A stretch of 64,000 nucleotides of DNA, from the NCBI GenBank assembly GCA_965242695.1, contig CBDESU010000001.1, forward strand, positions 768,001 through 832,000. The letters run 5' to 3'. The translations under genes and the position numbers were made by a program. The DNA comes from Cenarchaeum sp. (GTDB lineage: Archaea; Thermoproteota; Nitrososphaeria; Nitrososphaerales; Nitrosopumilaceae). A model generated the notes under the pieces. That model worked only from the letters and a program-made list of their open reading frames with translations, was not told where the DNA came from and searched no databases. Of this stretch, positions 1-64,000 are shown piece by piece. How positions within the stretch are numbered: position 1 is the stretch's first letter; every line of letters starts with the position of its first letter.

Positions 1-1228
1 CCGCGGCGGCCACCTCTGCGCGCAGCTCGTCGCGGCGCGCCGTCAGCCGCTCGATCTCGGCCGCCGCGGCCCTTGCGGCCTCGGTAGCCGATGCCTCGGC
101 CGCGCCGGCCTCTGCCCTGAGCAGGTCCCTCTTGGCGGCCAGCCGGTCGATCTCGGCAGAGGCCGCGCGCGCCTCGGACGTGGCCCTTTCGGCCCCCTCG
201 GCCTCGGCCCGCACCCTGTCGCGCCGCACCTCGGCCTCCTTTGCCTCAGAGTCCAGGCGCGCCAGGCGGTCGGTAGCCCTGCGCACGTCCTCGTCGGCCT
301 GATCGCGCCTTGCCGCGAGCAGGTCGAGCGAGTACTGCGCATCGTTGTTGCGCGCGGCCAGGTCTGCCGCGGCGGCCTGCAGGCCTGCGACCTCCTCCTT
401 TGCCTCCGCCAGGGCCTCGCCGGCCCTGGCCATCTCGTCGATCTCGGACCTTTTGCCGGCGATGTCTGCCTCGGCCCGCTCCAGCCTGTCCCTTGCCGCC
501 TCCAGCTCTTCTGCCAGGCGCGCCCGCTCGGCCGCGGCCGCCTCGCCCTCGCGCCTTGCCTCGTTGAGCTCCCTCTTTGCGGACATGAGCCTGCCGACGA
601 CATCGTCGTACTCGGCGCGCACCTTTGCAAGTCTGTCAGTCGACGATGCGAGGGCCTCGCTTGCCCGCTCTATCCTGCCCTCGATCTCGGCAAGCTCGGC
701 GCGCCGCGCCTCCGCCTGCCCCGCATCGACCGGCGGAGGCGGCATCGGCGGCGGTGCACCCGTGCCGGGCTCGGCAGCGGCATCCCCTGCATCGGGGCCC
801 CGCGCCGCCTCCTGCCGCGCCTCCTCCGCCGTCTGTTCCATGTCACAATAGAGATAATTGGCGCCCAGGGCGTGCGCCTCCTGCCGCGCCTCCTCCTCCG
901 CCTGTTCCTCTCCGCCTGCGGGCGGCTCCGCACCCGCGCCGCCCTCTGGGCTAGGCGGCTCCGCACCCGCGCCGCCTTCCTGGCCGGGATCGCATCCGCC
1001 GGCGCCCTCTCCGCCGTCTGCGCCCCGCCCCGTACCGTCTGCTCTTACCTCGCCAGGCCCTGCTTGATCCGGGCCGCCGCCTGCCTCGGTCCCCGACCCT
1101 GTCGGGCAGGGCTCGGCCGGCGCGGCCCCTCCCGTTCCGCCAGCCCCCTCCGGCCCGACGTGGTCGGCATCCTCGATCAGCTCGCCGTGCTCGTTGTACC
1201 TCTTCTTCGACCAGCGCGGCCAGCCCAT
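1..1228 (-). CDS. Long coiled-coil protein with acidic/Gly-rich N-terminus (partial, runs off window)
   Basis: Open frame from ATG 1228 (MGWPRWSKKRYNEHGELIED...) into heptad-like AELAEIEGRIER...AEYDDVVGRLMSAKRELNE; T-rich TATA-like tract 23 nt upstream; absent from ORF track because it has no stop in the window. Confidence 0.75.
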   Translation of the reverse strand, partial: MGWPRWSKKRYNEHGELIEDADHVGPEGAGGTGGAAPAEPCPTGSGTEAGGGPDQAGPGEVRADGTGRGADGGEGAGGCDPGQEGGAGAEPPSPEGGAGAEPPAGGEEQAEEEARQEAHALGANYLYCDMEQTAEEARQEAARGPDAGDAAAEPGTGAPPPMPPPPVDAGQAEARRAELAEIEGRIERASEALASSTDRLAKVRAEYDDVVGRLMSAKRELNEARREGEAAAAERARLAEELEAARDRLERAEADIAGKRSEIDEMARAGEALAEAKEEVAGLQAAAADLAARNNDAQYSLDLLAARRDQADEDVRRATDRLARLDSEAKEAEVRRDRVRAEAEGAERATSEARAASAEIDRLAAKRDLLRAEAGAAEASATEAARAAAAEIERLTARRDELRAEVAAA

Positions 1229-1641
1229 GCGCCGCGCAGGCGGCCCGCACTAAAAAAACGTGCGCCGCTGCGGCGCGGGATCCTGCGTGCATATTCGGGC
1301 CTGGCAAGCGACGCGCGCGTCGGCGGCTAGGGCGCGGTTGACGCTAGGGGCCTCGATGCCTGCCGCCGTCCGCCTCCCTGCGGCAGGCGCCGCGGAACGC
1401 GCGGGCCGCCGCCCCGGGCATGTCGACAGGCATGGCCAGAGAGGGGGGCACGCCGCGGCCCCGGATCGAGCCTCCGGCAAGGCATGGCTGGACTCCGAGG
1501 CCGGACTAGCCCCTGCCGGCGGTACCTTGCTGGCACGGGACCGCGGCGCAGGCCGATTGTGGGCCGGGCCCCGCCGTCCCCGGCACATCGTGCCAGGATC
1601 CATGCTCTTGAGCGCTTTTTTTGCACGCTTCGGCGCGACAA

Positions 1642-2364
1642 CTACGCACGTTTGGAATCAAGCTCGGCGCGCAGGCTGTCAAGCGTGTCGTATTCTCCCC
1701 TTGCAAGGCGACGCAAGTCTTCGTCCATTTCTTCGGCATCCGCCTGCGTACAGAGGCCCGGCTCCATGTTGTTGGCCATCCTGGCGATGTACTCGCCTAT
1801 CGTCTCCGTGGGGAGCTTGTCCTCCTCTAGTTCCGCCAGCAGGGGGCAGCCCAGCGACTCCGCCTTGCTCGCCTCCATACCATGCGTTCCGTCGACCGCC
1901 TTTAGTTTGAATTTAATGACCACGCGCGGCTGACCGAGGCGGTTTGTCTCGACACCAAAGCCGTGCGAAACATACACTACGCGGGAGCTGAATGCCAAGT
2001 CACTGCCCTCCTTTGTGAAATGGAGGACCGTATAGCCGTCATCAGCCGAACGGCTCAGGACGAGGTTGTCGCCAGACATTTGCTGGTTTTGGATGCCGTC
2101 GGGATCGGCATTTTGTCCCGTGTATGAAACGGCGGTGCCGCCATCGGCGTTGGCGTGCCCGTGGCTGATGCCGGCTAGGTGCACAAGCACCATGCACTTG
2201 TTCGCCCTGCTGACTCGTATGCCGCCCCTCAGCGGCACGCCGAACCTGGCGCCAAGCTCCTTGTCGCTAAACCTCTCGCCCTCCCGAGGGATTGCTACTG
2301 TCGGAGGCGGCACAGGTTCCGACGCGACATCCGGCGTGCGGACAATTTCCTGATGTGCGCTCAC
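1642..2364 (-). CDS. SRA/YDG-like domain protein without a nuclease domain
   Basis: GERFSDKELGARFGVPLRGGIRVS...VSYTGQ...QQMSGDN...VLHF...RVVIKFKL matches the pattern of SRA domains in 5mC-dependent SRA-HNH enzymes; GTG start 24 nt after TTTATA (2388-2393). Confidence 0.6.
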   Translation of the reverse strand: MSAHQEIVRTPDVASEPVPPPTVAIPREGERFSDKELGARFGVPLRGGIRVSRANKCMVLVHLAGISHGHANADGGTAVSYTGQNADPDGIQNQQMSGDNLVLSRSADDGYTVLHFTKEGSDLAFSSRVVYVSHGFGVETNRLGQPRVVIKFKLKAVDGTHGMEASKAESLGCPLLAELEEDKLPTETIGEYIARMANNMEPGLCTQADAEEMDEDLRRLARGEYDTLDSLRAELDSKRA

Positions 2365-2624
2365 ATTGCGCCCCCGCCGAATTGGTGTATAAACTATCCG
2401 ATTGGCGCATGCGAGAAGTGCACCCGCAAAGGGCGCCGGCGCCGCCCGATGCAACTGCATCGTCCATGTGGCCGATTCGGGGCGGCGCCCTGTCTTGCCC
2501 TGCATTGGACATGGCGGCATGTGGCGGCGGCCGGGCATGGGGGCGGAGGAAGGGCCGGTGCGCCCGCCCGATCGCCGATCGGCGAGCCCGAATTGCATAT
2601 AGGGGGGCGCTCGACAGCCGCGGC

Positions 2625-3488
2625 ATGCAGGAGCGGGGGACGGGCGGGTCCGCGGAGGGGGATGCCCACAGCATCACAGTACTCGAGGATCTCCTTGAAG
2701 CCTGCCGTGCGCAGGGCGGGTCCGCGGATGCCGCCGCCCGAGAGGGCAGGACGGATGCCGATGCCGCCGCCCGAGAGGGCAGGACGGATGCCGATGCCGC
2801 CGCCCGAGAGGGCAGGACGGATGCCGATGCCGCCGCCCGAGAGGGCAGGTACGAGTTCCAGGAGGCGTTCGTCACGCTGGTCAATCCAGCCGGCCTGCTC
2901 GACATGGAGTGGTGCGGGGCGGCGGCCGGCAGGATGAGGGATGCCGCGGTGCGGTCGGGATACGGCGCAGGAGCCAAGATGTCGTCGCTTCTGGCCGACG
3001 TCTTTGCGGCCATGGCGGACATCGCCGGCAGGCCCGTCGGGGACGGTGCCCTGGGCCATGCCGAGGCAGCGCACCTGTCGATGATGAGGGTGCTGTGCGG
3101 CGCGGCCCGCGCGTACAGGGATTGGAGGGATGCCGAGCCGATCGCCGATCTGGAGGATGCGAAGAGGGCAATCGAGCGCCAGATATCCATGGCCAACTGG
3201 TGCCGCGATGCGCTGAGTGCCGCCGGCGGGCACCGGGGTCCGATTCCTGTCGTGCCAGGCGGGACGGATGCGGGCCGTACGTGCGGGGATGTCATAAGGG
3301 AGGAGCAGGAAGGGGCTCGGGCTCGGGCTTGGACGCGCGGGTACGATCCGGTGCTTCCACGGCTGCAGGGCGAGGTATACTGGGACGGCGACACCACCGA
3401 CATGTCGGGGACGGAATATCTTGCCATGATGAGGGGCAACATTCCCGATGATTACGAGCTGGTGCGGATCAGGACGGCGGGCGAGTAG
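2625..3488 (+). CDS. Hypothetical helical protein with 11-aa repeat
   Basis: ATG 2625 lies 23 nt after GAATTGCATATAG (2590-2602); in frame with ORF 2292..3488. Confidence 0.6.
   Translation: MQERGTGGSAEGDAHSITVLEDLLEACRAQGGSADAAAREGRTDADAAAREGRTDADAAAREGRTDADAAAREGRYEFQEAFVTLVNPAGLLDMEWCGAAAGRMRDAAVRSGYGAGAKMSSLLADVFAAMADIAGRPVGDGALGHAEAAHLSMMRVLCGAARAYRDWRDAEPIADLEDAKRAIERQISMANWCRDALSAAGGHRGPIPVVPGGTDAGRTCGDVIREEQEGARARAWTRGYDPVLPRLQGEVYWDGDTTDMSGTEYLAMMRGNIPDDYELVRIRTAGE
2727..2849 (+). repeat. 33-bp coding tandem repeat, ~3.7 copies (DAAAREGRTDA)
   Basis: GATGCCGCCGCCCGAGAGGGCAGGACGGATGCC repeated directly. Confidence 0.9.
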
Positions 3489-3727
3489 CGGCAGAGCAGA
3501 GGACGCGGGTGCGATCGACTCACCGGCGCAGCGCGACGCGGCCGGCGATCGGGCGGGCTTGTCGCGTCCTGCCTGGACGTCGCCGCCCGGGCATCCGGAA
3601 GGGAGGGGACGAATGAGGGAAGGTGCCGAGCCTGCTGGCCGCCCTGCCGCCGCGCCGGACGCCGATGCGGGCATGCGCCGCCCTGCCGCGTGCGCTCCAG
3701 CACTGGCTGCCGCGCACCTTGGCCGCG

Positions 3728-4786
3728 CTAGCCCCGTCCGCCGCCGCCGCTGCCTGGCCGCCCCGTCCCCGCCGGCCCGTCCGTCCCCGCCGGCGAGGCC
3801 GGCGTTTGGCGGGCGAGCCTTGCGGGCGAGATGTCCCGCACGTACCTGCAAACCTCTGCTATGAACAGATCTCCCCTGCTGAGCCGCTCGGCCTCGCCGC
3901 ACGCGGCGGCGGCCTCGTCGAAGCGGCCCAGCGTCGCAAGGGCAATGCTGCGGCAGGCGAAGGCTTCGCCGTTGTCAGGATCGAGCCTCACCATCTCGCC
4001 GCACGCGGCAAGCGCCTCGTCGTGGCGCCCCATGCCCTGGAGGACCAGGCCGCGCATGCTGTAGGCCGCGCCGCTGTCTGGCTTGATCCGCAGCACCTTG
4101 TCGCACGCGGCAAGCGCCTCGCCGTACCGGCCGGCCTCCATGAGTATGTCGCCGCGCAGCTGGTGCACGCCCGGGCTGCCGGGCTCTAGGGCCGCGGCCC
4201 TGTCCAGCGAATCGAGCGCGCTGCCGATGCGGCCGAGCTTGCGGAGCGCATGGGCGCGCAGGTGGTGCGCGACCCGGTCGCCCGGATCCAGGGCCGCGGC
4301 CCTGCCGAACGCCTCGAGCGCCTTCCTGGCCCTGCCAGACTTGAGCAGCACCCTGCCCCTTCCAATGTGGGCATTGGACTGCCTCGGGTCGATCCGGACG
4401 GCCGCATCGAACGCGGCCATCGACTTTTTGAGCATGCCGCACTCTAGCAGCGCATCGCCCCTTCCGATATGTGCGTCGGGAAGCAGGGGATCGAGGCGCG
4501 CCGCCTCGTCGAACGAGGCGAGCGCATCCTCCCGCCTGCCCTCTATGAGCATCTTGTATCCGTAGTCGACGCGGCCGTCGGCCTGGCCACCGCCGCTCGC
4601 CGCCCCCGCCTCTGCCTCCCCCGCCGCCCCGCCGCCGCCGCCGGACTGCGCTCCGAGTCCCTGGGCATCATCGGCCGCCTGCGAGACGAATTCAGACTCG
4701 ACCTCTCCCCTCTTCATGGCGCGCCTCCTTCCCGTGCCGCCCCGCCCGCGCGCCGCCTTCGTTTTGCCTCCCCGCGCGGCTGCCAC
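3728..4786 (-). CDS. Tetratricopeptide repeat protein
   Basis: About 7 TPR motifs (AHIGRGDALL, ALAACDKVLRIKP, AYSMRGLVL). Confidence 0.85.
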   Translation of the reverse strand: MAAARGGKTKAARGRGGTGRRRAMKRGEVESEFVSQAADDAQGLGAQSGGGGGAAGEAEAGAASGGGQADGRVDYGYKMLIEGRREDALASFDEAARLDPLLPDAHIGRGDALLECGMLKKSMAAFDAAVRIDPRQSNAHIGRGRVLLKSGRARKALEAFGRAAALDPGDRVAHHLRAHALRKLGRIGSALDSLDRAAALEPGSPGVHQLRGDILMEAGRYGEALAACDKVLRIKPDSGAAYSMRGLVLQGMGRHDEALAACGEMVRLDPDNGEAFACRSIALATLGRFDEAAAACGEAERLSRGDLFIAEVCRYVRDISPARLARQTPASPAGTDGPAGTGRPGSGGGGRG

Positions 4787-4826
4787 GCCGGGCGGCCGGA
4801 TGCGGACGATTTGTGCCGTGCGCCGG

Positions 4827-5057
4827 TCAGCGGGGCCTGTGCGGCCCGCCTCCGTCCTGCCGCGCCTCGTCCCTCTTGGCGGTGCGGTACCTGATCACAA
4901 ACCCCAGCCCGCCGATCACAAATCCAGCCACTATGGCGGCCGCGCCCAGCCCCGGCATCTCGGTCAGGTACAGGGGCCCCACGATGAACAAAAAGCACCC
5001 GACCAGGACGAGGAACATGCCGGATCCGATCCGCCGGTTGTGCGCATCGTGGACCAT
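4827..5057 (-). CDS. Small two-TM membrane protein
   Basis: Two hydrophobic helices; ATG overlaps lysS stop (TGATG). Confidence 0.7.
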   Translation of the reverse strand: MVHDAHNRRIGSGMFLVLVGCFLFIVGPLYLTEMPGLGAAAIVAGFVIGGLGFVIRYRTAKRDEARQDGGGPHRPR

Positions 5058-6814
5058 CAGGCCGCCCCCTCCCTGATGATCCCGCACACCCTAGCCGGCC
5101 CCATCTCGGCTATCAGCGGGCCTAGGCGCGGGCCGCGCGGCGAGCCGACGAGCATGCCGTACAGGGCCTTGAACATGTCGCGCGGCCGGGCGCCGCGCGC
5201 CCTCGCGCATGCAAACACCTCTCCCTGTATGCGGTCCGCCATGCCGTCCCCGCCCGCGCCGCCCTTCTCGCCCGCGATGCGCTCTAGCGCATCGGCAAGG
5301 TCGGACAGGGCCGCGCGCACGGCCGCATCCCTCGCGCCTGCGGCGCCCCCTGCCTTTTCTCCGCCTTCCGCGGCGGCCGCCCCTTCTTTCTTCGCGGGAG
5401 CCTGCTCGTCGGCGTACCGGGCGGCCATCCCGACCATGTCGGCGAGGCTCGACGATCCCCACGCGTCGCCCCGTTCGTACCCGTGCCCGCCGGCGAGCCT
5501 CCCGACTACCATCTCCTCGCGGCCCTCGACGGTCCCGAACGTGCGGCACATCTCGACGAGCAGGCCGTACCGCGGCGGCGGCCTCGGCGGCCACCGCTCC
5601 ATCCCGGGCGGATCCAGCAGGTGCACGTACTCGAACAGCCCCCTCTCCTTGGAGCGCCTTCCGGGACCCTCTTGCGCGCCGGCCTCTGTGTCCCCGCCGC
5701 CGTAGTACGCCGCCGCAAGGTCGGCGTACTCGTCCATGAGGGCCGGCACGTCCTCGAGTCCGAGCTCGCGCGCGCCGGCGATCCTCTTGTACATGAGCAG
5801 CAGGATTGACTCTGGCGAGGCGTACCGCAGCCACCTCTGCGCAGTCAGGACGTTGCCCGACGACTTTGAGATCTTTCTGCCGCCCTTGTCCAGGAACATC
5901 TCGTACCTCGCGTGGTGCGGCGGCGGCGTGCCGAGCACCTCTTTGCACACCCAGTCGTTGACGCGCACAGAGTCCATGATATCCTTGCCGTACGCCTCGA
6001 ACCTCACGTCGAACGCCTGCCAGCGCGCGGCAAACTCCACCTTCCATGCCAGCTTGCCGAGGTCGCTCCCCACGCGCGACTCGCCGGCGTGCCCGCAGCC
6101 GGCCACGAACGAGCCGCCGATGTCGGCCCCCGCGCACTCGTACGAGACGCTTTCCGTACGCGGGTCGTACGAGACGGCGCGCGCCGTGTACAGCCTCTGG
6201 CACGCACCGCACACGGGAAAGTACGGCAGCGCGCCGCGGAACTTTGACTGCCCGACCATCTCCTCTATCCGCTCGCCGATGCGCCCGGCCTCAGACAGTA
6301 TCCTGTTCGTCTGGGCGCGGAATGCGCCGCCGGCGTACGAGTCGCGCGCCCTCCTGAACACGTACTCGATGCCGAGCGCGTCGAGCCCCTCTAGGAGCAG
6401 CGAGCTCATGCGCTCGCCGTACGAGGCATAGCTCCCGTCGGGGTCTGGCACGAGCGAGACGGGCTTTGCGATGTGCTCGGCAAGCGAGGCGGGCATCCCG
6501 TCGGGCACCTTGCGCAGGCCGTCGAGGTCGTCCGAGTATGCGATCAGCTCGGATCGGCGGCCCGTGGCCTCTACTGCGAGCTTTACGCCGTACGCACGCA
6601 CCGCATCGCCGAGGCTGCCGAGGTGGGGTATCCCCGACGCGCCGAGCCCGCTCTCGACCCTGATCATATCCGTGTCGCGGCCAAGCCGCTCCTCGCGGCG
6701 CAACAGGTCGTCGGCGAGCTTGTCGATCCAGGTGCCCCTCCCGATTATCCGGCCGTGGGCGGCTTCCGCGGGGGGCGCGCCGCCGCCCGCGTCCGCCGCT
6801 GCCGCAGCCGCCAC
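5057..6814 (-). CDS. lysS: Lysine--tRNA ligase, class I
   Basis: ESGLGASGIPHLGS (HIGH-like), KISKSSGN (KMSKS-like), GKLAWKVEFAARW, GPRLGP; GTG start overlaps elp3 stop. Confidence 0.95.
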   Translation of the reverse strand: MAAAAAADAGGGAPPAEAAHGRIIGRGTWIDKLADDLLRREERLGRDTDMIRVESGLGASGIPHLGSLGDAVRAYGVKLAVEATGRRSELIAYSDDLDGLRKVPDGMPASLAEHIAKPVSLVPDPDGSYASYGERMSSLLLEGLDALGIEYVFRRARDSYAGGAFRAQTNRILSEAGRIGERIEEMVGQSKFRGALPYFPVCGACQRLYTARAVSYDPRTESVSYECAGADIGGSFVAGCGHAGESRVGSDLGKLAWKVEFAARWQAFDVRFEAYGKDIMDSVRVNDWVCKEVLGTPPPHHARYEMFLDKGGRKISKSSGNVLTAQRWLRYASPESILLLMYKRIAGARELGLEDVPALMDEYADLAAAYYGGGDTEAGAQEGPGRRSKERGLFEYVHLLDPPGMERWPPRPPPRYGLLVEMCRTFGTVEGREEMVVGRLAGGHGYERGDAWGSSSLADMVGMAARYADEQAPAKKEGAAAAEGGEKAGGAAGARDAAVRAALSDLADALERIAGEKGGAGGDGMADRIQGEVFACARARGARPRDMFKALYGMLVGSPRGPRLGPLIAEMGPARVCGIIREGAA

Positions 6815-8511
6815 TATGCGCCGCCCCCGCGCAGGTCGCGCGACATGTAGGGGCCGCGCCGCTCGTAGCCTATCTTGCGGTAGTACTCGCGCGTGCCGAC
6901 GGCGCTGATCACGAGGAGCCGTTCCGCGCCGAACTCGCCGTGCGCTACGCGCTCGGCCTCTGCCATGAGCCGCCTGCCGAGGCCCGAGTGCTGGATGGAT
7001 GCGGAGCGGCCCGCGGGGCCGCCGCCGTTTGATCCTCCCTCGCCTATCGCAAGCGACCTCCCGTACACGTGCAGCTCCCTTACGATGCAGCACTGCGCGC
7101 CGTCGAGCTCGGGCCGCGCCGCGCGGGCGCCGGGCCTGCGCACACGGACGAATCCGTATATGCGCCCCCGCCCGTCGACGTACGAGATGAACGCCTCCCT
7201 GCCGCCTGACGCCTCGTAGTCGGCCCTGTCTATATGCAGGGGGCCGGGATCGCCCCTGGCGCCCCCGCCCCCGTTCCCGCCGCCGGCCGGCGATGCCCAC
7301 TCCAGCCCCGCCTCCCTGCACCGTATGCACTCGCATCTGGTGCCGTCTGCGCGCATAATCTCGCGGACTGCCTGCCTGAGGTTGCCGGCGCGCGGCCCCG
7401 CCACGATGGCCGACGGGGGCAGCTCGCGCTGCACCCTCATAATGCGCACCCACCGCGGCACCCTGGCCTTTACGGACGCGAGCAGCCGCGCGGCCTCGGT
7501 GTCCGTGTACGGCTCGTACTCGCCTCGCGCGTACCGCTCGCGCAGCGGCGTCCCCTCTAGCACAAGCGTCGGGTATATCTTTAGCATGTCGGGGCGCAGC
7601 GCGGGATCGTCCCACAGCCTTGCAAAGTCCTCCTCGTCGCCTCGCATCGTCGCGCCGGGCAGCCCGGGCATCATATGCGCGCACACCTTGTATCCGGCGT
7701 CCCTTGCCGCCCTGAATGCCTCGACGACATCTGCGAGCGTGTGGCCCCTGTTCGACTCGCGGTACGCCTCTTCGCGCAGCGACTGCACCCCGATCTCTAC
7801 GCGCGTCGCGCCGAGGGCGAGCATCGCATCGACGTGCTCCTCGCCGCAGTAGTCTGGCTTTGTCTCTATGGCGAGGCCGACGCAGCGGCGCGCGGCCGTC
7901 TCGTTTGCCGCCATCGCCTCCTCGATCCCCTGCGAGGCATGCCCGTTGAGCGCATCGTAGCACGACCTTGCAAACCACTCGCGGTACGGCCCGGGCATGA
8001 ACAGGAACGTGCCGCCGACGATGACGACCTCTATCTTTGACGTGGCGTGGCCGGATGCGGCGAGCCGCTCGATGCCGGCGGCCGCCTGCGCGCGCGGGTC
8101 GTACCCGACCGAGATGGCGCCCATTGCGGGCGGCTCGTGGCCGGTGTAGCTGTTCGGCGTGTTGACGGCCTCGCCGCCGGGGCAGTACGTGCACCTGCCG
8201 TGCGGGCATGCGTACGGCATGGGCATTACCGTGACGACGGCGACGCCGGATGCCGTCTTTGCCGGCTTTTTTGCAAGGACGCGGCCGAGCGCGGCGCGCT
8301 CGCCCTCGGTCGGCGCGGCGGCGAGTATGTCGCGGTACGCGGGGATGCGCGGCAGGGCCATTGCGCCGCACACCCTCCTGATCTCGGCGAGCGCATCGCG
8401 CCGCAGCGGGTCGCCCATGGCCAGTATGGCGCGCGCGATCGCCCCGCACGCCTCGGCGTGCCTGTCCGCGCCGGCCCTCCCCGCCGGCCGCTGCTCGGTC
8501 TCTGCCAGCAT
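6814..8511 (-). CDS. elp3: Elp3 tRNA uridine(34) acetyltransferase (radical SAM + GNAT)
   Basis: CPHGRCTYCPGG radical SAM motif, LKIYPT, VRELHVYG, QHSGLGRRL, ISAVGTREYY; ATG 23 nt after TTTATT. Confidence 0.95.
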   Translation of the reverse strand: MLAETEQRPAGRAGADRHAEACGAIARAILAMGDPLRRDALAEIRRVCGAMALPRIPAYRDILAAAPTEGERAALGRVLAKKPAKTASGVAVVTVMPMPYACPHGRCTYCPGGEAVNTPNSYTGHEPPAMGAISVGYDPRAQAAAGIERLAASGHATSKIEVVIVGGTFLFMPGPYREWFARSCYDALNGHASQGIEEAMAANETAARRCVGLAIETKPDYCGEEHVDAMLALGATRVEIGVQSLREEAYRESNRGHTLADVVEAFRAARDAGYKVCAHMMPGLPGATMRGDEEDFARLWDDPALRPDMLKIYPTLVLEGTPLRERYARGEYEPYTDTEAARLLASVKARVPRWVRIMRVQRELPPSAIVAGPRAGNLRQAVREIMRADGTRCECIRCREAGLEWASPAGGGNGGGGARGDPGPLHIDRADYEASGGREAFISYVDGRGRIYGFVRVRRPGARAARPELDGAQCCIVRELHVYGRSLAIGEGGSNGGGPAGRSASIQHSGLGRRLMAEAERVAHGEFGAERLLVISAVGTREYYRKIGYERRGPYMSRDLRGGGA

Positions 8512-8590
8512 GCCGCACGGTGGAGACGCGCCGAATAAATCCCTAGCGGCGGATCGAAAGGCAAATATGCGCGCCGATCGGCGCCGGGGC

Positions 8591-9145
8591 ATGGCCGGGA
8601 GGTCTGGGCGGCGCGCGGCGGGGGCTGCCAAGCCGCGCGCGCCGGCGGCGAGGCGCAGGGGCGCGCGGGCGGCCTCTGCTCCAAAGGCAAGGGCGGCAAA
8701 GGCCGCCCCGCGCCGCCGCCCCGTCAGGCGCCCGATCAAGGTGCTCGTCGCAAAGCTCGGACTCGACGGCCACGACCGCGGCGCCCTCGTCCTGTGCAGG
8801 GCGTTCCGCGACGCGGGCATGGAGGTCGTCTACTCGGGGCTGTTTGCCACGCCGGACAGGGTGGCCCAGATGGCCGAGGACGAGGACGCCGATGCCGTCG
8901 CGCTGAGCCTCCTCAACGGGGCGCACGGCACGCTGTTCCCGCGCGTGGTCCAGGCGATCAGGAAGAAGGGAATCGACGACGTCCTCGTCGTCGGGGGCGG
9001 CGTCATACCCGACGCAGACCGCAAGGATCTGGTCGATGCCGGCATCAGCGGCGTGTTCGGGCCGGGCACCCCGCTGCCCGAGGTGATCGAGCACATATCC
9101 GGCGGCGTCAGGCGGCTGCGCAACGTGGCCGTGCCGGCGGCCTAG
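8591..9145 (+). CDS. Methylmalonyl-CoA mutase, cobalamin-binding small subunit, with basic N-terminal extension
   Basis: IKVLVAKLGLDGHDRGA (DxHxxG), VVGGGVIP, VFGPGT. Confidence 0.92.
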   Translation: MAGRSGRRAAGAAKPRAPAARRRGARAASAPKARAAKAAPRRRPVRRPIKVLVAKLGLDGHDRGALVLCRAFRDAGMEVVYSGLFATPDRVAQMAEDEDADAVALSLLNGAHGTLFPRVVQAIRKKGIDDVLVVGGGVIPDADRKDLVDAGISGVFGPGTPLPEVIEHISGGVRRLRNVAVPAA

Positions 9146-9284
9146 CTTCCTCCCTTTGCCTTCCGAGCCTGCCGCGCGTTCAGCCTAGGGTGCTGCCGAG
9201 CCGCGCGCCGATCTCGCACTGCTTCAGCGACTCGCCGACGGCCGGCACATGGATGTGCATGGGGGGAGGGCGCCGCAGGGCAGC

Positions 9285-10286
9285 CTACTCGGTAGAGTCC
9301 GGCCACATCATCTTGCGCATGCGCCTGCCGACCTGCTCGATCTCGTGAGAGTCGAGCTCGCGCATGGGCCTCTCGAACGCGTCGGCGCCGTCCTTCTCGT
9401 ACGCCTCCGTCCACTCCTTGTTGAACGTGCCGTCCTGGATCATGTCCAGCACCCTTCTCATCCTGGCCTTTGCGTCCGCGTCGATCACGACGGGGCCGCG
9501 CGTCAGGCCGCCGTACCGGGCCGTCTCGCTCACGCGCCGCCACATGCCGTTGATGCCGTACCGCTGTATCATGTCGACGATGAGCTTTAGCTCGTGGAGC
9601 ACCTCAAAGTAGGCGATCTCGGGCTGGTAGCCTGCCTCGACGAGCGTCTCGAACGCATTGACCACCATCGACGCAGAGCCGCCGCACAGGTCTGCCTGCT
9701 CACCAAACCAGTCCGTCTCTACCTCTTCCTTGAAGGTCGTCCGTATGAGGCCGGCCCTGGCGCTGCCGATCGCCTTGCCGAGCGCAAGGGCGCGGTCCCA
9801 CGCCCTTCCGGTGCTGTCCTGCTCTACTGCCACGATGGACGGGGTGCCGAACCCGTCTAGGTACGTCTCGCGCACCTTCGAGCCGGGCCCCTTTGGCGCG
9901 ACCATTATGACGTCGGCATCGGCCGGCGCCCTTATCCAGCCCCAGTGTATGGCGGCAGCATGCGAGAACGACAGCGCGTTGCCCTTTGAGAGGCCCGGCG
10001 CTATCTCGTCGGCGTACGTGCGCGCCTGGACCATGTCGGGTATGAGGACGTGGACGATGTCGGCCTCCCTGCACGCGTCCGGCACGGGCATGACCGTATG
10101 GCCGTCGGCCTCTGCCTTCTTTGCGGACGCGCCGCCTGGCCTGAGCCCGACCACCACGTCCAGCCCAGAGTCCTTCATATTGTTGGCCTGCGCGTGGCCC
10201 TGTATGCCGTACCCGATCACGGCTACGGTCTGCCCCTTTATCGGATCCAGGCTGATGTCCGCATCCTTCCAAGTCTGCGCCGGCAC
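9285..10286 (-). CDS. ilvC: Ketol-acid reductoisomerase
   Basis: VAVIGYGIQGHAQA, VAPKGPG, ETDWFGEQADLCGG, AYFEVLHELKLIVD, SETARYG. Confidence 0.96.
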   Translation of the reverse strand: MPAQTWKDADISLDPIKGQTVAVIGYGIQGHAQANNMKDSGLDVVVGLRPGGASAKKAEADGHTVMPVPDACREADIVHVLIPDMVQARTYADEIAPGLSKGNALSFSHAAAIHWGWIRAPADADVIMVAPKGPGSKVRETYLDGFGTPSIVAVEQDSTGRAWDRALALGKAIGSARAGLIRTTFKEEVETDWFGEQADLCGGSASMVVNAFETLVEAGYQPEIAYFEVLHELKLIVDMIQRYGINGMWRRVSETARYGGLTRGPVVIDADAKARMRRVLDMIQDGTFNKEWTEAYEKDGADAFERPMRELDSHEIEQVGRRMRKMMWPDSTE

Positions 10287-10357
10287 GGGCGGGCCCGTCC
10301 GCCCTGCAAATATTAACCAACTAGCGCGGGGCGCATCGGCCTGCCTCGCGCGTGGGC

Positions 10358-11605
10358 CTAGGGTGCCTCCCAGCCAAGCGCGCCCTGCTCTGGCCTGTAC
10401 CTGTTGACGATCTCGTCCATCTCCTTTGCGTAAAAGACCCTGCCGCTGTACCTGGCCTCGACCTGCCGAAGCGCCCCTACATCGACGAGCATGGCGATAG
10501 CCTTTTTGCCGGCCGGATACGTCCTGCCGATGTCTTTGCAGGCGCGCGGCACGGTCGTGTAGGGGTTGGCGAGCAGGGAGCAGAGCAGCAGCCTGGCGTT
10601 GTCCGCGGCCCCCTTTTCGGAGAGCATGCCGTCGTACCTGCCCCTGAGCCTGTCGAGGTCCCTTATGGCTGCTGCAGACCCGGCCGCCTGGCTGATGATG
10701 GCATCGAGAAAGAACAGCACCCACTCGGACCACTCCCGCCTCTGGCTTACGCCGCGAAGGCGCGCATAGTACTCTTCCCTATACTCCTCAAAGTACGCGC
10801 TCAGGCAGAGCAGCGGGTCGGGGAGGACGCCCCTGGCGCGGAGCACGGCCGGCACTAGGAGGCGCCCGACCCTGCCGTTTCCGTCCGGAAACGGGTGCAC
10901 CGCCTCGAACTGGTAGTGCGCCATGGCGCACTGCACGAGGACGGGCACCCTGCTGCCGGGAGTCTTCTGCAGGAATTCCATCATATCCTCGAGCAGGCGC
11001 GGGATCGATCCGTGCGGAGGAGGGATGTACCTCACCTGGCGACTCCTGCCCGAGTAGCGCACTATGTAGTTCTGCGCGACCCGGAGATGCCCGGGCCTCA
11101 TATTGGCGTCCCTAGAGCCTTCCATGAGCGTCCTGTGGGCCTGCAGGATGAGGCCAACATCCAGACTGCCGACTCCCTGGGCCGCACTATCCAGGGCCCC
11201 GTTCATGGCACTGGCGCAGTTGGCGGCCTCCTGCAGCCCCTCCCTGCCCGATGCGGGGCAGTACGTGCCGCCGATCGCATCGCGCTTGTTGAGATCCTCC
11301 AGGGATGCGTAGATCCCCTCGATCCGCGAGCTGAGGACCGCCTCGCGGTTGACGTATGCCCGGACCAGCATTTCCGGGTTCGGCACAAGCGTTCTTGCCG
11401 CGTTCAACTCGTACACGCTTCGCTCTGCCCTGATCAGCCTGCGGGACACTTTCGTGTCAAGATCCATCGGCGGCGGGAGACGTTCCGGCACAAACGTAAG
11501 CTCTCCCCGCTCGTTCTTTGCAAAGGTGCCGTTGGGGTTTGCATAGTCGGCAAACCAGGGCCTCGCCTTGGCGCTTTCCCCATCTTCGTCTACGGATCTG
11601 GCCAT
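10358..11605 (-). CDS. Fic family adenylyltransferase with N-terminal inhibitory motif and C-terminal HTH-like region
   Basis: Canonical HPFPDGNGRVGR; SSRIEG autoinhibition-type motif. Confidence 0.92.
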   Translation of the reverse strand: MARSVDEDGESAKARPWFADYANPNGTFAKNERGELTFVPERLPPPMDLDTKVSRRLIRAERSVYELNAARTLVPNPEMLVRAYVNREAVLSSRIEGIYASLEDLNKRDAIGGTYCPASGREGLQEAANCASAMNGALDSAAQGVGSLDVGLILQAHRTLMEGSRDANMRPGHLRVAQNYIVRYSGRSRQVRYIPPPHGSIPRLLEDMMEFLQKTPGSRVPVLVQCAMAHYQFEAVHPFPDGNGRVGRLLVPAVLRARGVLPDPLLCLSAYFEEYREEYYARLRGVSQRREWSEWVLFFLDAIISQAAGSAAAIRDLDRLRGRYDGMLSEKGAADNARLLLCSLLANPYTTVPRACKDIGRTYPAGKKAIAMLVDVGALRQVEARYSGRVFYAKEMDEIVNRYRPEQGALGWEAP

Positions 11606-11732
11606 CGCTTCCGCCTCCCGTCCACGCGCAAGCCTCCCTCTTAAACGGAACGACAAGCCGCCCACGGTGTCCGCCGCGGTAACCCGGGGCGTCGGCGCGG
11701 GACGATCTGGCTCGCGCTGCCCTTGCTCCCTT

Positions 11733-12554
11733 CCGCCCCGCGACATTGATCAAAGATCAACTACGCCGCCCGACATTGATCGTTTTCGCCATTTTGATCA
11801 ACAAGAGCGGCCGCCGGCCGCCCTCCGGCCCGTCCCCCCGGCCGCCCCCTCCCAACGCCCCTGCCTAGGCCCCCTAGCGGCGGCGAGGGCGCGGGAACGG
11901 GGCAGGCGCGGCCGCCCGCTCCTGCCGCCGCCGCCCTCTTGGGCCGCCCGCTCCTGCCCCCCCTCCTCTTCCCCCGAATCGGCCCCCTCCGCCCCGCGAC
12001 ATTGATCAAAGATCAACTACGCCGCCCGACATTGATCGTTTTCGCCATTTTGATCAACAAGAGTGGCCGCCGGCCGCCCTCCGGCCCGTCCCCCCGGCCG
12101 CCCCCTCCCAACGCCCCCGCCTGCCCCCTAGCGGCGGCGAGGGCGCGGGAACGGGGCAGGCGCGGCCGCCCGCTCCTGCCGCCGCCCCCCTCTTGGGCCC
12201 CCCGCTCCTGCCCCCCCGCCCCCGAATCGGCCCCTCATCCGCCCCGTGACATTGATCAAAGATCAACTACGCCGCCCGACATTGATCGTTTTCGCCATTT
12301 TGATCAACAAGAGCGGCCGCCGGCCGCCCTCCGGCCCGTCCCCCCGGCCGCCCCCTCCCAACGCCCCCGCCTGCCCCCTAGCGGCGGCGAGGGCGCGGGA
12401 ACGGGGCAGGCGCGGCCGCCCGCTCCTGCCGCCGCCCCTCTCTTGGGCCCCCCGCTCCTGCCCTCCCCAGAACCAGCCCCTCATCCGCCCCGCGACATTG
12501 ATCAAAGATCAACCACGAACCGTGACATTGATCAGATCTGGCAAATCGATCAAC
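11733..12554. repeat. Intergenic tandem array, 3 full plus 1 partial units of 246-256 bp with GATC-rich cores
   Basis: Units start at 11733, 11989, 12239, 12485; core CGACATTGATCAAAGATCAACTACGCCGCCCGACATTGATCGTTTTCGCCATTTTGATCAAC. Confidence 0.95.
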
Positions 12555-12716
12555 TAGAACAGGCGCCGCCCGCCCGCCCGCCCGCCCGCGATGCCGTCGG
12601 GCGGCGGCGCATGCCGGGTCCGGACAGCCGCCCCCCACCCCACCCCGCATGCGGTCGATTGACCGCCCGATGGCTGAAGCACTGGACATTTATGCGGGCG
12701 GATGCCGGCGGCCGGC

Positions 12717-13352
12717 ATGGGCGAGGAGGGCCGATCGGCACTGGAGCGATACCCCGGCGGTCCATGCGCGGAGGGGCCGCTGCGCCGCGTGGCCGCTAGG
12801 CTTGCGGCCGGGCCGAGGCGGCTGTTCGGCGACTTTGCCGTATTGGACGTCGCGCTGTACCTGGGGCTTGCCGGAGCGCCGTTGCTCCTGCACCTTTTGG
12901 CGGGTGGCCTGTACACGCTGGAGACCTCTGCCATGATGTCCGCCGCAAACGGCTCCATTGTCACGCTGCTGCTGCTCTCATTCCGCGGGCGGCGCCGTCG
13001 GCTCAGGATGCGCAGGGAGTGCGGGCTGCGCTGCGAGCACCTGCTCGACCGCATCAAGGACCTGCTCGACACCATCCCTTGCCGTACCGAGGCCAAGACG
13101 CTCGCCACCCTCCACGAGATCCGCAACTGCTACATGGAGTCGATCGAGCTGATCAACAGGATGGGGGAAGGCGGCAGCTTGCTCGCCGCCAAGATGCGCA
13201 TGGCGCGCGATCAGATCGACGAGATGTACGACATCCAGACGGGATCGCTGCGCCGCACAGAGGCCAATGCGGCAGACTTTGCCGCCGCCATGCGCAGCCT
13301 CGGAAGGGACGCGGACGGGGCGGTGCGCGGAGGGCCTCGGCCGGCGAAATGA
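12717..13352 (+). CDS. Hypothetical membrane protein (2 TM followed by helical domain)
   Basis: ATG 23 nt after TTTATG; hydrophobic segments then amphipathic helices. Confidence 0.65.
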   Translation: MGEEGRSALERYPGGPCAEGPLRRVAARLAAGPRRLFGDFAVLDVALYLGLAGAPLLLHLLAGGLYTLETSAMMSAANGSIVTLLLLSFRGRRRRLRMRRECGLRCEHLLDRIKDLLDTIPCRTEAKTLATLHEIRNCYMESIELINRMGEGGSLLAAKMRMARDQIDEMYDIQTGSLRRTEANAADFAAAMRSLGRDADGAVRGGPRPAK

Positions 13353-13518
13353 GGCCGTGTCGACGCGGCCGCAAGGGCAATCGGCGGCGAAGCCGCCAGC
13401 GCCGTCCGGATGCACGGCGCCGCCAAGTGCCGTCCCTGCGGGCACCGGGCCTGCCGTTCGATCCCGCATGCCCGGGCGGTCTCGTATAGGGTATACCATA
13501 TTCATCCCAATTGGAGAG

Positions 13519-14697
13519 CTAGTGCCTATCACGCATGCGCTGCCCGCCCGCGTGCACCCTTGCGCGAAGTGCGTCAAAGTGGCGGGCATCCATGTCAAGG
13601 CAGTCTATCGCGTTTCTGGCGTTGATCAGGCCCCTGTCGTACGACGACAGGACGAGCCCCACGAACTTGCGCCCCATCTACGCCACGCGCACGTCGATGA
13701 ACGACGGGCCTCCCCTTGCGGACCTTTTGGCAGCCGGCTTGTAGGCGTTGGCCGCCAGCCGAAGCAGGCCCGTGTACTCGCCCCTGTGGCGGCTGCCTGG
13801 AAGGCCTGCGGCCCTTACGGCCGCCGCATACCTGCTGGTCTTGAACCTCTTGGCAAGCTCGTCGACGACCTTGCCCGGATCGCGCAGGCTTTTCTCGCAC
13901 CTGCGGCGCTCTGCCGCAAACTCGCCCCTTGGCATCAGAAGCGAGGCGGCAAACCGGCTGCACCACGACTCGGTCCTTTGGGCCGCAGGCCCCGGGGCCG
14001 AGGCGTCCGGCAGCTCGCTGCAGATGCCACCGCTTCGAAGCAGCACATGGGCGTACTCGTGGAGGATCGTAAACGCCCTGGCCGCCTCCGGATCCCTCGA
14101 GTTGACCAGTATGGCGTACGGCGTCTTGCCGGTCAGGGCCAGGCCCCGCACCCCGCGGATGTCCATCGGGTGCTGGAACACCAGTATGTTGAGCGACTCG
14201 ATCGCATCCCTGAGGCCGCGGTAGAGGCCGCGCGGGCCCCCGTTCCCCGCATGTCCCCCCGCGGCCAGCCTGCCGCGCTCTGCGTCGGCGACGTCTTCGG
14301 CCGAGTCGCCCGTGGTGACGCCGCCCCTGACGAGGGGCCGTGTCGGGGCCCCGCCGTCGTCCATCATCTCCCTCGCCATGGACTGCGCATAGCGGGCGCT
14401 GCGGATCGTGATCCTGTCCTCGGGGGTCAGGCGCGGCCCCGCGCCGTGCGCCAGCCTGTAGTCGGCGAGATCCTCGTCGTCCGGCGGCGACTTGAGGAGG
14501 AGTATGGCCTCGGGCCGCTTTACGCAGCCTGCCAGGCGGCCCATCTTGGAGTAGTCCATCACGCCGGTGCGCACCCACTCGTCGACAAGCCGCCTGTCGA
14601 CGCCCGTCTTCTGCGCCACGGCATCGTGGCCCATGCCGCTGCTGTCGATGACCCACTTTACGACGCTCGGCTCTAGGCGCACCGTGAAGCTTTTCAT
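13519..14697 (-). pseudogene. HTH + ImmA/IrrE metallo-endopeptidase, interrupted by in-frame TAG at 13678-13680
   Basis: N-terminal Xre-like HTH, AFTILHEYAH (HExxH), ESWCSRFAASLLMP; family-like tail GRKFVGLVLSSYDRGLINARNAIDCL continues after the TAG. Confidence 0.8.
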
Positions 14698-14847
14698 GCC
14701 TGCCCATCCAAAGGGTGCGTAATAAGTCCCAACTAGGGATGTGGGCGTCTGCTGCACAAAAGGCAGCGACCCTTTTGCCCGCGCCTGCGCCTAGGGGATC
14801 GCCGGGAGGGCCACTCTTTTTGTACACGACGCGAGCGGCGCCTCCTC

Positions 14848-14860
14848 GAACGGCATAAAG
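14848..14860 (+). promoter_or_regulatory. Family-A promoter motif GAAC(G/T)GCATAAAG, first copy
   Basis: Further copies start at 15785, 16812, 17766, 29311, 30991, 31952, 32859, 34278, 45903, 49216; each ends 23-26 nt before a start codon. Confidence 0.85.
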
Positions 14861-14883
14861 GCGGCGGCGCGGCGCCGCCGTGC

Positions 14884-15726
14884 GTGGCGGACGGAGCAGG
14901 GCCCCGCGCGGCGACCCCGGCAGGGACGAAGGCCGCCGCCGGCGCCGAACGGGCCGTATGGAGGGCCGCGGGGGATGCGCGGGCGTGGGTCGCGGCGATG
15001 CACCGCTACGCGGCCTGGGCTGCGCTCGAGCGGGGGTGCAAGTACATGTCGGCGGCGGCTGCCAATGCGACGGACTCTGCAGAGGCGCTCGGGGGCGCGG
15101 CCGGAAGGGACGGCAGCATAGACGTGGACTCCCTTGTGTCGGGCGCCTCCGACATCACCAAGGGCGCGCTCTCGGCGGGGGCGGCAAAGCCCGCGTTCAC
15201 CGAGGCCGCCGATCGCTCGCGGCTGGAGGCGTCCGAGCGCGGCATGGCCGCCGATGCGTACGGCATGGCGGGGGCATCAAGGGCGGCGCGGGCGCAGCGC
15301 GGGCGGGCCAAGAGGGCTCGAAAGAGGGCGGATACAGCGGACGGATGGTCGTCGGGCGCGGCAGGCAAGACAGATCTGCTCTCCGGGCTGCTGGACGCAT
15401 GCATCGAGGGCATGGCCAAGTCGTCCATGAACGGCTGGAAGGGCGGCGGGGCCGAGTGGATGGCCATGCGCGCCCGCCTGCAGGACGGCATCGCGCGCGA
15501 TCTGGCAGGGTGGACCGGACTTGTCGGGCAGGCCGCCGAGTCGAAGGCAAGGGCGGAAGGCGGCCTGGATCGGGCCTCGGACGCGGTAAAAAGGACCGGA
15601 ACTGCGGCGGGACTGCAGTGGGAGGGGGGAGGAAAGGGCGGCGGCGGGGGGCCGCCGGGCGCGCGGGATGCCGTGGATGCGTGGCTTGCCGCCATGGGGT
15701 CGGCCGAGCTGGCGTCGCGGGGCTGA
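14884..15726 (+). CDS. Ala/Trp-rich helical protein, family A (A1)
   Basis: VWRAAGDARAWVAAMHRYAAW motif shared with paralogs; promoter motif 24 nt upstream. Confidence 0.75.
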   Translation: MADGAGPRAATPAGTKAAAGAERAVWRAAGDARAWVAAMHRYAAWAALERGCKYMSAAAANATDSAEALGGAAGRDGSIDVDSLVSGASDITKGALSAGAAKPAFTEAADRSRLEASERGMAADAYGMAGASRAARAQRGRAKRARKRADTADGWSSGAAGKTDLLSGLLDACIEGMAKSSMNGWKGGGAEWMAMRARLQDGIARDLAGWTGLVGQAAESKARAEGGLDRASDAVKRTGTAAGLQWEGGGKGGGGGPPGARDAVDAWLAAMGSAELASRG

Positions 15727-15820
15727 TGCGCCGCCGGACCGGATTGCGCAACAGCCGAACCGCGCCGCCCGCCCGTGTCGGGACGAACTGCATAAAGGCG
15801 GGCCGGCGGCGCCCCGCGGC

Positions 15821-16822
15821 ATGGGCGATGCGGGGCCGGCCGGCGGCGCAGATTCCGACTCCGATACGGAGAACACATCGGGGGCCGTCGTGGCAGATGA
15901 TGCGGGGCCAGCCGGCGGCGCAGATTCCGGCGCCGGCTCCGATGCGCAGCCGCCGCCGCTGGTCGGCGTGATGTGGGCGGCGGCCGGCGACGCAATGACG
16001 TGGAAGGCCGCAATCCACGAACACGCGGCGCTGGCAAGGCGCGGGGCGGCGTGGGAGGCCGAGGCCCGGTCGGACGCCCTGATGGAGCAGGCGGCCGAGG
16101 AGTTGGGCCGGGCCGTCGATGCGCACGGCCGGATGGACAAGGATGCAATTATACGGGTGGTCTCGGCGATGAGGCGGGCCGTAGGGCAGCGGGTGCGCTC
16201 ATCCAGGGCGTTCATGCGGTCGTCCAATCTGTACGAGGCAGCCTGGGCAGAGCAGAAGACGGCATCCGAGGCGTTCATGCGGTCGACCGACCCGGAGCAT
16301 GCCGCGGCCGTGCGCAATGTGGCGGCAGGGACGTACGGGGATGTGGCAAGGGAGGCTAGGAATGCGATCCGCGTGCTCTACGGGGCGGACGGCATTTTGG
16401 AGAATGCCATCAGGCTGGCGGACGGCGCGATCATGCAGCTGGAGGAGGGAGGCAGGGCGCCGGGCGGCGGCGACGCGCCGGCCTCCATACTGGCCTACAT
16501 GCAGGAGTATGCGGGGCGGGAGCAGGCGTCGGCGGCGGCAAGAGGGCTCCTGGATGAGGCGGGGAAGACGATGGCGAGGCTGCGAAGGCTGGCAGCCGCT
16601 GCGTCCAAGGCGTCGTCGTCGGAGGCGGAAGCCGCTGCGGCGGCGGCCGCTGGAGGGGAGGATGGACGACGGGGCGGGCCTAGCGTGCAGGAGGCCGAGG
16701 AGGCGTGGCGGCGGGCCGCGGCGGCAGCTGCCGCCGCCGATGCCGCCGCCGATGCCGCCGCCGATGCCGGGCATCGCGACGGCCGGGGGGCGCGGGGCCG
16801 CAGCCCGGATCGAACGGCATAA
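15821..16822 (+). CDS. Ala/Trp-rich helical protein, family A (A2)
   Basis: MWAAAGDAMTWKAAIHEHAA...LGRAVDAHG; promoter motif 24 nt upstream. Confidence 0.75.
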   Translation: MGDAGPAGGADSDSDTENTSGAVVADDAGPAGGADSGAGSDAQPPPLVGVMWAAAGDAMTWKAAIHEHAALARRGAAWEAEARSDALMEQAAEELGRAVDAHGRMDKDAIIRVVSAMRRAVGQRVRSSRAFMRSSNLYEAAWAEQKTASEAFMRSTDPEHAAAVRNVAAGTYGDVAREARNAIRVLYGADGILENAIRLADGAIMQLEEGGRAPGGGDAPASILAYMQEYAGREQASAAARGLLDEAGKTMARLRRLAAAASKASSSEAEAAAAAAAGGEDGRRGGPSVQEAEEAWRRAAAAAAAADAAADAAADAGHRDGRGARGRSPDRTA

Positions 16823-16846
16823 AGGCCGCACTCGGCGCCGCGGCGC

Positions 16847-17668
16847 GTGGATGCAGAGTCGGCCGATGCGCGCACGCTGTGGAAGGCGGCCGCTGTCGCA
16901 ATGGAGTGGACGGCTGCCATGCGCGGCCACGATGCGTGGGCGGCGCGCCGGAGGGGGTGGGCCGCCAAGGCCGAGGCCGACGACGACGCGGGGCGCGTGG
17001 CCGAAGAGTGCGCGCGGGCCGTCGACGGGCAGGGAGTAATGAACGTCGCATCCATCCGGCGCGTGGAAGAGGCGATGAGGCGGGCCGCGGACCCGCTGGT
17101 GCGCGCATCCAGGGCGCTTGCGCGGTCGTCAAGGCTCTACGAGGCGGCCGAGTCGGACCTGCTTCGCGCATCCAGGGCGCACAGGCGGGCGGGGAACAGA
17201 GACTACGCCGCAACCGTGGCGGAACGGGCCGCCAACTCGCGCGACCATGCGCAGGAGCTGGCAGGGCTGGCGGCGGGCATGCTCGCCGAGGCCGAGTCGC
17301 TCAGGAGCGATGCCGCAAGGCTGGCCGGCGCCGCGGCGGGGGAGCCGCCGGGGCTTGCGTGGCAGGCCGACCGCGCCGCGCTGTCGTCGTCCCAGTCCGA
17401 CATGGCGGAGGATTCAAGGCGGGCGAGCGCAAAGTCTGCAAAGATGCTCGCCGAGGCCGAAGAGACCGTGCGGGCGGCGGAGATGCTAAGGCAGCTTACG
17501 GCGGCGGCGGCCGAGGCGTCCGCGGCGGCGGCGGCTGAGGCGGCGGCCCGGGGACGGGGAGTGCCCGGCGTGGAAAGGGCGGCGGTTGCGTGGAGGAGGG
17601 CCGTGGCAAGGGCCCATGCCGTGGACGGCAGGGGGCGGCCGCGGCGGACCAGGGAACGCGGGAGGTAA
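16847..17668 (+). CDS. Ala/Trp-rich helical protein, family A (A3)
   Basis: LWKAAAVAMEWTAAMRGHDAW...ECARAVDGQG; promoter motif 23 nt upstream. Confidence 0.75.
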   Translation: MDAESADARTLWKAAAVAMEWTAAMRGHDAWAARRRGWAAKAEADDDAGRVAEECARAVDGQGVMNVASIRRVEEAMRRAADPLVRASRALARSSRLYEAAESDLLRASRAHRRAGNRDYAATVAERAANSRDHAQELAGLAAGMLAEAESLRSDAARLAGAAAGEPPGLAWQADRAALSSSQSDMAEDSRRASAKSAKMLAEAEETVRAAEMLRQLTAAAAEASAAAAAEAAARGRGVPGVERAAVAWRRAVARAHAVDGRGRPRRTRERGR

Positions 17669-17878
17669 CGGGGACTGCGCGGAGGACTTGGGGTGAGGGC
17701 GCCGCGGGCGGGGAGTGGCGGTGGCACTTGGCGAATCGAGGCGAGGGCGGCGAGGGCGCCCATTCGAACTGCACAAAGGCGGCGCGGCGGCGGTGCCGCA
17801 CATGGGCGGTGCGGGGCAGGGCGCGGCGGAACGGCCGCCGCCGTGGCGCGCCGGCCCGGCGCAGGGCGGATCAAGCGT

Positions 17879-17990
17879 CCAAAAACCCCGCACGCAGGCG
17901 CGGGTAGGGGCATGCTCTCCCATCACGCACCGCCCAGCGCGGGGCGCCTTGACCGGCCCCAAAAACCCCGCACGCAGGCGCGGGTAGGGG
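17879..17990. repeat. 32-bp direct repeat x2 with hairpin
   Basis: CCAAAAACCCCGCACGCAGGCGCGGGTAGGGG at ~17879 and ~17959. Confidence 0.85.
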
Positions 17991-18016
17991 AGAGGGTTGC
18001 ACTATGTGATCATACG

Positions 18017-18212
18017 CTGCCGGCCGGCGTGACAGAGGCGGCCGAGGGCGGCGCATACGCGGCCGTCGGCGGGGGAACGGCGTGGCTGCGGGACTCGGCG
18101 GCGGGGGTGCCGAGCCGCCGTGGTTCAAGCTGAACCTGACCGCCCACAATGCGGTGCAGGGCAAGACGATCGCCCAGAGCGACACGGACAGCGCACAGTG
18201 CAACTGGCCGTA
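18017..18212 (+). pseudogene. Degenerate copy of the C-terminus of the downstream giant surface protein
   Basis: Aligns to 24028-24234 (shared TGGTTCAAGCTGAACCTGAC, ACAGCGCACAGTGCA, CCGTAGCCGG). Confidence 0.8.
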
Positions 18213-18368
18213 GCCGGGTTGCGGCGGCACATCCTGCCGCGCAGCGGGGGGGGGGGGGGGGGGCAATCGAGGCCCTCGGCGGCGCCCCTGCCCATGCAAA
18301 TTCGGTAGGTGCGGGCGGATGAGCGGCCGACCAGAGGTTTTATTACATGGGCCGTGCGCGCGCCGCAC

Positions 18369-21300
18369 ATGCGGGGCCGCAAGCCGCCGTCCTACGGCAG
18401 CGCAAAGGGCGCTATGGGGGGGGGGGTGCGGGATGCCGCCGGCAGAGGAGGCGGCGGCCGCCTGCCGCGGCGCCGCGCACCGTACGCCGCGCTTGCACTG
18501 GCGGCGGTTGCGCTTGCACTGGCGGCGGCCTCGACTCCTGATGCCCATGCCGGGGGCGGAACACTCACCCCGTGCCTATTCACGTCGGGCACCTCGGACA
18601 TCGACTCGATTCGGTTCCTGTCTCCGAACGGCACATACGGCATAGGCGATCACATCCACCCTGCGTGGCACAAGCTTCTACTCTGATTCCACCGCAGATC
18701 ACATACTGACTCATGGGGCCGTCAATCTTGAGACGGGGACGCGCGACAGGTTCGCCTGGTATGCATCCCACCAAAGCACCAGCATGGACTACCGCTACAC
18801 GGTGGAGGCCGGCGACAACAGCACCGACCTGGACTACACCTCAACAAGGGCGTTGTACTGGCGAATTCTAAACCACTATAGTAGTTACCCCCAAAATATT
18901 GCAAAAACCGGCGGGACCGCCGCAAACTGCCTCATCCCCACCCCGGGCATGGCCGGGTCGCTCGCCAACCAGAGCGACATCAGGGTCGACGGCATTGCGC
19001 CGAAGGTCGTGTCGGTCTCGTCGCCCAACGCGAACGGCACGTACGGGGTCGGCTCGGGCATTACCGTGGCGGTCACCTTTGACGACGACGTGGCCGTCAA
19101 CAGCACGGGAGGCGTCCCGCTGATCGTACTCAACACGACGGCGGACGGCGTCACACGAAGCGCCACGTACGACGCGGACGCCAGCACGGCCAGGACACTG
19201 GCGTTCAAGTACACGGTGCGGGCGGGAGACGACATAGGAGACCTGACGTATGCAAACGCCACGGCCCTGTCCTTCAACAACGGAACCATCAAGGACGATG
19301 CCGGCAACAACGCCAGCCTGGCCCTGCCCGTCCCGGACGCGGCCAGGTCGCTGGGCAGCTCGAAGGATATCGCGTTCGACACGGCGGCGTCGGCGCGGCC
19401 GTCGGCGCCGTGCTCGCCCGACCCGTCCGACTGCATATTCCGCTTTACGGACACGCCGGTCGTTGAGCGGCTCGAGGACTGGCCGGCCGGCGGCTCGAGG
19501 CTGATCGAGTTCGACCCGGCAAGCGACAGGCTGTACGTCGCGTACGGCAGCGTGGTCGCCGTGTACGATGCGGGCCTCCCCGGCTACCCCCTAATGTTCA
19601 ACGCGACCTTTCCCGGCTCTCCCGGCTCTGCGATCAGGGCCATGGCGGCCAACACGAAGACGGGCGACCTGTACGTGGCGACGGCGACGACGAGCCATAC
19701 GGGCGCCACGAACCTGTACGCAATGAACTCCAGCGGATCACTGAGCAACGTCACTTTGACGACGCCGTACTTTCACGACGGTCAGAATCTGAACCCACTC
19801 CCAAGCAAACTGTACGTCGATTCCGAGCAGGACATGGTGTACATGTCGACAATTCTGCGCGGCACCTCGTACGTATCCACGGACACTAGCGCCGACGGCA
19901 TACTGGCAATCAACGCAACCGACGACCCGCCCGCCCACATCCCGTTCAGCCGGAACGGCTGGAGGAACACCTACCACGCCTGGCACGTGTCATCCATGGC
20001 CGTCAACTCGACGGGCCAGGACACCATAGTGTACGCCATGAACCTCTACTGGGAACCCTCCCGCACCAACTGGGCCAGCGCGCTGAGCACCCTGAGGTTT
20101 AGCGGCGGAGGCGGATTCGATCCAGACTACGTGGCAATCGACAGGATAATTTTTCGCAGTGCACTCGCCGGCGCAGCCGACCCGGCCGTCAATGCGCACG
20201 ACATGGTCCTCGACGACCGCAACGACAAGCTGTTCATACTGCTCCAGAACCATACGCTCGTATGGTACGACCTGACGGGCCGCGCCTCCGGCTCTGTCGG
20301 ACTCCCGACATTCGGCGGCAACCTTGAGAGGACCGCCGGAACCAGCAGGGATCTTGTGATCGACGAGCGGCGCGGCCTCTTGTACTGGTTCACGTCCACG
20401 AGCGTCGGCGTGTACCGCACGCTGGACGGGGAGAGGCTGGCCGTCGTCGACCGGCCCGGACAGGACGGCTACGCCGCCGCAATCGACGCAGTCCCCGCCT
20501 CGGCGGCCCTTCCGGCCGGCGCGGACGCCGGGGACGTCGACACCGGCATCGTGTACGCGCTCGGCCAGGCGGGCCCCCAGCTGACGGTGATCGACCCGAG
20601 GCCGGAGTCGCTGCCCGAGCGCCTGGCTAGGGAGGCCGCCGACGGCGGCACGGTGGCCATTCCGGACGGGACGTACCGCGACGTCTACCTGTCGACTGAC
20701 GCGGGCGGGCCCAAAAAGGCCATGACCATACGCTCCGAGTCGGGCCAGCCGGGCGGCGTCGTGTTCACGGGGGCATCGCACATACGAGTGCTCAACGGCG
20801 ACGTGGCGGTCCAGGGGATCGTGTTTCGGGACACCACATGCCACGACAAGCTAGAGGGCGCCGACAGCCCCGACGGCTACCTGCCCGAGCACGTCGTCAA
20901 CGTAGACGTGAACACGACGCACGCCGGCAACATCACCATATCCGACAACGTCTTCGAGAACACCTGCTACGGCGGCATCCTATCGGGGGGACTCGACGGC
21001 GCCGGCAGCGGCAACGCATCGGACGTCCTGATATCCAACAACACGTTCAGGGACATCGGGTACAACGCGCGGCACTACGACGGCGTGCCGGACAGTCTGC
21101 GGCATGCGATAGAGACGGGGGCGTACCCGGGCGCGGTGCAGATGCGAAACGCCGAGATCGCATCGAACACGTTCGAGAGGATCGCCGGAATAGCAGTTGA
21201 CATCCGGCAAGCTAGGAACCTGGACGTGTCCGGCAACGCGTTTGCGGACGTTCCGCTCAGCGCGGTCAGGTTGCACGGGGGCTCGGACGGCATCGCGGTG

Positions 21301-24234
21301 AGGGGCAACACCATCACAAACGCCTCGTACTCGCCAAACTACGACTTTTTGCGCGGCGTCGACGGCAGCGCCAACCTGACGCAGGATGCGGCCATACTGG
21401 TCATACCGGACGACGGCGGCCTGCTCGGCCGCACGGGCGGCGTCAACGCGACGGGCAACACCGTCTCGAAGAGCGGCGGCGCCTTTTCCGTGTGCGGCGC
21501 CGTATGCGAGGGCAATGCCAGCGCGGGGTACGCGACGACCATAGGGAGCGATGCCGACTCGGTCCTCGGCCCAGCCGGCCAGGACATACGGTTCAACTGG
21601 AATACAATCCGCATGGACAACGGCGATCGCCTCGTAGAGAACGGGGTGCGCGGCGCACTCGACGCCAGGTACAACTACTACCCAGGATACGAGCCGGCCG
21701 CCGGACTGTTTCGGGCCGGCGCGCAGGCCTCGGGAAACCTTCCGGCCGGAACCGTCCTGTACGAGCCGCTCTTCACGCTGGCGCCCGACGATCCGGCCGC
21801 GCCGTCCGTCATGCGCGTCGCGTCCGCCAACGCGAGCGACAGCTACGGCGCCGGCGATCAGATCGACATAGCGGTCGTTCTCACAAAACCCGTCGCCATA
21901 ACCGGCACGCCCGTACTTACGATAGATGCCGGCCCCGTGGACCGAAGCCTGGACATGGTGCGGCACGACGCGTCCGTCCTCTCCTTCAGCTATGCGGTCG
22001 CCGACGGCGACAGCTCGCCTGCCCTAGAGTACGCAAACAGGTCGTCGCTGGCGGCCGGCGGCGGCGGCGGCGGCATAGCCGACCTGCACACCGGCGCGCC
22101 GGCCAACCTGACGCTGCCGCCGATGGGATCGCCAGAGTCGCTGTCCTCGCAAGGCTTGGTGATCGGCACGCCCGACACGGCTGCGCCGACCGTGCTGAAC
22201 GTGACGTCCGGGTCGGCAGACGGAACGTACGGTGCGGGCCGGCTTGTCGAGGTGCATGTCGTCTTCAGCGAGAATGTGTTCGTCGGCACGGGGGGCGGGA
22301 CGCCCTTCCTGCTGCTAGATACAGGCGGAGCCGGCAGCCCCGCAGGGTACGCGAGGGGCAGCGGCACGGAGACGCTCGTCTTCGAGTACCGTCCGGCGCC
22401 GGGCGAGGCGTCGGGCGACCTGGACTATGCGGGGACGGATTCGTTCCAGCGCAGCGGCGGGACGATCGCGGACAGAGTGCGGAACGCTGCAAACCTGACC
22501 CTGCCCGAGCCCGGCGGGCGCGGATCGCTGGCCTACTCGAAGGACATTGCAATCGACACCGAGGCGCCGCGCGTCGTGTCGGTCTCGTCGCCCGACGCGA
22601 GCGACACGTACGGCGCCGGCTCGACCGTCAACATTACGGTGTCCTTCAGCGAGGCCGTGCATGTGACGGGCACACCAGTGCTGGCGCTCTCGACAGAACC
22701 GGCTAGGGATGCAGAGTACGTTGAGGGAACCGACGACGACGCGGACCTGGCATTCCGCTACGAGGTGCGGGCGGGCGACGCCGCGGCCCGCTTGGACTAT
22801 GCGGGCAGCGGCGCCCTCGCACTCGGCAGCGGTACCATTCGCGACGCGGACGGCAACAACGCAAGCCTGGGCCTGCCTCCTGCTGGCTCCAGCCAGCTGT
22901 ATGCTTCCAACATAACGATAGGCACCGGCACGCCCGGCACCGGCACGCCCGGCACCGGCACGCCCGGCACCGGCACGCCCGGCACCGGCACGCCCGGCAC
23001 CGGCACGCCCGGCACCGGCACGCCCGGCACCGGCACGCCCGGCACCGGCACGCCCGGCACCGGCACGCCCGGCACCGGCACGCCCGGCACCGGCACGCCC
23101 GGCACCGGCACGCCCGGCACCGGCGGGCCGGGCAACCAGACCCGCAATGCCACGACAGTTCTCATTGGGCCCGGCGGGGTGCAAGACGGCCAGGGCGACC
23201 TTGCCGGCATGGGCGAGGACCTGCGCGTCACGATCGACCTGTCGGGCCTGCCAGGCGCCGGGACCGCCGGCGGAACCGTGCGGTTCCCGCAGGCCGGCGC
23301 AACTGTGACGACGTCGTTTGGATCTGTGTCCTTCCCGCCAAGGGCAAACGCAACGTCCGTGCCCGCCGACGGCCTGCTCGTCCTGCACGCCGTGCCCGCC
23401 GACGGCCTGCCGTCAAACTCGACAGTACAGAGCGGCCTGGCCTACGACGGCTCGGGCACGGTCGCACTGCAGAGGGTCGTAGAGGTCGGCGACGAAAACG
23501 CGCGCATCATATTCGACATGCCCGTCCGAATATCCCTCGAGGGACAGGCCGGCGGGCGCGCGTTCTACATTGCGGGCGCGGACGGGACGATCACGCCGAT
23601 CGACGCGGCATGCGGGGCCGACGACACGGACAGGGTGCACCTACACCTCAACGGCACGGGCGAGTGCAGGATCGAGTCGGACGGCGACATGGTCGTCTAC
23701 ACGTACCACCTGACCCGGTTCGGCACCGTCCGGCCAGAGAGCGGCGCGCCGCCCCCCGTATACTACACATGCTCGGTGGATCTTGGAATGCAGAACCTGG
23801 CGATCGACGGCGCAAGGCCCGGCGAGTACTCTGCGCCCGCCCCGCAGACCATCCTCAACACGGGATCGGCGATGTTTGCAAACGTCGGGATCGAGGCGAC
23901 CCGGTGGACGGCCGGCCCCGACGTCGTCTCCGCGCCGGATGCGGGGGCGCCGTCCCTGCCGCCCCCCGCAGCCGGAGCGGGCAACGGCACGGCGTCGAGC
24001 GCCATTGTAGCGCGGGTCGACACGTCCCTGCCGGCCGGCCTGACCGAGGTGAGCGAGGCGGGCGCCGCCGCGGGATATGCGGCCGTCGGCGAGGGGACGG
24101 CCGTGGCCGCGGGGCTCGGCGGCGGGGACGTCAAGAATCTCTGGTTCAAGCTGAACCTGACGCCGTACGATGCGGCGCAGGGCGGGACGATCACCCAGAG
24201 CGTCACGTACAGCGCACAGTGCACCGAGCCGTAG
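18369..24234 (+). CDS. Giant secreted/surface protein (Ig-like repeats, beta-propeller, beta-helix, GTGTP repeat); one frameshift near 18657
   Basis: Signal peptide (AALALAAVALALAAA...AHA) in ORF 18309..18686; removing one C near 18657 joins it to the 1816-aa ORF 18784..24234; repeated GTYGxG...LxFxYxVxxGD...LDY modules; NITISDNVFEN beta-helix turns. Confidence 0.85.
22921..23115 (+). repeat. 15-bp perfect coding tandem repeat x13 (GTGTP linker)
   Basis: GGCACCGGCACGCCC repeated. Confidence 0.97.
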
Positions 24235-24743
24235 CCGGCAGGCCGCCCGGCATTCGCACCCGCCTTTGGCTGGCGGCATGCGCCGGCAGGCTGCGCCGCA
24301 GGCCGGATCGGACGCCATGTTCCGCAGGCTCCGGACGCGGGCCCGTCGCCCGCCTGCCCGCCCGGCAAATCTGCTAGAATGTCCGCCAATGCGGGATCAG
24401 CTCGGGAGCCGTGGGGATGCCGGACGGCTCTGCTACCGCCCGCCGCCCGCCGCGGCACGGCGCGGTGCGGCGCCGCATCTTGGCTCTAGGACGCCAGCAT
24501 TGGGAGGTGCCCGCCCGCCGGCAGGATCGGCCGCGCGGGCGGAGCTGGAAGGGGCGGCGGCCGCGGCCGGGCGGGCCGCGGGCGACAGCGGCACACGGCA
24601 CCTGCGGCGCACATTCGGGCGTCTGGCGCCAGCCGTGCCCTGGCTGCCCCCGACGCGCGCGCCGCCTGCCAGAATCCGAACGTGCAGACATGCGCCGCGG
24701 CGGGGACAAAAGGCATAAACACGGCCCGCGCGGCCGCGCCGCG

Positions 24744-26141
24744 TTGGCGCAAGAGGCCGAGGAGCGCAGGCCGGAGCCGGACGGCGGGGGAGCGGATGCC
24801 GCCCCGCATGGGCGGGGGCAGGAGCAGGTGCTGGTGGTCGAGGACGCGCCCTGCCAGATCGACCCCGACCTGATCGACGCGTACATGTCTGTCCCCATCA
24901 AGAAGACCATCCACAGCATACTGACTATGTACGACCCGAGGCACGATATGCTGGGCATACGGGACGGCATCGAGCGCGGCGGATACCGCAGGGCCCTCGT
25001 GGAGCTCCTGCCAGGCCCGCCCCCGCGCCACCCGCGCGGAATGCGCGTTGCCGACAACCGCGCGCGCATGCTCGAGCGCCTCGGCAGGCACGAAGAGGCC
25101 GAGCCGCTGTACCGCGACCTTGCATGCGAGCTGCTGTGGAGCCCGAACTCCCACCTCGACCTGGCAAGGGTGCTCGAGCACCTCGGTCGCCGCAAAGAGT
25201 CGGACGAGGCGCTCGCCCGCGCAACCCGGCTCATTCCAGAATGCCGCAGGGCCTTCGAGGCCCGGCTGCGGCCGGATCCGCGCCAGCTTGATCCCGCCCT
25301 GGTCCCGCTCCGCCTGATCATACCAATGTCCGTAATCTCGGCGGCCGGGTTCGTCCGCTCGAGGGCCGAGCTCTCCTCCATGTCGCTGCTGGTGCAGGCA
25401 GAGTGCGGGCTGGACCTGTACCCGCCGTCGGCGTCGCGGCTGCCGGGCTGCGCGGGGCTAGGCGCCGACATGGAGAGATTCCACCACCTTGTCGTCGAGG
25501 ACATCCTCCCACTGTACCGCGCCGACGACGATCTGCCGTACTACTACGATCTTACTGACCGAGGTATCGGGATGATCGGCAGGCTCGGCGGGCGGCTGGG
25601 CGGGGACGCGGCGGCGCGCATCGCCGAATCGGCGCGCCGCGTGGCCGGCATCGGAGTGCATGCCGCGCTGGAAGAGGCCTGCAGTGCGCCGGGGCGGGAG
25701 CGCCGCGAGCGGCCCGGCCGAGACGACGAGCTCGCCGCGCTGCGCGGGACGGCCGAGCGCATAAGGCGCGAGATCGGGAACGGCATCACGTTTGGCGAGG
25801 AACATGCGGTCACGTTGAGATCAACGGCGGCGGACGTGCCCGAGATGCTCTCGCAGGCCCGTGATGCCCCCGACGTGCAGTGGTCCGTCGCAGCCGCCCT
25901 GGGAGGGGACGTGCTGGGGCTATGCGCGTACGTCGCGTTCGACCAGAGGCCGCACCCGCTGACTGCCACGTACGGTCCCCCGTACCCAGACATACAGGAT
26001 CTTTCCGCGTTGCTCGTCGGGTACTGCGGGGACAGGGGTATAGCCAGGCCCCGGGAGGTGCAGCCGATCGCTAGGATGCTCACGCCCGAAGAGGCCGAAG
26101 AGGTCAACCGGGACATGATCAAGGTGATATCAGAGTCTTGA
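24744..26141 (+). CDS. TPR + winged-helix (Panacea/SocA-like) protein, copy 1
   Basis: TPRs (RARMLERLGRHEEAE, LARVLEHLGR) then LLVQAECGLDLY...YYYDLTDRG; TTG 24 nt after AAAAGGCATAAAC (24708-24720). Confidence 0.7.
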   Translation: MAQEAEERRPEPDGGGADAAPHGRGQEQVLVVEDAPCQIDPDLIDAYMSVPIKKTIHSILTMYDPRHDMLGIRDGIERGGYRRALVELLPGPPPRHPRGMRVADNRARMLERLGRHEEAEPLYRDLACELLWSPNSHLDLARVLEHLGRRKESDEALARATRLIPECRRAFEARLRPDPRQLDPALVPLRLIIPMSVISAAGFVRSRAELSSMSLLVQAECGLDLYPPSASRLPGCAGLGADMERFHHLVVEDILPLYRADDDLPYYYDLTDRGIGMIGRLGGRLGGDAAARIAESARRVAGIGVHAALEEACSAPGRERRERPGRDDELAALRGTAERIRREIGNGITFGEEHAVTLRSTAADVPEMLSQARDAPDVQWSVAAALGGDVLGLCAYVAFDQRPHPLTATYGPPYPDIQDLSALLVGYCGDRGIARPREVQPIARMLTPEEAEEVNRDMIKVISES

Positions 26142-26746
26142 TCATTTTCCTAGATGCGAACGCCTGGCACGCATACCATATGGACTTTTCGATCGTGCCA
26201 AAGGGAGGCGGGCCGCCCGTCAGGGTGCAGAGGCCCGGCAGGGATGGGATCGTCGCCATGGTGGACAGGGCGATAGAGTCGGAGGATATTGTGATCTCAG
26301 ACATGGTTGCCTACGAGGTGCGCGGCAGTACGAAAAGGGCATTCGACTCGGCGGCGCGGCGCGCCGGCTCGCCCGACATGGTGGATCGCAGAGTTGTGCA
26401 GGCCGCGCTGGATGGATTCAACTTGCTGTACGGCCGATTTGGCATACACAACGTCCCGACGTACTTGGGAGCGGTCGAGCGCATGTACATCGATGCGTGG
26501 CTCGACCCGCGGATGGCCGCCGCGGTGGACCGGTGGCGGCGCGTCAAGAAGCGCCACGGGGAGGGGACTGCGCACCCCTCGCTGGATACGCACGGGGCGG
26601 ACTTTGTGATACTCTCGACGGCAGCCGCCCTGGCCGCGCAGGGGGACGAGGTCTGGCTTGTCACGTCCGACTATGACTTTGTGGCGTTTGCCGACATGAT
26701 CTACAGGGTGTTTGGCGTCAGGGTGGTCGACGGCAGCGCCCTGTAG
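26138..26746 (+). CDS. PIN domain ribonuclease, copy 1
   Basis: IFLDANAW, VAYEV, ADFVIL, LVTSDYDF acidic tetrad; 4-bp overlap with upstream gene. Confidence 0.85.
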   Translation: MIIFLDANAWHAYHMDFSIVPKGGGPPVRVQRPGRDGIVAMVDRAIESEDIVISDMVAYEVRGSTKRAFDSAARRAGSPDMVDRRVVQAALDGFNLLYGRFGIHNVPTYLGAVERMYIDAWLDPRMAAAVDRWRRVKKRHGEGTAHPSLDTHGADFVILSTAAALAAQGDEVWLVTSDYDFVAFADMIYRVFGVRVVDGSAL

Positions 26747-26901
26747 CGCGCCGGCGGAAGGGCGGCGGGACTGGGAGGAAGCAGTGCGGCCCCGCGCCCT
26801 GGCTGCCCCCGACGCGCGCACCGCTTGCCAGATCCGAATGCGCAAACATACGCCGTGGCGGGGCCAAAAGGCATAAACACGGCCCGCGCGGCCGCGCCGC
26901 G

Positions 26902-28296
26902 TTGGCGCAAGAGGTCGAGCAGGAGCGCAGGCCGGGGCCGGGCGGCGGGGGAACAGGTGCCGCCCCGTATGGGCAGGGGCAGGAGCAGGCGGCAAAGGAT
27001 GCGCCCTGCCGGATCGACCAGGACCTGATCGACGAGTACATGTACCTCCCCGTCAAGAAGACCATCCACAGCATGCTGAATGCGTACGACCCGAGGCACG
27101 ATGCGCGGGGCATACGGGACGGCATCGAGCGCGGCGGATACCGCAGGGCCCTCGAGGAGCTCCTGCCAGGCCCGCCACCGCGCCACCCGCGCGGAATGCG
27201 CGTTGCCGACAACCGCGCGCGCATGCTCGAGCGCCTCGGCAGGCACGAAGAGGCCGAGCCGTTGTACCGCGACCTTGCATGCGAGCTGCTGTGGAACCCG
27301 AACTCCCACCTCGACCTGGCAAGGGTGCTCGAGCACCTCGGCCGCCGCAAAGAGTCGGACGAGGCGCTAGCCCGCGCAACCAGGCTCCTTCCAGAATGCC
27401 GCAGGGCCTTCGAGGCCCGGCTGCGGCCGGACCCGCGCCAGCTTGATCCCGCACTGGTTCCGCTCCGCCTGATCATACCAATGTCCGTAATCTCGGCGGC
27501 CGGGTTCGTCCGCTCGAGGGCCGAGCTCTCTGCCATGTCGCGCCTAGTGCAGGCCGAGTGCGGGCTGGACCTGTACCCGCCGTCGGCGTCGCGGCTGCCA
27601 GGCTGCGCGGGGCTGGGAGCCGACATGGAGAGGTTCCACCACCTTGTCGTCGAGGACATCCTCCCGCTGTACCGCGCCGACGACGAGCCGCCGTACTACT
27701 ACGATCTTACTGACCGGGGAATCGAGATGATCGGCAGGCTCGGCGGGCGGCTGGGCGCGGAAGCGGCGGCCCGCATCGCCGCATCGGCGCGCCGCGTGGT
27801 CGGCATCGGCCCGCATGCCGCGCTGGAAGAGGCCTGCAGCGCGCCGGGGCGGGAACACCGCGAGCGGCCCGGCCGAGACGACGAGCTCGCCGCGCTGCGC
27901 GGGACGGCCGAGCGCATAAGGCGCGAGATCGGGAACGGCATCACGTTTGGCGAGGCGCATGCGGCCACGCTGGGAGCCAAGGCCAAGCGCGTACCCGACA
28001 TGCTCTCGCAGGCAAGCGGTGCGCCCGACGGGCAGTGGGCTGTCGCCGCCGCCCTGGGCGGGGACGTGCTCGGCCTGTGCGCGTACGTCGCGTTCGACCA
28101 GAGGCCGCACCCGATGGCAGCCTCGCGCGGCCCCCCGTACCCCGACATGCATGACCAGTATGCGCTGTTTGTCAGGTACTGCGGGGACAGGGGCATGGCT
28201 AGGCCCAGGAAGGGGCCGCTGGCCGCCAGGATGCTCACGCCCGAAGAGATCGAAGAGGCCAACCGGGACATGATCAAGGTGATATCAGAGTCTTGA
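26902..28296 (+). CDS. TPR + winged-helix (Panacea/SocA-like) protein, copy 2
   Basis: Near-identical to copy 1; same promoter motif at 26866-26878. Confidence 0.7.
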   Translation: MAQEVEQERRPGPGGGGTGAAPYGQGQEQAAKDAPCRIDQDLIDEYMYLPVKKTIHSMLNAYDPRHDARGIRDGIERGGYRRALEELLPGPPPRHPRGMRVADNRARMLERLGRHEEAEPLYRDLACELLWNPNSHLDLARVLEHLGRRKESDEALARATRLLPECRRAFEARLRPDPRQLDPALVPLRLIIPMSVISAAGFVRSRAELSAMSRLVQAECGLDLYPPSASRLPGCAGLGADMERFHHLVVEDILPLYRADDEPPYYYDLTDRGIEMIGRLGGRLGAEAAARIAASARRVVGIGPHAALEEACSAPGREHRERPGRDDELAALRGTAERIRREIGNGITFGEAHAATLGAKAKRVPDMLSQASGAPDGQWAVAAALGGDVLGLCAYVAFDQRPHPMAASRGPPYPDMHDQYALFVRYCGDRGMARPRKGPLAARMLTPEEIEEANRDMIKVISES

Positions 28297-28901
28297 TCGT
28301 TTTCCTAGATGCGAACGCCTGGCACGCGTACTCTATGGACTTTCCGGTCGTGCCAAAGGGAGGCGGGCCGCCCGTCAGGGTGCAGAGGCCCGGCAGGGAT
28401 GGGATCGTCGCCATGGTGGACATGGCGATAGAGTCGGAGGATATTGTGATCTCAGACACGGTTGCCGACGAGGTGTTTGACAGCACGGGGAGGGCGTTCA
28501 ACTCGGCGGCCCGACGCGTCAATGCGGAGGCCGACCCCGATGAGGACGCTGTGGTTGATGCATTGGAAAGGTTTGGGAGTCTGTACGACCAATTTGACAT
28601 CCACGATGTCCTGACGTACCTGGGAGCGGTCGAGCGCATGTACATCGACGCGTGGCTCGACCCGCAGATGGCCGAAGCGGTGGACCGGTGGAGGCGCGTC
28701 AAGAAGCGCCACGGGGAAGGGACTGAGCGCCCCTCGCTGGATACGCACGGAGCGGACTTTGTGATACTCTCGACGGCCGCCGCCCTGGCCGCGCAGGGCG
28801 ACGAGGTCTGGCTTGTCACGTACGACTACGACTTTGTGGCGTTTGCCGACATGATCTACAGGGTGTTCGGCGTCCGAGTGGTCGACGGCAGCGCCCTGTA
28901 G
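28293..28901 (+). CDS. PIN domain ribonuclease, copy 2
   Basis: VFLDANAW...ADFVIL...LVTYDYDF. Confidence 0.85.
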   Translation: MIVFLDANAWHAYSMDFPVVPKGGGPPVRVQRPGRDGIVAMVDMAIESEDIVISDTVADEVFDSTGRAFNSAARRVNAEADPDEDAVVDALERFGSLYDQFDIHDVLTYLGAVERMYIDAWLDPQMAEAVDRWRRVKKRHGEGTERPSLDTHGADFVILSTAAALAAQGDEVWLVTYDYDFVAFADMIYRVFGVRVVDGSAL

Positions 28902-29346
28902 CGCGCCGGCGGCCGGCGCGGGCTTGATCGCGCCCGCGGCGCCGGCCGGGCGCGCGCAGAGTCGGCAAAGGCGGCAAAGGATCTGGAAGAGGCGGTGCAG
29001 GCTGCCGCGAAGGTGCGCGGGCTGGCGCCGGCGGGCGGGATGCCGCTAGCGCGTGGAGCGATGCCATGGATGCGGACGTGCAGGCGTCGGGGGCCTGAGC
29101 GGCGGAACGCCGGGCGGAATGCGCGCGCCATAGGCATGGCGGAATGGACCGCACAAGGGCCGCATGCGGCGCGGCCGCGGCGCCTGGGGGCGGAACCGGC
29201 CGGCGCATCCGTGCCGTGGGCGGCCGCTGCGCGGAGGAGGGCCGCGGCAAGGGCCCGCGGCGCGGAGGATGGGATGCGGCGGCGGCGGCGGCGGCGGCGG
29301 GATGCGAATCGAACTGCATAAAGGAGCCGCATGGCGGCCCCGCGGC

Positions 29347-30183
29347 ATGGGCGGCGCTGGGCCCGCAGAGGATGCGGCGGCGGCGGCGATGTGGAGGGCG
29401 GCGGCCGACGCAATGGCGTGGACGGCGTCGATGTGCGACCATGCCGCATGGACGGAGCGCCAGAGGGGATGGGCGGACAAGTCCGAGGCCGACGAGGCCC
29501 TGAAGCGGGCCGCCGGCGAGTGCGGGGATGCGATCGATGCGGGGGGCGGGGTGGATGCGGATGCGGCGGCGCGGGCGGTCGGGGCGCTGAGGATCGCCGC
29601 GGATGCGGCGGCGCGGGCGGCCGGGGCATTCGGGCGGTCGTCTGGGCGCCACAGGGAGGCCGAGTCCGAGCAGAACCTGGCGGCAGCGGCGTACGAGCGG
29701 GCCGCGGATCGGAGGAGCGGCGGGGCGGTGCGCGAGCGGGCGGCGCAGTCGGACGCGCATGCGCAGGACGCGGAACGGCTGGCGTCGGACGCGCGCGGGG
29801 CAGCCAGGGCGCTCGCGCGGAACGCCGGCAGGCTGGAGGCCTGCGCGGCCGCATGGCCCACGTTCGGGCGCAAGCGGGTGGGCGACCACGACGAGCTGGC
29901 GTCGATGCAGGCCGACATGCACGACGATGCCCGGCAGGCCTGCCCCCATTCGGCTGCAATGGAAAGGCGGGCTGCGGATGCCGGGCGGCTGGCGGCCGAG
30001 GTGCGGGGGATGGCCGCGGCCGCGGCCGGGCAGTCGGCGGCCAAGGCGGAGGAAGTGGCATCGAAGCGCGGGCTGCGCGGCACGCGTGTGAAAAGGGCCG
30101 CGGCGGCGTGGAAAAGGGCCGCGGCCGCGGCCAGCAGGCTGGCAGAGGCGGAGCGGCGGCGCCTGGAAAACCGGGCGGCGTAA
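29347..30183 (+). CDS. Ala/Trp-rich helical protein, family A (A4)
   Basis: MWRAAADAMAWTASMCDHAAW...ECGDAIDAGG; promoter motif 24 nt upstream. Confidence 0.75.
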   Translation: MGGAGPAEDAAAAAMWRAAADAMAWTASMCDHAAWTERQRGWADKSEADEALKRAAGECGDAIDAGGGVDADAAARAVGALRIAADAAARAAGAFGRSSGRHREAESEQNLAAAAYERAADRRSGGAVRERAAQSDAHAQDAERLASDARGAARALARNAGRLEACAAAWPTFGRKRVGDHDELASMQADMHDDARQACPHSAAMERRAADAGRLAAEVRGMAAAAAGQSAAKAEEVASKRGLRGTRVKRAAAAWKRAAAAASRLAEAERRRLENRAA

Positions 30184-30289
30184 GGCAGATGCGGCGCCGG
30201 CGATTGGAGCACATGCGGCGGCAACCGCCGTTGCCGCGGCAATGCAAATTGGAAAAAAGACGGTGGACCTTCTATATCGGCGCGCCAGT

Positions 30290-31001
30290 GCTTGGAGGCG
30301 TGCCGCCGCCGCCGGCGGGCGCGTCGTCGACGGGAACGGAATGGCGGACGCGGCCGCCATGCGGCGCGCCGCGGACGCGATGGGAAGGGCGTCGGCCTGA
30401 TTCAAGGCAGTATCAAAGGCGTTTGGGCGCTCGTCAAGGCTGTGCGAGGAGGCGGCGGCCGGCGAGGACAGGGCGGCCGCAATGTACGATCGGGGCGGGT
30501 CGGCCGAGCATGCGGCCCGCTCGCGCGACCGCGCGGCAAAGTCGCGCCGGCACGCCGAGTATGCGGCCATGGTGGCGGGCGCCTCTGGCGAGCGAGGGGG
30601 AAAGTGCGATGGCCGAGGATTCGGCCCGCATGACCGCCGCCGCGGCGGCATGGGCCGCGGACAAGGGGCGCAGGTGGAGGGGCGACGGGGCCGAGCTGGC
30701 CGGCGCGTACGGGGCCGTGCGGAGCGACTCGATGCGCGGGCGCGCGCGCTCGGCCGAGATGCTCTCGCATGCGGCCGACACGGAGCGGCTTTCCATGCGG
30801 GTGCGGGACATGGCAGCGGATGCGGCGCGCCATATGGCAGAGACTGCGGCGGACGGGAGCGGCGGAGGATGCGATCCCGACGTGCAGGAGGCGATGTCGG
30901 CATGGATGGCGGCCGTGGCGGCGGACGACAGGGCCGAGGCCGAGCATCATTCCGACGGCGGTCAGGCGGCGCGGGACGACGTGCGGAATCGAACGGGATA
31001 A
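30290..31001 (+). pseudogene. Family A pseudogene (A5)
   Basis: Family motifs (GRVVDGNG, AFGRSSRLC, RWRGD, VQEAMSAW) with in-frame TGA at 30398 and a frameshift near 30585; 5' boundary approximate. Confidence 0.65.
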
Positions 31002-31028
31002 AGGCGGGGAGCTGGGCGGCCGACCGTT

Positions 31029-31874
31029 ATGGCGCATGGCGGCAGTGCGGGCGAGGAGAATGACGTGCCGGACATGCGGGCCGACGGGGCGGGATCGACG
31101 GCGTGGGGCGTGTGGATTGCGGCGGCCGCGGCAAGGTCGTGGACGGCCGAGGCGCACCACCTTGCGGCATGGGAGGCGTGCCGGAATGGGTGGAGTGAGA
31201 TGGCCACGGCGATCGCGGCCGGCCGGGATTCGGCCAAGATCGGATGCGAGGGCGTGGAAAGGGACGGCCGGATGGACGGGGCGGCGCTTGAGAGCGGGGT
31301 CGAGAAGCTGAGGGCGGCCGTGCTGGCCCAGAAGCGCGCAAGGGCCGAGTTTGCCGAGGCTGCCAAGCGTGCCGTGCTGTCGGCCGACGAGTGGGAGAAG
31401 GCGGCCAGCGCGCATGCGATGGCATGCGACTCGGAGAATGAAAAGGCGCTGCGCGGACAGGCGGACACGGCGCGCGGAATCGGGCGCATGGCCGCCAAGT
31501 GGTCCAAGAGGGCCGGCAAGGGTGCCGGCATGGCCAAGGAGGCGCTGCGCAAGTGGGAGGAGTGCGCGGCCGTGCGGCCGAGAGGGGATGTGTGGGTCGA
31601 CGATCGTGCGTCGTGGGTCGACGAGCAGTCGCGCATACACGCCGATGCCGAGTACACCAGGGCAGAGTGGCTTGGCAGGGCGGAGAAGGCCGCCGAGGCC
31701 GTGCGGACGGCGACAGATCACCTGCGGCAGTATGCAGATCTTGCCGAAAAGATTGCGGCATCGGCCGGCCTGCCGGATGCGGCGCCGCCAGACTCCGAGC
31801 GGGCCGTCAAGGCGTGGAGGAGGGCCATGAGGTCGGCAAGGCGGGCGGGTGCAGGGAACCGTCAGGGCGTATGA
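31029..31874 (+). CDS. Ala/Trp-rich helical protein, family A (A6)
   Basis: VWIAAAAARSWTAEAHHLAAWE; closest paralog 45939..46739. Confidence 0.78.
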   Translation: MAHGGSAGEENDVPDMRADGAGSTAWGVWIAAAAARSWTAEAHHLAAWEACRNGWSEMATAIAAGRDSAKIGCEGVERDGRMDGAALESGVEKLRAAVLAQKRARAEFAEAAKRAVLSADEWEKAASAHAMACDSENEKALRGQADTARGIGRMAAKWSKRAGKGAGMAKEALRKWEECAAVRPRGDVWVDDRASWVDEQSRIHADAEYTRAEWLGRAEKAAEAVRTATDHLRQYADLAEKIAASAGLPDAAPPDSERAVKAWRRAMRSARRAGAGNRQGV

Positions 31875-31986
31875 TGCAGGCGGGCGGATGGCGCGATGGA
31901 TCGATGCTGCGCAGCCTGCAAGCTGCAGGCCGCGCTGTACAGGGCACGATAGAACGGCATAAAGCCGCCGCATTGGGGCTTCTGGC

Positions 31987-32796
31987 ATGGGCGGCAGCGA
32001 AGGATCAGACGCGGCCGCCGTGCTGTGGGACGCGGCCGCGGTCGCAATGGTGTGGGCGGCATCCATACGCGACCATGCGGCATGGATGGAAGTCAGGGGG
32101 GCGTGGGCTACCATGGCAGAGGCTGTCGATGCAATGAGGACCGGAGCCGAGGAGTGCGGGCGGGCAGTAGATGCGCAGGGCATGGTGGACGCGGTCGCAC
32201 TCGGCCGGGCCGGCGAGTCGCTCGGCCGGGCCGGCGCAATGATCGAGCGGGCCGCCGATGCGTTCGGCAGGTCGTCCGAACTGTGCGAGGCCGTTGGAGC
32301 AAGGCAGAAGCGCGCAGGCGAGGCGCACGCGCGGGCGTCGAACATGGAGAACAGCGCGGATGCGTGCAGGATGGCGGCAATGTCGTACGAGCGCGCCGAC
32401 TCGACGGCCAAGATGGTGGCCAAGGTGCGCGCCATTGCGGGAGGGCTGGCGAGGGAGGCCGGGGACATGGCGGCGGAGGCCGCAAGCGAGCATGAGGGGT
32501 CTGGGCGCCGGATGCGGCGCGGCGAACGGAGCGGGCTGGCCGCCGTCCAGGCCGACATGTGGGAGGACACCAAGGACATGCGGGCAAACTCGGCCGAGAT
32601 GCTCCGGCAGTCGTCGGAGGCCGTGAAGGTGGCGGCGCGGATTCGGGCGGTGGCTGGAATGGCGGCCGAGCGGCTGGCGGGAAGGGCGGCCATGGCATGC
32701 AGGGACGGCGCCGCCGACGCGCAAGAGGCCGCTGCGGCATGGAGGGGTGCAGTGGCCGATGCCAACAGGGCGGATGCAGAGGGGGGAGGGAGGTAG
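31987..32796 (+). CDS. Ala/Trp-rich helical protein, family A (A7)
   Basis: LWDAAAVAMVWAASIRDHAAW...ECGRAVDAQG...AVQADMWED. Confidence 0.78.
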   Translation: MGGSEGSDAAAVLWDAAAVAMVWAASIRDHAAWMEVRGAWATMAEAVDAMRTGAEECGRAVDAQGMVDAVALGRAGESLGRAGAMIERAADAFGRSSELCEAVGARQKRAGEAHARASNMENSADACRMAAMSYERADSTAKMVAKVRAIAGGLAREAGDMAAEAASEHEGSGRRMRRGERSGLAAVQADMWEDTKDMRANSAEMLRQSSEAVKVAARIRAVAGMAAERLAGRAAMACRDGAADAQEAAAAWRGAVADANRADAEGGGR

Positions 32797-32893
32797 CGGC
32801 CTCGCCGCGGCCGCGCCCGTGGACTGCACGCGTGCCATGCGCAGCCGGGCATCCGATAGAACGGCATAAAGGCGGCCCGGCGTGCCGCGCGGC

Positions 32894-33739
32894 ATGGGCG
32901 GCGCGAGACCGGATGCGGAGGCGGCCAGCGTCCTGTGGACCGCGGCCGCCGATGCAATGCTATGGACGGCAATGATACGCGAGCACGCATCCTGGACGGA
33001 GCTCAAGGGGGCGTGGGCTGCAAAGTCCGAGGCCGTCGACGCCATGAAGGCCGGCTCTGAGGAGTGCGGCAGTGCCGTCGATGCGCAGGGCGTGGTCGAC
33101 GTCGGCGCGCTCGGCCGGGCCGCCGAGGCCCTGAGGCATGCCGCAGCCACGGCGGGCCGGGCCGCCAAGTCGTTCGACAGGGCGTCCGTTCTCTGCAAGG
33201 CGGCGGGAACAGAACTGAGGCGGGCCGGCGATGCGTACGCGCGGGCGCTCGACAGGGTGCGCGCCGCGGACATGCACGGCATGGCCGCAATGTCGCACGA
33301 CCGCGCCGTCGAGACGGACAGGATGGCGTCAAACGCGCGCGGCATTGCGGCGGGCCTTGCTCACGAGGCCGACGGGATGGCGGCGCTGGCGGCCGGATGG
33401 GCGGGTGCGGGGCAGCGGCGGTGGAGCGGCGACCGCGGCGGACTGGCGGCAGTGCAGGCCGACATGTGGGAGGACGCCAAGGAGATGCGCGCAGGCGCGG
33501 AAGAGATGAAGAGGAGCGCGCAAGAGGCCGAGCGGCTGGCGGTCAAGGTGCGTGGTGTGGCGGCAGGGGCGGCCGAGCGGTCTGCTGCAAGGGCTGCCGC
33601 CGCGGCGCGCGATGGACTTGCCGGACCTGACGCGCCAGAGGCCGCAGAGGCGTGGAGGAAGGCCATGTCCGAGGCCCATGCGGCCGATGACCAGGCCGCC
33701 GGGCGGACGAAGGAGGAGGAGGAGGAGGGGGAAGCGTAG
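32894..33739 (+). CDS. Ala/Trp-rich helical protein, family A (A8)
   Basis: Close paralog of A7; promoter motif 23 nt upstream. Confidence 0.78.
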   Translation: MGGARPDAEAASVLWTAAADAMLWTAMIREHASWTELKGAWAAKSEAVDAMKAGSEECGSAVDAQGVVDVGALGRAAEALRHAAATAGRAAKSFDRASVLCKAAGTELRRAGDAYARALDRVRAADMHGMAAMSHDRAVETDRMASNARGIAAGLAHEADGMAALAAGWAGAGQRRWSGDRGGLAAVQADMWEDAKEMRAGAEEMKRSAQEAERLAVKVRGVAAGAAERSAARAAAAARDGLAGPDAPEAAEAWRKAMSEAHAADDQAAGRTKEEEEEGEA

Positions 33740-34313
33740 CGGATGCGGGCTGCGATGGCGGCGGGGGCGGCGGCGGCGCGGCCGGCCGCCAGCTGCCGAT
33801 AGCAAGGGTGCGGCAGGCCGAAACTATCCGGCGTATCCAGAGCGCCCAGAACGTCGAGCATCCCGGACGCGTCCACGGCGGCCCCTGCCAGATGCGCGAC
33901 GGCGGCCGCCCGGTCGTCGCCCGTGCGGCCGTACAGCGACGCGACGATGCTCGCCCGCTCGTACTCGGCTGGCGTTTTGCCGACGCGCCCGCCGGTCTGC
34001 CCTGCCACCCTGTCGATCCGGTTCGACACGGCCGGATCGGAATTGCCCGCTGCATCAATGCCGAGGGCGGGGCCGGCGCTGCCGCCGACGGCGCCTCAGA
34101 CGATCAGGGCTAGCACGACCGCCACGTTCACGCCTTCACACCGTCGACTACCACGCGTCCATAGGCAGGGCGCATAAAAAAACGGCCGAGGGACTGTGCG
34201 CAATCCGGATCGGCCGCCGATGCCGCCCCGGATTCGACAATCGGGCGCACTGGGGCGATGCGGACGCGCGCCGCACCGAACGGCATAAAGGCGGGCGCGC
34301 GAGGCGCAGCGGC

Positions 34314-35138
34314 GTGGAGAGTAGCGGCCGGAACGAGCACAAGGCGGAGGACGTATGGGCCGCGGCCGGAATGGAGCACGCAAGGGCCGCGGCCATGCAC
34401 CAGTGCGCCACGCTCGATGCCTGCCGCCACTCGTGGGCGGCAAGGGTGGACGGCGGCGGCGCGCTGGGGGATGCGGCCGGCGCAAACGGCAGGATCGTGG
34501 GCGGGGAGGGCAACACGGTCAGCAGGAGCGCGATAGCCGAGACCGGCGCGGCGATGCAGCGGGCCGTGGACGCGCTGGACAGGGCCGCCGTAGAGTTCGG
34601 CCTGGCGGCCAGGCTGTCCGGCATGTCCGCCGACGGGTGGCGCATGGCCGAGAATGCCTTTGCCCGCGCTGGGAACGGCGAGTGGAGGCGGATTGCGCGC
34701 GGGCGATCGAGCGAGGCCCGAAAGATGGCAAAGACGCTCAACACATGGGCGGAAAGGTCGCGCTCGGCGGCCGGCACGCTCGGGCAGTCGGCGCGCGGGT
34801 GGGTGGACGACACGGCCGACTGGGAGGATGGCGCCGAGATGGAAGGCGGCGCAGGCAGGTGGATGGAAAGGCAGGGCCAACTGCAGGCCGTTGCCGACAG
34901 GGAGCGGGGGCATGCGGAGGAGATGGCGCGGGAGACGAACGGGGCCGCGCGGGTGGCCGCCGAAGACCTGGCGCGGATCGCGATCGAGGCCGGGCGTCGC
35001 ACGGCCAGTGTGGAGTGGGCGGATGCGGCTGCGCGCGCCGAGGATAGAGGCCGTGCCGGAACGGGCGCGCTGCGCGAGGCCGCGGACGCGCTCAAGGATG
35101 CGATGGATGCGGCCCGGCAGGCCGAAAGGGGCCGGTAG
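34314..35138 (+). CDS. Ala/Trp-rich helical protein, family A (A9)
   Basis: DVWAAAGMEHARAAA; closest paralog 49251..50060; promoter motif 24 nt upstream. Confidence 0.78.
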   Translation: MESSGRNEHKAEDVWAAAGMEHARAAAMHQCATLDACRHSWAARVDGGGALGDAAGANGRIVGGEGNTVSRSAIAETGAAMQRAVDALDRAAVEFGLAARLSGMSADGWRMAENAFARAGNGEWRRIARGRSSEARKMAKTLNTWAERSRSAAGTLGQSARGWVDDTADWEDGAEMEGGAGRWMERQGQLQAVADRERGHAEEMARETNGAARVAAEDLARIAIEAGRRTASVEWADAAARAEDRGRAGTGALREAADALKDAMDAARQAERGR

Positions 35139-35154
35139 GCGGGGGCGATTTGGC

Positions 35155-35964
35155 GTGGGCAGGGGCGACGGCAGGACGGAGGGCGGCGACGGCGAGGACG
35201 ACGTGGCGGACGTGTGGGGCGCGGCCGGAATGGAGCATGCAAGGGCCGCGTCTGCCCGCCAGTGCGCGGCCATCGATGCGTGCCGGCTTGCATGGGAGGC
35301 GGAGGCCGAGTCGGGCAGCGCGCTGCGCGAGCTGGTGGGCGCAAACGACGAGATTGTCGCCGGCCCAGGCGGGAGCATACGCAGGGGGCCGATCGCGGAT
35401 GCGGCCGCCGCGCTGCGGCGTACCATAGATGCGATCGAGCGGGCCGCCGTAGAGTTCAGCCAGGCCTCAAAGCTGTCCGATGCTGCGGCGGACGGATGGG
35501 AGCGGGCCGCCAAGGCGCTTGGCACGGCGGGGCTGGCCGACAGGGCCGGCGCCGCGCGCTCGCGCGCCGGCGAGGCGCGCGAGATGGCGCGCGGAATGGA
35601 CGGGCATGCGAAGCGGTCCCGCGCGTCGGCCGCAACGTTCGGGCAGGCGGCGGACAAGTGGGTGGCGAACTCGGCCGAATGGGAGGACGGGGACGTGGTG
35701 GCCAGCGGCACCGACGGCTGGAAGGAAAGGCGCGGCGGGGCGCTGGATATAGCGGAAGGCAGGCGGAAAATGGCCGAGGAGATGGAGGAGCGCACGCGGA
35801 ACGCGGCGCGGATGGCCGAGGAAGAGTCTGCGCAGCTGAACGCCAATGCGGAGGTGCTCACGGCCGCGGCAGTTGCCTGGCTGGAGGGGCGGGACGAGCC
35901 GGAGGCGAAGGCGGCGCTCAAGGAGGGGATGGCGGCGGCCGTGCGGGCCGCGCGGGACAGGTAG
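35155..35964 (+). CDS. Ala/Trp-rich helical protein, family A (A10)
   Basis: DVWGAAGMEHARAASARQC; closest paralog 50068..50880; operonic with A9. Confidence 0.75.
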   Translation: MGRGDGRTEGGDGEDDVADVWGAAGMEHARAASARQCAAIDACRLAWEAEAESGSALRELVGANDEIVAGPGGSIRRGPIADAAAALRRTIDAIERAAVEFSQASKLSDAAADGWERAAKALGTAGLADRAGAARSRAGEAREMARGMDGHAKRSRASAATFGQAADKWVANSAEWEDGDVVASGTDGWKERRGGALDIAEGRRKMAEEMEERTRNAARMAEEESAQLNANAEVLTAAAVAWLEGRDEPEAKAALKEGMAAAVRAARDR

Positions 35965-36732
35965 CGTGGCGCCACATGAGGCCTTGGCGGACGGTCCCGT
36001 ATTCGCCGCGCGCCGGCCGGCTGTATCGCCTCGCCGCCTTGATGGGCATGGACGACTTGAACGCATGGCGGCACCGGCGATCGCCGTCTGCCCCGCCATT
36101 GCCTGCATTAGTGCGGTTGCCATTCTCCATGCCCTGGTTCGGGGCAGAGGCCGAGGCGTCTGAATGGCGACCCGTCAAAAAGTTGCCCTGAGGGTACGAG
36201 CGTACGGGCATGGCCGCGGGCGGCCGTATGGCCTCGTTCGCCGCCGTCGTGCCGCCGGTGGATGCCGCATCCCTTGCGGCCCAGGCCGAGGTCGCCGAGT
36301 GCCTGGCTGTCGAGGCAAGCGGCTGGCAGGCGCGTGGGCGCCAGACGTGGGCAGTCGCGCGGGCACGCGCCGCCAGCGTACGTGGTCGGACTGGAGCGCA
36401 TGATCGCGGCCGGGACGGACAGCGCGCATGCGATGGATGCCTGGGCGGATGCCGTCGGGCAGGCGGCGGCCGTCGGGCAGGCGGCGGCCGGCGAGGCGGT
36501 ACTCGGGGACGCGGAGCGCACCATGGCGGATGCAAGGGCGGCCGCACACGAGGCCATTGCATCGATTCAGGCCGGGCAGCGCGTCGTGGCGACCGACCGG
36601 CAGGTCCCGAGCATTGCCACGGGGAGCAGGCTGGCCCCCGTGCTGTCCGGCGAGGGGACGGAGTGCTATTGACGGGCACGGGGCAGCCCGACACGTTTAT
36701 GACTTCTAGGGGGCCGCCTGCGGCGACTGGAT

Positions 36733-36987
36733 ATGGGCATCCTGACCATCTGCGTCTTTGTCGTCGGCGCCGTGATCGGGCATCTTTATGTCACGTCCCA
36801 TATCCTGGGCTATTTTGGGATCATAACAGATGCCGTCGACTGTGGTTCTATAGACGATCCGGCGTGGAGCGACCAGTGCGGCCAAGGAAACGCGATTACG
36901 CGCATGCTCATCCCCATCATCGTTCCGGTGTTGACGGGCGCGATACTTGCATCCGTCGCTCGCATGCTTACCGGGCGGAGACTATGA
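36733..36987 (+). CDS. Small two-TM protein with a Cys-pair loop
   Basis: TM-(DCGSIDDPAWSDQC)-TM; paralog at 51226. Confidence 0.7.
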   Translation: MGILTICVFVVGAVIGHLYVTSHILGYFGIITDAVDCGSIDDPAWSDQCGQGNAITRMLIPIIVPVLTGAILASVARMLTGRRL

Positions 36988-37077
36988 GCAAGGCAAGGCG
37001 ACCGACAGGGGTGGCGCACGGCGCTGTAGCGCGGGCGGACATGGCGGGCGCCGCTCTGATACACTAGGCAAGCTACG

Positions 37078-37800
37078 ATGTGGTTGACACCCGAAGACGC
37101 CGCGCCGAGGCAGTTTGGACTCTACGTTGAGACCGTGCTGGACGACCGGGAAACATGCCACGCGATCAGGGATGTCGACAGACCTGCTCGCCGAGTACGG
37201 CGAGGTCGGCGTCGACCCCGGGTTCAAGCCGGCCAAGTACAGGGTAGCAAGGCCGACTGCTACGGGGCGCAGGGATGAGGCCTACACGGTAAACGTGTAC
37301 CCGTCGGGCAAGGTCGTGTGCCGGGGGGCAAAGTCTGTCGAGAGGGCCCGCACGGACGTGAGGATGGTTCTGCATAGGCTCGGCGTGCCGGAGGGGGGAA
37401 CCACGGCGATGCGGAGGGGGCCGCAGCCGTGCGGTACGTGGTGATGTCGGGATGCATCTTTGGCGAATGACGTGCACAGGGCCATACCAAAGCTCAGGGA
37501 GAGGTACGAGGTGACGCTCGACTCGGAGGTGTTCTCGGGGTATGTGGGGTCGAGGGGTTTGGAGGGGAAGAGGATGGAGGCGTCTCCGTCCAGGTATTCG
37601 CGCCTGATATGGGCGATGCGGATACGGCGTGCGAAGGCGGAAGGATGCCGCTGCTGTGCAGGGGGCCGACCGTGCGGGAGGTGAGCAGGGTCGTCGGCGA
37701 CATGTACAGGGCGATTGTACAGTCCGACCGCAGGCCGGGCGGGGAGGGAGCCGGTGATGCGGCGGACCGCAGGGACGACATGCGGCCGCCGAGCGTATAA
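37078..37800 (+). pseudogene. Highly divergent TATA-binding-protein-like gene with four frameshifts
   Basis: Stitched segments VNVYPSGKVVCRGAKSVERA / VRYVVMSG / TLDSEVFSG / VSVQVF...LLCRGPTVREV follow the two-repeat TBP pattern in order. Confidence 0.65.
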
Positions 37801-37824
37801 GAAGCGCCACCTGAACGGTCCAGT

Positions 37825-38712
37825 ATGGCGGGCGGACCGCAGGCGCGGCCCGACAGTAGCAGCAGGAGGAAGAGCATGGCGGACGACAATGCGGCAATGT
37901 ACGCGTACGCGGCGGCCGTAAAGTCACTGTCGCGCCTGGTCGAGAGGTCGGAAGTAGCCGTGGATGCATGGTCGACACTGGCCAAGTCGACGTTCGACAC
38001 CGGCCTGCGCAAGGCCGCCAACGCCGCATCGGAAAGCAGCGCCGAGCGAAAGGGGGCCTGCGAGACCCTGCTGGAAGGGTGCCGGCTTGACGGCGATGGC
38101 CTGTACGAGGTGTTTCCGGGCATGTGGACCGGCGAGATTGCCGCGGGGGCCGAGGGCATGGCAGCCCTGGCCAGCCGCGCAGCGGCCAGGTGGTCTGCGA
38201 GGGGCGCGCTGCTCTCGGCGTCGACCGAGCCGCCCGTGCTCGCAGAGATGTCGGTCTCGAAGGCCTGGCGGGGGTTTGCCAAAAAGGTGGCGGCCGCGGA
38301 GAGGGCGGCGGAGGGAACCGAACTCGAGGCAAGGCCGGTCGACGAGCTGGCGGCCGCGGCGGCGCGCGGGGCAGAGCGCTTGGCGCGGGCGAGGGGTCCA
38401 TTTAGCGTAGAGGAGGTTGACGCCGCTGCCGGCGTGGACGGCCATGGGGGCGGTACGGGCGGGTTGGCTGATGTGGTTGCGGCGACGGCAGGGAGGCGGG
38501 CGGCCGCTGATGCGAGGGATCGTGCGGCAAGGGAGGCGGCGGAGTCGAAGGCGTTGTTGCGGGACGCTGTAGACGTGTGGATGGAGGCGTCTGCGGAATG
38601 GGCAAGGGCGCGCGACAGGGCCGCGAGAGAGGGCGACAAGGAGGTCGCCAGCATGGCGGATGAGCAGGCCGCATACGCCGGCAAGAATGCCGCTCGCCTG
38701 CGGACTGCCTAG
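37825..38712 (+). CDS. Ala-rich helical protein, family D (D1)
   Basis: AAVKSLSRLV...CRLD...PGMW...AAARW; TATAAG 24 nt upstream. Confidence 0.78.
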   Translation: MAGGPQARPDSSSRRKSMADDNAAMYAYAAAVKSLSRLVERSEVAVDAWSTLAKSTFDTGLRKAANAASESSAERKGACETLLEGCRLDGDGLYEVFPGMWTGEIAAGAEGMAALASRAAARWSARGALLSASTEPPVLAEMSVSKAWRGFAKKVAAAERAAEGTELEARPVDELAAAAARGAERLARARGPFSVEEVDAAAGVDGHGGGTGGLADVVAATAGRRAAADARDRAAREAAESKALLRDAVDVWMEASAEWARARDRAAREGDKEVASMADEQAAYAGKNAARLRTA

Positions 38713-38782
38713 CATCGCTCCGCGTCCAGGCCGGCCGCCATACGCCGCGAGCGATTAAAAATCGCAGTGCGGGCGGCCATGT

Positions 38783-39661
38783 ATGGCTGGAAGGACGTCG
38801 GCGGGGCGGCGCGGGCGCCGGCAGCAGAGGAAGAGGCCGGCACACGACAGGGCGGTGGCTAGGCACAGCGCGGCCGCAAAGTCGCTGATCCGCCTGGTCA
38901 GGATGGCTAGAACCGCCGCATCCATGTGGTCGCACATGGACGAGCTTGCGATTGACGAGGCAGGCCGCGAGGCGGCGGTAAAAATGTCGACGGGCAGCGC
39001 AGACCGCAGGGAGATGGCCGAGGGCCTGCTGAAGGCGTGTTGCCTTGATGTCACGGGCAGCTACGAGATGGTTCCGGGCGTGTGGCGGGACGATATTGCG
39101 GCGGGGGCCGAGGGCATGGCGGCCCTGGCCAACATGGCCGCGGCGAGGTGGTGCGCGAACGGGGGCATGGCGAGCGCGTCGACGGCGAGCGTTGTGTTTG
39201 CCGAGCTGTCGGCATCGGGCGCATGGACGGACTTTGCCGCAAAGGTGGCCGCCGCCGAGCGCGCGGCGCTCGGAACCGCGCTGGATGCAAGGCCGGTGGC
39301 CGAGCGGGCCGCGGCGGCGGCAAGGCACGCCGAACGATCCGTGCCGACGCTGCCGCGGGAGGAGAGCGTGGGCGGCGGGGCGGCAGCGGCTGTTGGCGCA
39401 ATGGGGACGGGGGCGTCGAGCGGGCGGGCCGCAGAGGCTGGCAGGCGGGCCGCGGCCGCCGTGCGGGATCTATCGGTCGGGGCCGTCGAGAGGGCCGCAA
39501 TGGCGCGGCGCGATGCGGCCGGCGTGTGGGCGGAATCTTCCGCACTGTGGTCGAGGGTGCGCAGGGATGCCGCAAGGGAGGGCGATGCGGCCGCTGAGGC
39601 TCTGGCCAGCGTGCAGGCAAGGACGGCTAAAGAGCATGCGACGCGCCTGAGGACTGCCTAG
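38783..39661 (+). CDS. Ala-rich helical protein, family D (D2)
   Basis: AAKSLIRLV...PGVWR...ANMAAARW; TTAAAA 23 nt upstream. Confidence 0.78.
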   Translation: MAGRTSAGRRGRRQQRKRPAHDRAVARHSAAAKSLIRLVRMARTAASMWSHMDELAIDEAGREAAVKMSTGSADRREMAEGLLKACCLDVTGSYEMVPGVWRDDIAAGAEGMAALANMAAARWCANGGMASASTASVVFAELSASGAWTDFAAKVAAAERAALGTALDARPVAERAAAAARHAERSVPTLPREESVGGGAAAAVGAMGTGASSGRAAEAGRRAAAAVRDLSVGAVERAAMARRDAAGVWAESSALWSRVRRDAAREGDAAAEALASVQARTAKEHATRLRTA

Positions 39662-39839
39662 CCGGATTGCCGCGGCGGCTGATTGGCGGCCAGCTTGGGA
39701 GCTGGCGGCAGGAGCGGCGGTGTCGCGGTTATGGCGCCTGCCGGTACGACGATCTTGGCCCGGCCGCGCCTTATATACGGCCCTGATATTGCCGCCAATG
39801 AATGATCCACGTGATAACGCGGACGAGGCGCGCCGCCGG

Positions 39840-39980
39840 ATGCCGCTCGGTCGAGTGCCGCGCAGACGCCGCGCGGCGTACCCGGCGCAGGATCGGCGCC
39901 GATCTAGGGAAGCGCGCCATTGCGGCGGCGCACGCGAGGGCGCGGCGCTCCGCCCGCAGGGGCGGGGAGGCCGGGTGGTG
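39840..39980 (+). pseudogene. C-terminal remnant of a zinc-finger family copy
   Basis: SVECRADAARRTRRRIGADLGKRAIAAAHARAR matches the family tail. Confidence 0.55.
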
Positions 39981-40028
39981 CAGGCGCATCCGCCCTCGGC
40001 CCGCCCACTCGGGCACATGCGGCCGCCC

Positions 40029-40041
40029 GCCAGCCTTATAG
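40029..40041 (+). promoter_or_regulatory. Zinc-finger-family promoter motif GCCA(G/A)(C/T)CTTATA(G/T), first copy
   Basis: Further copies at 41401, 42194, 44880, 59485 (each exactly 24 nt before ATG); mutated copy at 60308. Confidence 0.85.
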
Positions 40042-40064
40042 CCGGCAACCCAAGACGCGCCGCG

Positions 40065-40760
40065 ATGTCGGATCGCGCCACCTGCAGGGTATGCGGACGC
40101 GACTTTGCGCCGTACGGCCGCCGCCGCCGCGTCTACTGCAAGAAGTGCGCCGCAAAGGCCGACAAGGCGATCGTCCTGGACCCGGTCGTGAAATGCAGGG
40201 AATGCGGCCGCAAGTTTTCCGCGCCCAGCCGATCGTTCCGCCACTGCTCCGATGCCTGCCGCGCAGAAGGCGCGCGGCGCTACAACCGCGAGTACATGCG
40301 CAGGTACCTGACCGACCCCCAGAAGCGCGCCACGGCCCTGGCGCGCAACAGGGCATCGGCGGCGGCGCGCGCGGCCCGCAAGAGGGGCGGGAGGCCGCCG
40401 CAGAAGCAGGCGCTGCCCCGCGCGGACCCGAACGCCGAGCCGTCCGTGTGCGGGCTGTGCGGCCGCACGTTCGTGCAGTACGGCCGCGGCGTCCACGCCC
40501 ACTGCAAGCGGTGCACGGCCAGGGCCGATCGGGAGGTCGACAAGCCGCCGCACACAAAGTGCAAGGAATGCGGCAAGGCGCTCACCACGACCAGCCGCCG
40601 AGTCCGCTACTGCTCAAAGGCGTGCAGCGCCGAGGGCCTGCGGCGCAGCCGCCGCGAGAGCAGGCGCAGGATCAAGGCCGATCCGGAGAAGGGCGCCCTG
40701 GCGGCGGCGCACAGGCGGGCGCGGAATGCCGCCCGCGGGGGCAAGGATGCGGGAGGGTGA
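40065..40760 (+). CDS. Four-zinc-finger basic protein (Z1)
   Basis: Two copies of [CxxCG..F...YCxxC-linker-CxxCG..F...YCSxxC-basic helix DPEKRA]. Confidence 0.8.
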   Translation: MSDRATCRVCGRDFAPYGRRRRVYCKKCAAKADKAIVLDPVVKCRECGRKFSAPSRSFRHCSDACRAEGARRYNREYMRRYLTDPQKRATALARNRASAAARAARKRGGRPPQKQALPRADPNAEPSVCGLCGRTFVQYGRGVHAHCKRCTARADREVDKPPHTKCKECGKALTTTSRRVRYCSKACSAEGLRRSRRESRRRIKADPEKGALAAAHRRARNAARGGKDAGG

Positions 40761-40889
40761 TGCGGGCGGCGCCCGCGGATCGCATCTTCCGCCCGCGCCT
40801 TCCGACAGGGCCAAAAACGGCCCTGTGCGCCTGCTCGCAATGGCGGATCGGCACGGCGGGGATGCGCCCAAGCTGGGAGGAGGCTGGAG

Positions 40890-41144
40890 ATGAGCGTCAT
40901 GGGTGCGATCAGCACCAGTCTCCACTGCGCGTCGCAACTGCTCAGGCCGTACTTGGATGCCCAGAGGGCCGTCGAGTCGCGCGGCGGCTGCGTGGAACGG
41001 CCGGACGAGGCCAAGAGCCTCCTGGCAGTGCTCAACCCGTTGAGCTACCACCTCAGGGGCAAGACCTACTTTGCCCTGGGCGTCAACGGCGAGGAAATGT
41101 CCGAGTTTCTGCGCCTCCGCACCGCGAAGGCTGGCCGGACGTAA
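40890..41144 (+). CDS. Hypothetical protein, probably a frameshifted orphan continuing to ~41350
   Basis: Protein-like composition unrelated to flanking genes; continuation in another frame (EGILSIEARLG...). Confidence 0.35.
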   Translation: MSVMGAISTSLHCASQLLRPYLDAQRAVESRGGCVERPDEAKSLLAVLNPLSYHLRGKTYFALGVNGEEMSEFLRLRTAKAGRT

Positions 41145-41436
41145 GAGAAGGCATACTGTCCATCGAGGCCAGGCTCGGGGATGGCGCGGGCGGCCGGGCT
41201 GTGCTATCCGGCGAGGACCTGTCGATCCTCGGCGGCGTATCCGATGCCCTTGACAGCGTGTGCGCGTCCCTGTTCAGCGAGATGCGCGGGCGATGCGCTC
41301 CCGCTGCGTGGGATGCGCTATCCGCGAGCGGATCGGCAGGGCCGAGTAGCCAGTGGCCGAAATCCCGGGCGGCCGGCGGCGCGCCCCGCAGGGCCGGCTA
41401 GCCAGCCTTATATCCGTCAACTCGATGCGCGGCGCG

Positions 41437-42135
41437 ATGCCGGGGCCCGCCGCATGCCTGCTGTGCGGGCGCATCTTTGAGCGGCATGGACGCGGCGGCC
41501 TGCGCGCGTACTGCAAGCGGTGCACCGCCAGGGCCGACAGGGAGATCGCCGTGAGGCCTGTCGTGCAATGCGGGGAGTGCGGCAGCGAGTTTTCCGCGCC
41601 CCGCCGATCGTTCCGCTACTGCTCCGATGCCTGCCGCACCGAGGCCGCGCGCCGCCGCAACCTCGAGCACCAGCGCAAGTACATGGCCGACCCCGAGAAG
41701 CGCGCCATAACCGCGGCGCGGGCGAGGGCCGCAGCGGCGGCCCGCGCGGCCCGCAAGGGGGGAGGGGGGCCGCCGCCGCGGCGGCGGCCGCCTCGCGCGG
41801 ACTCGAGCGCCGAGCCGTCCGTATGCCGGCTGTGCGGGCGCAGCTTTGGGCAGCACGGCCGCGGCCTGCGCGCGTACTGCAAGCGGTGCACCGCCAGGGC
41901 CGACAGGGAGGCGGGCAGGACGCTGCGCGCAAAGTGCAAGGAGTGCGGCAAGGCGTTTTCCACTGCCCGCCGCTCCGTACGCTACTGCTCGGACGGGTGC
42001 AGCGCCGAGGGCCTGCGGCGCAGCTACCGCGAGAGCAAGCGCAGGATCAAGGCCGATCCGGAAAAGCGCGCCCTGGCCGCGGCGCAGGGGAGGGCATGGA
42101 GCGCGGCCCACAGGGGCAGGAAGGCGGGAGGGTGA
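41437..42135 (+). CDS. Four-zinc-finger basic protein (Z2)
   Basis: Same architecture; promoter motif 24 nt upstream. Confidence 0.8.
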   Translation: MPGPAACLLCGRIFERHGRGGLRAYCKRCTARADREIAVRPVVQCGECGSEFSAPRRSFRYCSDACRTEAARRRNLEHQRKYMADPEKRAITAARARAAAAARAARKGGGGPPPRRRPPRADSSAEPSVCRLCGRSFGQHGRGLRAYCKRCTARADREAGRTLRAKCKECGKAFSTARRSVRYCSDGCSAEGLRRSYRESKRRIKADPEKRALAAAQGRAWSAAHRGRKAGG

Positions 42136-42229
42136 CGCGGGCGGCGCCCGCGGATCGCATCCTCGGCCGGCGTACGCGCCCGGCGGCCGGCCCGCCAGCC
42201 TTATAGCCGCGCATTTGATGCGCGGCGCG

Positions 42230-42931
42230 ATGGGGGAGCGGATCGCATGCAAGATGTGCGGGCGCGGCTTTGAGCAGTACGGCAGCGGCCGCCGCGCCTT
42301 CTGCAGGGAGTGCACGGCCAGGGCCGACAGGGAGATCGCCGCAAGGCCCGCCGTGAAGTGCAGGGAGTGCGGCAGCGAGTTTTCCGCGCCCAGCCGATCG
42401 TTCCGCTACTGCTCCGATGCCTGCCGCACCGAGTTTGTGCGGCGCTACAACCGCGAGTACCAGCGCAGGTACCTGGCCGATCCCGAGAAGCGCGCCGTGG
42501 CACTGGCGCGCACAAGGGCATCGGCCGCGGCCCGCGCGGCCCGCAAGAGGGGCGGGAGGCCGCCGCGGCCGCTGCCGCCGCAGCGGCCGGTGCGCGCGGA
42601 CCCGAGCGCCGAGCCGTCAGTGTGCGGGCTGTGCGGGAGCGGCTTTGCGCCGTACGGACATACCCACCACGCCTACTGCAAGAAATGCACCGCCAGGGCC
42701 GATCGGGAGATCGCCAGGACGCTGCGCGCAGACTGCAAGGCGTGCGGCAGGGCGTTTTCCGCGACCAACCGCAACGTCCGCTACTGCTCAGCGGCCTGCC
42801 GCGCAGACGGCGTGCGGCGCAGCCACCTCGAGAGCAGGCGCAGGATCGAGTCCGATCCCGAAAAGAGCGCCCTGGCGGCGGCGCAGAGGAGGGCATGCAG
42901 CGCCGCCCGCAGGGGCGATGCGGGCAGGTGA
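42230..42931 (+). CDS. Four-zinc-finger basic protein (Z3)
   Basis: Same architecture; promoter motif 24 nt upstream. Confidence 0.8.
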   Translation: MGERIACKMCGRGFEQYGSGRRAFCRECTARADREIAARPAVKCRECGSEFSAPSRSFRYCSDACRTEFVRRYNREYQRRYLADPEKRAVALARTRASAAARAARKRGGRPPRPLPPQRPVRADPSAEPSVCGLCGSGFAPYGHTHHAYCKKCTARADREIARTLRADCKACGRAFSATNRNVRYCSAACRADGVRRSHLESRRRIESDPEKSALAAAQRRACSAARRGDAGR

Positions 42932-43009
42932 TGCGGCATCGCCCGTTCCCCGCGCGCGTCCCGGGGCCGGCCCGCCGGCCCTGCCGCCCGCAATTCCAAG
43001 AGGGGCGCG

Positions 43010-43726
43010 GCGGCGGCCGGGCGGACCGAGTGCCTGCTGTGCGGCCGCGCCCTTGCGCGGCGGGGCCGCGGCGGCGGCCGCCCGCACTGCAGGGAGTGCG
43101 CGGCCAGGGACGGCAAAAAGGCCTCCCGGACGCCGCGCATTGACTGCAAGGAGTGCGGCAAGGGGTTTGCCGCGGCCAGCCGCCTCGTCCGCTACTGCTC
43201 GGACGAGTGCCGCGCCGCCAGCGTGCGCCGATACAATCGGGAATACCAGCGCAGGTACCTGGCCGACCCGGAGAAGCGCGCCCTGGCCACGGCGCGCAAC
43301 AGGGCATCGGCCGCGGCCCGCGCGGCCCGCAAGAGGGGCGGGAGGCCGCCGCTGCCGCTGCCGCCGCGGCGCGCGGACCCGAACGCCGAGCCGTCCACAT
43401 GCAGGCTGTGCGGGAGCGGCTTTGCGCCGTACGGCCATACCCACCACGCCTACTGCAGGCGGTGCGCGGCCAAGGCCGATCGGGAGATCGCCAGGACGCT
43501 GCGCGCAAGATGCAAGGCGTGCGGCGGCAGGTTTTCCACGTCCAACCGCCTCGTCCGCTACTGCTCGGACGAGTGCCGCGCCGAGGGCCTGCGGCGCAGC
43601 CGCATCAAGAGCGCCCTCAAGCGCATGGCCGGCCCAGGGAAGCGCGCCGTCGAGGCGGCGCAGGCGAGGGAGCGGCGCGCCGCCAGCAGGCCAAAGAGGC
43701 GTGGCGGCGCGGCCCGCGCCGCCTGA
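43010..43726 (+). pseudogene. Four-zinc-finger protein (Z4), frame intact but promoter and ATG lost
   Basis: All 16 Cys retained; no canonical start before finger 1; same frame as Z3 behind one TGA. Confidence 0.65.
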
Positions 43727-44083
43727 TCGCATCCCCGGCCCGCGCGTCCGTAGACATTCAGGTCTCCAGCGTCAACTTCGCCCTATCCGCCCTAGGCGAG
43801 CGCGTCGTTTGCCAGAGACCGGAATGTGCACGGAGCATGGCCGGGGGGCAGGCCGGCGCGGCTCGACACGGCGCTGATGCGCTCAGTGCCAGTGCGATCG
43901 ACTCCATGCAGGTGCCAAGCCGGCATGGCTACGGCTGCGACTACAAGCGGCAGGGCAAGGCTTTTCAACGCCCTTCTTCGCCCGCCCACACTTCATACGC
44001 CTGCACCGGCGAAGCGCCGTAGGACAACCGCACAACAGGTCAGAGGCAGGCGCGGATGTCGAGGCGCGCCGGAAAGCTGGAGA

Positions 44084-44656
44084 TCACGGTTCGGCCGTAT
44101 TGGCCGGCAGGGGGCGGGCGTCGGCCCTGATCTTGTCCTGTATATCAATATAGAACACGTCATCCTCGCCATTGCCAGCTGGTATGTACCTGAAGCCAAG
44201 GTTGCGATAGAATCGCATGGTGTCGGGATCGTCGAGGGGGTTGAGCATGACGATACGGCATCCGATCCTCTCCGACAGGCGCATCGCCTCTTCGATCGAC
44301 CACAGCAAAAGCCTGGTGGCCACCCCCTGCCGCTCGTGGTCCTTGTCCGTGGCAAGGTAGCCGACGAGGAGTGCGGGGATGTTGCCGTAGCCCATCCCCT
44401 GCAGGGCAGGGTCGCGGCCGGGGCGCAGGTGCGCCGCCGCGACAGAGATGTAGCCGAGCGTGGCCCCCTCGTCGCCAATATACCGCCATGTTCGGTTCAG
44501 GCCCTCTTCCATGTCACTATAGGAAGTGACCCTGTAGTAGTCGTTGAACTCGGGATTTCGGCAATTAAAGTTTGGGTCGGGATCAGTGCCGGCGCGCACC
44601 AGAGAAATCTCGGGACTCTTTCGCTGCTCGCCTGCGGCGCCTTTCAACCTCTTCAT
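44084..44656 (-). CDS. GNAT acetyltransferase toxin (AtaT/TacT-like)
   Basis: FNC.N..FNDY, IPALLVGYLAT, ERQGVATRLL, IGCRIVML, RFYRNLGF. Confidence 0.85.
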   Translation of the reverse strand: MKRLKGAAGEQRKSPEISLVRAGTDPDPNFNCRNPEFNDYYRVTSYSDMEEGLNRTWRYIGDEGATLGYISVAAAHLRPGRDPALQGMGYGNIPALLVGYLATDKDHERQGVATRLLLWSIEEAMRLSERIGCRIVMLNPLDDPDTMRFYRNLGFRYIPAGNGEDDVFYIDIQDKIRADARPLPANTAEP

Positions 44657-44798
44657 GATCGATCTCCTTCATGTACTTGGCCTGCTCCCTGGCCATCCGG
44701 AGGGTGCGCCTCATCTCGGGCGTAGGGCCCTCCCTCAGCTGCTCTATGACCATTGCCCACTGCCGATCGCTGAGCGGCTTGACCTCCCTCATCATCAA
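44583..44798 (-). CDS. Putative antitoxin of the GNAT toxin
   Basis: LSDRQWAMVIEQLREGPTPEM resembles the TacA/DUF1778 C-terminal region; TATATA 23 nt upstream. Confidence 0.6.
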   Translation of the reverse strand: MMMREVKPLSDRQWAMVIEQLREGPTPEMRRTLRMAREQAKYMKEIDHEEVERRRRRAAKESRDFSGARRH

Positions 44799-44915
44799 AA
44801 AGTGGCGGATACCGGTTGGATATATACCCTTCGCGTAGGCGTGAGAAAAGTCGGTGCGTCCCAGGCGGTCGGCCGGCCCGCCAGTCTTATATCGATGAGA
44901 TCGGCACCAGGAGCG

Positions 44916-45614
44916 ATGTCGGGGCCGGCTGCCGTATGCATCCTATGCGGCGCAAGCTTTGCGCCGTACGGCCGCGGCGCCCGCACTTTTTGCAGGCGGT
45001 GCGCGGCAAGGGCCGACAGGGAGGCCGGCAGGGCGCTGCACATGGACTGCAAGGCGTGCGGCAAGAGGTTTTCAGCGCCGCGCCGATCCGCCCGCTACTG
45101 CTCGGACGAGTGCCGCGCCGAGGGCGCGCGCCGCCGCAACCGCGAGCACCAGCGCAAGTACGTGGCCGACCCCGAGAAGCGCGCCATAACGGCGGCGCGA
45201 AACAGGGCCATCGCGGCGGCCCGCAGGGCCCGCGACAGGGGCGGGAGGCCGCCGCAGCGGCAGGCGCCGCCGCGAGCGGACCCTGACGCCGAGCCGTCCG
45301 TATGCAGGCTGTGCGGGCGCACATTTGCGCAGTACGGCCGCAGTAACCGGCACGCCTACTGCAGGCGGTGCACGGCAAGGGCCGACAGGGAGGTGGGCAG
45401 GACGTTGCGCTCAAAGTGCGCGGGGTGCGGCGGCAGGTTTTCCACGACCAGCCTCGCCGTGCGCTACTGCTCGGACGAGTGCCGCGCAGACGGCGCGCTG
45501 CGCAGCCAGCGCAAGAGCGATCTCAGGCTCAAGGCCGATCCCGGGAGGCGCGCCCTCGCGGAGGCGCAGAAAAGGGCGCTGAGGACCGCCCGCATGGGCG
45601 GGGAGGAGCGGTGA
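44916..45614 (+). CDS. Four-zinc-finger basic protein (Z5)
   Basis: Same architecture; promoter motif 24 nt upstream. Confidence 0.8.
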   Translation: MSGPAAVCILCGASFAPYGRGARTFCRRCAARADREAGRALHMDCKACGKRFSAPRRSARYCSDECRAEGARRRNREHQRKYVADPEKRAITAARNRAIAAARRARDRGGRPPQRQAPPRADPDAEPSVCRLCGRTFAQYGRSNRHAYCRRCTARADREVGRTLRSKCAGCGGRFSTTSLAVRYCSDECRADGALRSQRKSDLRLKADPGRRALAEAQKRALRTARMGGEER

Positions 45615-45938
45615 TGCAGCCGCGGCCTCCGCTGCCGCCGCCGGGCTGATCGCCGGGGCGCCCGCCGCGCGGTGCGGGGAATGCGGCGGGGAGTCTTCCG
45701 CGCCGGGCCGATCATTCGGCCGCCGCCCCGAGCGCGCCGTGCGGCCTGCGAATCGCCGCGGCCGCGGGCACCGGCGCGGGTGCGCGGCCGGGCCGCTCGG
45801 CGCACATTTCTGGCCGGCGAGCTGCAAGGCGCGGGCGGCGGAGGAGGGGAGGGTGGGCGGGGATCTGCGGCAGCCGCGGCGACGGCCTGGCGGGGGAAGA
45901 TCGGCCGGCATAAATAGACGTGGGGCGATCCTGCCTGC

Positions 45939-46739
45939 GTGGAATTCGGCGCGGACGACACGGATACGGCCTATGTGTGGACGGCCGCGGCCGCGGCAAG
46001 GGCGTGGGCCGCGTCGGCGCACCACCTTGCCGCATGGGAGTCGTGGCAGATCGCATGGATGGCCATGGCCGAGTCGTCCGAGGCCGGCCGGAACGCGGCC
46101 GCCGCGGGGGTCGAGGCCGTCGGCAGGGGCGGCCGGATGGACGGGGCGGCGCTCGGGCGCGGCGCATCGGGTCTCGAGGAGGCCGTGCAGGCGCACCTGC
46201 GCGCAGAGGCCGCGTTTGGCAGGTCGGCCGCGCAGGCCAGATCGTCGACTGCGGAGTGGGAGATTGCGGCCGGCGCGCACTCCATGGCCGGCGATGCGGA
46301 GAATGCGGCGATGGTGCGCAGGCATGCCGACAACTCGCGCGCAGTCGCTGATGCGGCGGGCAAGTGGGCGACGCGGGCCGGCCGCGCCGCGGACACCGCC
46401 AAAGGGGCGATGCGCAAGTGGAGGGAGTTTGAGGCCGCGCGGTCGGGTGGCGGGGCATGGGGAGGCGACCGGGCCGCATGGATCGACGCGCAGGCCCGGA
46501 TACGCGACGAAGCCGAGCGCAGCAGGAAAAAGTGGCTGGGCAGGGCCAAGACGGCCAAGGAGTCGGTGCGGACGGCGGCCGAGCACGTGCAGCGGTACGC
46601 GGACATAGTCGAGGAGGCCTCTGCGGCGATCGACCGTTCGGATGCGCCCCTGCCGGCGGCGCGCGATGCCATGGACGCGTGGAAGGCGGCCGTGGAGGCG
46701 GCCCGGCAGGCGGTCGCCGCGTGGCGCGCGCGCGAGTGA
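45939..46739 (+). CDS. Ala/Trp-rich helical protein, family A (A11, paralog of A6)
   Basis: VWTAAAAARAWAASAHHLAAWE; GGCATAAAT 24 nt upstream. Confidence 0.78.
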   Translation: MEFGADDTDTAYVWTAAAAARAWAASAHHLAAWESWQIAWMAMAESSEAGRNAAAAGVEAVGRGGRMDGAALGRGASGLEEAVQAHLRAEAAFGRSAAQARSSTAEWEIAAGAHSMAGDAENAAMVRRHADNSRAVADAAGKWATRAGRAADTAKGAMRKWREFEAARSGGGAWGGDRAAWIDAQARIRDEAERSRKKWLGRAKTAKESVRTAAEHVQRYADIVEEASAAIDRSDAPLPAARDAMDAWKAAVEAARQAVAAWRARE

Positions 46740-47084
46740 TCTGCGCGCGGCGGCGGCGGGGACGGCGGCCGTCCATGAGGCGCGCGCCTCGGCGGCGATA
46801 GCTTGACGGCGCGCCGTCGCGCGGCGCCCAACCGCCGCGCATTCTGGCCGACAATCCCTGTCGACCCAGCGTGCCGGCTGCCGTCAATGACGCCGGCCGC
46901 ACCTGCCATTCTCGCCACGCCCGGGCCATCGATCGCCGCCCCCGTCATGGCTGGAAGCCGCGCGTGCGGCGGCAATGCGGCCGTCAAGAGCGCCGGCAAG
47001 CGGCTCGACCCTCAGGCCGCAGCGCCGCCGGGCAGGATTGACTCCTCGTTCAGCGATGCAAAAGGAGGCCTGCGCGCCGGCAGG

Positions 47085-47312
47085 CATCGGCGGCCTACCC
47101 GCCGCCTTTTGTAGGCCAGCCGCCTGCGGCGGCCTCCCTGCGCGGCCCGGCACTCTCCAGGCATACCCTGCGGCCCCTGCCGCCGCCACTGCGGGGGCCG
47201 GAACGGCGGCATACGATGCGCCTTTTTCGGGCCGTGGCGGGCGTGAACGCTCGCATCTCCGGCACCGGCTGCGCCCCGGGCGCACCGGTGCGCGCATCGC
47301 ATGCCGGAGGCT
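47085..47312. repeat. ~230-bp dispersed direct repeat, copy 1
   Basis: Shares CCGCCTTTTGTAGGCCAGCCGCCTGCGGCGGCCTCCCTG...GGCGTGAACGCTCGCATCTCCGGCACCGGCTGCGCCCCGGGCGC with copy 2. Confidence 0.85.
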
Positions 47313-47380
47313 AGAATATGTGCGAAGAGGTTTGCACCCGCATGCCAAACTGTCATGTATCCTAGAAGTCGGGCCGCCCC

Positions 47381-48116
47381 GTGTACTACATGTTTGTGGA
47401 CGAGTCTGGAAACCCTCGAGCCGCCGGAACCGTTGCGCGCGATAGCGGCGTCTACATACAGAGTGGAGTGATCGTGCACGGCGATCGCGTGCACGCCGCC
47501 AGGGCGGCCATAGACAGGGCCAAGTGCGAGCTCTTCAGGGGCAACGATCCCGCGAAAGTGGAGTTGCACGGGTATGAAATATGGAGGAATAGGGGCCGGT
47601 TTGCGTCAGACCTGCGCATTCCTGATCAAGAGAAAAAACTCGAGATATTTGCAAGAACGTCCCAAGCGATTGCAGAGTCTGGCTCCGTTCTGCTCAACGT
47701 TATCGTATGGAAGAACCGCGTTTCCTCGGGGCAACGCAGCCTGCTCGGCCCCCGTGGAGGTTGCTCACGGAGCGCTTCGATCAATACCTGGCCACCTGTG
47801 GCGGCGGCGAGGCCGGCAGCATTATTGCCGACGCCAGTAGCCGCGGCACAGAGACAAAGAAAGGGATGCGGTGCAGAAAACGTGCAATAGCATAGGGCGA
47901 TGCAAGTCTCGTCCTCCGTTGGTCCTGAAGGACATCCGCTTTGTAGACTCGCTCAGCGAGCCACTGGTGCAGGCCGCAGACATGGTAGCGTACATAATCC
48001 ACAAGCACTGCCGCGGAGATGTCTTGTTTGGGAGGTGGTTCAACGCCCTTGCCCCTTGCATGTGGCATCACGGCGGTAGAATCGAGGGGTTTGGAATAAG
48101 CTGCTACCCGCCTTGA
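47381..48116 (+). pseudogene. DUF3800-domain protein with two frameshifts
   Basis: MFVDESG, ELHG, then WRLLTERF...IIAD and FVDS...LVQAADMVAY in shifted frames. Confidence 0.8.
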
Positions 48117-48954
48117 AGATACGCGGGGACGACAGTGGCGCCGGATCCCCAAGCCGCCGTCCCACCGGCTTGGGTCTGCCCCGATGCCACCGGGAACGAC
48201 GGTCGTGCGATCTCACTCTTGCGCCGCCCCTGGGTACTGCCCCTTCGCAGATCCCTGCCCGTGCCCCACAGCGGTGCCATATAAACAATTCCTGCCGCGC
48301 TCGCACTTGGGCCACCAAGACGGCGGCTGCCGCCGGCCGAGGCGCGGTGCGCCGCCGTAGTGCAGCGGGGGCGGGCGGGCGGGCGGGCGGGCGGGCGCGG
48401 ATTCCAGTGCCGGCGCGGCCTTCCTGCATGGCGGAGAGGTGGAGGACAGGCTGCGGGCGGGGGCGGACGCGCCGCCTGTCCTAGTCCATGCTAGCGGAGC
48501 ACGACGGGTGGCCCTGCCGCAGCGGGCGCTGCCGGTAGCGGCTCCCACCTGTCTCACCCATGCTCGTGGAGCGGGCGGGCTGGGCGGCGAGAATGGGGCA
48601 GGGTGATGCGGGTCAAGGCGGGCGGGCGGACGCCGCCCGCCGCATCCCGGGGCGGTTTTGCAACTGAGACGGCTGTCAAGGTGCATCCTGCGGACCGCAG
48701 CCAGCGGGCGGCTTGAGGGATCGGGGCGGCGAGCGATCATGGGCCCGCCGCGCCCTGTCACAAGGCATCTGCCGGCAAAAGTCCCTTGCGGCCGCGACAT
48801 TCAATCCTGCCGGCCTGCGGGCCGGCGCGGCTGTCCAGGGCGCCCGCCTTCAAGCGGCCCCGACTCGATCCCGTCCCCTGCAAACGCCTCGCAGTCTGCC
48901 AGGCCGGCTCGGGCGGGAGCATACTCGCCGTGCTGCGCGTGCGCCCAGGCCAGC

Positions 48955-49184
48955 GTCGGAGGCCTGCCGGCCGCCTTTTGTAGGCCAGCCGCCTGCGGCG
49001 GCCTCCCTGTACAGCCAGGCGCTCTCCCGGCACACCCTGCGGCCCCTGCCGCCGCCACTGCGGGGGGACGGCAATGGCGGCATACGATGCGCCTTTTTCG
49101 GGATATGGCGGGCGTGAACGCTCGCATCTCCGGCACCGGCTGCGCCCCGGGCGCCCCGCTGCGCGCATCGCCTGCCGGAGGCCT
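48955..49184. repeat. ~230-bp dispersed direct repeat, copy 2
   Basis: See copy 1. Confidence 0.85.
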
Positions 49185-49250
49185 GAGTGCGCGCGGCCCG
49201 CGCGCCGCCCGCACCGAACGGCATAAAGGCGGGCGCATGCGCCGCGGCGC

Positions 49251-50060
49251 GTGGAAAAGGGCGGCCGGAACGAGGGCACGGCCGCGGACGTCTGGGCTGC
49301 GGCGGGAATGGAGCATGCAAGGGCCGCCGCGCTGCACCGGTGCGCGGCGCTCGATGCATGCCTCCACTCGTGGGCGGCAAGGGTGGACGGCAGCGGCGCG
49401 CTGGGGGACGCGGCGGACGCGCGCGGCAGGATCGTGGGCGGGGAAGGGAACACGGTCAGCAGGAGCGCGATAGCGGCGACCGGGGCCGCGATGCAGCGGG
49501 ACGTAGACGCGCTGCACAGGGCAGCCGTAGAGTTCGGCCTGGCGGCCAGGCTGTCCGGCATGGCCGCCGACGGGTGGGACATGGCCGAGAAGGCCTTTGC
49601 CCGCGCGGGGAACGGCGAGTGGAGGCGCATCGCGCGCGAGCGGTCGGGCGAGGGCCGAAAGATGGCCGGGACGCTGGGCGCATGGGCGGAAAGGTCGCGC
49701 TCGACGGCCGGCACGCTCGGGCAGTCGGCAGGCGAATGGGTGGCCGGCACGGCCGACTGGCCGGATGGCGCCGTGATGGAAGGCGGCCGCGGCAGGTGGA
49801 CGGACGGGCAGGGCGAGCTGCAGGCCGCCGCCGCTAGGGAGCGGGGGCACGCAGAGGAGATGGTGCGGCAGACGCATGCGGCCGCGCGGGTGGCCGCCGG
49901 CGACCTGGAGCGGATCACACTCGAGGCCGGGCGGCGCACGGCCGCGCTTGGATGGGTTGCCTCGGCCGCCGACCGTGCGGAATCGGCCGAGCTGAGCGAG
50001 GCCGCAGCGGCGCTCGGGGAGGGGATGGAGGCGGGCCGGCAGGCTGAAAAGGGCCGATAG
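49251..50060 (+). CDS. Ala/Trp-rich helical protein, family A (A12, paralog of A9)
   Basis: High identity to A9; promoter motif 23 nt upstream. Confidence 0.78.
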   Translation: MEKGGRNEGTAADVWAAAGMEHARAAALHRCAALDACLHSWAARVDGSGALGDAADARGRIVGGEGNTVSRSAIAATGAAMQRDVDALHRAAVEFGLAARLSGMAADGWDMAEKAFARAGNGEWRRIARERSGEGRKMAGTLGAWAERSRSTAGTLGQSAGEWVAGTADWPDGAVMEGGRGRWTDGQGELQAAAARERGHAEEMVRQTHAAARVAAGDLERITLEAGRRTAALGWVASAADRAESAELSEAAAALGEGMEAGRQAEKGR

Positions 50061-50067
50061 GGGGCGC

Positions 50068-50880
50068 ATGGGCGTGGGCTGGGGCGTAGGCGGCCGGACG
50101 GCGGACGAGGACGACGGCGCGGCGGGCGTGTGGTCCGCGGCGGGGATGGAGCAGGCAAGGGCCGCGTCCGCGCGCCAGTGCGCGGCCATCGATGCGTGCC
50201 GGCATGCATGGACGGCGGAGGCCGAGTCGGGGACCGCCTTGCTGGAGGTGGTGCGGGCAAACGACGGGATCGTGGCGGGGCCCGGCGGGGGCGTGCGCCG
50301 CGGGCCGATCGCGGATGCGGCCGCCGCGCTGCGGCGGAGCATAGACGCGATGGAGCGGGCCGCCGTGGAGTTCAGCCAGGCCTCCAAGCTGTCCGACGTG
50401 GCGGCCGACGGGTGGGGCAGGGCAGCGGAGGCGTTCGGCAGGGCGGGGACGATCGATCGGGTACGGGCCGCGCGCGACCGCGCGGACGAGGCGCGCAAGA
50501 TGGCGCGCGGGATGGAGGGGCATGCGGCGCGGTCCCGCGCGTCGGCCGCCTCGTTCGAGGAGGCGGCGAACGGATGGGTGGCAAGGTCGGCAGAGTGGGA
50601 GGACGGCGACACGGTGGTCCGCGGCAGCGACGGGTGGCCGGAAAGGCGCGACAGGGCGCAGGGCGTGGCGGAGGGGAGGCGGGCAAGGGCCGAGGACATG
50701 GAGCAGCGCACGCTGGCGGCGGCGCGGCTGGCCGAGGCAGAGTCGGCGCACCTGGCGGCCGGCACCAAGAGCCTCACGGCGGGGGCCGTGGCACTGCTGG
50801 AGAATCTGCAAGCGCCCGAGGCGGCCGCTGCGCTGAGGGACGGAATGGAGGCGGCCGCTAGGGCCGTGCGGGACAGGTAG
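50068..50880 (+). CDS. Ala/Trp-rich helical protein, family A (A13, paralog of A10)
   Basis: High identity to A10. Confidence 0.78.
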   Translation: MGVGWGVGGRTADEDDGAAGVWSAAGMEQARAASARQCAAIDACRHAWTAEAESGTALLEVVRANDGIVAGPGGGVRRGPIADAAAALRRSIDAMERAAVEFSQASKLSDVAADGWGRAAEAFGRAGTIDRVRAARDRADEARKMARGMEGHAARSRASAASFEEAANGWVARSAEWEDGDTVVRGSDGWPERRDRAQGVAEGRRARAEDMEQRTLAAARLAEAESAHLAAGTKSLTAGAVALLENLQAPEAAAALRDGMEAAARAVRDR

Positions 50881-51225
50881 CAGGGCTGCGGCATGCCGGC
50901 CTTGGGACGGCAGCCGTACATCCGTCGCGCGCGCCTGCCAATGCCGCCGCGCCGCCCTGGTGGACACGGACGACCTTGGAAGGGCGATGCCGCCGGCGGT
51001 TGCCGCCAGCCTCTCCGCCGCCTGCATTGGCGCAGCGCGTGCCGTTTCCATGCGCCGGGCTCGGGCGCGGATGCCGGGGCGCCTGGACGGCGGTCCGCCA
51101 AGAAGTTGCACGTATGGTGCGGGCGTGCGGGCGCGGCCGCGGGCCGCCATGCCCCTCATATGCCGCCGTGCCGCATCTGGCATGCTTGTTACTGACCCCT
51201 AGGCGGTTCGCGCGGTGACTGGGGC

Positions 51226-51477
51226 ATGGGCAAGCGCATTGCAGCCGCCACTGCCGCGGGCGTCGTAGTCGGAACGCTTCTCATCCCACATGTCGCCGAT
51301 TTTGTCGAGCCCATGCCGGCGGTTGCCGATTGCGGCCTCGTAGACGATGCCAAATAGCGTGATACTTGCATCCGCGATAGAACGGTTATGCGCACGCTCA
51401 TCATTGTTATGGTTCCGACATTGACGGCCGGGATCTTTGCATCCTACTTTGTCGCACATGCAAAACGATCGCCGTGA
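51226..51477 (+). pseudogene. Paralog of the small two-TM protein, with internal TAG at 51355
   Basis: ...ADCGLVDDAK*RDTC...RTLIIVMVPTLTAGIFAS aligns to 36733..36987 (Trp to stop). Confidence 0.7.
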
Positions 51478-52283
51478 ATGACGCAGGGAGACCGACAGAG
51501 CCATTCGCACTGCCGTCGGGCTGCATGGCGCGTGCGCGATTGCACGGTGCAGGTGCAGCTGCGCTGCGCCCATCGGACGCATGGCAGTTGGCAGTTCGTG
51601 CCTTGGATGCGGTAGCAGGGGGCAGCATGCCAAGTGCTGGGCGGGCGGCACGGAGCGGGGCCATGAGCCGCCCGCCCTGCTCCCCGCATGATCGCGGCAG
51701 ACTGCAGGGGGGTGGCGGGCATGGCGGCACCGCCCGTCCCCTGCTGCTCGGCGCTGCCATGCCGTCCGTCGTCGATGCGATCGCCTGCACGATCGCCGAC
51801 CGGCGGAACGGTGGGAGCGCGGGAGCCGCCCGGCGGCCCGCAGCGGCTCGACATCGCACCAGAGGCGGCCGTACCCATACGTGCGGTGCAGAGGCCAAGG
51901 CGCATCGCACACGTGGACGGGGGCAGCGCGACCCTGTTCGGCGGCCACGGATGGCCGGCAGCATTAAGCCGCATGTGCCGCGCCGTGCGCTAGGGGGGGG
52001 GGGGGTGAGCGGGCGCCTCGCCCAAGGTGCATCCGCGCGTCGTCTTTATGCCGCTTCTTGCGGCCGAGCCGGGCGATGCGGGCGGCGGCGACAGGGAGTC
52101 GGCAGAGGCGGGAGCGGAGGCGGCGGCAGAATGCGGCACCCGGCACGCAGGTGCGTCCTGCAAGCCTTTCCCGCTGGCACGGCAGGGCGCCCGAGGCCGC
52201 CAGGCGAGTCGCATTCCACTCCGAATGACGTCCTTAACCTACCTTCCCGGCACTTAAATAGGGCATTTCGGCGCCCCCGCCCG

Positions 52284-54083
52284 TTGGCCCGCAAAAGTGG
52301 ATGGCTCGACCGCGTCTCGCTGCGGATGCTCGGCAGCCAGTGGGCCTTTGTGTTCAGCCTGTTCTACGACCTTGAAGAGGCCGGCGCCCGCCTGGACCCG
52401 CTCATCCGAAGGTACCTCCCGATCGCCATCGCAACGTGCCTAGAGCTGTTCTACCGCCAGGTCGGGCAGCGCCTGTTCAATGCCAGCGCCCACATGCACA
52501 CCCCCATCAACATCAGCATCACGCTAGCCCGCATGGACGAGTTCCGGCGCGTCCTGGGCCTCTTTACGCAGGCCGACCTGTTCTGGCACAACCGCAGGGT
52601 CCAGGGCGTCGACGACATAAGGTCGATCCAGGAAGATCTCGGCATGGAGAGCGTGTTCAAGGACGACCCAAGGCTGCTCGACGTGTCGCACCGGATGTTC
52701 GGGGTGCGCAACGACAACGCGCACGGGGCCGGCGCCGGGCGGTACGACGTGCACCTGTTCCTGTGGGCGCTGCGCAGGCACCTTGAAAAGGTCCTCGGGC
52801 AGCTGCCTCCCCTGCGAGCCGTCTTTTGGCTGATCGGCGCGGGCAGGGCCGACCGGCGCGGCGACCGGGATGCCGCCCTCGGGCTCTGCCGCAAGGCGGC
52901 CGAGGAGGCAGACGCCGCGGCCGCTGCCGGCGCCGACCCGTCGGCGTGCCACGTGATCGCCGGCAAGGCGGCAGAGTGGTCGGGCGATCCAAAAGAGGCC
53001 GAATCGCGGTACGAAAAGGCGATTGCGGCGGATTCCGGCAACGCAAACGCGCACGCCGCCATGGGGTGCATGCTAGCGCAGTCCGGCAGCGCGGACGGGG
53101 CGCTAGCCGAGTACGACAGGGCCGTCGAGATCGAGCCGGGCTACGCGAGCGCGCACATGGGCAGGGGACACGTCCTTGCGCGCCTCGGCCGGGAGGGCGA
53201 GGCCCTTGAATGCTACCGGCGGGCGGCCGAGGCGGACCCCATGGATGCCGAGGCGCACATTGCGGCCGGCGCCGTCCACGAGTCGCAGGGCCGGCCGGCC
53301 GAGGCCCTTGAAAGCTACCGGCGGGCGGCCGAGGCGGATCCAACGGAAGCAGAGGCAGAGATTGCCGCCGGCAGGGTGCACATGTCGCAGGGCCGGGCGG
53401 CCGAGGCCCTTGAAAGCTACCGGCGGGCGGCCGAGGCGGACCCGTCGCACAGCAAAACGTACATTGCCGCCGGCCGGGTGCACATGTCGCAGGGCCGGGC
53501 GGCCGAGGCCCTTGAAAGCTACCGGAAGGCGGCAGAGGCGGATCCAAAGGATGCCGAGGCGCACATTGCCGCCGGCCGGGTGCACATGTCGCAGGGCCGG
53601 GCGGCCGAGGCCCTTGAAAGCTACCGGAAGGCGGCCGAGGCGGATCCAAAGGATGCCGAGGCGCACATTGCCGCCGGCGCCGTTCACGAGTCGCAGGGCC
53701 GGGCGGCCGAGGCCCTTGAAAGCTACCGGAAGGCGGCCGAGGCGGATCCAAAGGATGCCGAGGCGCACATTGCCGCCGGCGCCGTTCACGAGTCGCAGGG
53801 CCGGGCGGCCGAGGCCCTTGAAAGCTACCGGAAGGCGGCCGAGGCGGATCCAAAGGATGCCGAGGCGCACATTGCCGCCGGCGCCGTTCACGAGTCGCAG
53901 GGCCGGGCGGCCGAGGCCCTTGAAAGCTACCGGAAGGCGGCGGAGGCACTCGACAAGAGGCAGGGCGGCGCAGCCGAATCCATGCAGGACAGCAGCGCCG
54001 CTCCCGATCCGGCCGGCACAAGGGATGCGGCCGGCCTCGCGCTGGATCGGCTGCGTAAAAGGCAGGGCCGGCTCCGCGCATGA
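52284..54083 (+). CDS. HEPN-like domain + TPR repeat protein
   Basis: IAIATCLELFYR and RNDNAH (RxxxxH), then ~10 TPRs; TTG 25 nt after TTAAAT; stop supplied by the IS end. Confidence 0.75.
   Translation: MARKSGWLDRVSLRMLGSQWAFVFSLFYDLEEAGARLDPLIRRYLPIAIATCLELFYRQVGQRLFNASAHMHTPINISITLARMDEFRRVLGLFTQADLFWHNRRVQGVDDIRSIQEDLGMESVFKDDPRLLDVSHRMFGVRNDNAHGAGAGRYDVHLFLWALRRHLEKVLGQLPPLRAVFWLIGAGRADRRGDRDAALGLCRKAAEEADAAAAAGADPSACHVIAGKAAEWSGDPKEAESRYEKAIAADSGNANAHAAMGCMLAQSGSADGALAEYDRAVEIEPGYASAHMGRGHVLARLGREGEALECYRRAAEADPMDAEAHIAAGAVHESQGRPAEALESYRRAAEADPTEAEAEIAAGRVHMSQGRAAEALESYRRAAEADPSHSKTYIAAGRVHMSQGRAAEALESYRKAAEADPKDAEAHIAAGRVHMSQGRAAEALESYRKAAEADPKDAEAHIAAGAVHESQGRAAEALESYRKAAEADPKDAEAHIAAGAVHESQGRAAEALESYRKAAEADPKDAEAHIAAGAVHESQGRAAEALESYRKAAEALDKRQGGAAESMQDSSAAPDPAGTRDAAGLALDRLRKRQGRLRA
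53199..53945 (+). repeat. 102-bp coding tandem repeat (TPR units), ~7.3 copies
   Basis: GAGGCCCTTGAA at 53199, 53301, 53403, 53505, 53607, 53709, 53811, 53913. Confidence 0.95.
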
Positions 54084-54374
54084 GCTCAGGTCCCCTACCT
54101 GTGTGACGCCTAGGCCGGCGTGGACCTGCCGGCATCTTGGCGGCGTACCGCATGGCATGCGCTCCGTCTAGGACGACAGGCAATGCCGGGCGATCGCCGA
54201 GTGGTTTGCATGAGGGCGGTGCAGGAGGGGCCGGATGCGGACACACTGCCGACGGACATGGGCTGGCGGCGCCGCACGGCGCCGGCCTGGGCGTCGTTCT
54301 GCGCCAGCATGATGCTTGATGGCGGCTGTTTGGCAGCGGAAACGACGGCTAGGAATGGGCGTTTGGCGGATCGG

Positions 54375-56993
54375 TCAAACCCCAGTCGGGGACGGGTCGT
54401 GGACCCCCGTCCCCTGGTACTGCGGCAGGTCTAGCCGAGTCGTCTTGGCGCCATGAACCCGGACTTCCGGGTCATCGGACTTGCAGGGGGGCGGTACGGA
54501 CGGCTTGATCGGCACATGCCAGTTGCCAGGCCTTCGCCTTCGCCTCTGCGGGGTGCCGCATCGCCGCATGCTCGGCGGCGGAGGCTTCGGAGGGTGCCGC
54601 AGCCTGGCGGGTGCAGGACGCGGCGCACGCAGCAATCGCGGCATCGACCGGCGGCTGTCGGCGCGGAGGCGGATCGATGGAGCTGCCTGGGACGGAGCGG
54701 CCCTGCTCCAGTGGGCTTGCGATGCCGTTCGTGGCATTACTCGAGGGGCTTGCGGGGACTGCCGGGCATGCAGGGCGATTGCAACGGCCACGGCCTCTTG
54801 GATCCTCGCATCCGCGGCCGCGGCCTCCACGGCCTTGGCCGCCTCCGCGGCCGCCCTGATGCTCGCATCCGCGGCCGCGGCCTCCACGGCCCTGGCCGCC
54901 TCCGCGGCCGCCCTGATGCTCGCCTCCGCGGCCGCCCTGATGCTCGCATCCGCGGCCGCGGCCTCCACGGCCCTGGCCGCCTCCGCGGCCGCCCTGATGC
55001 TCGCATCCGCGGCCGCGGCCTCCACGGCCCTGGCCGCCTCCGCGGCCGCCCTGATGCTCGCATCCGCGGCCGCGGCCTCCACGGCCCTGGCCGCCTCCGC
55101 GGCCGCCCTGATGCTCGCATCCGCGGCCGCGGCCTCCACGGCCCTGGCCGCCTCCGCGGCCGCCCTGATGCTCGCATCCGCGGCCGCGGCATCCGCGGCC
55201 GCCCCTTTACCCCCGCTGCCGCCGCCCGCCCGGGCCGCCGCGATGCACTCGGGCGGCATCGGGCCGTCGAGGGGGCCCCTCCCAGGCCTTGCCGGCTTCC
55301 CGGCGCCACCCCACCGGTTCGGCGCGACCTGCCCGACCTTGAATATGTCGGCCGGGTCGGCGCCGCGGGCGAGCGCGACGAACGCCTCGTCGAGCGGAAT
55401 GCCCTGCTTGTCGCACGTGAGTATGAACGAGAGTATGACCGAGAACACCCTTGCCCCCTCGACGGTGCGGAGCTGGTAGCGCACGTTGCGCTGCGCGACG
55501 GGCACGCGCCGCACGTCGCTCTCGCCGGGGTTGTTCGTCGGCGGCATGTCCTTGAACATCAGGAACGTGACCAGGTTCTTGGCCGCGTTCTCTATCTCGA
55601 CGCGCGACGGGTGGCCCTCTGGCAGGCGCCCCGCTATGTCCAGCGCCCTCTGGACTATGGAGTCGCGCTCCTCCTCGGGCGCCGTGTCCATCCCGCTTAC
55701 GCGCTCGTACAGGGAGCAGAACTCGTGGTACGCCAACCTGACGGCGGGATCGTCGCTCACGATGGCGGCCTTCTTGAAGTTGTTGATGACATGGCGCCAG
55801 CACCGCTGGATCTCGCCGAGGATGATCTCGTACACCTTGTAGCCGTCGACGACGCCTGCCAGCTGGCGCGCGAACGCAAACTCCTCGTCGAATATGCCCT
55901 TGCCGCGCGAGGGGCGCGCCACGACCATGGCCGCGCACGCCACCGTGAGCAGCCACAGGTAGCCCTGCCTGCCGAACATGCGCATCGTCGTCTCGTCAAA
56001 GTGGCCCCATCCCGTGGATGTGAGCAGCCTTTCAAGGTGCTTCATGAACGGCTCGAGGATGCGCGCGGCCGCCCTGCGCCCGTTCCACAGCGCCGAGGCG
56101 CACGCCGACGTCCCGAGCAGGCTCTCCAGGTAGCGCGACAGCTTGCGGTCCGTCGCGGCAAGCGCGTACAGGACGAGCATCTTTGAGAGCATGACGGGGC
56201 CGAACCAGGTGCCCTTCAGGTCCGGCGCGTCCGGCGCGCGCGACCACTCGTGGCACTTTGAGCACCACAACCTGCAGACGATCAGCTGCCACACGTGGAC
56301 GCGCCCGTCGTCCTCGCCGATCTCGACGAACGTCTTCGACTCGGGCTGCTTGGCCTGGTGGGCGTACGTGGCGCGGCCGCAGTGCAGGCACTCGAAGATG
56401 GGGTAGCGGACGACCTTTTCGGGCTTTAGGCGGTGCGAGGCGCCGGGGTGGCCCATGGGAGGGCCCAGCGCCGCATCGGGCTTGGGGCGCCCGCACGACT
56501 CCGCCTGCTCCCTGTCGAACGCCTTGGCCAGCGGGTTGTACAGGGACGGCATGCCGCGCCGGCTGTTGGGCGTCTCGTAGTACTCGAGCCTCTTCTTGAG
56601 CTTGCGCACCAGCGCCTCCAGCTCGGCCAGCTTGGCAAGGTCCTTGGGGTTGTGGTTGCCCTTTATGGCGTCGATCTGCCACTTGATCGCGTCGAGATCC
56701 CGCGACATGTCGTCTGCCGTGCGCAGGTGCCCGGCGCCGGCCTTCGCGAGCTCGACGGCCATCTCCATGAACCTGCCGGCATCTTCCGTCCTGGCAATGT
56801 CCGCCCGGACCTTGTAGTCCTCAAACTCTGCCTTGAGCCTGTGGACCAGGCGGATCAGACTTGCGATCTCGGCGCGCAGCAGGGCCTTTTCCCTCCCATG
56901 CGCATCCGGCTCGAGCCGTATCCGGGTGACGGCAGGGCAGCAGGCGCACATGACGTCTATGCTCCTCCCGCCGTCCTTGTCGACATGTGGCAC
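54375..56993 (-). CDS. IS66 family transposase with low-complexity C-terminal extension
   Basis: Leucine zipper, CxxC...CxxC, HFDETT, VVDGY, QRCWRH, PTNNPGE; start uncertain. Confidence 0.9.
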   Translation of the reverse strand: MPHVDKDGGRSIDVMCACCPAVTRIRLEPDAHGREKALLRAEIASLIRLVHRLKAEFEDYKVRADIARTEDAGRFMEMAVELAKAGAGHLRTADDMSRDLDAIKWQIDAIKGNHNPKDLAKLAELEALVRKLKKRLEYYETPNSRRGMPSLYNPLAKAFDREQAESCGRPKPDAALGPPMGHPGASHRLKPEKVVRYPIFECLHCGRATYAHQAKQPESKTFVEIGEDDGRVHVWQLIVCRLWCSKCHEWSRAPDAPDLKGTWFGPVMLSKMLVLYALAATDRKLSRYLESLLGTSACASALWNGRRAAARILEPFMKHLERLLTSTGWGHFDETTMRMFGRQGYLWLLTVACAAMVVARPSRGKGIFDEEFAFARQLAGVVDGYKVYEIILGEIQRCWRHVINNFKKAAIVSDDPAVRLAYHEFCSLYERVSGMDTAPEEERDSIVQRALDIAGRLPEGHPSRVEIENAAKNLVTFLMFKDMPPTNNPGESDVRRVPVAQRNVRYQLRTVEGARVFSVILSFILTCDKQGIPLDEAFVALARGADPADIFKVGQVAPNRWGGAGKPARPGRGPLDGPMPPECIAAARAGGGSGGKGAAADAAAADASIRAAAEAARAVEAAAADASIRAAAEAARAVEAAAADASIRAAAEAARAVEAAAADASIRAAAEAARAVEAAAADASIRAAAEASIRAAAEAARAVEAAAADASIRAAAEAAKAVEAAAADARIQEAVAVAIALHARQSPQAPRVMPRTASQAHWSRAAPSQAAPSIRLRADSRRSMPRLLRAPRPAPARLRHPPKPPPPSMRRCGTPQRRRRRPGNWHVPIKPSVPPPCKSDDPEVRVHGAKTTRLDLPQYQGTGVHDPSPTGV
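54806..55200 (-). repeat. 57-bp coding tandem repeat (IRAAAEAARAVEAAAADAS), ~6 copies
   Basis: Directly visible inside the transposase tail. Confidence 0.92.
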
Positions 56994-57398
56994 GCCCGCC
57001 TCTCTCCCCCTCTCGACCCGTCCGGCCGCGCTCCGCTTATCATCTGCTGTGTAAACAATTCTTAACAATCTTGTAAAAAACCTGTGACTTGCCCTCCCGG
57101 GAGGCGCCGCCGAGGGCGGCCGCGCGCGGCCACATGGCCGCCGCCGTGCGCGGCTCCTGCCGGCAGCAGCGGCAGCAGGCTCAAGAACGCCGGCTCGGGG
57201 GCCGCGCGGCCACATGGCCGCCGTCACGCGGCCTCAAGATGCCGGCGGAACGGGCCATGCCCTGGCATGCGCACTAGGCAGAGGGGCGGCGGCACGCCTA
57301 GGGAGGGGCATGCGGATGGGGGGGACCTGAGCTCATGCGGCTCCGCGATGCGGGCGACATGACAAGGTATATTAAGAACACAGGTAGGGGTCGCGGCA

Positions 57399-57596
57399 AT
57401 GGCAGGAAAGGATGACGCGACACAGATGGCGCCAATGACCGCGGAGGAAAAGGCCGAGTTTGACAAGGAGCGCGAGGATCAGCGCCGCCGACTCCGCGAG
57501 CGGTTCGAGAGGAGACTCGACGAACGCATCGATCAGCGCATCGATCAGAGCATCAAGCAGTGCATCAACGACCGGATATACTCGGTCTGGGACTAG
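57399..57596 (+). CDS. Small charged helical protein
   Basis: ATG 24 nt after TATATTAA; ERIDQRIDQSIKQ heptad-like pattern. Confidence 0.6.
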   Translation: MAGKDDATQMAPMTAEEKAEFDKEREDQRRRLRERFERRLDERIDQRIDQSIKQCINDRIYSVWD

Positions 57597-57833
57597 GCCG
57601 CCGCGGGGTGGCCCCTCCCCTGTTTTCCATGGCTGGTGCGCCGTGGGTACAAGGCCGGTTTTTTTTTGCGGGCGACGGGTAGCCCTGCGCCGGACACGCC
57701 CTGCGACCCGGCGGGCCGCCGCCCCGTTGCCAATCGCAGATCGACCACACATCTCCGCGGATGCTCGGCGGCGGGGCGGGTCGTGCGATCTGCATGCGGC
57801 GCGGCCGGCCGACGCCGTTGAAAGCTGCCGGCG

Positions 57834-58290
57834 GGCGCAGGGACGAGAACGGCACCGCAAGCGTGTACCCGTCGGGCAAGGTCGCATGCTTGGGGGCAAA
57901 GTAGGTCGAGATGGCGGGCACGACGTGCACAGGCCGCACCGCCGCTGCGGGAGCGGTACGAGGTGGCGCCAGGCTCGGGGGTGTTCTCGGGGTGCCCTGT
58001 GGGGTCGAGGGGAGTAGTGGGACGGGGGATGGCGGCGGGGACGGCGAGGATGCCGCGTATCCGTCCACGTGTTTGCGCCGGGCGGCGCGGGAACGGGCGG
58101 GGGGGGGGGGGGGCGTGAGCAGGAGGACGCCGCCTCTGTGCAGGGGGCCGACCGTAGACGACATGCGCGCAGTCGTCGGCGACGCGTACAGGATGGCTAT
58201 AGGGGCCAGCGAAGGGCCGGAAACGGGATGCGGCGGCGCCCGAATCGACGATGCGGCAGGCGGCCGACCCCGTGCGCCGGTTCCCGCATA
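57834..58290 (+). pseudogene. Second, more decayed TBP-like copy
   Basis: ASVYPSGKVACLGAK*VE (TAG 57902), LRERYEV..SGVFSG, VSVHVFAP, LCRGPTVDDMRAVVGDAYR; internal deletion relative to copy 1. Confidence 0.65.
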
Positions 58291-58365
58291 ATGCATGGGC
58301 ATACAGGGCCCTGCCAGAGCCGGCAGTCTGCGATCGTATAAAAAACGCCGCAAGCGCGGCCCCGC

Positions 58366-59241
58366 ATGCCTGGCAGGCCGTCGGCGAGGCGGGAGCGCCG
58401 GCAGAACTGGCAGGCGTACGGCAGGGCGGCGGCCAAGTACACGGCGGCCGCAAAGTCGCTGATCCGCCTCGTAGAGTCGGCAAGGGGCGCCGCATCCGCA
58501 TGGTATGGCATGGACGAGCCTGCAATCGGCGGGGCCGCCCGCAAGGCGGCGGCCCAAATGTCGGCAGGCAGCGCGGACCGCAGGGATGCGGCCGAGAATC
58601 TGCTGAAGCTGTGCCGCCTTGACAGGGCGGGCCGCATCGAGATGCTTCCCGGCGTATGGAGGAGCGAGGTTGCGGCGGGGGCCGTGGGCATGGCGGCCCT
58701 GGCCAACATGGCCGCGGCCAGGTGGTCTGCAAGCGGCGCGCTGTCGAGCACGCCGGCGGCGCATGTAGTGCTTGCCGAGATGTCGGCATCGGATGCGTGG
58801 ATGGACTTTGCCGCGAGGGTGTATGCCGCCGAGCGCGCGGCCGTCGGGACGGCGCTGGAGGCGAGGCCGGCGGAGGAGCGCGCGGCCGAGGCGGCAAGGA
58901 ACGCCGAGCGGTCCGTGCCGACGCTGCCGCTGGAGGAATCCGAGGGGGGCGGCGGGGCGGCAGTCGGGGCGACGGGTGCAATGGGGCCGGGGGCGTCCGG
59001 CGGGCGGGCCGCGGAGGAGGGCGAGCGGGCCGCGGAGGAGGTGAGGAGGATTGCGGCGGGGGCGGATGCGAGGACGGCGGCGATGCGGCGCGAGGCGGCG
59101 AGCGTGTGGGCGGAGGCATCCGAGCTGTGGTCAAGGGTGCGCGAGGAGGCCGCGAGGGACGGCTACGCGTCCGCCGTCGCACTGGCCGCCGTGCAGGCAA
59201 AGACGGCAAAGGAGAATGCGGCGCGCCTGGGGGCCGCATAG
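58366..59241 (+). CDS. Ala-rich helical protein, family D (D3, closest to D2)
   Basis: AAKSLIRLV...PGVWR...AERSVPTLP; TATAAA 24 nt upstream. Confidence 0.78.
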   Translation: MPGRPSARRERRQNWQAYGRAAAKYTAAAKSLIRLVESARGAASAWYGMDEPAIGGAARKAAAQMSAGSADRRDAAENLLKLCRLDRAGRIEMLPGVWRSEVAAGAVGMAALANMAAARWSASGALSSTPAAHVVLAEMSASDAWMDFAARVYAAERAAVGTALEARPAEERAAEAARNAERSVPTLPLEESEGGGGAAVGATGAMGPGASGGRAAEEGERAAEEVRRIAAGADARTAAMRREAASVWAEASELWSRVREEAARDGYASAVALAAVQAKTAKENAARLGAA

Positions 59242-59520
59242 CCGGATGCACTGCGCGCTTGGCCGCGGGGCACGGGCGCTGCATCGCCGGCGCGCACGGG
59301 GCGATCGAAAAGGCGCACGGGTGCGATTCCGCGGCGGCCGAACGAGGCGGCGGGCGTGCGGGGCGCTGCCGGCGGGCGCGGACGGCTTGAGGCCATGGTC
59401 CCCGCCGGGGAGGGGGGGGGGCGCCGCTGGCGACGGCGCGCATGGTGCAGCATGGCGGCCCCGATGTGCACGCGGCGCGCCACGGCCAATCTTATAGCAC
59501 GGCGCCCGCGGCGCGGCGCA

Positions 59521-60246
59521 ATGGCGGTGTCCTCGGCATGCGCGCTGTGCGGCCGCGCGTTCGAGCATCGCGGCCATTCTAGACACGCCTTCTGCAAGCA
59601 CTGTAGGGCCAAGGCCGACAGAAAGGTCGGCAGGGCGCGGATCGTCAAGTGCGGGGAGTGCGGCAGGCCGTTCTCTGCGACGGCCAGCAGGGCCCGCTAC
59701 TGCTCCGATCCGTGCCGCTCGGAGGCCCTGCGCAGGTACAACCGAGAGTACATGCGGCGGTACGTGGCAGACCCCGAGAAGCGCGCCATCTGCGCGGCGC
59801 GCACAAGGGCATCCGCGGCCGCCCGCAGGGCAAGGGCCAGGGAGGACAAGGAGGGGCGGGGGCAACAGGGGCCCCGGCGGCAGGCCGGCCCAGGCGCAGC
59901 GAGCCGGCCGCGCGCCGCGCCGTCCGGCACGGGCGTATGCGCGCTGTGCGGCCGCGCGTTCGCGCAGTACGGCCGTACGGCCCATTCCTACTGCAAGCGA
60001 TGCACGACAAAGGCCGACAGGGAGATCGCCAGGGTGCTGCGCGTGGACTGCAGGGAGTGCGGCAAGGAGTTCTCGACGACCAATCGAATCGTCCGCTACT
60101 GCTCGGATGCATGCCGCGCAGCCGGCAAGGCTCGCGGCAAGCGCGAGAGCAACCGCGAGCGCATGGCCGACCCCGAGAAGCGCGACCTAGCGGCGGCGCG
60201 CATCAGGGCGGGAAAGGCCGCCCGCGGCGGCGGCGCACGCGGGTGA
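59521..60246 (+). CDS. Four-zinc-finger basic protein (Z6)
   Basis: Same architecture; promoter motif 24 nt upstream. Confidence 0.8.
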   Translation: MAVSSACALCGRAFEHRGHSRHAFCKHCRAKADRKVGRARIVKCGECGRPFSATASRARYCSDPCRSEALRRYNREYMRRYVADPEKRAICAARTRASAAARRARAREDKEGRGQQGPRRQAGPGAASRPRAAPSGTGVCALCGRAFAQYGRTAHSYCKRCTTKADREIARVLRVDCRECGKEFSTTNRIVRYCSDACRAAGKARGKRESNRERMADPEKRDLAAARIRAGKAARGGGARG

Positions 60247-60341
60247 TGCGCGCGCCGGCGCGCCTCGGGACGCCTCTTCCGCAAGAGCCCGCCTCGGGTC
60301 CGCACCAGCCAATCTTGTAGGCGAATTAAATGCGCGGCGCA

Positions 60342-60688
60342 ACGGAGAGGGGGATGGGCCTGCCGCCTGCATGCTGTGCGGCAGCGCGTTCGCGCAGTAC
60401 GGCCGCATGCCTAACGCCGGCAGGTGCAGATCTTGTGGGGCCGGTAGGCGCCTCGGCCTGTCCGACGCGCACTTTCCAATGCCCATGGTGGCGAGGGCAC
60501 CCGTCCGCGGGCCTGCAGGGGTGCAGGGATCACGGGGCGAGCGGGGCCTGCGCCCTCTCCTCCGCCACATGCGCCCGCCGCGGGTCGCCTCGGCCTGCCG
60601 ACCTGTCCCCCACAGGCGCAGTCCGGCGGGGAGGCGGGATGAACCACTTTTGGGATGCCGCAAGGCGCCGCCGCCGCCAGCACATTAA
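60342..60688 (+). pseudogene. Truncated zinc-finger family copy (Z7)
   Basis: Promoter TTATAG changed to TTGTAG, ATG to ACG; only CMLCGSAFAQYGR...CRSC remains. Confidence 0.6.
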
Positions 60689-60737
60689 ATAATACGGGGG
60701 GGGGGGGGGGGGGCGCCGCCAACGGAGCAGAGGCAAA

Positions 60738-63700
60738 TTGAACCGTCATAGGGTCTCACCGGATCGACTGCGATCGCCGTTGCCGGCTGCGGGCGGGCAC
60801 CGAGAGGGGGGGGGGGGGTGGCGGATGCGGCAACCGTCCGAAATGCCCCCGCCAGCCTAGGGGCATCGGCGCGGCATCAACACGCGGCTCGGCATGCCGC
60901 CGCGCGCCGCGCCTTGGCGCCCTTGCAGTAGCCGCCCTGGCGATCGCACTGGCCGCCACGCTGCCGCAGTCGGCTGTCTGGGACGGCGATGCCGGCGACG
61001 GCAGTAGCAGCCAGCCAGTCCTGCACATGGACCGCGCCGCCCATGATGCCCTTACGTGGCCCGTGCCGTTGCAGCTGCTGCCGGCAGCGCATGCAAACCA
61101 CCCGGCCGCGTATGGGGACTACTACTGGCCGTGCGCCTGGTATCCACATGAAAGCGGCCGGTCAGGCGCACAACACTCGCCCCGCCTGGACTTTCAGGAC
61201 ACGCCCGACGACACGTACAAGATCGGCGACACTATCAACATCCGGAGTGATACTAGCCAAGGGCCAAAGAATCCCTCGGCCGTCTATCCCCACACGCGGC
61301 TTGCACTCGAGACGGGGGACGTCGACCGGTTTGCCGTCTACCAGAGGGAGAATGGCATATCGCAGGTCTACTACAGGTACACCGTCCAGCCTGGCGACTA
61401 TTCCGACGATCTGGACTACAGGGCGCCCACTGGTGCAGAGTGGGGCGGAGCGATGCACTGGGGGGAGCCCCGGGGGGAATACCGAAACAAAAACATAGAG
61501 CAGCATGACGACACTGAGGCTGTCAACTGCTGGCTGTCGACTCCAGGCACCAACGACTACAGGGGCGTCGACTCGCTTTCGGTAGGACACACCGTTATAG
61601 TCGACGGCATCATTCCGCGCGTCGAGAACGTCACAATGGCAAGCGGCGCGTACGGGGCCGGCTCGCAGCTCAACGTCACCGTCAGCTTTGCCGAGCCGGT
61701 CGTCGCGTACGGGCTGCCGCCGTCGCTGGTCCTTGCGCTTGACGGCGGGAACAGGACGATCCCGTACCTGGATGGCAACGAGACGAGCTCGCTCGTATTC
61801 AGCTATGCGGTGGAGCCGAACGACCTTGCCGACGGCCTCGAGTACGCTGGAACGGGGGCCCTCGTCCCTGCGGCCGGCGGCACCCTGACGGACTATGCCG
61901 GCAACAACGCAAGCCTGGCGCTGCCCGAGCCCGGCTCGCCCGGCTCGCTCGGCGCCACCTCAAACGTCAGCATAACTGCCGCATCGGGAGAGGTGGATGC
62001 GGTCGGCTCGCCCCTGCCCAACGGCACGTATCCCGCGGGATACCGGATTGAAATCGCAGTCAACTTTACCGAGCCCGTCGTATACTCGGGCGCGGCTCCG
62101 CCGTCGCTGGTACTCGACTTCAGCGGCTCTAACCGGACGGCCTCGTACGCGTCGGGCAACGACACGCGGTCACTCGTGTTCGCATACGCGGTGCAGTCCG
62201 GCGACCCGCAGGTCGCACGCCTGGACTATGCGGGGGCAAGCGCGCTGCAGGCCGGCTCTGGCCTGAGCGACAGGGCCGGCGATGCAGTCGATACCGTCCT
62301 GCCCTGGCAGAGCGGGGCAGGGCAGCTCGGCAGCTCGCGGAGCATCGCAATAGACACGGAGTCCGCCGCATACGTCACGGCGGTCGGCTCGCCCGGCGGC
62401 GACACTGCGTACAAGCTCAACGACACCGTCCGCATCGCCGTCGACTTTTCCGCCCCCGTCGCCGTCGCGGGCGCGCCGTCGCTCGCGCTTGCGACCGATC
62501 CGCCGCGAAGCGCCTCGTACGCGGGCGGCAGCGGCACCGGCACCATAGAGTTCAACTATACGGTGCGGCAGGGCGATGCGGCCGCCGGCCTGGACTATGC
62601 CGGCGTCCGGGCCCTGTCCCTGGAGGGCGGCGCGTCGATACGCCTTGACGCGCAGGGAGGCAGCGGCGCAAGCGCCCTCTTGGCCCTGCCGGCGCCAGGC
62701 GGGCCGGGCTCGCTCGGCCACGCCAGGGACATTGCAATAGACGGCGCCGCTCCGAATGTGACGGGCGTCGCGCCTGCGAGCCCCGACGGCACGTACGGCA
62801 CGGGGCGCATCGTCTCCATCGCCGTGGCCTTTGACGAGCCCGTATTCGTCGAGGGCGAGCCCGCGCTGAGGCTGGCGACCGTGCCGCCGCGCAGCGCCTC
62901 GTACGCGGGCGGCAGCGGCACGGCAGAGCTGGCGTTCTGGTATGCGGTGCAGCCGGGAGACTCGGCGCCCCGCCTGGGATACGCGGGCGAGGGCGCGCTC
63001 GACCTGGGCGGCGGCGCCTCGTCGATCTCGATCCGAGATGCCGCCGGCAACGCCGCAAACCTGACCCTGCCCGCCCCCGGTTCGAACCGCTCGCTGGACG
63101 CCTCGGCAAGCATCGACGTGCACGGGCACGAGGCGCCGATGATTGCCGCGGCGGCCGGCCGCGCCGGCAGCGATTCGCCCAACGGCGCGGTGGCCTTTGA
63201 GCTGGGCGGCACCACGTACGCCGCCGTCGCAGCGTCTCATTACGCCGCCAATGATCTAACTGGTGCTGGTGGCGGCGGCGTGCAGCTGTTCCGCGTGGAC
63301 GGCAGCGGCGCGCTGGCCGCCGCCGGCGTGATCAGAGACGATCAGGGTGCGCCAGGCCTTGCAGTAGTAGTCGATATCGATGCGCTCACCGTGGGCGACA
63401 CCACATACCTCGCCACGTCGTCATGGGATGCACACGGCGTGCAGCTGATCCTTGTGGACAGCAGCGGATCCCTCTCGGCGGGGGCGCGGGCGGAGAACGG
63501 CCAAAACGGCTTCGACGCGCTCTACGGATCGGAGGGTGTCGACATCTTTGCCATGAACGGCACCGTATACGTCCTTGCCACGTCGAGCAATGCGGGGGAC
63601 GGCGGCGTGCAGCTGATCCGCGTGGACGGCAGCAGCCTGGAGCGCGCATACTCGCTCAAAACGTCCAACGCCAGCGCGCTCGTGCAGGCCGGTGCCTTGC

Positions 63701-64000
63701 CCAGCAGTGGCGCACTGGCACTGAATGGCGCTAGTGGAGTGGACGTGTTCGAGATGGCCGGCGACGGCAGCGGCGGCGCGTCCGGCAACCGCACCTACGC
63801 CGTCGTCGCCTCGACGGAAGGGTGGGGCGGGATGGGCGCCGTGCAGCTGATCCGCGTTCATGAAAACGCCACGCTGGAGCCGGCCGACTCGCTGCGCAAG
63901 GTCAACAACACCGATCTGGAACTGCAGGGCGCCAAAGGCATAGACGCGTTCAAGACTGCCGGAGGAAGCACGTTCGCCATCGTGGCCGGGTACGCCGACA
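60738..64000 (+). CDS. Second giant surface protein (Ig-like repeats, propeller-like GVQLIRVD repeats); partial; putative start out of frame at a G13 tract
   Basis: Open frame from 60742 to the window end with signal-like LGALAVAALAIALAAT and the same Ig-like modules as 18369..24234. Confidence 0.85.

Follow-up and report, generated by a model that had tools for sequence, protein, structure and literature searches.

A duplicated gene island in a Cenarchaeum genome, probably a lineage-specific expansion of helical and zinc-binding families

Here we describe an old segmental duplication, collinear and diverged to 65-80% identity at the DNA level, at 31-61 kb of a 64,000-nt stretch of Cenarchaeum sp. 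DNA, hereafter the window. In it, a helical family (A), a gene for a small membrane protein, a sequence derived from TBP, a second helical family (D) and a zinc-binding family (Z) recur in the same order; block 1 has additional tandem copies and block 2 carries insertions. We consider it probable that this is a lineage-specific multigene-family island of a sponge-symbiotic ammonia-oxidising archaeon and not a TBP-driven regulon. The original prediction had suggested that the two blocks may be a self-contained regulon, with the helical family under the control of an alternative TBP and zinc-finger DNA binders; its observation is confirmed and its interpretation supported in part, with the regulon reading itself being weak.

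Results

Self-BLASTN recovers the claimed double gene order as collinear matches at A6/A11 (31110-31738 vs 45975-46603, 71%), A9+A10 / A12+A13 (34271-36247 vs 49209-51169, 80%), the TBP-like region (37469-37710 vs 57922-58192, 65%), D2/D3 (38747-39667 vs 58330-59247, 76%) and Z1/Z6 (40130-40792 vs 59586-60282, 70%), and the predicted gene coordinates correspond to ORFs on the plus strand (Table 1). Closest paralogs also pair across the blocks as proposed, with protein identities of 49% (A6/A11), 74% (A9/A12), 69% (A10/A13) and 64% (D2/D3); within block 1, D1 and D2 share 53% over 141 aa, and A7 and A8 share 50%. The plus-strand ORFs of the island have a coding-type GC3 of 0.78-0.91, exceeding GC2, and their lengths are conserved across dS values of 0.3-0.9. 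Paralog dN/dS ranges from 0.49 to 0.74, with a value of 0.48 for a neighbouring TPR duplicate that served as control.

The pseudogene call for the block 2 membrane gene was borne out by an in-frame stop, and the IS66 insertion in that block was confirmed (65 bits vs the PF03050 cut-off of 23.1). By contrast, the DUF3800 sequence claimed for block 2 scores 17.4 bits vs a Pfam cut-off of 21, and residues 1-470 of the TPR protein match no HEPN family (0 families). The stretch between A11 and A12 carries an internal 246-nt repeat (47068-47311 vs 48937-49182, 89%). A GNAT repeat that had been missed earlier lies within block 1; over 818 nt, positions 43743-44560 share 94% identity with C2:1625119-1624305, and tblastn places the repeat at 14 sites. 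No Pfam, NCBIfam or PHROG family matches the small membrane protein. Of the two giant proteins, the second shares 41% identity over 399 aa with the first.

Table 1. Features of the window, in order of position.
Feature	Position	Strand	Basis or remark
A1, A2, A3	14884-15726, 15821-16822, 16847-17668	+	A-family HMM E 4e-28 to 9e-38
Giant Big_5/beta-helix protein, 1862 aa	18646-24234	+	Pfam; downstream of A1-A3
A4	29347-30183	+	HMM E 3e-42; A-box present
Weak C-terminal A remnant after A4	~30603-30941	+	E 2.4e-7, query positions 153-270
A6, A7, A8	31029-31874, 31987-32796, 32894-33739	+	own A-box promoter each
A9, A10	34314-35138, 35155-35964	+	
Small membrane protein, 84 aa, two hydrophobic segments	36733-36987	+	hydropathy maximum 2.33; four tblastn places in genome
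TBP-like pseudogene, block 1	37078-37800	+	pieces ~37078-37170, 37172-37441, 37570-37800 in three frames
D1, D2	37825-38712, 38783-39661	+	TATAA/TTAAAAA box ~25-30 nt upstream of each
Z1, Z2, Z3	40065-40760, 41437-42135, 42230-42931	+	Cys pattern
Z4	42932-43726	+	no Z-box; in frame with Z3 past one stop
Inserted GNAT repeat between Z4 and Z5	43743-44700; GNAT acetyltransferase gene 44084-44656	-	GNAT Pfam match
Z5	44916-45614	+	true start 22 nt past its Z-box
A11, partner of A6	45939-46739	+	self-BLASTN, HMM
2.5 kb without convincing ORF	46740-49250		sub-threshold DUF3800 piece 47381-47890
A12, A13, partners of A9, A10	49251-50060, 50068-50880	+	single A-box, 7-nt gap
Small membrane protein pseudogene, in-frame stop	51226-51480	+	partner of block 1 membrane gene
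TPR protein, 869 aa, interrupts block 2	51474-54083	+	Pfam
IS66-family transposase ORF, interrupts block 2	54375-57227	-	DDE_Tnp_IS66 PF03050, residues 341-593
TBP-like pseudogene, block 2	57683-58291	+	stop within conserved GAK(S) motif; further frame changes
D3, partner of D2	58366-59241	+	self-BLASTN, protein identity
Z6, intact	59521-60246	+	pairs with Z1
Z7 remnant	60342-60692	+	Z-box retained, ATG -> ACG, out of frame
Second giant Big_5-type protein, 2705 aa	61027-64000, on to C1:837144	+	start only inside window

Family A counts 32 loci genome-wide, 28 of which are near full length and in one frame; nine copies form an array at C1:1037-1049 kb, and four full copies (14884-17668 and 29347-30183) lie beyond the range that the original prediction covered. 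The AlphaFold model of A9 is a five-helix bundle with helices of 45-65 residues (pLDDT 91.6, pTM 0.88). Family D, with three loci, is likewise modelled as all-helical (pLDDT 77), and its alignment holds 47 invariant columns among 14 sequences. Neither A nor D is named by any entry of Pfam, NCBIfam, PHROGs or PADLOC, and the fold search that had been suggested as a check found no match to either model at E <= 0.001 in the PDB or BFVD. Like ClyA-type pore formers, ESCRT-III/Vipp1 and Bro1, the A model is a long antiparallel helical bundle, and ClyA and Vipp1 are among its weak Foldseek matches (best E 0.26, TM-score <= 0.40); one point of difference is that hydropathy finds no hydrophobic segment in A. 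An assignment to ESCRT-III was rejected, with no Pfam match to Snf7 (PF03357) and an hhalign probability of 0.03 against the genome's CdvB-like protein.

Family Z is represented by 18 loci, 13 of which are near full length and in one frame. Across 24 sequences, 16 Cys residues are invariant, enough for four Cys4 sites, and these are arranged in two repeats that are each closed by a basic helix. The multi-zinc-finger description is supported as a zinc-binding pattern, with the caveats that Z4 is missing a start codon ahead of its first zinc module and that Z7 is a remnant. The second zinc module of each repeat reads CxxCGxxFS...RYCSxxCR; the FCS/TRASH-type zinc pattern is C-x2-C ... (F/Y)CS-x2-C. 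This module resembles the Cys4 zinc ribbons of phage HNH, NinG and Ecl1 proteins: it matches the phage HNH-endonuclease PHROG 1271 at E 4.3e-17, over profile positions 177-250 of 361 only, while Ecl1 (PF12855; 25.0 bits, just below cut-off) and NinG (PF05766; 21.9 vs 25.4) are near-misses in Pfam, and PDB profiles match repeated short CxxCGkxF knuckles only. Z differs from these ribbons by its two-repeat, four-site layout with basic helices, which is undescribed in the searched libraries. Neither His nor Asn occurs among the invariant or near-invariant columns of the 24 sequences, so Z has no HNH catalytic set; nor is it a C2H2 zinc finger, every ligand being Cys. With its four Cys4 sites, basic helices, a pI of ~11 and 19% Arg, Z probably binds nucleic acid.

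The claim of TBP-like genes holds for their ancestry and not for a working alternative TBP. Block 1 scores 26.1 bits against Pfam TBP (PF00352; cut-off 22.9) at 37253-37378, covering profile positions 39-81 of 85, and aligns along most of an intact, divergent 190-aa TBP paralog of the congener G001; however, it is interrupted by a TGA at 37442 and shifts frame near 37565. The block 2 copy falls below the cut-off, with 16.6 bits (one TAG inside) and 13.5 bits. In tblastn with the G001 paralog, the alignment crosses the stop and switches frame, and one frame change is common to both window copies. An independent contig (X5) is identical over 36611-38141, a range that takes in the block 1 TBP-like sequence. 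These frame changes and in-frame stops rule out an intact two-repeat TBP ORF of ~180-190 aa in the window; judged from their broken reading frames, both represent a divergent TBP paralog that has decayed.

Every intact A, D or Z gene, or in the case of A9-A10 and A12-A13 every pair, is preceded by an extended TATA-type box that is specific to its family, the three boxes being distinct and each lying ~30 nt ahead of the start codon. With up to two mismatches, the A-box GAACGGCATAAAGGCG has 31 genomic matches, 21 of them before A genes, compared with 4 for a reversed-motif control. It is found at 23 of the 32 A loci, where the start codon lies 21-24 nt past the box (21-22 nt for A1-A3). The Z-box search pattern matched at 13 of 16 Z loci, though two of the 13 are unlike true boxes. 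The single regulon foreseen by the original prediction would share one element, yet no A-box precedes a Z or D gene and no Z-box precedes an A or D gene. Genome-wide, an AT-rich hexamer sits 26-37 nt upstream of 983 of 1362 confident ORFs, peaking at 29-31 nt, and its flanks are not conserved. The box-to-start distance of A, D and Z is typical of this genome and points to leaderless transcripts; furthermore, the lone A-box before A9 and the 16-nt gap behind it suggest that A9 and A10 are probably one transcript. Both the A-box and the Z-box recur ahead of the copies in a second, congeneric species, G004. Conservation is far stronger in the boxes than in the proteins encoded (30-50% aa identity), which argues for selection on regulation, a point that the island explanation does not account for.

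The host is a 68% GC archaeon with amoA and intron-length tRNAs, and it is found in sponge metagenome runs from four studies. In this it is like published sponge-associated ammonia oxidisers, for which passages of two studies report GC contents reaching 67%, a large number of genes that lack orthologues, and adaptation by way of 'gene family expansion' (PMC6790972, PMC7848895); these passages make no mention of families or boxes like those of A, D and Z, and the supplements could hold them as unnamed families. Among 41 relatives, A and Z were found in this genome and G004 only, and D was found in none of 400 other genomes of the host's family (1/401 in all). Further homologs all come from ENA or Logan assemblies (113 for Z, 17 for D); for A, the profile hits 115 representative clusters. 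The D and Z matches include metagenome contigs of equal size (21470, 7037, 31483 and 171588 nt), a hint of D-Z linkage in other organisms.

Discussion

We favour the island reading, under which an ancestral block running from A through the membrane gene, TBP paralog and D to Z would have been duplicated as one segment. Later tandem duplication in block 1 could then have given A7/A8, D1/D2 and Z1-Z5. The GNAT repeat, the TPR gene and the IS66 element would have been inserted, and both TBP-like copies, one membrane gene copy, Z4 and Z7 would have decayed. Each family would have its own promoter class. A and D may be soluble, non-enzymatic helical bundles that work through protein contacts, and Z a nucleic-acid binder. 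Recombination between paralogs would expand and contract the arrays, with purifying selection perhaps only weak.

An alternative is that A and Z form a two-gene module in which, for instance, Z binds the family boxes and so selects A copies, or both proteins act on nucleic acid, D being optional. A-then-Z adjacency on the same strand recurs at five places in two species, three here and two in G004, one of the latter an isolated pair (L008 8244-9083 and 9498-10223), which is more than neutrality would call for and may point to a functional connection; the acidic to neutral A proteins (pI 5.0-7.7) alongside basic Z, and extended boxes conserved across species, would also suit such a partnership. 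However, two of the three adjacencies in this genome are copies of one duplication and the third has both A genes split. Moreover, the linkage sought by the original prediction is often missing in this genome: only 11 of the 32 A loci and 9 of the 18 Z loci have a member of the other family within 10 kb. The remaining 21 A loci, the nine-copy array among them, and 9 Z loci are farther away. We regard the module as unlikely, while the recurrent adjacency keeps an A-Z functional link open.

It is quite unlikely that A, D and Z arrived as cargo of integrated mobile elements or viruses, or are what is left of them, and that transposition or repeated integration multiplied the copies. The phage-like zinc module of Z and the weaker NinG similarity could be read in this way, as could the IS66, rve and DDE_3 transposases, mobile GNAT repeat, IrrE/M78 peptidase and NotI-like nuclease of the islands and the absence of A and Z from three of four congeners. 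Nevertheless, the window shows an IS66 transposase alone, with capsid, terminase and integrase genes and a tRNA target all absent; A, D, the membrane protein and the TBP-like ORF have no PHROG match; the tandem arrays carry host-type leaderless promoters; and in both species the island lies at the same place next to an ELP3 gene, in mirror-image arrangement. Island GC (~0.69-0.74) is near that of the genome (0.67-0.68), so the composition is not foreign. Nor do PADLOC 2.0 defence models name A9, D2 or Z2 (0 families); among 10 proteins, only the flanking M78 peptidase was matched (capP/RmrA).

The self-contained regulon is very unlikely. Each block does have a TBP-derived sequence between A and D/Z, DNA binding by Z is plausible and no known system matches. 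Yet neither TBP-like copy is intact, A, D and Z differ in their promoter boxes, many A and Z arrays lie apart, and two canonical TBP and four TFB genes are located elsewhere in the genome; the cassette also comes apart beyond this genome, with no D, TBP-like or membrane gene found in the A/Z regions of G004 that were searched. That the ORFs are chance open frames is hardly credible: long ORFs do abound in many frames at 70% GC (243 with 60 aa or more overlap 29-64 kb) and dN/dS is fairly high, but the frame-specific GC3, the conserved lengths and Z Cys pattern, the confident A fold, the boxes at fixed distance and the homologs in other assemblies all speak against it.

It is a long shot that A and Z constitute a hitherto undescribed archaeal module restricted to sponge symbionts, in which the basic, four-site Z proteins would read the extended, family-specific BRE/TATA boxes and pick which A members are transcribed, with D as an accessory. 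If true, the 32 copies of fast-diverging helical bundles would amount to an archaeal multigene family whose expression varies.

The duplicated cassette and its genes

The original prediction held that one gene order occurs twice in the window, and this collinear duplication was confirmed by self-BLASTN and by comparing all open frames of the window with one another in BLASTP. Since open frames abound at 70% GC (29-64 kb is overlapped by 243 ORFs of 60 aa or more), frames were chosen by codon-position GC; the + strand genes proposed earlier have a GC3 of 0.78-0.91, exceeding GC2. Across the two cassettes, block 1 and block 2, members of the helical families A and D and the zinc-binding family Z pair as A6/A11 (49% aa, 71% nt identity), A9 and A10 with A12 and A13 (74% and 69% aa; 80% nt across 2 kb), D2/D3 (64% aa, 76% nt) and Z1/Z6 (70% nt); the TBP-like regions are 65% identical in nucleotides, and the small membrane protein gene (TM) of block 1 has a pseudogene partner in block 2. 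Block 1 would later have acquired tandem copies (A7/A8, D1 and Z2-Z5), and block 2 a TPR gene, an IS66 transposase and 2.5 kb in which no ORF is convincing. Regarding the interruptions first proposed for block 2, the IS66 and TPR genes were thus recovered, while HEPN was not found in residues 1-470 of the TPR protein and DUF3800 stayed under the Pfam cut-off.

The region is also represented in short-read contigs of other studies, indicating that neither the arrangement nor its breaks are artefacts of assembly: one (X5) is identical to the window across 36611-38141, and two diverged contigs (X6 and X7) bridge 37246/37289 to ~40400, running from the TBP-like remnant through D1 and D2 into the first part of Z1. 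Many short-sided 'joints' in such contigs were put down to paralog repeats and set aside as artefacts. Paralog dN/dS within the families is 0.49-0.74, consistent with purifying selection that is present but weak; the adjacent TPR duplicate has a value of 0.48.

TBP-like sequences

The same prediction took the TBP-like genes as a possible alternative TBP that, together with zinc-finger DNA binders, would act as regulator. In a whole-genome Pfam search (TBP cut-off 22.9 bits), the TBP repeat is matched above cut-off in block 1 (26.1 bits, 37253-37378) and more weakly in block 2 (16.6 bits, 57842-57916), where a stop lies inside the match. The best matching relative is an intact, divergent TBP paralog of a congener (G001; E 3.7e-7), of which the two TBP pseudogenes in the window are the decayed counterparts. 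Aligned with this paralog, the block 1 sequence is spread over three frames: its first strand (LYVETV...) shares the frame of the ORF at 37078, both repeats lie for the most part in a frame starting at 37172 and broken by a TGA at 37442, and its end (LLCRGPTV...YRAI) falls in the remaining one. The block 2 sequence has a stop within the conserved GAK(S) motif. A frame change in the second repeat is common to both copies, suggesting that at least that lesion is older than the duplication. Judged by these stops and frame changes, both sequences are pseudogenes, which rules out an alternative TBP as the regulator at this locus; the TBP derivation of the match survives, its status as an intact gene does not, and the alternative-TBP regulon is not supported. 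For annotation more broadly, a domain match above a curated cut-off, as with TBP here, can sit in a dead gene.

Three orphan families

The A proteins (about 265-285 aa; Ala 24-30%, pI 5.0-7.7, no hydrophobic segment) are encoded at 32 loci in the host genome by family HMM, all on contig C1 and 12 of them inside the window; 28 of the 32 run in a single frame over nearly the full length. Their AlphaFold model is confident (pLDDT 91.6, pTM 0.88), with helices 4-59, 71-118, 122-166, 179-243 and 251-273 forming a bundle for which Foldseek returned no fold match at E <= 0.001 in PDB or BFVD. An ESM Atlas search with A8 gave no usable match, and the A profile matched 115 clusters among 1.84 billion representatives. 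Weak Vipp1 and Bro1 fold matches raised the idea of an ESCRT-III relative, which was rejected; no relation exists between family A and the CdvB-like ESCRT-III protein of the genome.

Family D (about 292 aa) has three copies in the host genome, all in the window, and 17 homologs in ENA or Logan assemblies, with 47 invariant columns in the alignment; none was found in 400 other genomes of the host's family, in genome_contigs or, scanning with the D and Z alignments alike, in JGI metagenome contigs. Its model is all-helical (pLDDT 77), with no Foldseek match at E <= 0.001 in PDB, no usable ESM Atlas match for D2 and no relation to A by profile comparison (hhalign probability 0.1).

The Z proteins (about 232 aa, pI about 11, Arg 19%) occur at 18 loci in the host genome, 13 of them full length, and 113 homologs were found. 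Sixteen invariant Cys form four CxxC...CxxC sites; these are organised as two repeats, and a basic helix follows each repeat. Curated libraries gave near-threshold zinc-finger matches only (Ecl1, NinG), and a PDB profile search only repetitive C2H2 knuckles. A PHROG 'HNH endonuclease' matches Z over part of its profile; an HNH nuclease was rejected because no His or Asn is conserved. PADLOC and NCBIfam offered no name for A, D or Z, the window has no Rfam matches, and literature searches, which extended to articles without their supplements, returned no description of the three families.

Family-specific promoter boxes

Three distinct, sharply conserved boxes lie upstream of the A, Z and D genes: the A-box gAtCGAACGGCATAAAGGCGgC, the Z-box CCcGCCAGcCTTATAgC and a D-box like GCG(T/A)(A/T)TAAAAA; the Z genes also share a conserved GCGCGGCGCg immediately 5' of the ATG. 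With up to two mismatches, the 16-mer A-box occurs 31 times in the genome, 21 times before A genes (reversed-motif control, 4). Of the 32 A loci, 23 carry it, their starts lying 21-24 nt downstream, and the Z-box search pattern matched at 13 of 16 Z loci, although two of the 13 look false. A10 and A13 have no box and follow A9 and A12 after gaps of 16 and 7 nt, so that A9-A10 and A12-A13 are probably co-transcribed. Across the genome, 983 of 1362 confident ORFs have an AT-rich hexamer 26-37 nt upstream (peak 29-31 nt, flanks not conserved). The A- and Z-boxes therefore occupy the position usual for a TATA element of leaderless transcripts, but their flanks are specific to the family.

Both boxes also precede the copies in a second congener, G004, whose proteins are only 30-60% identical, and this conservation despite protein divergence argues for selection on family-wide regulation. 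Three family-specific boxes also argue against one regulon spanning A, D and Z. Being sharp, kept in two species and at a fixed distance from the start, the boxes are convenient natural test cases for promoter specificity within a group of archaea with several TBP and TFB genes.

Two further sequences emerged from these searches. The commonest 8-mer at the TATA position, CATAAATC (20 of the 983 ORFs with an upstream AT-rich hexamer), hints by its abundance at one more promoter class or another gene family. A stretch containing CGGCATAAAG, with flanks gccgcagatccg... and ...accgccatgtcc, is present in five identical copies and is probably a repeated element with no relation to family A.

Linkage across genomes and neighbouring genes

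A followed by Z on the same strand recurs at five places, three in the host genome and two in G004, but D, TBP-like and TM sequences were absent from the G004 A/Z regions examined, and many arrays stand apart: in the host, only 11 of the 32 A loci have a Z locus within 10 kb and only 9 of the 18 Z loci have an A locus that close, with A arrays lacking Z (including a nine-copy array at C1:1037-1049 kb) and Z arrays lacking A (872-881 kb). The G004 regions resemble the window in encoding TPR proteins, a transposase and a giant Big_5 protein; ELP3 flanks the host island, and its 84%-identical G004 counterpart lies 7 kb from a Z array in mirror-image arrangement. Together these suggest an island that descends from a common ancestor and was reshuffled afterwards. 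D and Z matches on metagenome contigs of the same sizes (21470, 7037, 31483 and 171588 nt) hint at D-Z linkage elsewhere. Complex prediction for an adjacent A-Z pair from G004 scored 0.00, evidence neither for nor against interaction.

Several neighbouring features are collected in the table. The GNAT-bearing repeat, inserted between Z4 and Z5 and 94% identical to a C2 copy, looks mobile or recently copied. The window's giants and A arrays were also considered as a polymorphic toxin/immunity system, which was rejected: the giants have C-terminal ends in common rather than variable tips, and they are preceded by the A genes.

Positions of cassettes, related genes and repeats (C1 and C2, contigs of the host genome unless G004 or G001 is named; L002, L004 and L007, fetched regions)
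Feature	Position	Remarks
A-then-Z cassettes	block 1 and block 2 of the window	
Third A-then-Z cassette (A, A, Z, Z)	C1:843.5-846.8 kb	just beyond the window; both A genes split
G004 A/Z cluster	G004 C2:2295-2339 kb	11 full A copies and two fragments around five Z copies
G004 isolated A-Z pair	G004 C2:2414295-2416199	
Divergent TBP paralog, 190 aa, intact	L007 6033-6605 = G001:C1:642033-642605	between small membrane-protein ORFs; 2.0-Mb congener
Copies of CGGCATAAAG stretch	C1:278078, 396080, 1626795, 1742628(-); C2:505429	
Internal tandem repeats	window 11728-12587	period about 255 nt, 87-92% identity
IrrE/M78 peptidase-domain protein	window 13678-14790 (-)	directly precedes first A array; matches PADLOC capP (E 5e-18) and RmrA models
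Repeated C-terminal segment of 1862-aa Big_5/beta-helix giant	window 18010-18213 and 24028-24238	small ORF just upstream of the giant repeats its last 43 residues (65% aa, 79% nt)
Tandem duplication	window 24633-28912	89% nt over 2.1 kb; 587-aa TPR protein and 223-aa protein with sub-threshold PIN match
84-aa ORF	window 40890-41144	between Z1 and Z2; GC3 0.80, coding-type; no family in Pfam or PHROGs
GNAT acetyltransferase repeat	window 43743-44700; C2:1624305-1625119; C2:1250657-1251023; elsewhere	14 tblastn places
TPR-gene internal repeats	window 53187-53947	102-nt period = 34 aa, 87-92% identity
DDE_3 and rve-type transposases	L004 8514-9653 (-), L002 1889-3208 (+)	adjoin A/Z arrays in host and G004 islands

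Host genome and implications

The host is an archaeal ammonia oxidiser by its tRNA genes (45, several with intron-type lengths), two canonical two-repeat TBP genes, four TFB genes and amoA (393.7 bits). Its genome of 3.89 Mb in two contigs has 67-68% GC; 47-67% is reported for seven of eleven sponge-associated Thaumarchaeota (PMC7848895). The lineage guessed at first, Nitrososphaerota, was thus correct even though GC in the window reaches 70%. Between 48 and 96% of sampled words of 34000-43999 were found in runs labelled as sponge metagenomes from four studies.

The duplicated cassette put forward as a candidate new system is real, although not as an alternative-TBP regulon; the most fitting description is a multigene-family island with fast turnover in a sponge symbiont, comprising three orphan families with their own promoter classes and a dead TBP paralog. 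A functional tie of A and Z is possible, and is the part of the finding worth testing. Genomes of the host's family are mostly 1.4-1.8 Mb, and the genus spans small genomes (1.8 and 2.0 Mb) and large ones (3.2, 3.7 and, in the host, 3.89 Mb). Such islands reveal the make-up of the extra DNA: orphan families expanded through duplication, both tandem and segmental, amid transposases and decaying genes.

What the first reader, a model, noticed from the sequence alone, without database searches (positions are those of the whole stretch)
37078..37800. Cryptic, highly divergent TBP-like gene split over four frameshifts
Seen: alternating frames give YTVNVYPSGKVVCRGAKSVERARTDVRMVLHRL, then VRYVVMSGCI, then DVHRAIPKL..EVTLDSEVFSGYV, then VSVQVFAP..LLCRGPTVREVSRVVGDMYRAI. 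Known: TBP repeats read LIFxSGKxVxTGAKS, IQNxVxS and YEPExFPGL, in this order. Several DNA-contacting residues look altered (F to Y, N to Y, T to R), and there is an insertion in repeat 2. Inference: the ancestral protein may have had altered sequence specificity. Its stop codon TAA lies in the TATA box of D1. The frameshifts could be decay or long-read indel errors.
Basis: partly seen in the sequence, partly recalled or inferred. Interest (0 to 1): 0.7.

Follow-up and report, generated by a model that had tools for sequence, protein, structure and literature searches.

The report
Decayed copy of a divergent TBP gene
This stretch is a dead, frameshifted copy of an unusual, fast-evolving relative of the TATA-binding protein that survives intact in a few related sponge-associated and marine ammonia-oxidising archaea, where it sits beside DNA-transfer-type genes.

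Summary
All four peptide strings sit in the stated frames. ORF 37115-37444 passes Pfam TBP on its own (26.5 bits, cut-off 22.9).

The genome is a 3.9-Mb, 68% GC archaeon of the Cenarchaeum genus group with two normal TBP genes elsewhere.

Read through with X at the breaks, the stretch scores 154 bits against a 20-member family profile over positions 17-181 of 184. It is 132/207 identical to an intact 273-aa protein, P0021. The closest intact relative without a long insert, P0015, folds as a TBP saddle.

The breaks are real. Contigs from two studies are identical to the window. Two other strains carry an extra C after 37569 that removes one frameshift but keep the middle two. A second, more decayed copy lies at 57794-58291.

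The family is small: six intact members among 401 genomes of the taxonomic family sampled, and 20 of 1.84 billion representatives at E<=1e-30. Where named it is called hypothetical. It lies next to VirB4-like and secretion-ATPase genes.

Verdict: a real pseudogene of a little-known TBP paralog, of moderate interest.

The parts
37078..37179 (+). Probable N-terminal piece (frame F1): first strand and start of first helix of repeat 1. It begins at an ATG.
   Evidence: GC3 is highest in F1 at 37045-37135. The motif order L-Y-V-E-T-V ... C ... D-V-D matches family N-termini. Support is weak: +6.6 bits, pairwise z<=2.1.
37180..37181 (+). Frameshift J1 (F1 to F2). Probable 2-nt loss.
   Evidence: The frame change is needed to join 37078-37179 to 37181-37402. 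A minor contig of run X6 has CC put in behind 37180, which would restore continuity, but that contig differs upstream of 37167.
37181..37402 (+). Rest of TBP repeat 1 (frame F2), including the VNVYPSGKVVCRGAKS strand-turn-strand and helix 2.
   Evidence: Pfam PF00352 at 26.5 bits on ORF 37115-37444. Family profile positions 20-95. 59% identity to P0021 by tblastn.
37403..37428 (+). Frameshift J2 (F2 to F1), somewhere in this interval. If F2 is read on, it hits TGA at 37442-37444.
   Evidence: Frameshift-aware alignments place it at 37402/37405 (P0021), 37422/37423 (P0015) or 37426/37429 (family profile). It is unchanged in the contigs of all four runs laid.
37405..37464 (+). Linker and first strand of repeat 2 (frame F1): AAAVRYVVMSGCIFG.
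   Evidence: It matches AAAVKYVVMSGCIFG of the intact P0021 and the family motif V-M-S-G.
37465..37468 (+). Frameshift J3 (F1 to F2). If F1 is read on, it hits TGA at 37468-37470.
   Evidence: Intact relatives read straight through here (CIFGGYDVYKAIP in P0021). It is unchanged in runs X1, X4 and X6. X7 has T>C at 37468 but no indel.
37466..37569 (+). Helix 1' and following strands of repeat 2 (frame F2): DVHRAIPKLRERYEVTLDSEVFSGYV...
   Evidence: Family profile positions 109-135. Near-identical to P0021 KERYEVTLDSEVFSGYF. Strains X6 and X7 carry CTT behind 37542, giving SGYF as in the intact relatives.
37569..37570 (+). Frameshift J4 (F2 to F1): a 1-nt deletion in this lineage.
   Evidence: Contigs of X6 (depth 14.7) and X7 (depth 11.5) have a C put in behind 37569, which joins F2 to F1 without a break. 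X1 and X4 lack it, like the window.
37570..37800 (+). End of repeat 2 (frame F1): VSVQVFAP, a variable insert, LLCRGPTV, the last helix, a low-complexity tail and the stop TAA at 37798-37800.
   Evidence: Family profile positions 136-177. 68.5% identity to the C-terminus of P0024 by tblastn. Translation.
37793..37803 (+). A/T-rich promoter-like box (CGTATAAGAAG) of the next gene. It contains the TAA stop.
   Evidence: It lies about 30 nt before the ATG at 37825. The paralogs at 38783 and 58366 have GATTAAAAAT and GTATAAAAAA at the same distance. Its function is inferred.
37825..38712 (+). It has paralogs at 38783-39661 and 58366-59241.
57794..58291 (+). Second, more decayed copy of the same gene. 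It has TAG in place of the Ser codon of GAKS, about 116 nt missing between repeat 1 and helix 1', further frame changes and a long G run (counted by eye as about 16 at roughly 58099-58114).
   Evidence: It is followed by the same kinds of neighbours (a D-like gene at 58366, then a zinc-finger-repeat gene).

Best explanation
Window 37078-37800 is a pseudogene. Its ancestor was a two-repeat protein of roughly 200-240 residues in a fast-evolving, little-known paralog family of the archaeal TATA-binding protein.

In this lineage the gene has suffered four frame changes, at about 37180, 37403-37428, 37465-37468 and 37569/37570. It has also lost one codon, after 37542. No frame now runs more than 109 codons, and each repeat is separated from its own first strand.

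A duplicate of the same module lies 20 kb away (TBP-like gene, D-like gene, zinc-finger-repeat gene). It has decayed further and in different ways. The genome has no intact member of the family and relies on its two canonical TBP genes.

Shown: homology, the fold of the intact relative, the reality of the breaks, their different ages, and the second copy.

Inferred: the intact family acts as an element-specific TBP. This rests on three things. It keeps the aromatic residues of the DNA-kinking pairs. It keeps an acidic D-x-E-x-F/M stirrup where canonical TBP has E-P-E-x-F for TFB binding. And it lies in DNA-transfer or mobile-element-like gene clusters in relatives. On this reading the host lost it once it was no longer needed.
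For: Sequence membership:
- Pfam TBP hit above cut-off on ORF 37115-37444.
- The read-through with X at the breaks scores 154.2 bits against the 20-member family profile over positions 17-181 of 184. F2 alone scores 93.3.
- 132 of 207 aligned residues are identical to the intact P0021, across three frame changes.

Fold and family:
- The AlphaFold model of P0015 has pLDDT 86 and pTM 0.77.
- In Foldseek against PDB, 58 matches have E<=0.001. All 40 rows shown down to rank 43 are TBP chains or complexes, with TM 0.75-0.82 normalised to the target for most, and lower for fusion chains and large complexes.
- The family profile finds 35 PDB sequences at E<=0.01, all TBP, the best being 1pcz at 9.3e-18.
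- 20 of 20 family members hit PF00352 at E<=0.01.

The breaks are real:
- Contigs of X1 (study P1) and X4 (study P2) show 0 differences over 36900-38000.
- X6 (P3) and X7 (P4) have +C after 37569 and +CTT after 37542, but no indel at J2 or J3.

Decay:
- Substitutions between copy 1 and copy 2 fall 30/30/28 on codon positions 1/2/3.
- Copy 2 has a TAG, a deletion of about 116 nt and a long G run.

No intact copy in this genome:
- A six-frame profile search of the whole genome finds only the two window copies and the two canonical TBPs.
Against: - J1 is statistically weak, so the count may be three frameshifts plus an N-terminal truncation.
- GC3 is still about 0.8-0.88 in the ancestral frames.
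- Among the 29 listed X7 substitutions up to 37725, 15 fall on third positions, 9 on first and 5 on second. Only 40 of 69 differences were listed. This could mean the decay is recent or that some constraint persists.
- J2 and J3 are shared by strains about 6% apart. A product made from the pieces, for instance ORF 37172-37444, cannot be excluded.
- No RNA run was available.
- Everything about the intact family's function rests on gene neighbourhood and on residue patterns whose canonical roles I recall rather than tested.
Confidence: 0.85

Rival explanations
1. The frameshifts are sequencing or assembly errors, for instance long-read indels in G-rich runs, and the gene is intact in the organism.
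For: The region is G-rich with several G4-G6 runs near J2 and J4. The assembly is in two large contigs, which suggests long reads.
Against: Contigs built independently from runs of two different studies (X1, X4) are identical to the window across all four breaks. X6, from a third study, is identical apart from two insertions and keeps J1-J3. J4 is not in a homopolymer: the extra C in other strains sits between AA and GAGG. J3 lies in GAATGAC. Neighbouring genes of 292-346 codons are unbroken. X1 may be the data set the assembly came from, so it is not independent. X4, X6 and X7 are.
Confidence: 0.03
2. The locus is still functional in pieces or by recoding. Either half-proteins (ORF 37172-37444 holding most of repeat 1, and a repeat-2 ORF that is continuous in the X6/X7 strains) associate, or ribosomes shift frame.
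For: J2 and J3 are shared by strains about 6% apart. The frame changes alternate +1/-1, so only two frames are used. GC3 remains high. There is a mild excess of third-position changes against X7.
Against: Each piece would lack the first strand of its repeat, which lies in the other frame. In-frame stops sit at 37442-37444 and 37468-37470. I saw no heptameric slippery motif at the junctions on reading the sequence; this was not searched formally. The second copy carries different lesions. One break is polymorphic between strains, which is what neutral decay predicts.
Confidence: 0.08
3. The resemblance to TBP is chance or low-complexity similarity in a GC-rich sequence where all frames are open.
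For: At 70% GC, long spurious ORFs abound: 195 ORFs of 150 aa or more in 64 kb.
Against: Pfam hit above the curated cut-off. 154 bits against the family profile. 64% identity to an intact database protein across both repeats. TBP fold of that subfamily.
Confidence: 0.01

Closest known systems
Canonical archaeal TATA-binding protein (Pfam PF00352; e.g. PDB 1pcz, 1ais, 1mp9)
   Same: - Two tandem repeats with the strand-helix-strands-helix order.
- Predicted saddle fold: Foldseek probability 1.00, TM 0.75-0.82.
- Repeat 1 keeps the E-N-V first strand, the S-G-K-x-V-C-x-G-A-K/N-S turn and aromatic residues at both kink positions.
- Repeat 2 keeps an acidic D-x-E-x-F/M stretch where canonical TBPs have E-P-E-x-F.
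   Different: - Only 16-21% identity to solved TBPs.
- It fails every NCBIfam TBP model by a wide margin, e.g. 18.5 bits against a cut-off of 288.
- Repeat 2 is degenerate. GAKS becomes G-P-D/T. The Asn of the first strand becomes Y/Q/H/R. The Thr before the Gly becomes R/S/M/N. The helix-1'-to-strand region is shorter.
- Terminal branches are 0.3-1.6 changes per site, against 0-0.3 for the canonical TBPs of the same taxonomic family (quick tree).
- The window's copy is broken.
Cenarchaeum symbiosum A hypothetical protein CENSYa_0675 and its relatives (this TBP-like family)
   Same: It belongs to the same family. The profile built from it and G019 finds the window at E=2.7e-15, whereas canonical TBPs score about 1e-6. 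It has the same two-repeat layout.
   Different: About 34% identity over repeat 1. It is intact, 180 aa from the GTG start that I chose, and annotated as 159 aa in the source record. It sits beside a VirB4/TraG-like ATPase, a secretion ATPase and an actin-like protein. The window's copies sit in a repeat-rich island next to D-like and zinc-finger-repeat genes.
Paralogous general transcription factors tied to pilus, DNA-transfer or mobile-element loci: TFIIB/TFB homologs in archaeal type IV pilus loci and thaumarchaeal integrative-conjugative elements, and TFB3 of Sulfolobales
   Same: A spare copy of a basal initiation factor encoded next to secretion ATPases, VirB4-like ATPases and pilin-like genes. 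In print this is described for TFIIB homologs (PMC4858521 and PMC6563490, passages read). TFB3 is described as co-regulating Ced, Ups and HerA (PMC9905601, passage read).
   Different: Those are TFB/TFIIB paralogs. In the three papers plus PMC13705601 and PMC3597702, the terms 'TBP' or 'TATA' (or, in PMC3597702, the thaumarchaeal names) had 0 occurrences in this context. No regulatory role has been tested for the TBP-like family.
Multiple TBP paralogs of haloarchaea, and eukaryotic TBP-related factors (recalled, plus the introduction passage of PMC3597702)
   Same: Lineage-specific duplication of TBP with divergence of DNA-contact residues.
   Different: As far as I recall, those paralogs remain close enough to be recognised by standard TBP models. 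This family is annotated as hypothetical, is patchily distributed, and is associated with mobile-element-like genes.

Membership tests
TBP (PF00352) superfamily | Significant match to the TBP repeat profile | tested here: met
   ORF 37115-37444: E=5.9e-6, 26.5 bits against a cut-off of 22.9, profile positions 39-81 of 85. 20 of 20 intact family members match at E<=0.01. The repeat-2 pieces of the window alone give no Pfam hit.
TBP (PF00352) superfamily | Two tandem repeats forming the saddle fold | tested here: met
   For the intact relative P0015: model pLDDT 86, with secondary structure strand-helix-strands-helix twice. Foldseek hits are TBP chains over about 190 columns. For the window, only by alignment of the read-through to family profile positions 17-181 of 184. 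The stitched sequence itself was not folded.
TBP (PF00352) superfamily | Uninterrupted reading frame | tested here: not met
   There are three firm frame changes and one probable one, with stops at 37276-37278 (F1), 37442-37444 (F2), 37468-37470 (F1) and 37682-37684 (F2). Independent contigs confirm them.
Canonical archaeal TBP (NCBIfam PRK00394 models) | Score above the curated cut-off of a TBP equivalog or subfamily model | tested here: not met
   P0015 scores 15-18.5 bits against cut-offs of 181-288. Family members match the models only at E of 1e-6 to 2e-11.
Canonical archaeal TBP | Conserved DNA-contact set: two Asn, two Thr and four Phe. The identity of these residues is recalled from the yeast and archaeal TBP literature, not tested. 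| tested here: inconclusive
   From the alignment. The repeat 1 Asn is kept in the family and is T in the window. Aromatic F/Y is kept at both repeat 1 kink positions. In repeat 2, F/L/M and F/H/Y are found at the kink positions. The repeat 2 Asn is replaced by Y/Q/H/R. Both Thr positions are variable and are R in the window.
Canonical archaeal TBP | Binds TATA DNA and recruits TFB | not testable with these tools
No complex prediction was run.
Divergent TBP-like family (CENSYa_0675 type) | Closer to the family profile than canonical TBPs are, over both repeats in one stretch | tested here: met
   The window scores E=2.7e-15, against at best 8.3e-7 for canonical TBPs of the same taxonomic family. 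The read-through aligns in one stretch at 154 bits. In the six-frame search of the genome, the canonical TBPs match as two stretches.

The most novel reading that the evidence does not exclude
The intact family may be a previously undescribed class of element-borne TBP. On this reading it is a fast-evolving, asymmetric TBP paralog carried by conjugative or DNA-transfer-type modules of ammonia-oxidising archaea. Those modules hold a VirB4/TraG-like ATPase, a secretion ATPase, a ParM-like actin, pilin-like proteins and restriction-modification genes. The protein would redirect the host RNA polymerase to the element's own promoters, or act as a TBP decoy. It would be the TBP counterpart of the TFIIB homologs already noted in such elements. 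The window would then record the loss of this factor after the element was domesticated and broken up in a large-genome sponge symbiont.
Probability: 0.3. Interest if true: 0.6.

Novelty: new variant of a known kind. Interest (0 to 1): 0.4.

Why it matters
The pseudogene itself changes little. It shows gene decay in a repeat-rich island of an unusually large (3.9 Mb) and GC-rich symbiont genome.

Its value is as a pointer to a small family of very divergent TBP paralogs:
- 20 clusters at E<=1e-30 among 1.84 billion representatives.
- Standard annotation calls them hypothetical.
- They keep the TBP fold but have a degenerate second repeat.
- In relatives they sit in DNA-transfer or mobile-element-like clusters.

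If these proteins bind other promoter sequences or other TFBs, they would be a natural experiment in how TBP asymmetry and specificity evolve. They would also be a case of a mobile element bringing its own TBP.

Tried and rejected
- Context of the closest intact relatives (P0015, P0021, P0024) could not be obtained. The search for related loci found no relative in genome contigs with P0015 or in metagenome contigs with alignment A5. Two degenerate DNA-pattern scans found 0 matches. Whether D-like and zinc-finger neighbours accompany intact copies is therefore unknown.
- The listing of cluster members gave no names for 10 family proteins.
- Same-genus genomes G002-G004 gave no protein match at E<=1e-5. 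A DNA search with 36700-39700 gave only short weak hits in the D-gene part, and none in the TBP-like part.
- Profiles of the three small conserved neighbours seen in relatives (clusters c1, c3, c5) found nothing in this genome at E<=0.1.
- The VirB4-like and secretion-ATPase homologs of this genome lie at C1:298-312 kb, with no TBP-like remnant there.
- No RNA holder was listed among the sequencing runs, so expression is untested.
- The earlier-findings tool was not open.
- The careful tree search did not finish. The tree cited is the quick one.
It was repeated after more than twenty other calls.
- Considered and rejected: pyrrolysine reading of the TAG in copy 2. The codon replaces a conserved Ser of GAKS, and copy 2 has many other lesions.

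Full report
**Setting.** The window is G000:C1:768001-832000 of a 3.89-Mb genome in two contigs, 67-68% GC. It is an archaeon. It has a class I lysyl-tRNA synthetase and two ordinary two-repeat TBP genes elsewhere, at C1:698344-698856 and C1:1731857-1732372. One same-genus relative (G001) carries a protein identical to 'hypothetical protein CENSYa_0675 [Cenarchaeum symbiosum A]'. The organism therefore belongs to the Cenarchaeum genus group of ammonia-oxidising archaea. The runs that hold this DNA and carry a plain organism label are sponge metagenomes; the others bear coded labels.

**Observation.** Translating the three forward frames of 37078-37802 gives all four quoted peptide strings in the frames claimed, and the TAA at 37798-37800. 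I call the frame starting at 37078 F1 and the one starting at 37079 F2.
- ORF 37115-37444 (F2) passes Pfam TBP by itself: E=5.9e-6, 26.5 bits against a cut-off of 22.9. The other pieces give no Pfam hit alone.
- A plot of G+C at third codon positions is highest in F1 at 37045-37135, in F2 at 37150-37615 and in F1 again at 37630-37750. This independently shows that coding signal changes frame.

**Intact relatives.** A search of 40 relatives with the 109-aa piece found two open frames of 187-190 codons in G019 and G001. These matched better than this genome's own canonical TBPs did. Both are complete two-repeat proteins.

A profile of the two, run over 401 genomes of the taxonomic family, matched 43 at E<=1e-5. 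This tally includes the unpublished G273 and G107, which gave only weak hits. There is a sharp gap in the scores:
- G019 and G001, the two genomes the profile was built from, score 2.1e-105 and 4.6e-98. G387, G059, G057 and G017 score 2.0e-38 to 2.1e-26, all with no stops.
- This window scores 2.7e-15 with one TGA inside.
- Everything else scores 8.3e-7 or worse, matching repeat 1 only.

A profile of the six intact proteins, run against 1.84 billion representative proteins, found 511 at E<=0.001, 32 at E<=1e-10 and 20 at E<=1e-30. The family members match in one stretch over the whole profile. Most rows below about 1e-15 match in two stretches, as canonical TBPs do.

Three of these proteins are close to the window's gene:
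- P0021 (273 aa) is intact.
- P0015 (221 aa) is intact.
- P0024 (156 aa) has repeat 1 joined to the end of repeat 2.

None of ten family proteins looked up carries a name.

**Anatomy of the breaks.** I wrote a protein-to-DNA alignment that allows frame changes.

Against the six-member profile it gives the following layout. The score is 79.7 bits even when each frame change costs 10 bits.

| Frame | Window | Profile positions |
|---|---|---|
| F2 | 37172-37426 | 20-95 |
| F1 | 37429-37464 | 96-108 |
| F2 | 37466-37546 | 109-135 |
| F1 | 37549-37719 | 136-177 |

Against P0021 it gives 132 identical of 207 aligned residues, with the same three frame changes. P0021 reads straight through the places where the window breaks: AAAVKYVVMSGCIFGGYDVYKAIPMLKERYEVTLDSEVFSGYF.

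Read through with X at each break, the stretch scores 154.2 bits against the 20-member profile over positions 17-181 of 184. F2 alone scores 93.3 bits.

The fourth break, near 37180, is much weaker.
- The F1 peptide has L-Y-V-E-T-V ... C ... D-V-D in roughly the family's order.
- It adds only about 6.6 bits.
- Its pairwise scores are at most 2.1 standard deviations above shuffles.

**Are the breaks real?** Logan contigs of four runs from four studies were laid on 36900-38000.
- X1 and X4 each cover the whole stretch in one contig with no difference. X1 may be the source of the assembly. X4 is from another study.
- X6's contigs are identical except for CTT put in behind 37542 and C put in behind 37569.
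- X7's contig is a variant about 94% identical (43 other letters over 37246-38000). It has the same two insertions and a 9-nt deletion at 37606. Those 13 gap letters account for all its gaps.

The extra C joins F2 to F1 exactly, so J4 is a 1-nt deletion particular to the window's lineage. The CTT restores the Phe of S-G-Y-F seen in P0021 and P0015. J2 and J3 are unchanged in all four runs, so they are older than the split between these strains. A minor X6 contig (depth 5.4) has CC put in behind 37180, which would mend J1. It is unlike the window upstream of 37167, so it may be another locus.

Sequencing error is therefore excluded for J2-J4, and the lesions differ in age.

**Second copy.** The genome holds one more copy, at window 57794-58291. 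It has several lesions:
- TAG where GAKS has its Ser codon.
- About 116 nt missing between repeat 1 and helix 1'.
- Further frame changes.
- A long G run, counted by eye as about 16.

It is followed, like copy 1, by a D-like gene (58366-59241) and a zinc-finger-repeat gene.

Substitutions between the two copies fall 30/30/28 on codon positions 1/2/3 of the ancestral frames. That shows no sign of purifying selection. A six-frame profile search of the whole genome finds no other member.

**What the family is.**
- The family profile finds 35 PDB sequences at E<=0.01. All are TBPs or TBP fusions, the best being Pyrococcus woesei 1pcz at 9.3e-18.
- AlphaFold2 on P0015 with the 20-row alignment gives pLDDT 86 and pTM 0.77, with strand-helix-strands-helix twice.
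- Foldseek against PDB gives 58 matches at E<=0.001. All 40 rows shown down to rank 43 are TBP chains or complexes, typically with TM 0.75-0.82 normalised to the target, rmsd 2.5-3.3 A over about 190 columns and 16-21% identity.
- All 20 members hit PF00352. All fall far below the cut-offs of NCBI's TBP naming models, for example 18.5 bits against 288. This explains the 'hypothetical' label.
- In a quick maximum-likelihood tree of 66 rows, the 21 family rows lie on one side of a branch (SH-aLRT 93). Their terminal branches are 0.3-1.6. The ten clustered canonical TBPs of the same taxonomic family, including this genome's two, have branches of 0-0.3; an eleventh row, L026, falls outside that cluster on a branch of 1.22. 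The careful search did not finish.

**Residues.** The roles of the canonical residues are recalled from the TBP literature, not tested here. In the alignment with canonical TBPs:
- The family keeps E-N-V in the first strand. The window has E-T-V.
- Aromatic F/Y is kept at both kink positions of repeat 1.
- F/L/M and F/H/Y are found at the kink positions of repeat 2.
- The Asn of repeat 2 becomes Y/Q/H/R.
- Both Thr positions vary, and are R in the window.
- GAKS of repeat 2 becomes G-P-D/T.
- D-S/A-E-V-F/M stands where canonical TBPs have E-P-E-x-F, the TFB-binding stirrup.

The insert in the repeat-2 hairpin is shared, at varying length, with P0015 and P0021.

**Neighbourhood in relatives.** I compared plus or minus 8 kb around the six intact genes. 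The TBP-like gene recurs with:
- a multi-pass membrane protein of about 135 aa (5 of 6 loci);
- a protein of about 200 aa with a short basic leader and a hydrophobic N-terminal helix, pilin-like by inspection (5 of 6);
- a small two-helix membrane protein (3 of 6);
- an ATPase of 634-648 aa with AAA_10, TraG P-loop and HerA hits (3 of 6);
- a T2SSE secretion ATPase (2 of 6);
- an actin/ParM-like protein (2 of 6).

Nearby lie restriction-modification genes, transposases, a PD-(D/E)XK nuclease and DprA. This looks like a DNA-transfer or mobile-element module.

Published work (passages read) reports TFIIB homologs in archaeal type IV pilus loci (PMC4858521). It reports them in all thaumarchaeal integrative-conjugative elements identified in that study (PMC6563490). 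It describes TFB3 as co-regulator of the Ced, Ups and HerA operons in Sulfolobales (PMC9905601). 'TBP' and 'TATA' occur 0 times in PMC6563490, PMC4858521, PMC13705601 and PMC9905601. PMC3597702, on the TBP-domain superfamily, never mentions Cenarchaeum, Thaumarchaeota or Nitrosopumilus. My searches turned up no description of this family. Supplementary tables of those papers were not read and may list it.

**Neighbourhood in the window.** This genome's VirB4-like and secretion-ATPase homologs lie at C1:298-312 kb, far from the window. The window's copies sit in an island of expanded families:
- D-like genes;
- zinc-finger-repeat genes, with dozens of tblastn hits on C1;
- an Ala/Trp-rich family of about 270-290 aa;
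- TPR proteins, Fic, an IrrE-type peptidase and an IS66 transposase.

The D genes carry A/T-rich boxes about 30 nt before their start codons: GTATAAGAA, GATTAAAAAT and GTATAAAAAA. That the box is a promoter is an inference.

**Verdict.** This is a genuine, independently confirmed pseudogene of a divergent TBP paralog, with a second and older wreck 20 kb away. The mechanism proposed for the living family, an element-specific TBP, is inferred from fold, residue patterns and gene neighbourhood only.

Noticed in passing
window 14884-15726, 16847-17668, 31029-31874, 31987-32796, 32882-33739, 45939-46739, 49251-50060, 50068-50880: A multi-copy family of Ala/Trp-rich proteins of about 270-290 aa with no Pfam hit. 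Most copies have the same upstream box, GAACGGCATAAAGGCGG, about 25-35 nt before the start codon.
   Followed up: partly
window 39720-40760, 41353-42135, 44544-45614 and many sites on C1: A zinc-finger-repeat protein family (CxxC...CxxC units, weak Ecl1/NinG/C1 hits). It is greatly expanded, with more than 25 tblastn hits on C1 and a few on C2.
   Followed up: partly
window 24411-26746 and 26902-28901: A tandem duplicate of a two-gene module: a TPR-containing protein followed by a 202-aa protein whose two copies start almost identically (MIIFLDANAWHAY / MIVFLDANAWHAY).
   Followed up: no
window about 58099-58114: A long G run (counted by eye as about 16) inside the second decayed TBP-like copy.
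   Followed up: no
G000:C2:517113-517196 (-) and C2:515371-515551 (-): A short stretch 64% identical at protein level to the N-terminal F1 piece of the pseudogene. About 1.6 kb away is a relative of the small membrane protein encoded at window 36733-36987. This may be a third fragment of the module.
   Followed up: partly
whole genome G000 against relatives: At 3.9 Mb and 67-68% GC, this genome is about twice the size of most relatives in its taxonomic family (about 1-2 Mb). It is far more GC-rich than the loci fetched from them (33-69%).
   Followed up: no
window 10358-11746 (-), 13678-14757 (-), 54375-57227 (-): A Fic/DOC protein, an IrrE/M78 peptidase-domain protein and an IS66-family transposase lie in the same window.
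   Followed up: no
L054 (G017) 13258-14021: In a relative, an MvaI/BcnI-type restriction endonuclease is split into two adjacent ORFs (Pfam positions 3-111 and 126-227). It may be a broken gene.
   Followed up: no

Follow-up and report, generated by a model that had tools for sequence, protein, structure and literature searches.

Why does a sponge-associated ammonia-oxidizing archaeon carry a run of stand-alone zinc-finger genes, where did they come from, and what might their products bind? An earlier note on the DNA analyzed here (the window, a stretch of 64,000 nucleotides) counted five intact genes, one start-less copy, and remnants of the family, and we located all of these as six frames (Z1 to Z6) and three remnants, together with the promoter motif of each intact gene:

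39820..39972, + strand: remnant, C-terminal half of a unit (profile positions 53-107; unit-profile hmmsearch, E 1.5e-6)
40029..40040, + strand: promoter motif of Z1, BRE/TATA-type, GCCAGCCTTATA, 24 nt upstream of the ATG
40065..40760, + strand: Z1, 231 aa, four Cys4 fingers, net charge +42, ATG start
41401..41412, + strand: promoter motif of Z2 (motif search)
41437..42135, + strand: Z2, 232 aa, ATG start; copy modeled with AlphaFold2, pLDDT 81
42194..42205, + strand: promoter motif of Z3 (motif search)
42230..42931, + strand: Z3, 233 aa, ATG start
42935..43726, + strand: Z4, complete two-unit frame lacking a TATA box and a start codon
44880..44891, + strand: promoter motif of Z5, GCCAGTCTTATA (motif search)
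44916..45614, + strand: Z5, 232 aa, ATG start
45670..45717, + strand: remnant, finger-B piece RCGECGGESSAPGRSF, found by eye in the translation (unit profile: no match at E<1)
59485..59496, + strand: promoter motif of Z6, GCCAATCTTATA (motif search)
59521..60246, + strand: Z6, 241 aa, ATG start
60308..60442, + strand: remnant, decayed promoter and finger-A piece (finger A at 60359-60442; unit profile, E 2.5e-5)

The intact proteins (Z1-Z3, Z5, and Z6) span 231 to 241 aa. Z4 lies in frame downstream of the TGA of Z3, and the first ATG, GTG, or TTG of its frame comes not before 43223. In the last remnant, the decayed promoter reads GCCAATCTTGTA (60308-60319), and an ACG stands where the ATG would be expected. 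The presence in the window of one copy without a promoter and of three remnants indicates that the family is losing members. It sits in a variable island, where it adjoins another amplified orphan family and where a TPR protein is also present; a gene of an Ala-rich family (58366-59241) lies directly upstream of Z6.

Repeat unit and predicted fold

Every protein contains one unit twice, as an internal duplication; the unit comprises two Cys4 fingers, A and B, followed by a helical hairpin rich in Arg. The duplication into finger pairs claimed earlier is borne out by an alignment of the ten half-proteins (111 columns, 42-70% identity to the first), in which eight cysteines are invariant in all ten units (C7, C10, C26, C29, C45, C48, C62, C66). 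The same eight are invariant in 56 units from two species, and among 90 full-length relatives, 10 of the 16 cysteine columns show no variation, with conservation of 90% or higher in the remaining 6. Ligand spacing is C-x2-C-x14/15-C-x2-C in finger A and C-x2-C-x13-C-x3-C in finger B. The finger-loop sequences quoted in the earlier note match the translations and the GSGFAPYGHTHHAYC stretch is indeed common to Z3 and Z4, but its gap lengths need correction: from F to YC in finger A there are 9-10 residues (not 7-9), and from F to RYCS in finger B there are 7 (not 6).

AlphaFold2 models (pLDDT 81-83) predict for each unit a finger, a short helix, a β-hairpin finger, and two long helices. The description of the proteins as stand-alone, four-fingered, and very basic stands: no nuclease or other domain was detected in any copy, net charge is +30 to +43, and pI is 10.4-11.3. 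GC3 of the family genes (0.87-0.92) is similar to that of housekeeping genes (0.81-0.94).

Promoter architecture

The motif GCCA.YCTTATA, noted earlier as lying 24 nt ahead of each ATG, occurs exactly five times in the window, at that distance from all five intact genes. Allowing one mismatch, there are 6 matches against 0.31 expected, a number reached in 0 of 100 shuffles. Genome-wide, 12 of 14 exact occurrences are at family open reading frames (ORFs) and one further occurrence lies ahead of a decayed copy; motif and 24-nt spacing are also present in a second species. That the family has its own promoter motif is true of the flanking bases, GCCA.YC and GCGCGGCGCG, which are family-specific and conserved in both species, but TTATA at 24 nt is the TATA box found genome-wide. 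Among non-family ORFs, TTATA stands at 23 nt from the ATG 65 times, at 24 nt 62 times, and at 25 nt 35 times, compared to 1-14 times at other spacings; a distance of 23-25 nt is the general leaderless TATA spacing of this genome. From the distance between TATA box and ATG, leaderless mRNAs are suggested for the family as well. Conservation covers the promoter and the start region but not the intervening 10 nt, which vary. The neighboring Ala-rich family has its own inherited variant of the promoter.

Family size and distribution

Two-unit copies number 15 in this 3.9-Mb genome and at least 12 in one congener, and the family is absent from 300 other genomes of the phylum. Housekeeping dS between the two carrier species is 0.23-0.39. 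Rearranged and truncated copies occur elsewhere in the genome. Presence of the family does not track insertion-sequence (IS66) load, and in one congener of 3.2 Mb, 48 IS66 matches go along with zero family copies. The locus is present in runs labeled sponge metagenome from two studies, none of them an RNA run.

Relatives and other known systems

No Pfam or NCBIfam model matched the family proteins at its cut-off. Both profile and fold place the finger arrays of HNH endonucleases from phages, and of proteins resembling NinG, closest to them. In phrog_1271 ("HNH endonuclease"; E 4.3e-17 and 8.8e-17), the stretch matched by finger A, finger B, and the helix is confined to profile positions 136-250 of 361, which are noncatalytic. 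The unit profile retrieved 3730 proteins at E<=1e-3; among 30 distant relatives scanned, 4 had HNH or HNH_3 above cut-off, beside arrays of B-type fingers. Viral fold matches at E<=1e-3 numbered 22, of which 8 were labeled HNH and 3 TackOD1. The earlier statement that similar fingers occur in HNH nucleases is thereby supported, and so is the remark that no nuclease is attached here: Pfam matches of the six window proteins at E<=10 include no HNH model, and the genome ORFs matched by the unit profile are family copies and fragments only, with no nuclease retained in any copy. Searching 50,697 phage records with tblastn returned nothing at E<=1e-3, so the phage link is made through profiles and folds only. 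Look-alikes in the atlas fell in phage and NinG clusters, which we take as a lead only. Unlike the phage enzymes, the archaeal copies are without the HNH catalytic domain, have an extra finger A before each finger B with the whole unit duplicated, and are chromosomal and tandemly amplified.

The one experimentally characterized relative type is I-TevIII, from phage RB3. I-TevIII combines an HNH domain with two CX2CX12-13HX3C fingers in tandem, and it needs these fingers to bind DNA; by published spacing only, they resemble finger B (C-x2-C-x13-C-x3-C), although the third ligand is Cys in the archaeal family and His in I-TevIII (PMC1865063).

Several described families were considered and rejected. 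The best match to NinG (PF05766) was 22.0 bits (cut-off 25.4) at model positions 6-59 of 193 only, that is, to the finger-bearing N-terminal end of λ NinG, with the remaining model unmatched. Ecl1 (PF12855) reached 16.8-26.8 bits (cut-off 28.3) at positions 8-48 of 170 only, and DZR_2 (PF18912, double zinc ribbon) at best 25.4 bits, in Z6 (cut-off 27); the sub-threshold matches to Ecl1, DUF2116, and DZR_2 all fall on finger-bearing model ends and leave the rest unmatched. TackOD1 (PF18551) is absent from the Pfam matches at E<=10, and nothing in the genome matches it at E<=0.01. It is described as a Cys-rich, multi-CXXC output domain of thaumarchaeal response regulators, ~200 aa long, occurring mainly in Thaumarchaeota, also stand-alone, and of unknown function, with 11 conserved Cys (five CXXC and one HXXC) compared to the 16 Cys in two repeats found here (PMC5847659).

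The CPxCG-related proteins of archaea, which include the transcription regulator Brz of Halobacterium salinarum, are likewise stand-alone and without an enzymatic domain. In the definition of Tarasov et al. 2008, a pair of Cys/His patterns is separated by 7-40 residues, and one or both of them read CPxCG, CPxCx, or CxxCG; a quarter are given as <100 aa, with 50-70 aa the commonest size and a single motif (PMC2253796). All four fingers of our family have this arrangement, a CxxCG followed 13-15 residues on by CxxC or CxxxC. In contrast to CPxCG-related proteins, mostly <100 aa with one motif (PMC2253796), members of the family have four motifs in 231-241 aa, are internally duplicated with long Arg-rich helices, and are fast-diverging, multicopy, and confined to two species. 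Fingers of this kind are therefore less unusual for an archaeon than the earlier note had it, single CPxCG-type finger proteins being common in archaea (PMC2253796), but the four-finger, tandemly amplified, lineage-restricted form is unusual.

Divergence and recombination

The copies diverge fast: overall pN/pS is 0.92 in seven sister pairs, whereas housekeeping orthologues give 0-0.23. This value fits weak constraint as well as diversification. Ligand and knuckle codons have a pN/pS of 0.63 (P(less) 0.017), with the remaining codons at 0.9-1.4. Positive selection on the finger loops was not detected, their pN/pS (1.01-1.02) being not above that of the helices (1.06) and not significant. Segments have been exchanged between copies (PHI p = 0.001-0.004), as was suspected, and Z4 is a mosaic whose nearest relative switches along its length, with Z3 nearest only in the middle. 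Free shuffling of modules is not supported by the tree of units, in which unit 1 and unit 2 are separate with the exception of 1 of 54 units; exchange is therefore between homologous positions.

Purifying selection at the ligand and knuckle codons speaks against an alternative that we consider unlikely, namely that these are decaying remains of selfish genes of the homing-endonuclease type that have shed the nuclease, multiply by unequal crossing-over, and are drifting without any function in the cell. So do the 16 cysteines kept across the 90 relatives, the retention of intact two-unit frames, 15 in one species and at least 12 in the other, at the housekeeping dS given above, the conservation of promoter and start region around a variable stretch, and the lack of a nuclease in every copy of the genome. 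Drift would accommodate the overall pN/pS of 0.92, which outside the ligands is not different from 1, the promoterless, start-less copy and three remnants in the window, the rearranged and truncated copies elsewhere, and the HNH endonucleases among the relatives.

Proposed function and ligand

Starting from the anatomy, family size and distribution, promoter architecture, rate and mosaic pattern, and relatedness to the phage HNH finger region established here, we consider it on balance probable that the genes form a lineage-restricted, tandemly amplified, nuclease-free zinc-finger family related to HNH fingers and most likely binding nucleic acid. The unit would have an origin in common with the finger arrays that accompany the nuclease domain in HNH endonucleases of phage type and in NinG-like proteins, and each gene would be expressed from its own archaeal BRE/TATA promoter. 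The 16 invariant cysteines of each protein are predicted to coordinate four zinc ions. The protein could bind its ligand, most likely nucleic acid and at best guess double-stranded DNA, with its Arg-rich hairpins together with the hairpin and helix of finger B. All but the zinc scaffold is changing near the neutral rate, with gene conversion reshuffling sequence between copies, and paralogues should therefore differ in the targets bound. As to their role, our guess is that they regulate or silence either genes or foreign DNA within the variable island.

Fingers can also bind proteins, in which case the family might act on enzymes of the host or of viruses, as modulators or inhibitors. MYND and FCS-type fingers make contacts with proteins, and YacG binds protein, not DNA, and inhibits gyrase. 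No solved structure matches well, the best for finger B and its helix being gyrase-bound YacG (4tma; Z 4.1, rmsd 5.2, 45 aligned) and then an FCS finger (2w0t; Z 3.3, rmsd 3.8, 40 aligned; Foldseek TM 0.55, prob 0.41), and there are sub-threshold Pfam matches to MYND and Ecl1. However, these structural scores are within the range of chance arrangements, and the net charge and the link to HNH-endonuclease fingers favor nucleic acid, making a protein ligand improbable.

We are similarly doubtful that RNA rather than DNA is bound, for example by RNA chaperones or by binders of mobile-element transcripts. FCS fingers have been reported as RNA binders, and the Arg-rich helices are long. Finger A with its helix matches the C-terminal zinc ribbon of TiaS (E 0.002; Pfam Zn_ribbon_TiaS sub-threshold), but the supporting matches are all weak, and the fingers of I-TevIII bind DNA (PMC1865063). 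It is very improbable that the proteins are symbiosis factors, "eukaryote-like" proteins acting on the sponge host, as the sponge-metagenome runs of two studies, the TPR protein in the same island, and weak matches to the eukaryotic families Ecl1, MYND, and PLATZ might suggest: those matches of the window proteins are all below cut-off and cover the finger only, no hydrophobic N-terminal segment is visible by inspection, and profile and fold both point to phage proteins as the closest relatives.

Within the reading that we prefer, of a nuclease-free family binding nucleic acid, an analogy invites speculation. KRAB zinc-finger genes of vertebrates are clustered, encode multiple fingers, have expanded in particular lineages, diverge fast, and exchange sequence between copies. 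The archaeal family resembles them in all these respects, by analogy only; it has another finger type in another domain of life, is without a repressor domain, and does not follow IS66 load. As a long shot, it could be the archaeal counterpart of KRAB arrays: the symbiont would have freed viral homing-endonuclease fingers from their nuclease and amplified them into tandem clusters whose members diverge fast and recombine, each member reading its own foreign or mobile DNA sequence, with silencing of that DNA or protection of the target site against cleavage as the outcome. We know of no germ-line-encoded, sequence-reading conflict system of this kind described in prokaryotes.

Implications

Even as drifting leftovers, the family would be a useful marker for genome inflation in these symbionts. 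If our reading is true, it would illustrate how a viral homing endonuclease can contribute its DNA-binding part for reuse while the nuclease is left behind. If the copies bind DNA with preferences of their own, the family would be one traceable contributor to the spread of genome sizes within the genus (1.8-2.0 Mb compared to 3.2-3.9 Mb among these ammonia oxidizers). It would then also be an example, rare among prokaryotes, of a recognition family with a modular, multi-finger design that expands and diversifies within a species, as eukaryotic zinc-finger arrays do.

Duplicated zinc-finger proteins and their remnants

The intact finger genes of the window encode strongly basic proteins (pI 10.4 to 11.3, net charge +30 to +43) with 16 to 17 cysteines, each built from two units of a finger A, a finger B and an Arg-rich helical hairpin. 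Finger A is spaced C-x2-C-x14/15-C-x2-C and finger B C-x2-C-x13-C-x3-C. Across ten aligned half-proteins, identity to the first is 42 to 70%, and eight cysteines are invariant. The sequences quoted in the earlier note were all correct, except that its spacer counts were off by one to two residues. Third-position GC of the finger genes (GC3, 0.87 to 0.92) is in line with that of housekeeping genes.

Finger genes and remnants in the window
Starts 40065, 41437, 42230, 44916 and 59521: five ATG-start genes (Z1-Z3, Z5, Z6), 231-241 aa
42935-43726: Z4, complete-protein frame with no start codon before 43223
39820-39972: remnant (E = 1.5e-6)
45670-45717: remnant, by eye only
60359-60442: remnant behind a decayed promoter (E = 2.5e-5)

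The start-less copy Z4 has lost both TATA box and ATG from its upstream region, and a single TGA separates it from the preceding gene, Z3, in the same frame. Read-through of this TGA would yield an eight-finger Z3-Z4 protein; it is more likely, however, that Z4 is a recently silenced copy rather than a read-through partner. Another assembly contains a related fragment of 143 aa from which the first unit has been lost.

A family promoter around a general TATA box

Five exact occurrences of GCCA.YCTTATA are found in the window, each 24 nt before an ATG, with a mutated sixth copy at the 60308 remnant (0.31 expected by chance). Genome-wide there are 14 exact matches, 12 of them at family ORFs and one more before a decayed copy at C1:837226. 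At non-family ORFs of at least 80 codons, TTATA precedes the ATG by 23, 24 or 25 nt in 65, 62 and 35 cases, compared to 1 to 14 cases at other spacings between 12 and 39 nt, a peak that looks like the archaeal TATA box of leaderless genes. The family had been credited with its own promoter motif; this holds for the flanking blocks, which are family specific, but the TTATA core at 24 nt occurs genome-wide and is not special. The specific blocks are CCCGCCAGY before the TATA box and GCGCGGCGCG before the ATG, separated by about ten variable bases in a layout of CCCGCCAGYCTTATA ... GCGCGGCGCG; general promoters carry an A-rich stretch at the position of the family's CCA. The same arrangement is found in the second species, though its proteins are only ~51 to 61% identical to Z2. 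By a strict count, TTATA lies exactly 24 nt before the chosen start in 19 of 27 copies, the remainder having decayed promoters, shifts of one base, a TTG start or an alternative choice of start.

Family size and distribution

A profile of the five window proteins matched 21 ORFs in this genome, comprising 15 with two complete units, two rearranged on contig 2 and otherwise fragments, with most of them at C1:807-881 kb. The 3.7-Mb congener carries at least 12 full copies. No copy was found in the other three congeners, where the sole weak match spanned 41 residues (E = 8.3e-4), nor in 36 further relatives (0 matches), and the unit profile found none at E ≤ 1e-5 in 300 other genomes of the phylum (122 genera). 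At E ≤ 1e-3, a collection of 5.8 billion proteins yielded 131 relatives, all unnamed and almost all from assembled metagenomes. A scan of genome contigs, from which records of this genome itself were possibly excluded, returned one unrelated short match only, in a Terriglobia MAG. Several samples carry near-identical pieces of the locus, as short-read contigs that are broken at repeats and silent on expression and turnover; no RNA run is among the listed public runs that contain it. Runs labeled "sponge metagenome" from two studies contained roughly half or more of the words sampled from the locus.

Archaeal rRNA models matched in this genome (SSU at 1450 bits; LSU cut at the locus end). Archaeal amoA is present (393.7 bits) and a search of the genome for mcrA found none; the organism is therefore an ammonia-oxidizing archaeon, and a methanogen or bacterial origin was rejected on the rRNAs, amoA and the lack of an mcrA match. 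Its genome comprises 3.89 Mb in two contigs at a GC content of 0.67 to 0.68 (the window being C1:768001-832000), and genomes of its family are mostly 1.1 to 1.8 Mb. Within the genus, sizes form two groups, 1.8 to 2.0 Mb (1.8, 2.0) and 3.2 to 3.9 Mb (3.2, 3.7, 3.9); both small genomes lack the finger family, which two of the three large ones carry. This genome has 14 matches to IS66, compared with 24 and 48 in its large congeners and 4 to 5 in the small ones. A tie between the family and insertion-sequence load was not supported: the 3.2-Mb congener lacks the family despite its 48 IS66 matches.

A variable island shared with a second orphan family

Core genes (ketol-acid reductoisomerase and an ELP3-like radical SAM enzyme) lie in the left part of the window, as do genes for a large surface protein and a Fic protein. 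From ~29 kb onward it is a variable island, in which the finger genes occur together with arrays of an Ala-rich orphan family, a GNAT gene overlapped by a small ORF, a DUF3800 gene, a TPR protein and an IS66 transposase.

Other features of the island
29134-39661, 45939-46739, 49251-50060, 50068-50880 and 58366-59241: Ala-rich family, 266-295 aa
44084-44798, minus strand: GNAT acetyltransferase gene (Acetyltransf_7, 32.1 bits; phrog_1758, E = 3.6e-18)
47381-47890: DUF3800-like ORF (17.4 bits, under the cutoff of 21)
51474-54083: TPR protein, about seven near-identical 34-residue repeats in succession
54375-57227, minus strand: IS66-family transposase ORF, ~950 aa

The near-identity of the TPR repeats is what recent internal amplification typically produces. 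The IS66 transposase ORF carries long Ala-rich tandem repeats, nearly identical to one another, in its C-terminal part. Upstream of the GNAT gene and overlapping it, between Z4 and Z5, lies a 71-aa ORF; the layout resembles a GNAT toxin-antitoxin pair.

The Ala-rich family had no match in Pfam, PHROG, PADLOC or Atlas, and at least 25 of its ORFs were matched genome-wide. Its genes have their own inherited TATA variant, ACGGCATAAAG. At three places in this genome and one in the 3.7-Mb congener, such a gene immediately precedes a finger gene, an adjacency that suggests a possible functional tie between the two families. A single-protein query found no Ala-rich relative outside this genome, a negative that applies to that query only: a profile of six window copies matched an ORF just upstream of a finger gene in the congener.

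Recombination and near-neutral change among copies

In a tree of 27 copies, which gene conversion blurs, the congener's 12 copies fall together on one side of a branch with good support (96/92), indicating expansion or homogenization within each species. Unit 1 sequences are almost fully separated from unit 2 sequences (1 of 54 misplaced), and the internal duplication is therefore older than the expansion; single-unit proteins of 116 to 120 aa also exist. The recombination test raised in the earlier note came out positive, with PHI p values of 0.004 for the six window copies, 0.003 for all copies of this genome and 0.001 for those of the congener. In Z4, residues 76 to 180 are nearest to Z3 (84 to 95% nucleotide identity), and both ends are nearest to other copies.

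Seven phylogenetically independent sister pairs gave pN/pS values of 0.70 to 1.77 (pooled, 0.92). Within these pairs, pN/pS was 0.63 for ligand and knuckle codons (P[less] = 0.017), 1.01 and 1.02 for the loop tips, 1.06 for the long helices and a nonsignificant 1.40 for the linker between fingers. The scaffold is therefore conserved, with the rest changing at about the neutral rate. Positive selection on the finger loops, also raised earlier, was not borne out, as loop values do not stand out and no excess is seen in the sister pairs. A pooled pairwise dN/dS across all 351 pairs, reaching 1.8 to 2.1 in the loops, was set aside because the pairs are nonindependent and dS is compressed by a GC3 of ~0.9. 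Thermosome paralogs at 40% identity have a dS of just 0.89. Housekeeping orthologs between the two species gave a dS of 0.23 to 0.39 and dN/dS of 0 to 0.23 by the same simple estimator, which is crude and operates on a dS compressed at this GC3.

Relatives by sequence and predicted fold

No Pfam, NCBIfam or PADLOC model scored above cutoff for the finger proteins; the best models below it (Ecl1, NinG, DZR_2 and MYND) all cover a finger only. Among PHROGs, phrog_1271 "HNH endonuclease" matched (E = 4.3e-17 and 8.8e-17) at profile positions 136 to 250 of 361 only. A one-unit profile reached 3730 proteins at E ≤ 1e-3, 261 at 1e-10 and 29 at 1e-30. When 30 distant multifinger proteins were scanned, HNH or HNH_3 exceeded the cutoff in 4 and no family was assigned in 10; the repeats in these distant relatives are of the finger B type. 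tblastn against 50,697 phage records found none at E ≤ 1e-3. On a viral contig (L055, 4983-6851), a 622-aa protein repeats CxxCGKxF...YCSxxC about a dozen times by eye, with basic linkers and no nuclease domain among its Pfam matches, and looks like a phage-encoded polyfinger array. Searching PDB sequences returned nothing beyond summed weak matches to C2H2 arrays, made through the shared CxxCGKxF knuckle and significant in no single stretch.

AlphaFold2 modeled the whole protein at a pLDDT of 81 and one unit at 83, the unit comprising a finger, a 12-residue helix, a β-hairpin finger and two helices of ~21 residues each. Predicted viral structures gave 22 matches at E ≤ 1e-3, of which 8 carry the automatic label HNH and 3 the equally automatic "Thaumarchaeal output domain 1"; membership of TackOD1 fails by that domain's own model. 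Against solved structures, neither the whole protein nor one unit gave a Foldseek match at E ≤ 1e-3 and VIA-align found no chain with Z ≥ 5, with only weak matches to YacG (Z = 4.1) and an FCS finger (Z = 3.3). Homodimer prediction (score 0.00, "No answer") weighs neither way.

No description of the family was found in literature on Cenarchaeum and sponge genomes, thaumarchaeal expansion, CPXCG fingers, HNH homing endonucleases or TackOD1; the word "zinc" occurs 0 times in the article text of PMC7848895. The closest experimentally studied case found is I-TevIII, whose DNA-binding domain, in the excerpted text of PMC1865063, has two tandem CX2CX12-13HX3C fingers required for DNA binding. Finger B of the family has the same spacing. 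Each family finger also formally fits the CPxCG-related motif, which the excerpted text of PMC2253796 describes as common among small proteins of archaea, including Brz, a regulator of transcription.

Putative role of the finger family

The near-neutral rate of change and the presence of dead copies point to weak constraint on each individual copy. Conservation of the promoter and of the zinc scaffold nevertheless argues against pure decay. Nucleic-acid binding, as the earlier note had proposed, is the best reading given the charge, the fingers and the precedent of I-TevIII, and the target would more likely be DNA than RNA. We propose that the family, which carries no nuclease, is most likely related to the finger arrays of phage HNH endonucleases and of NinG-like proteins; it is now chromosomal, promoter-bearing and amplified in two sponge-associated archaeal species.
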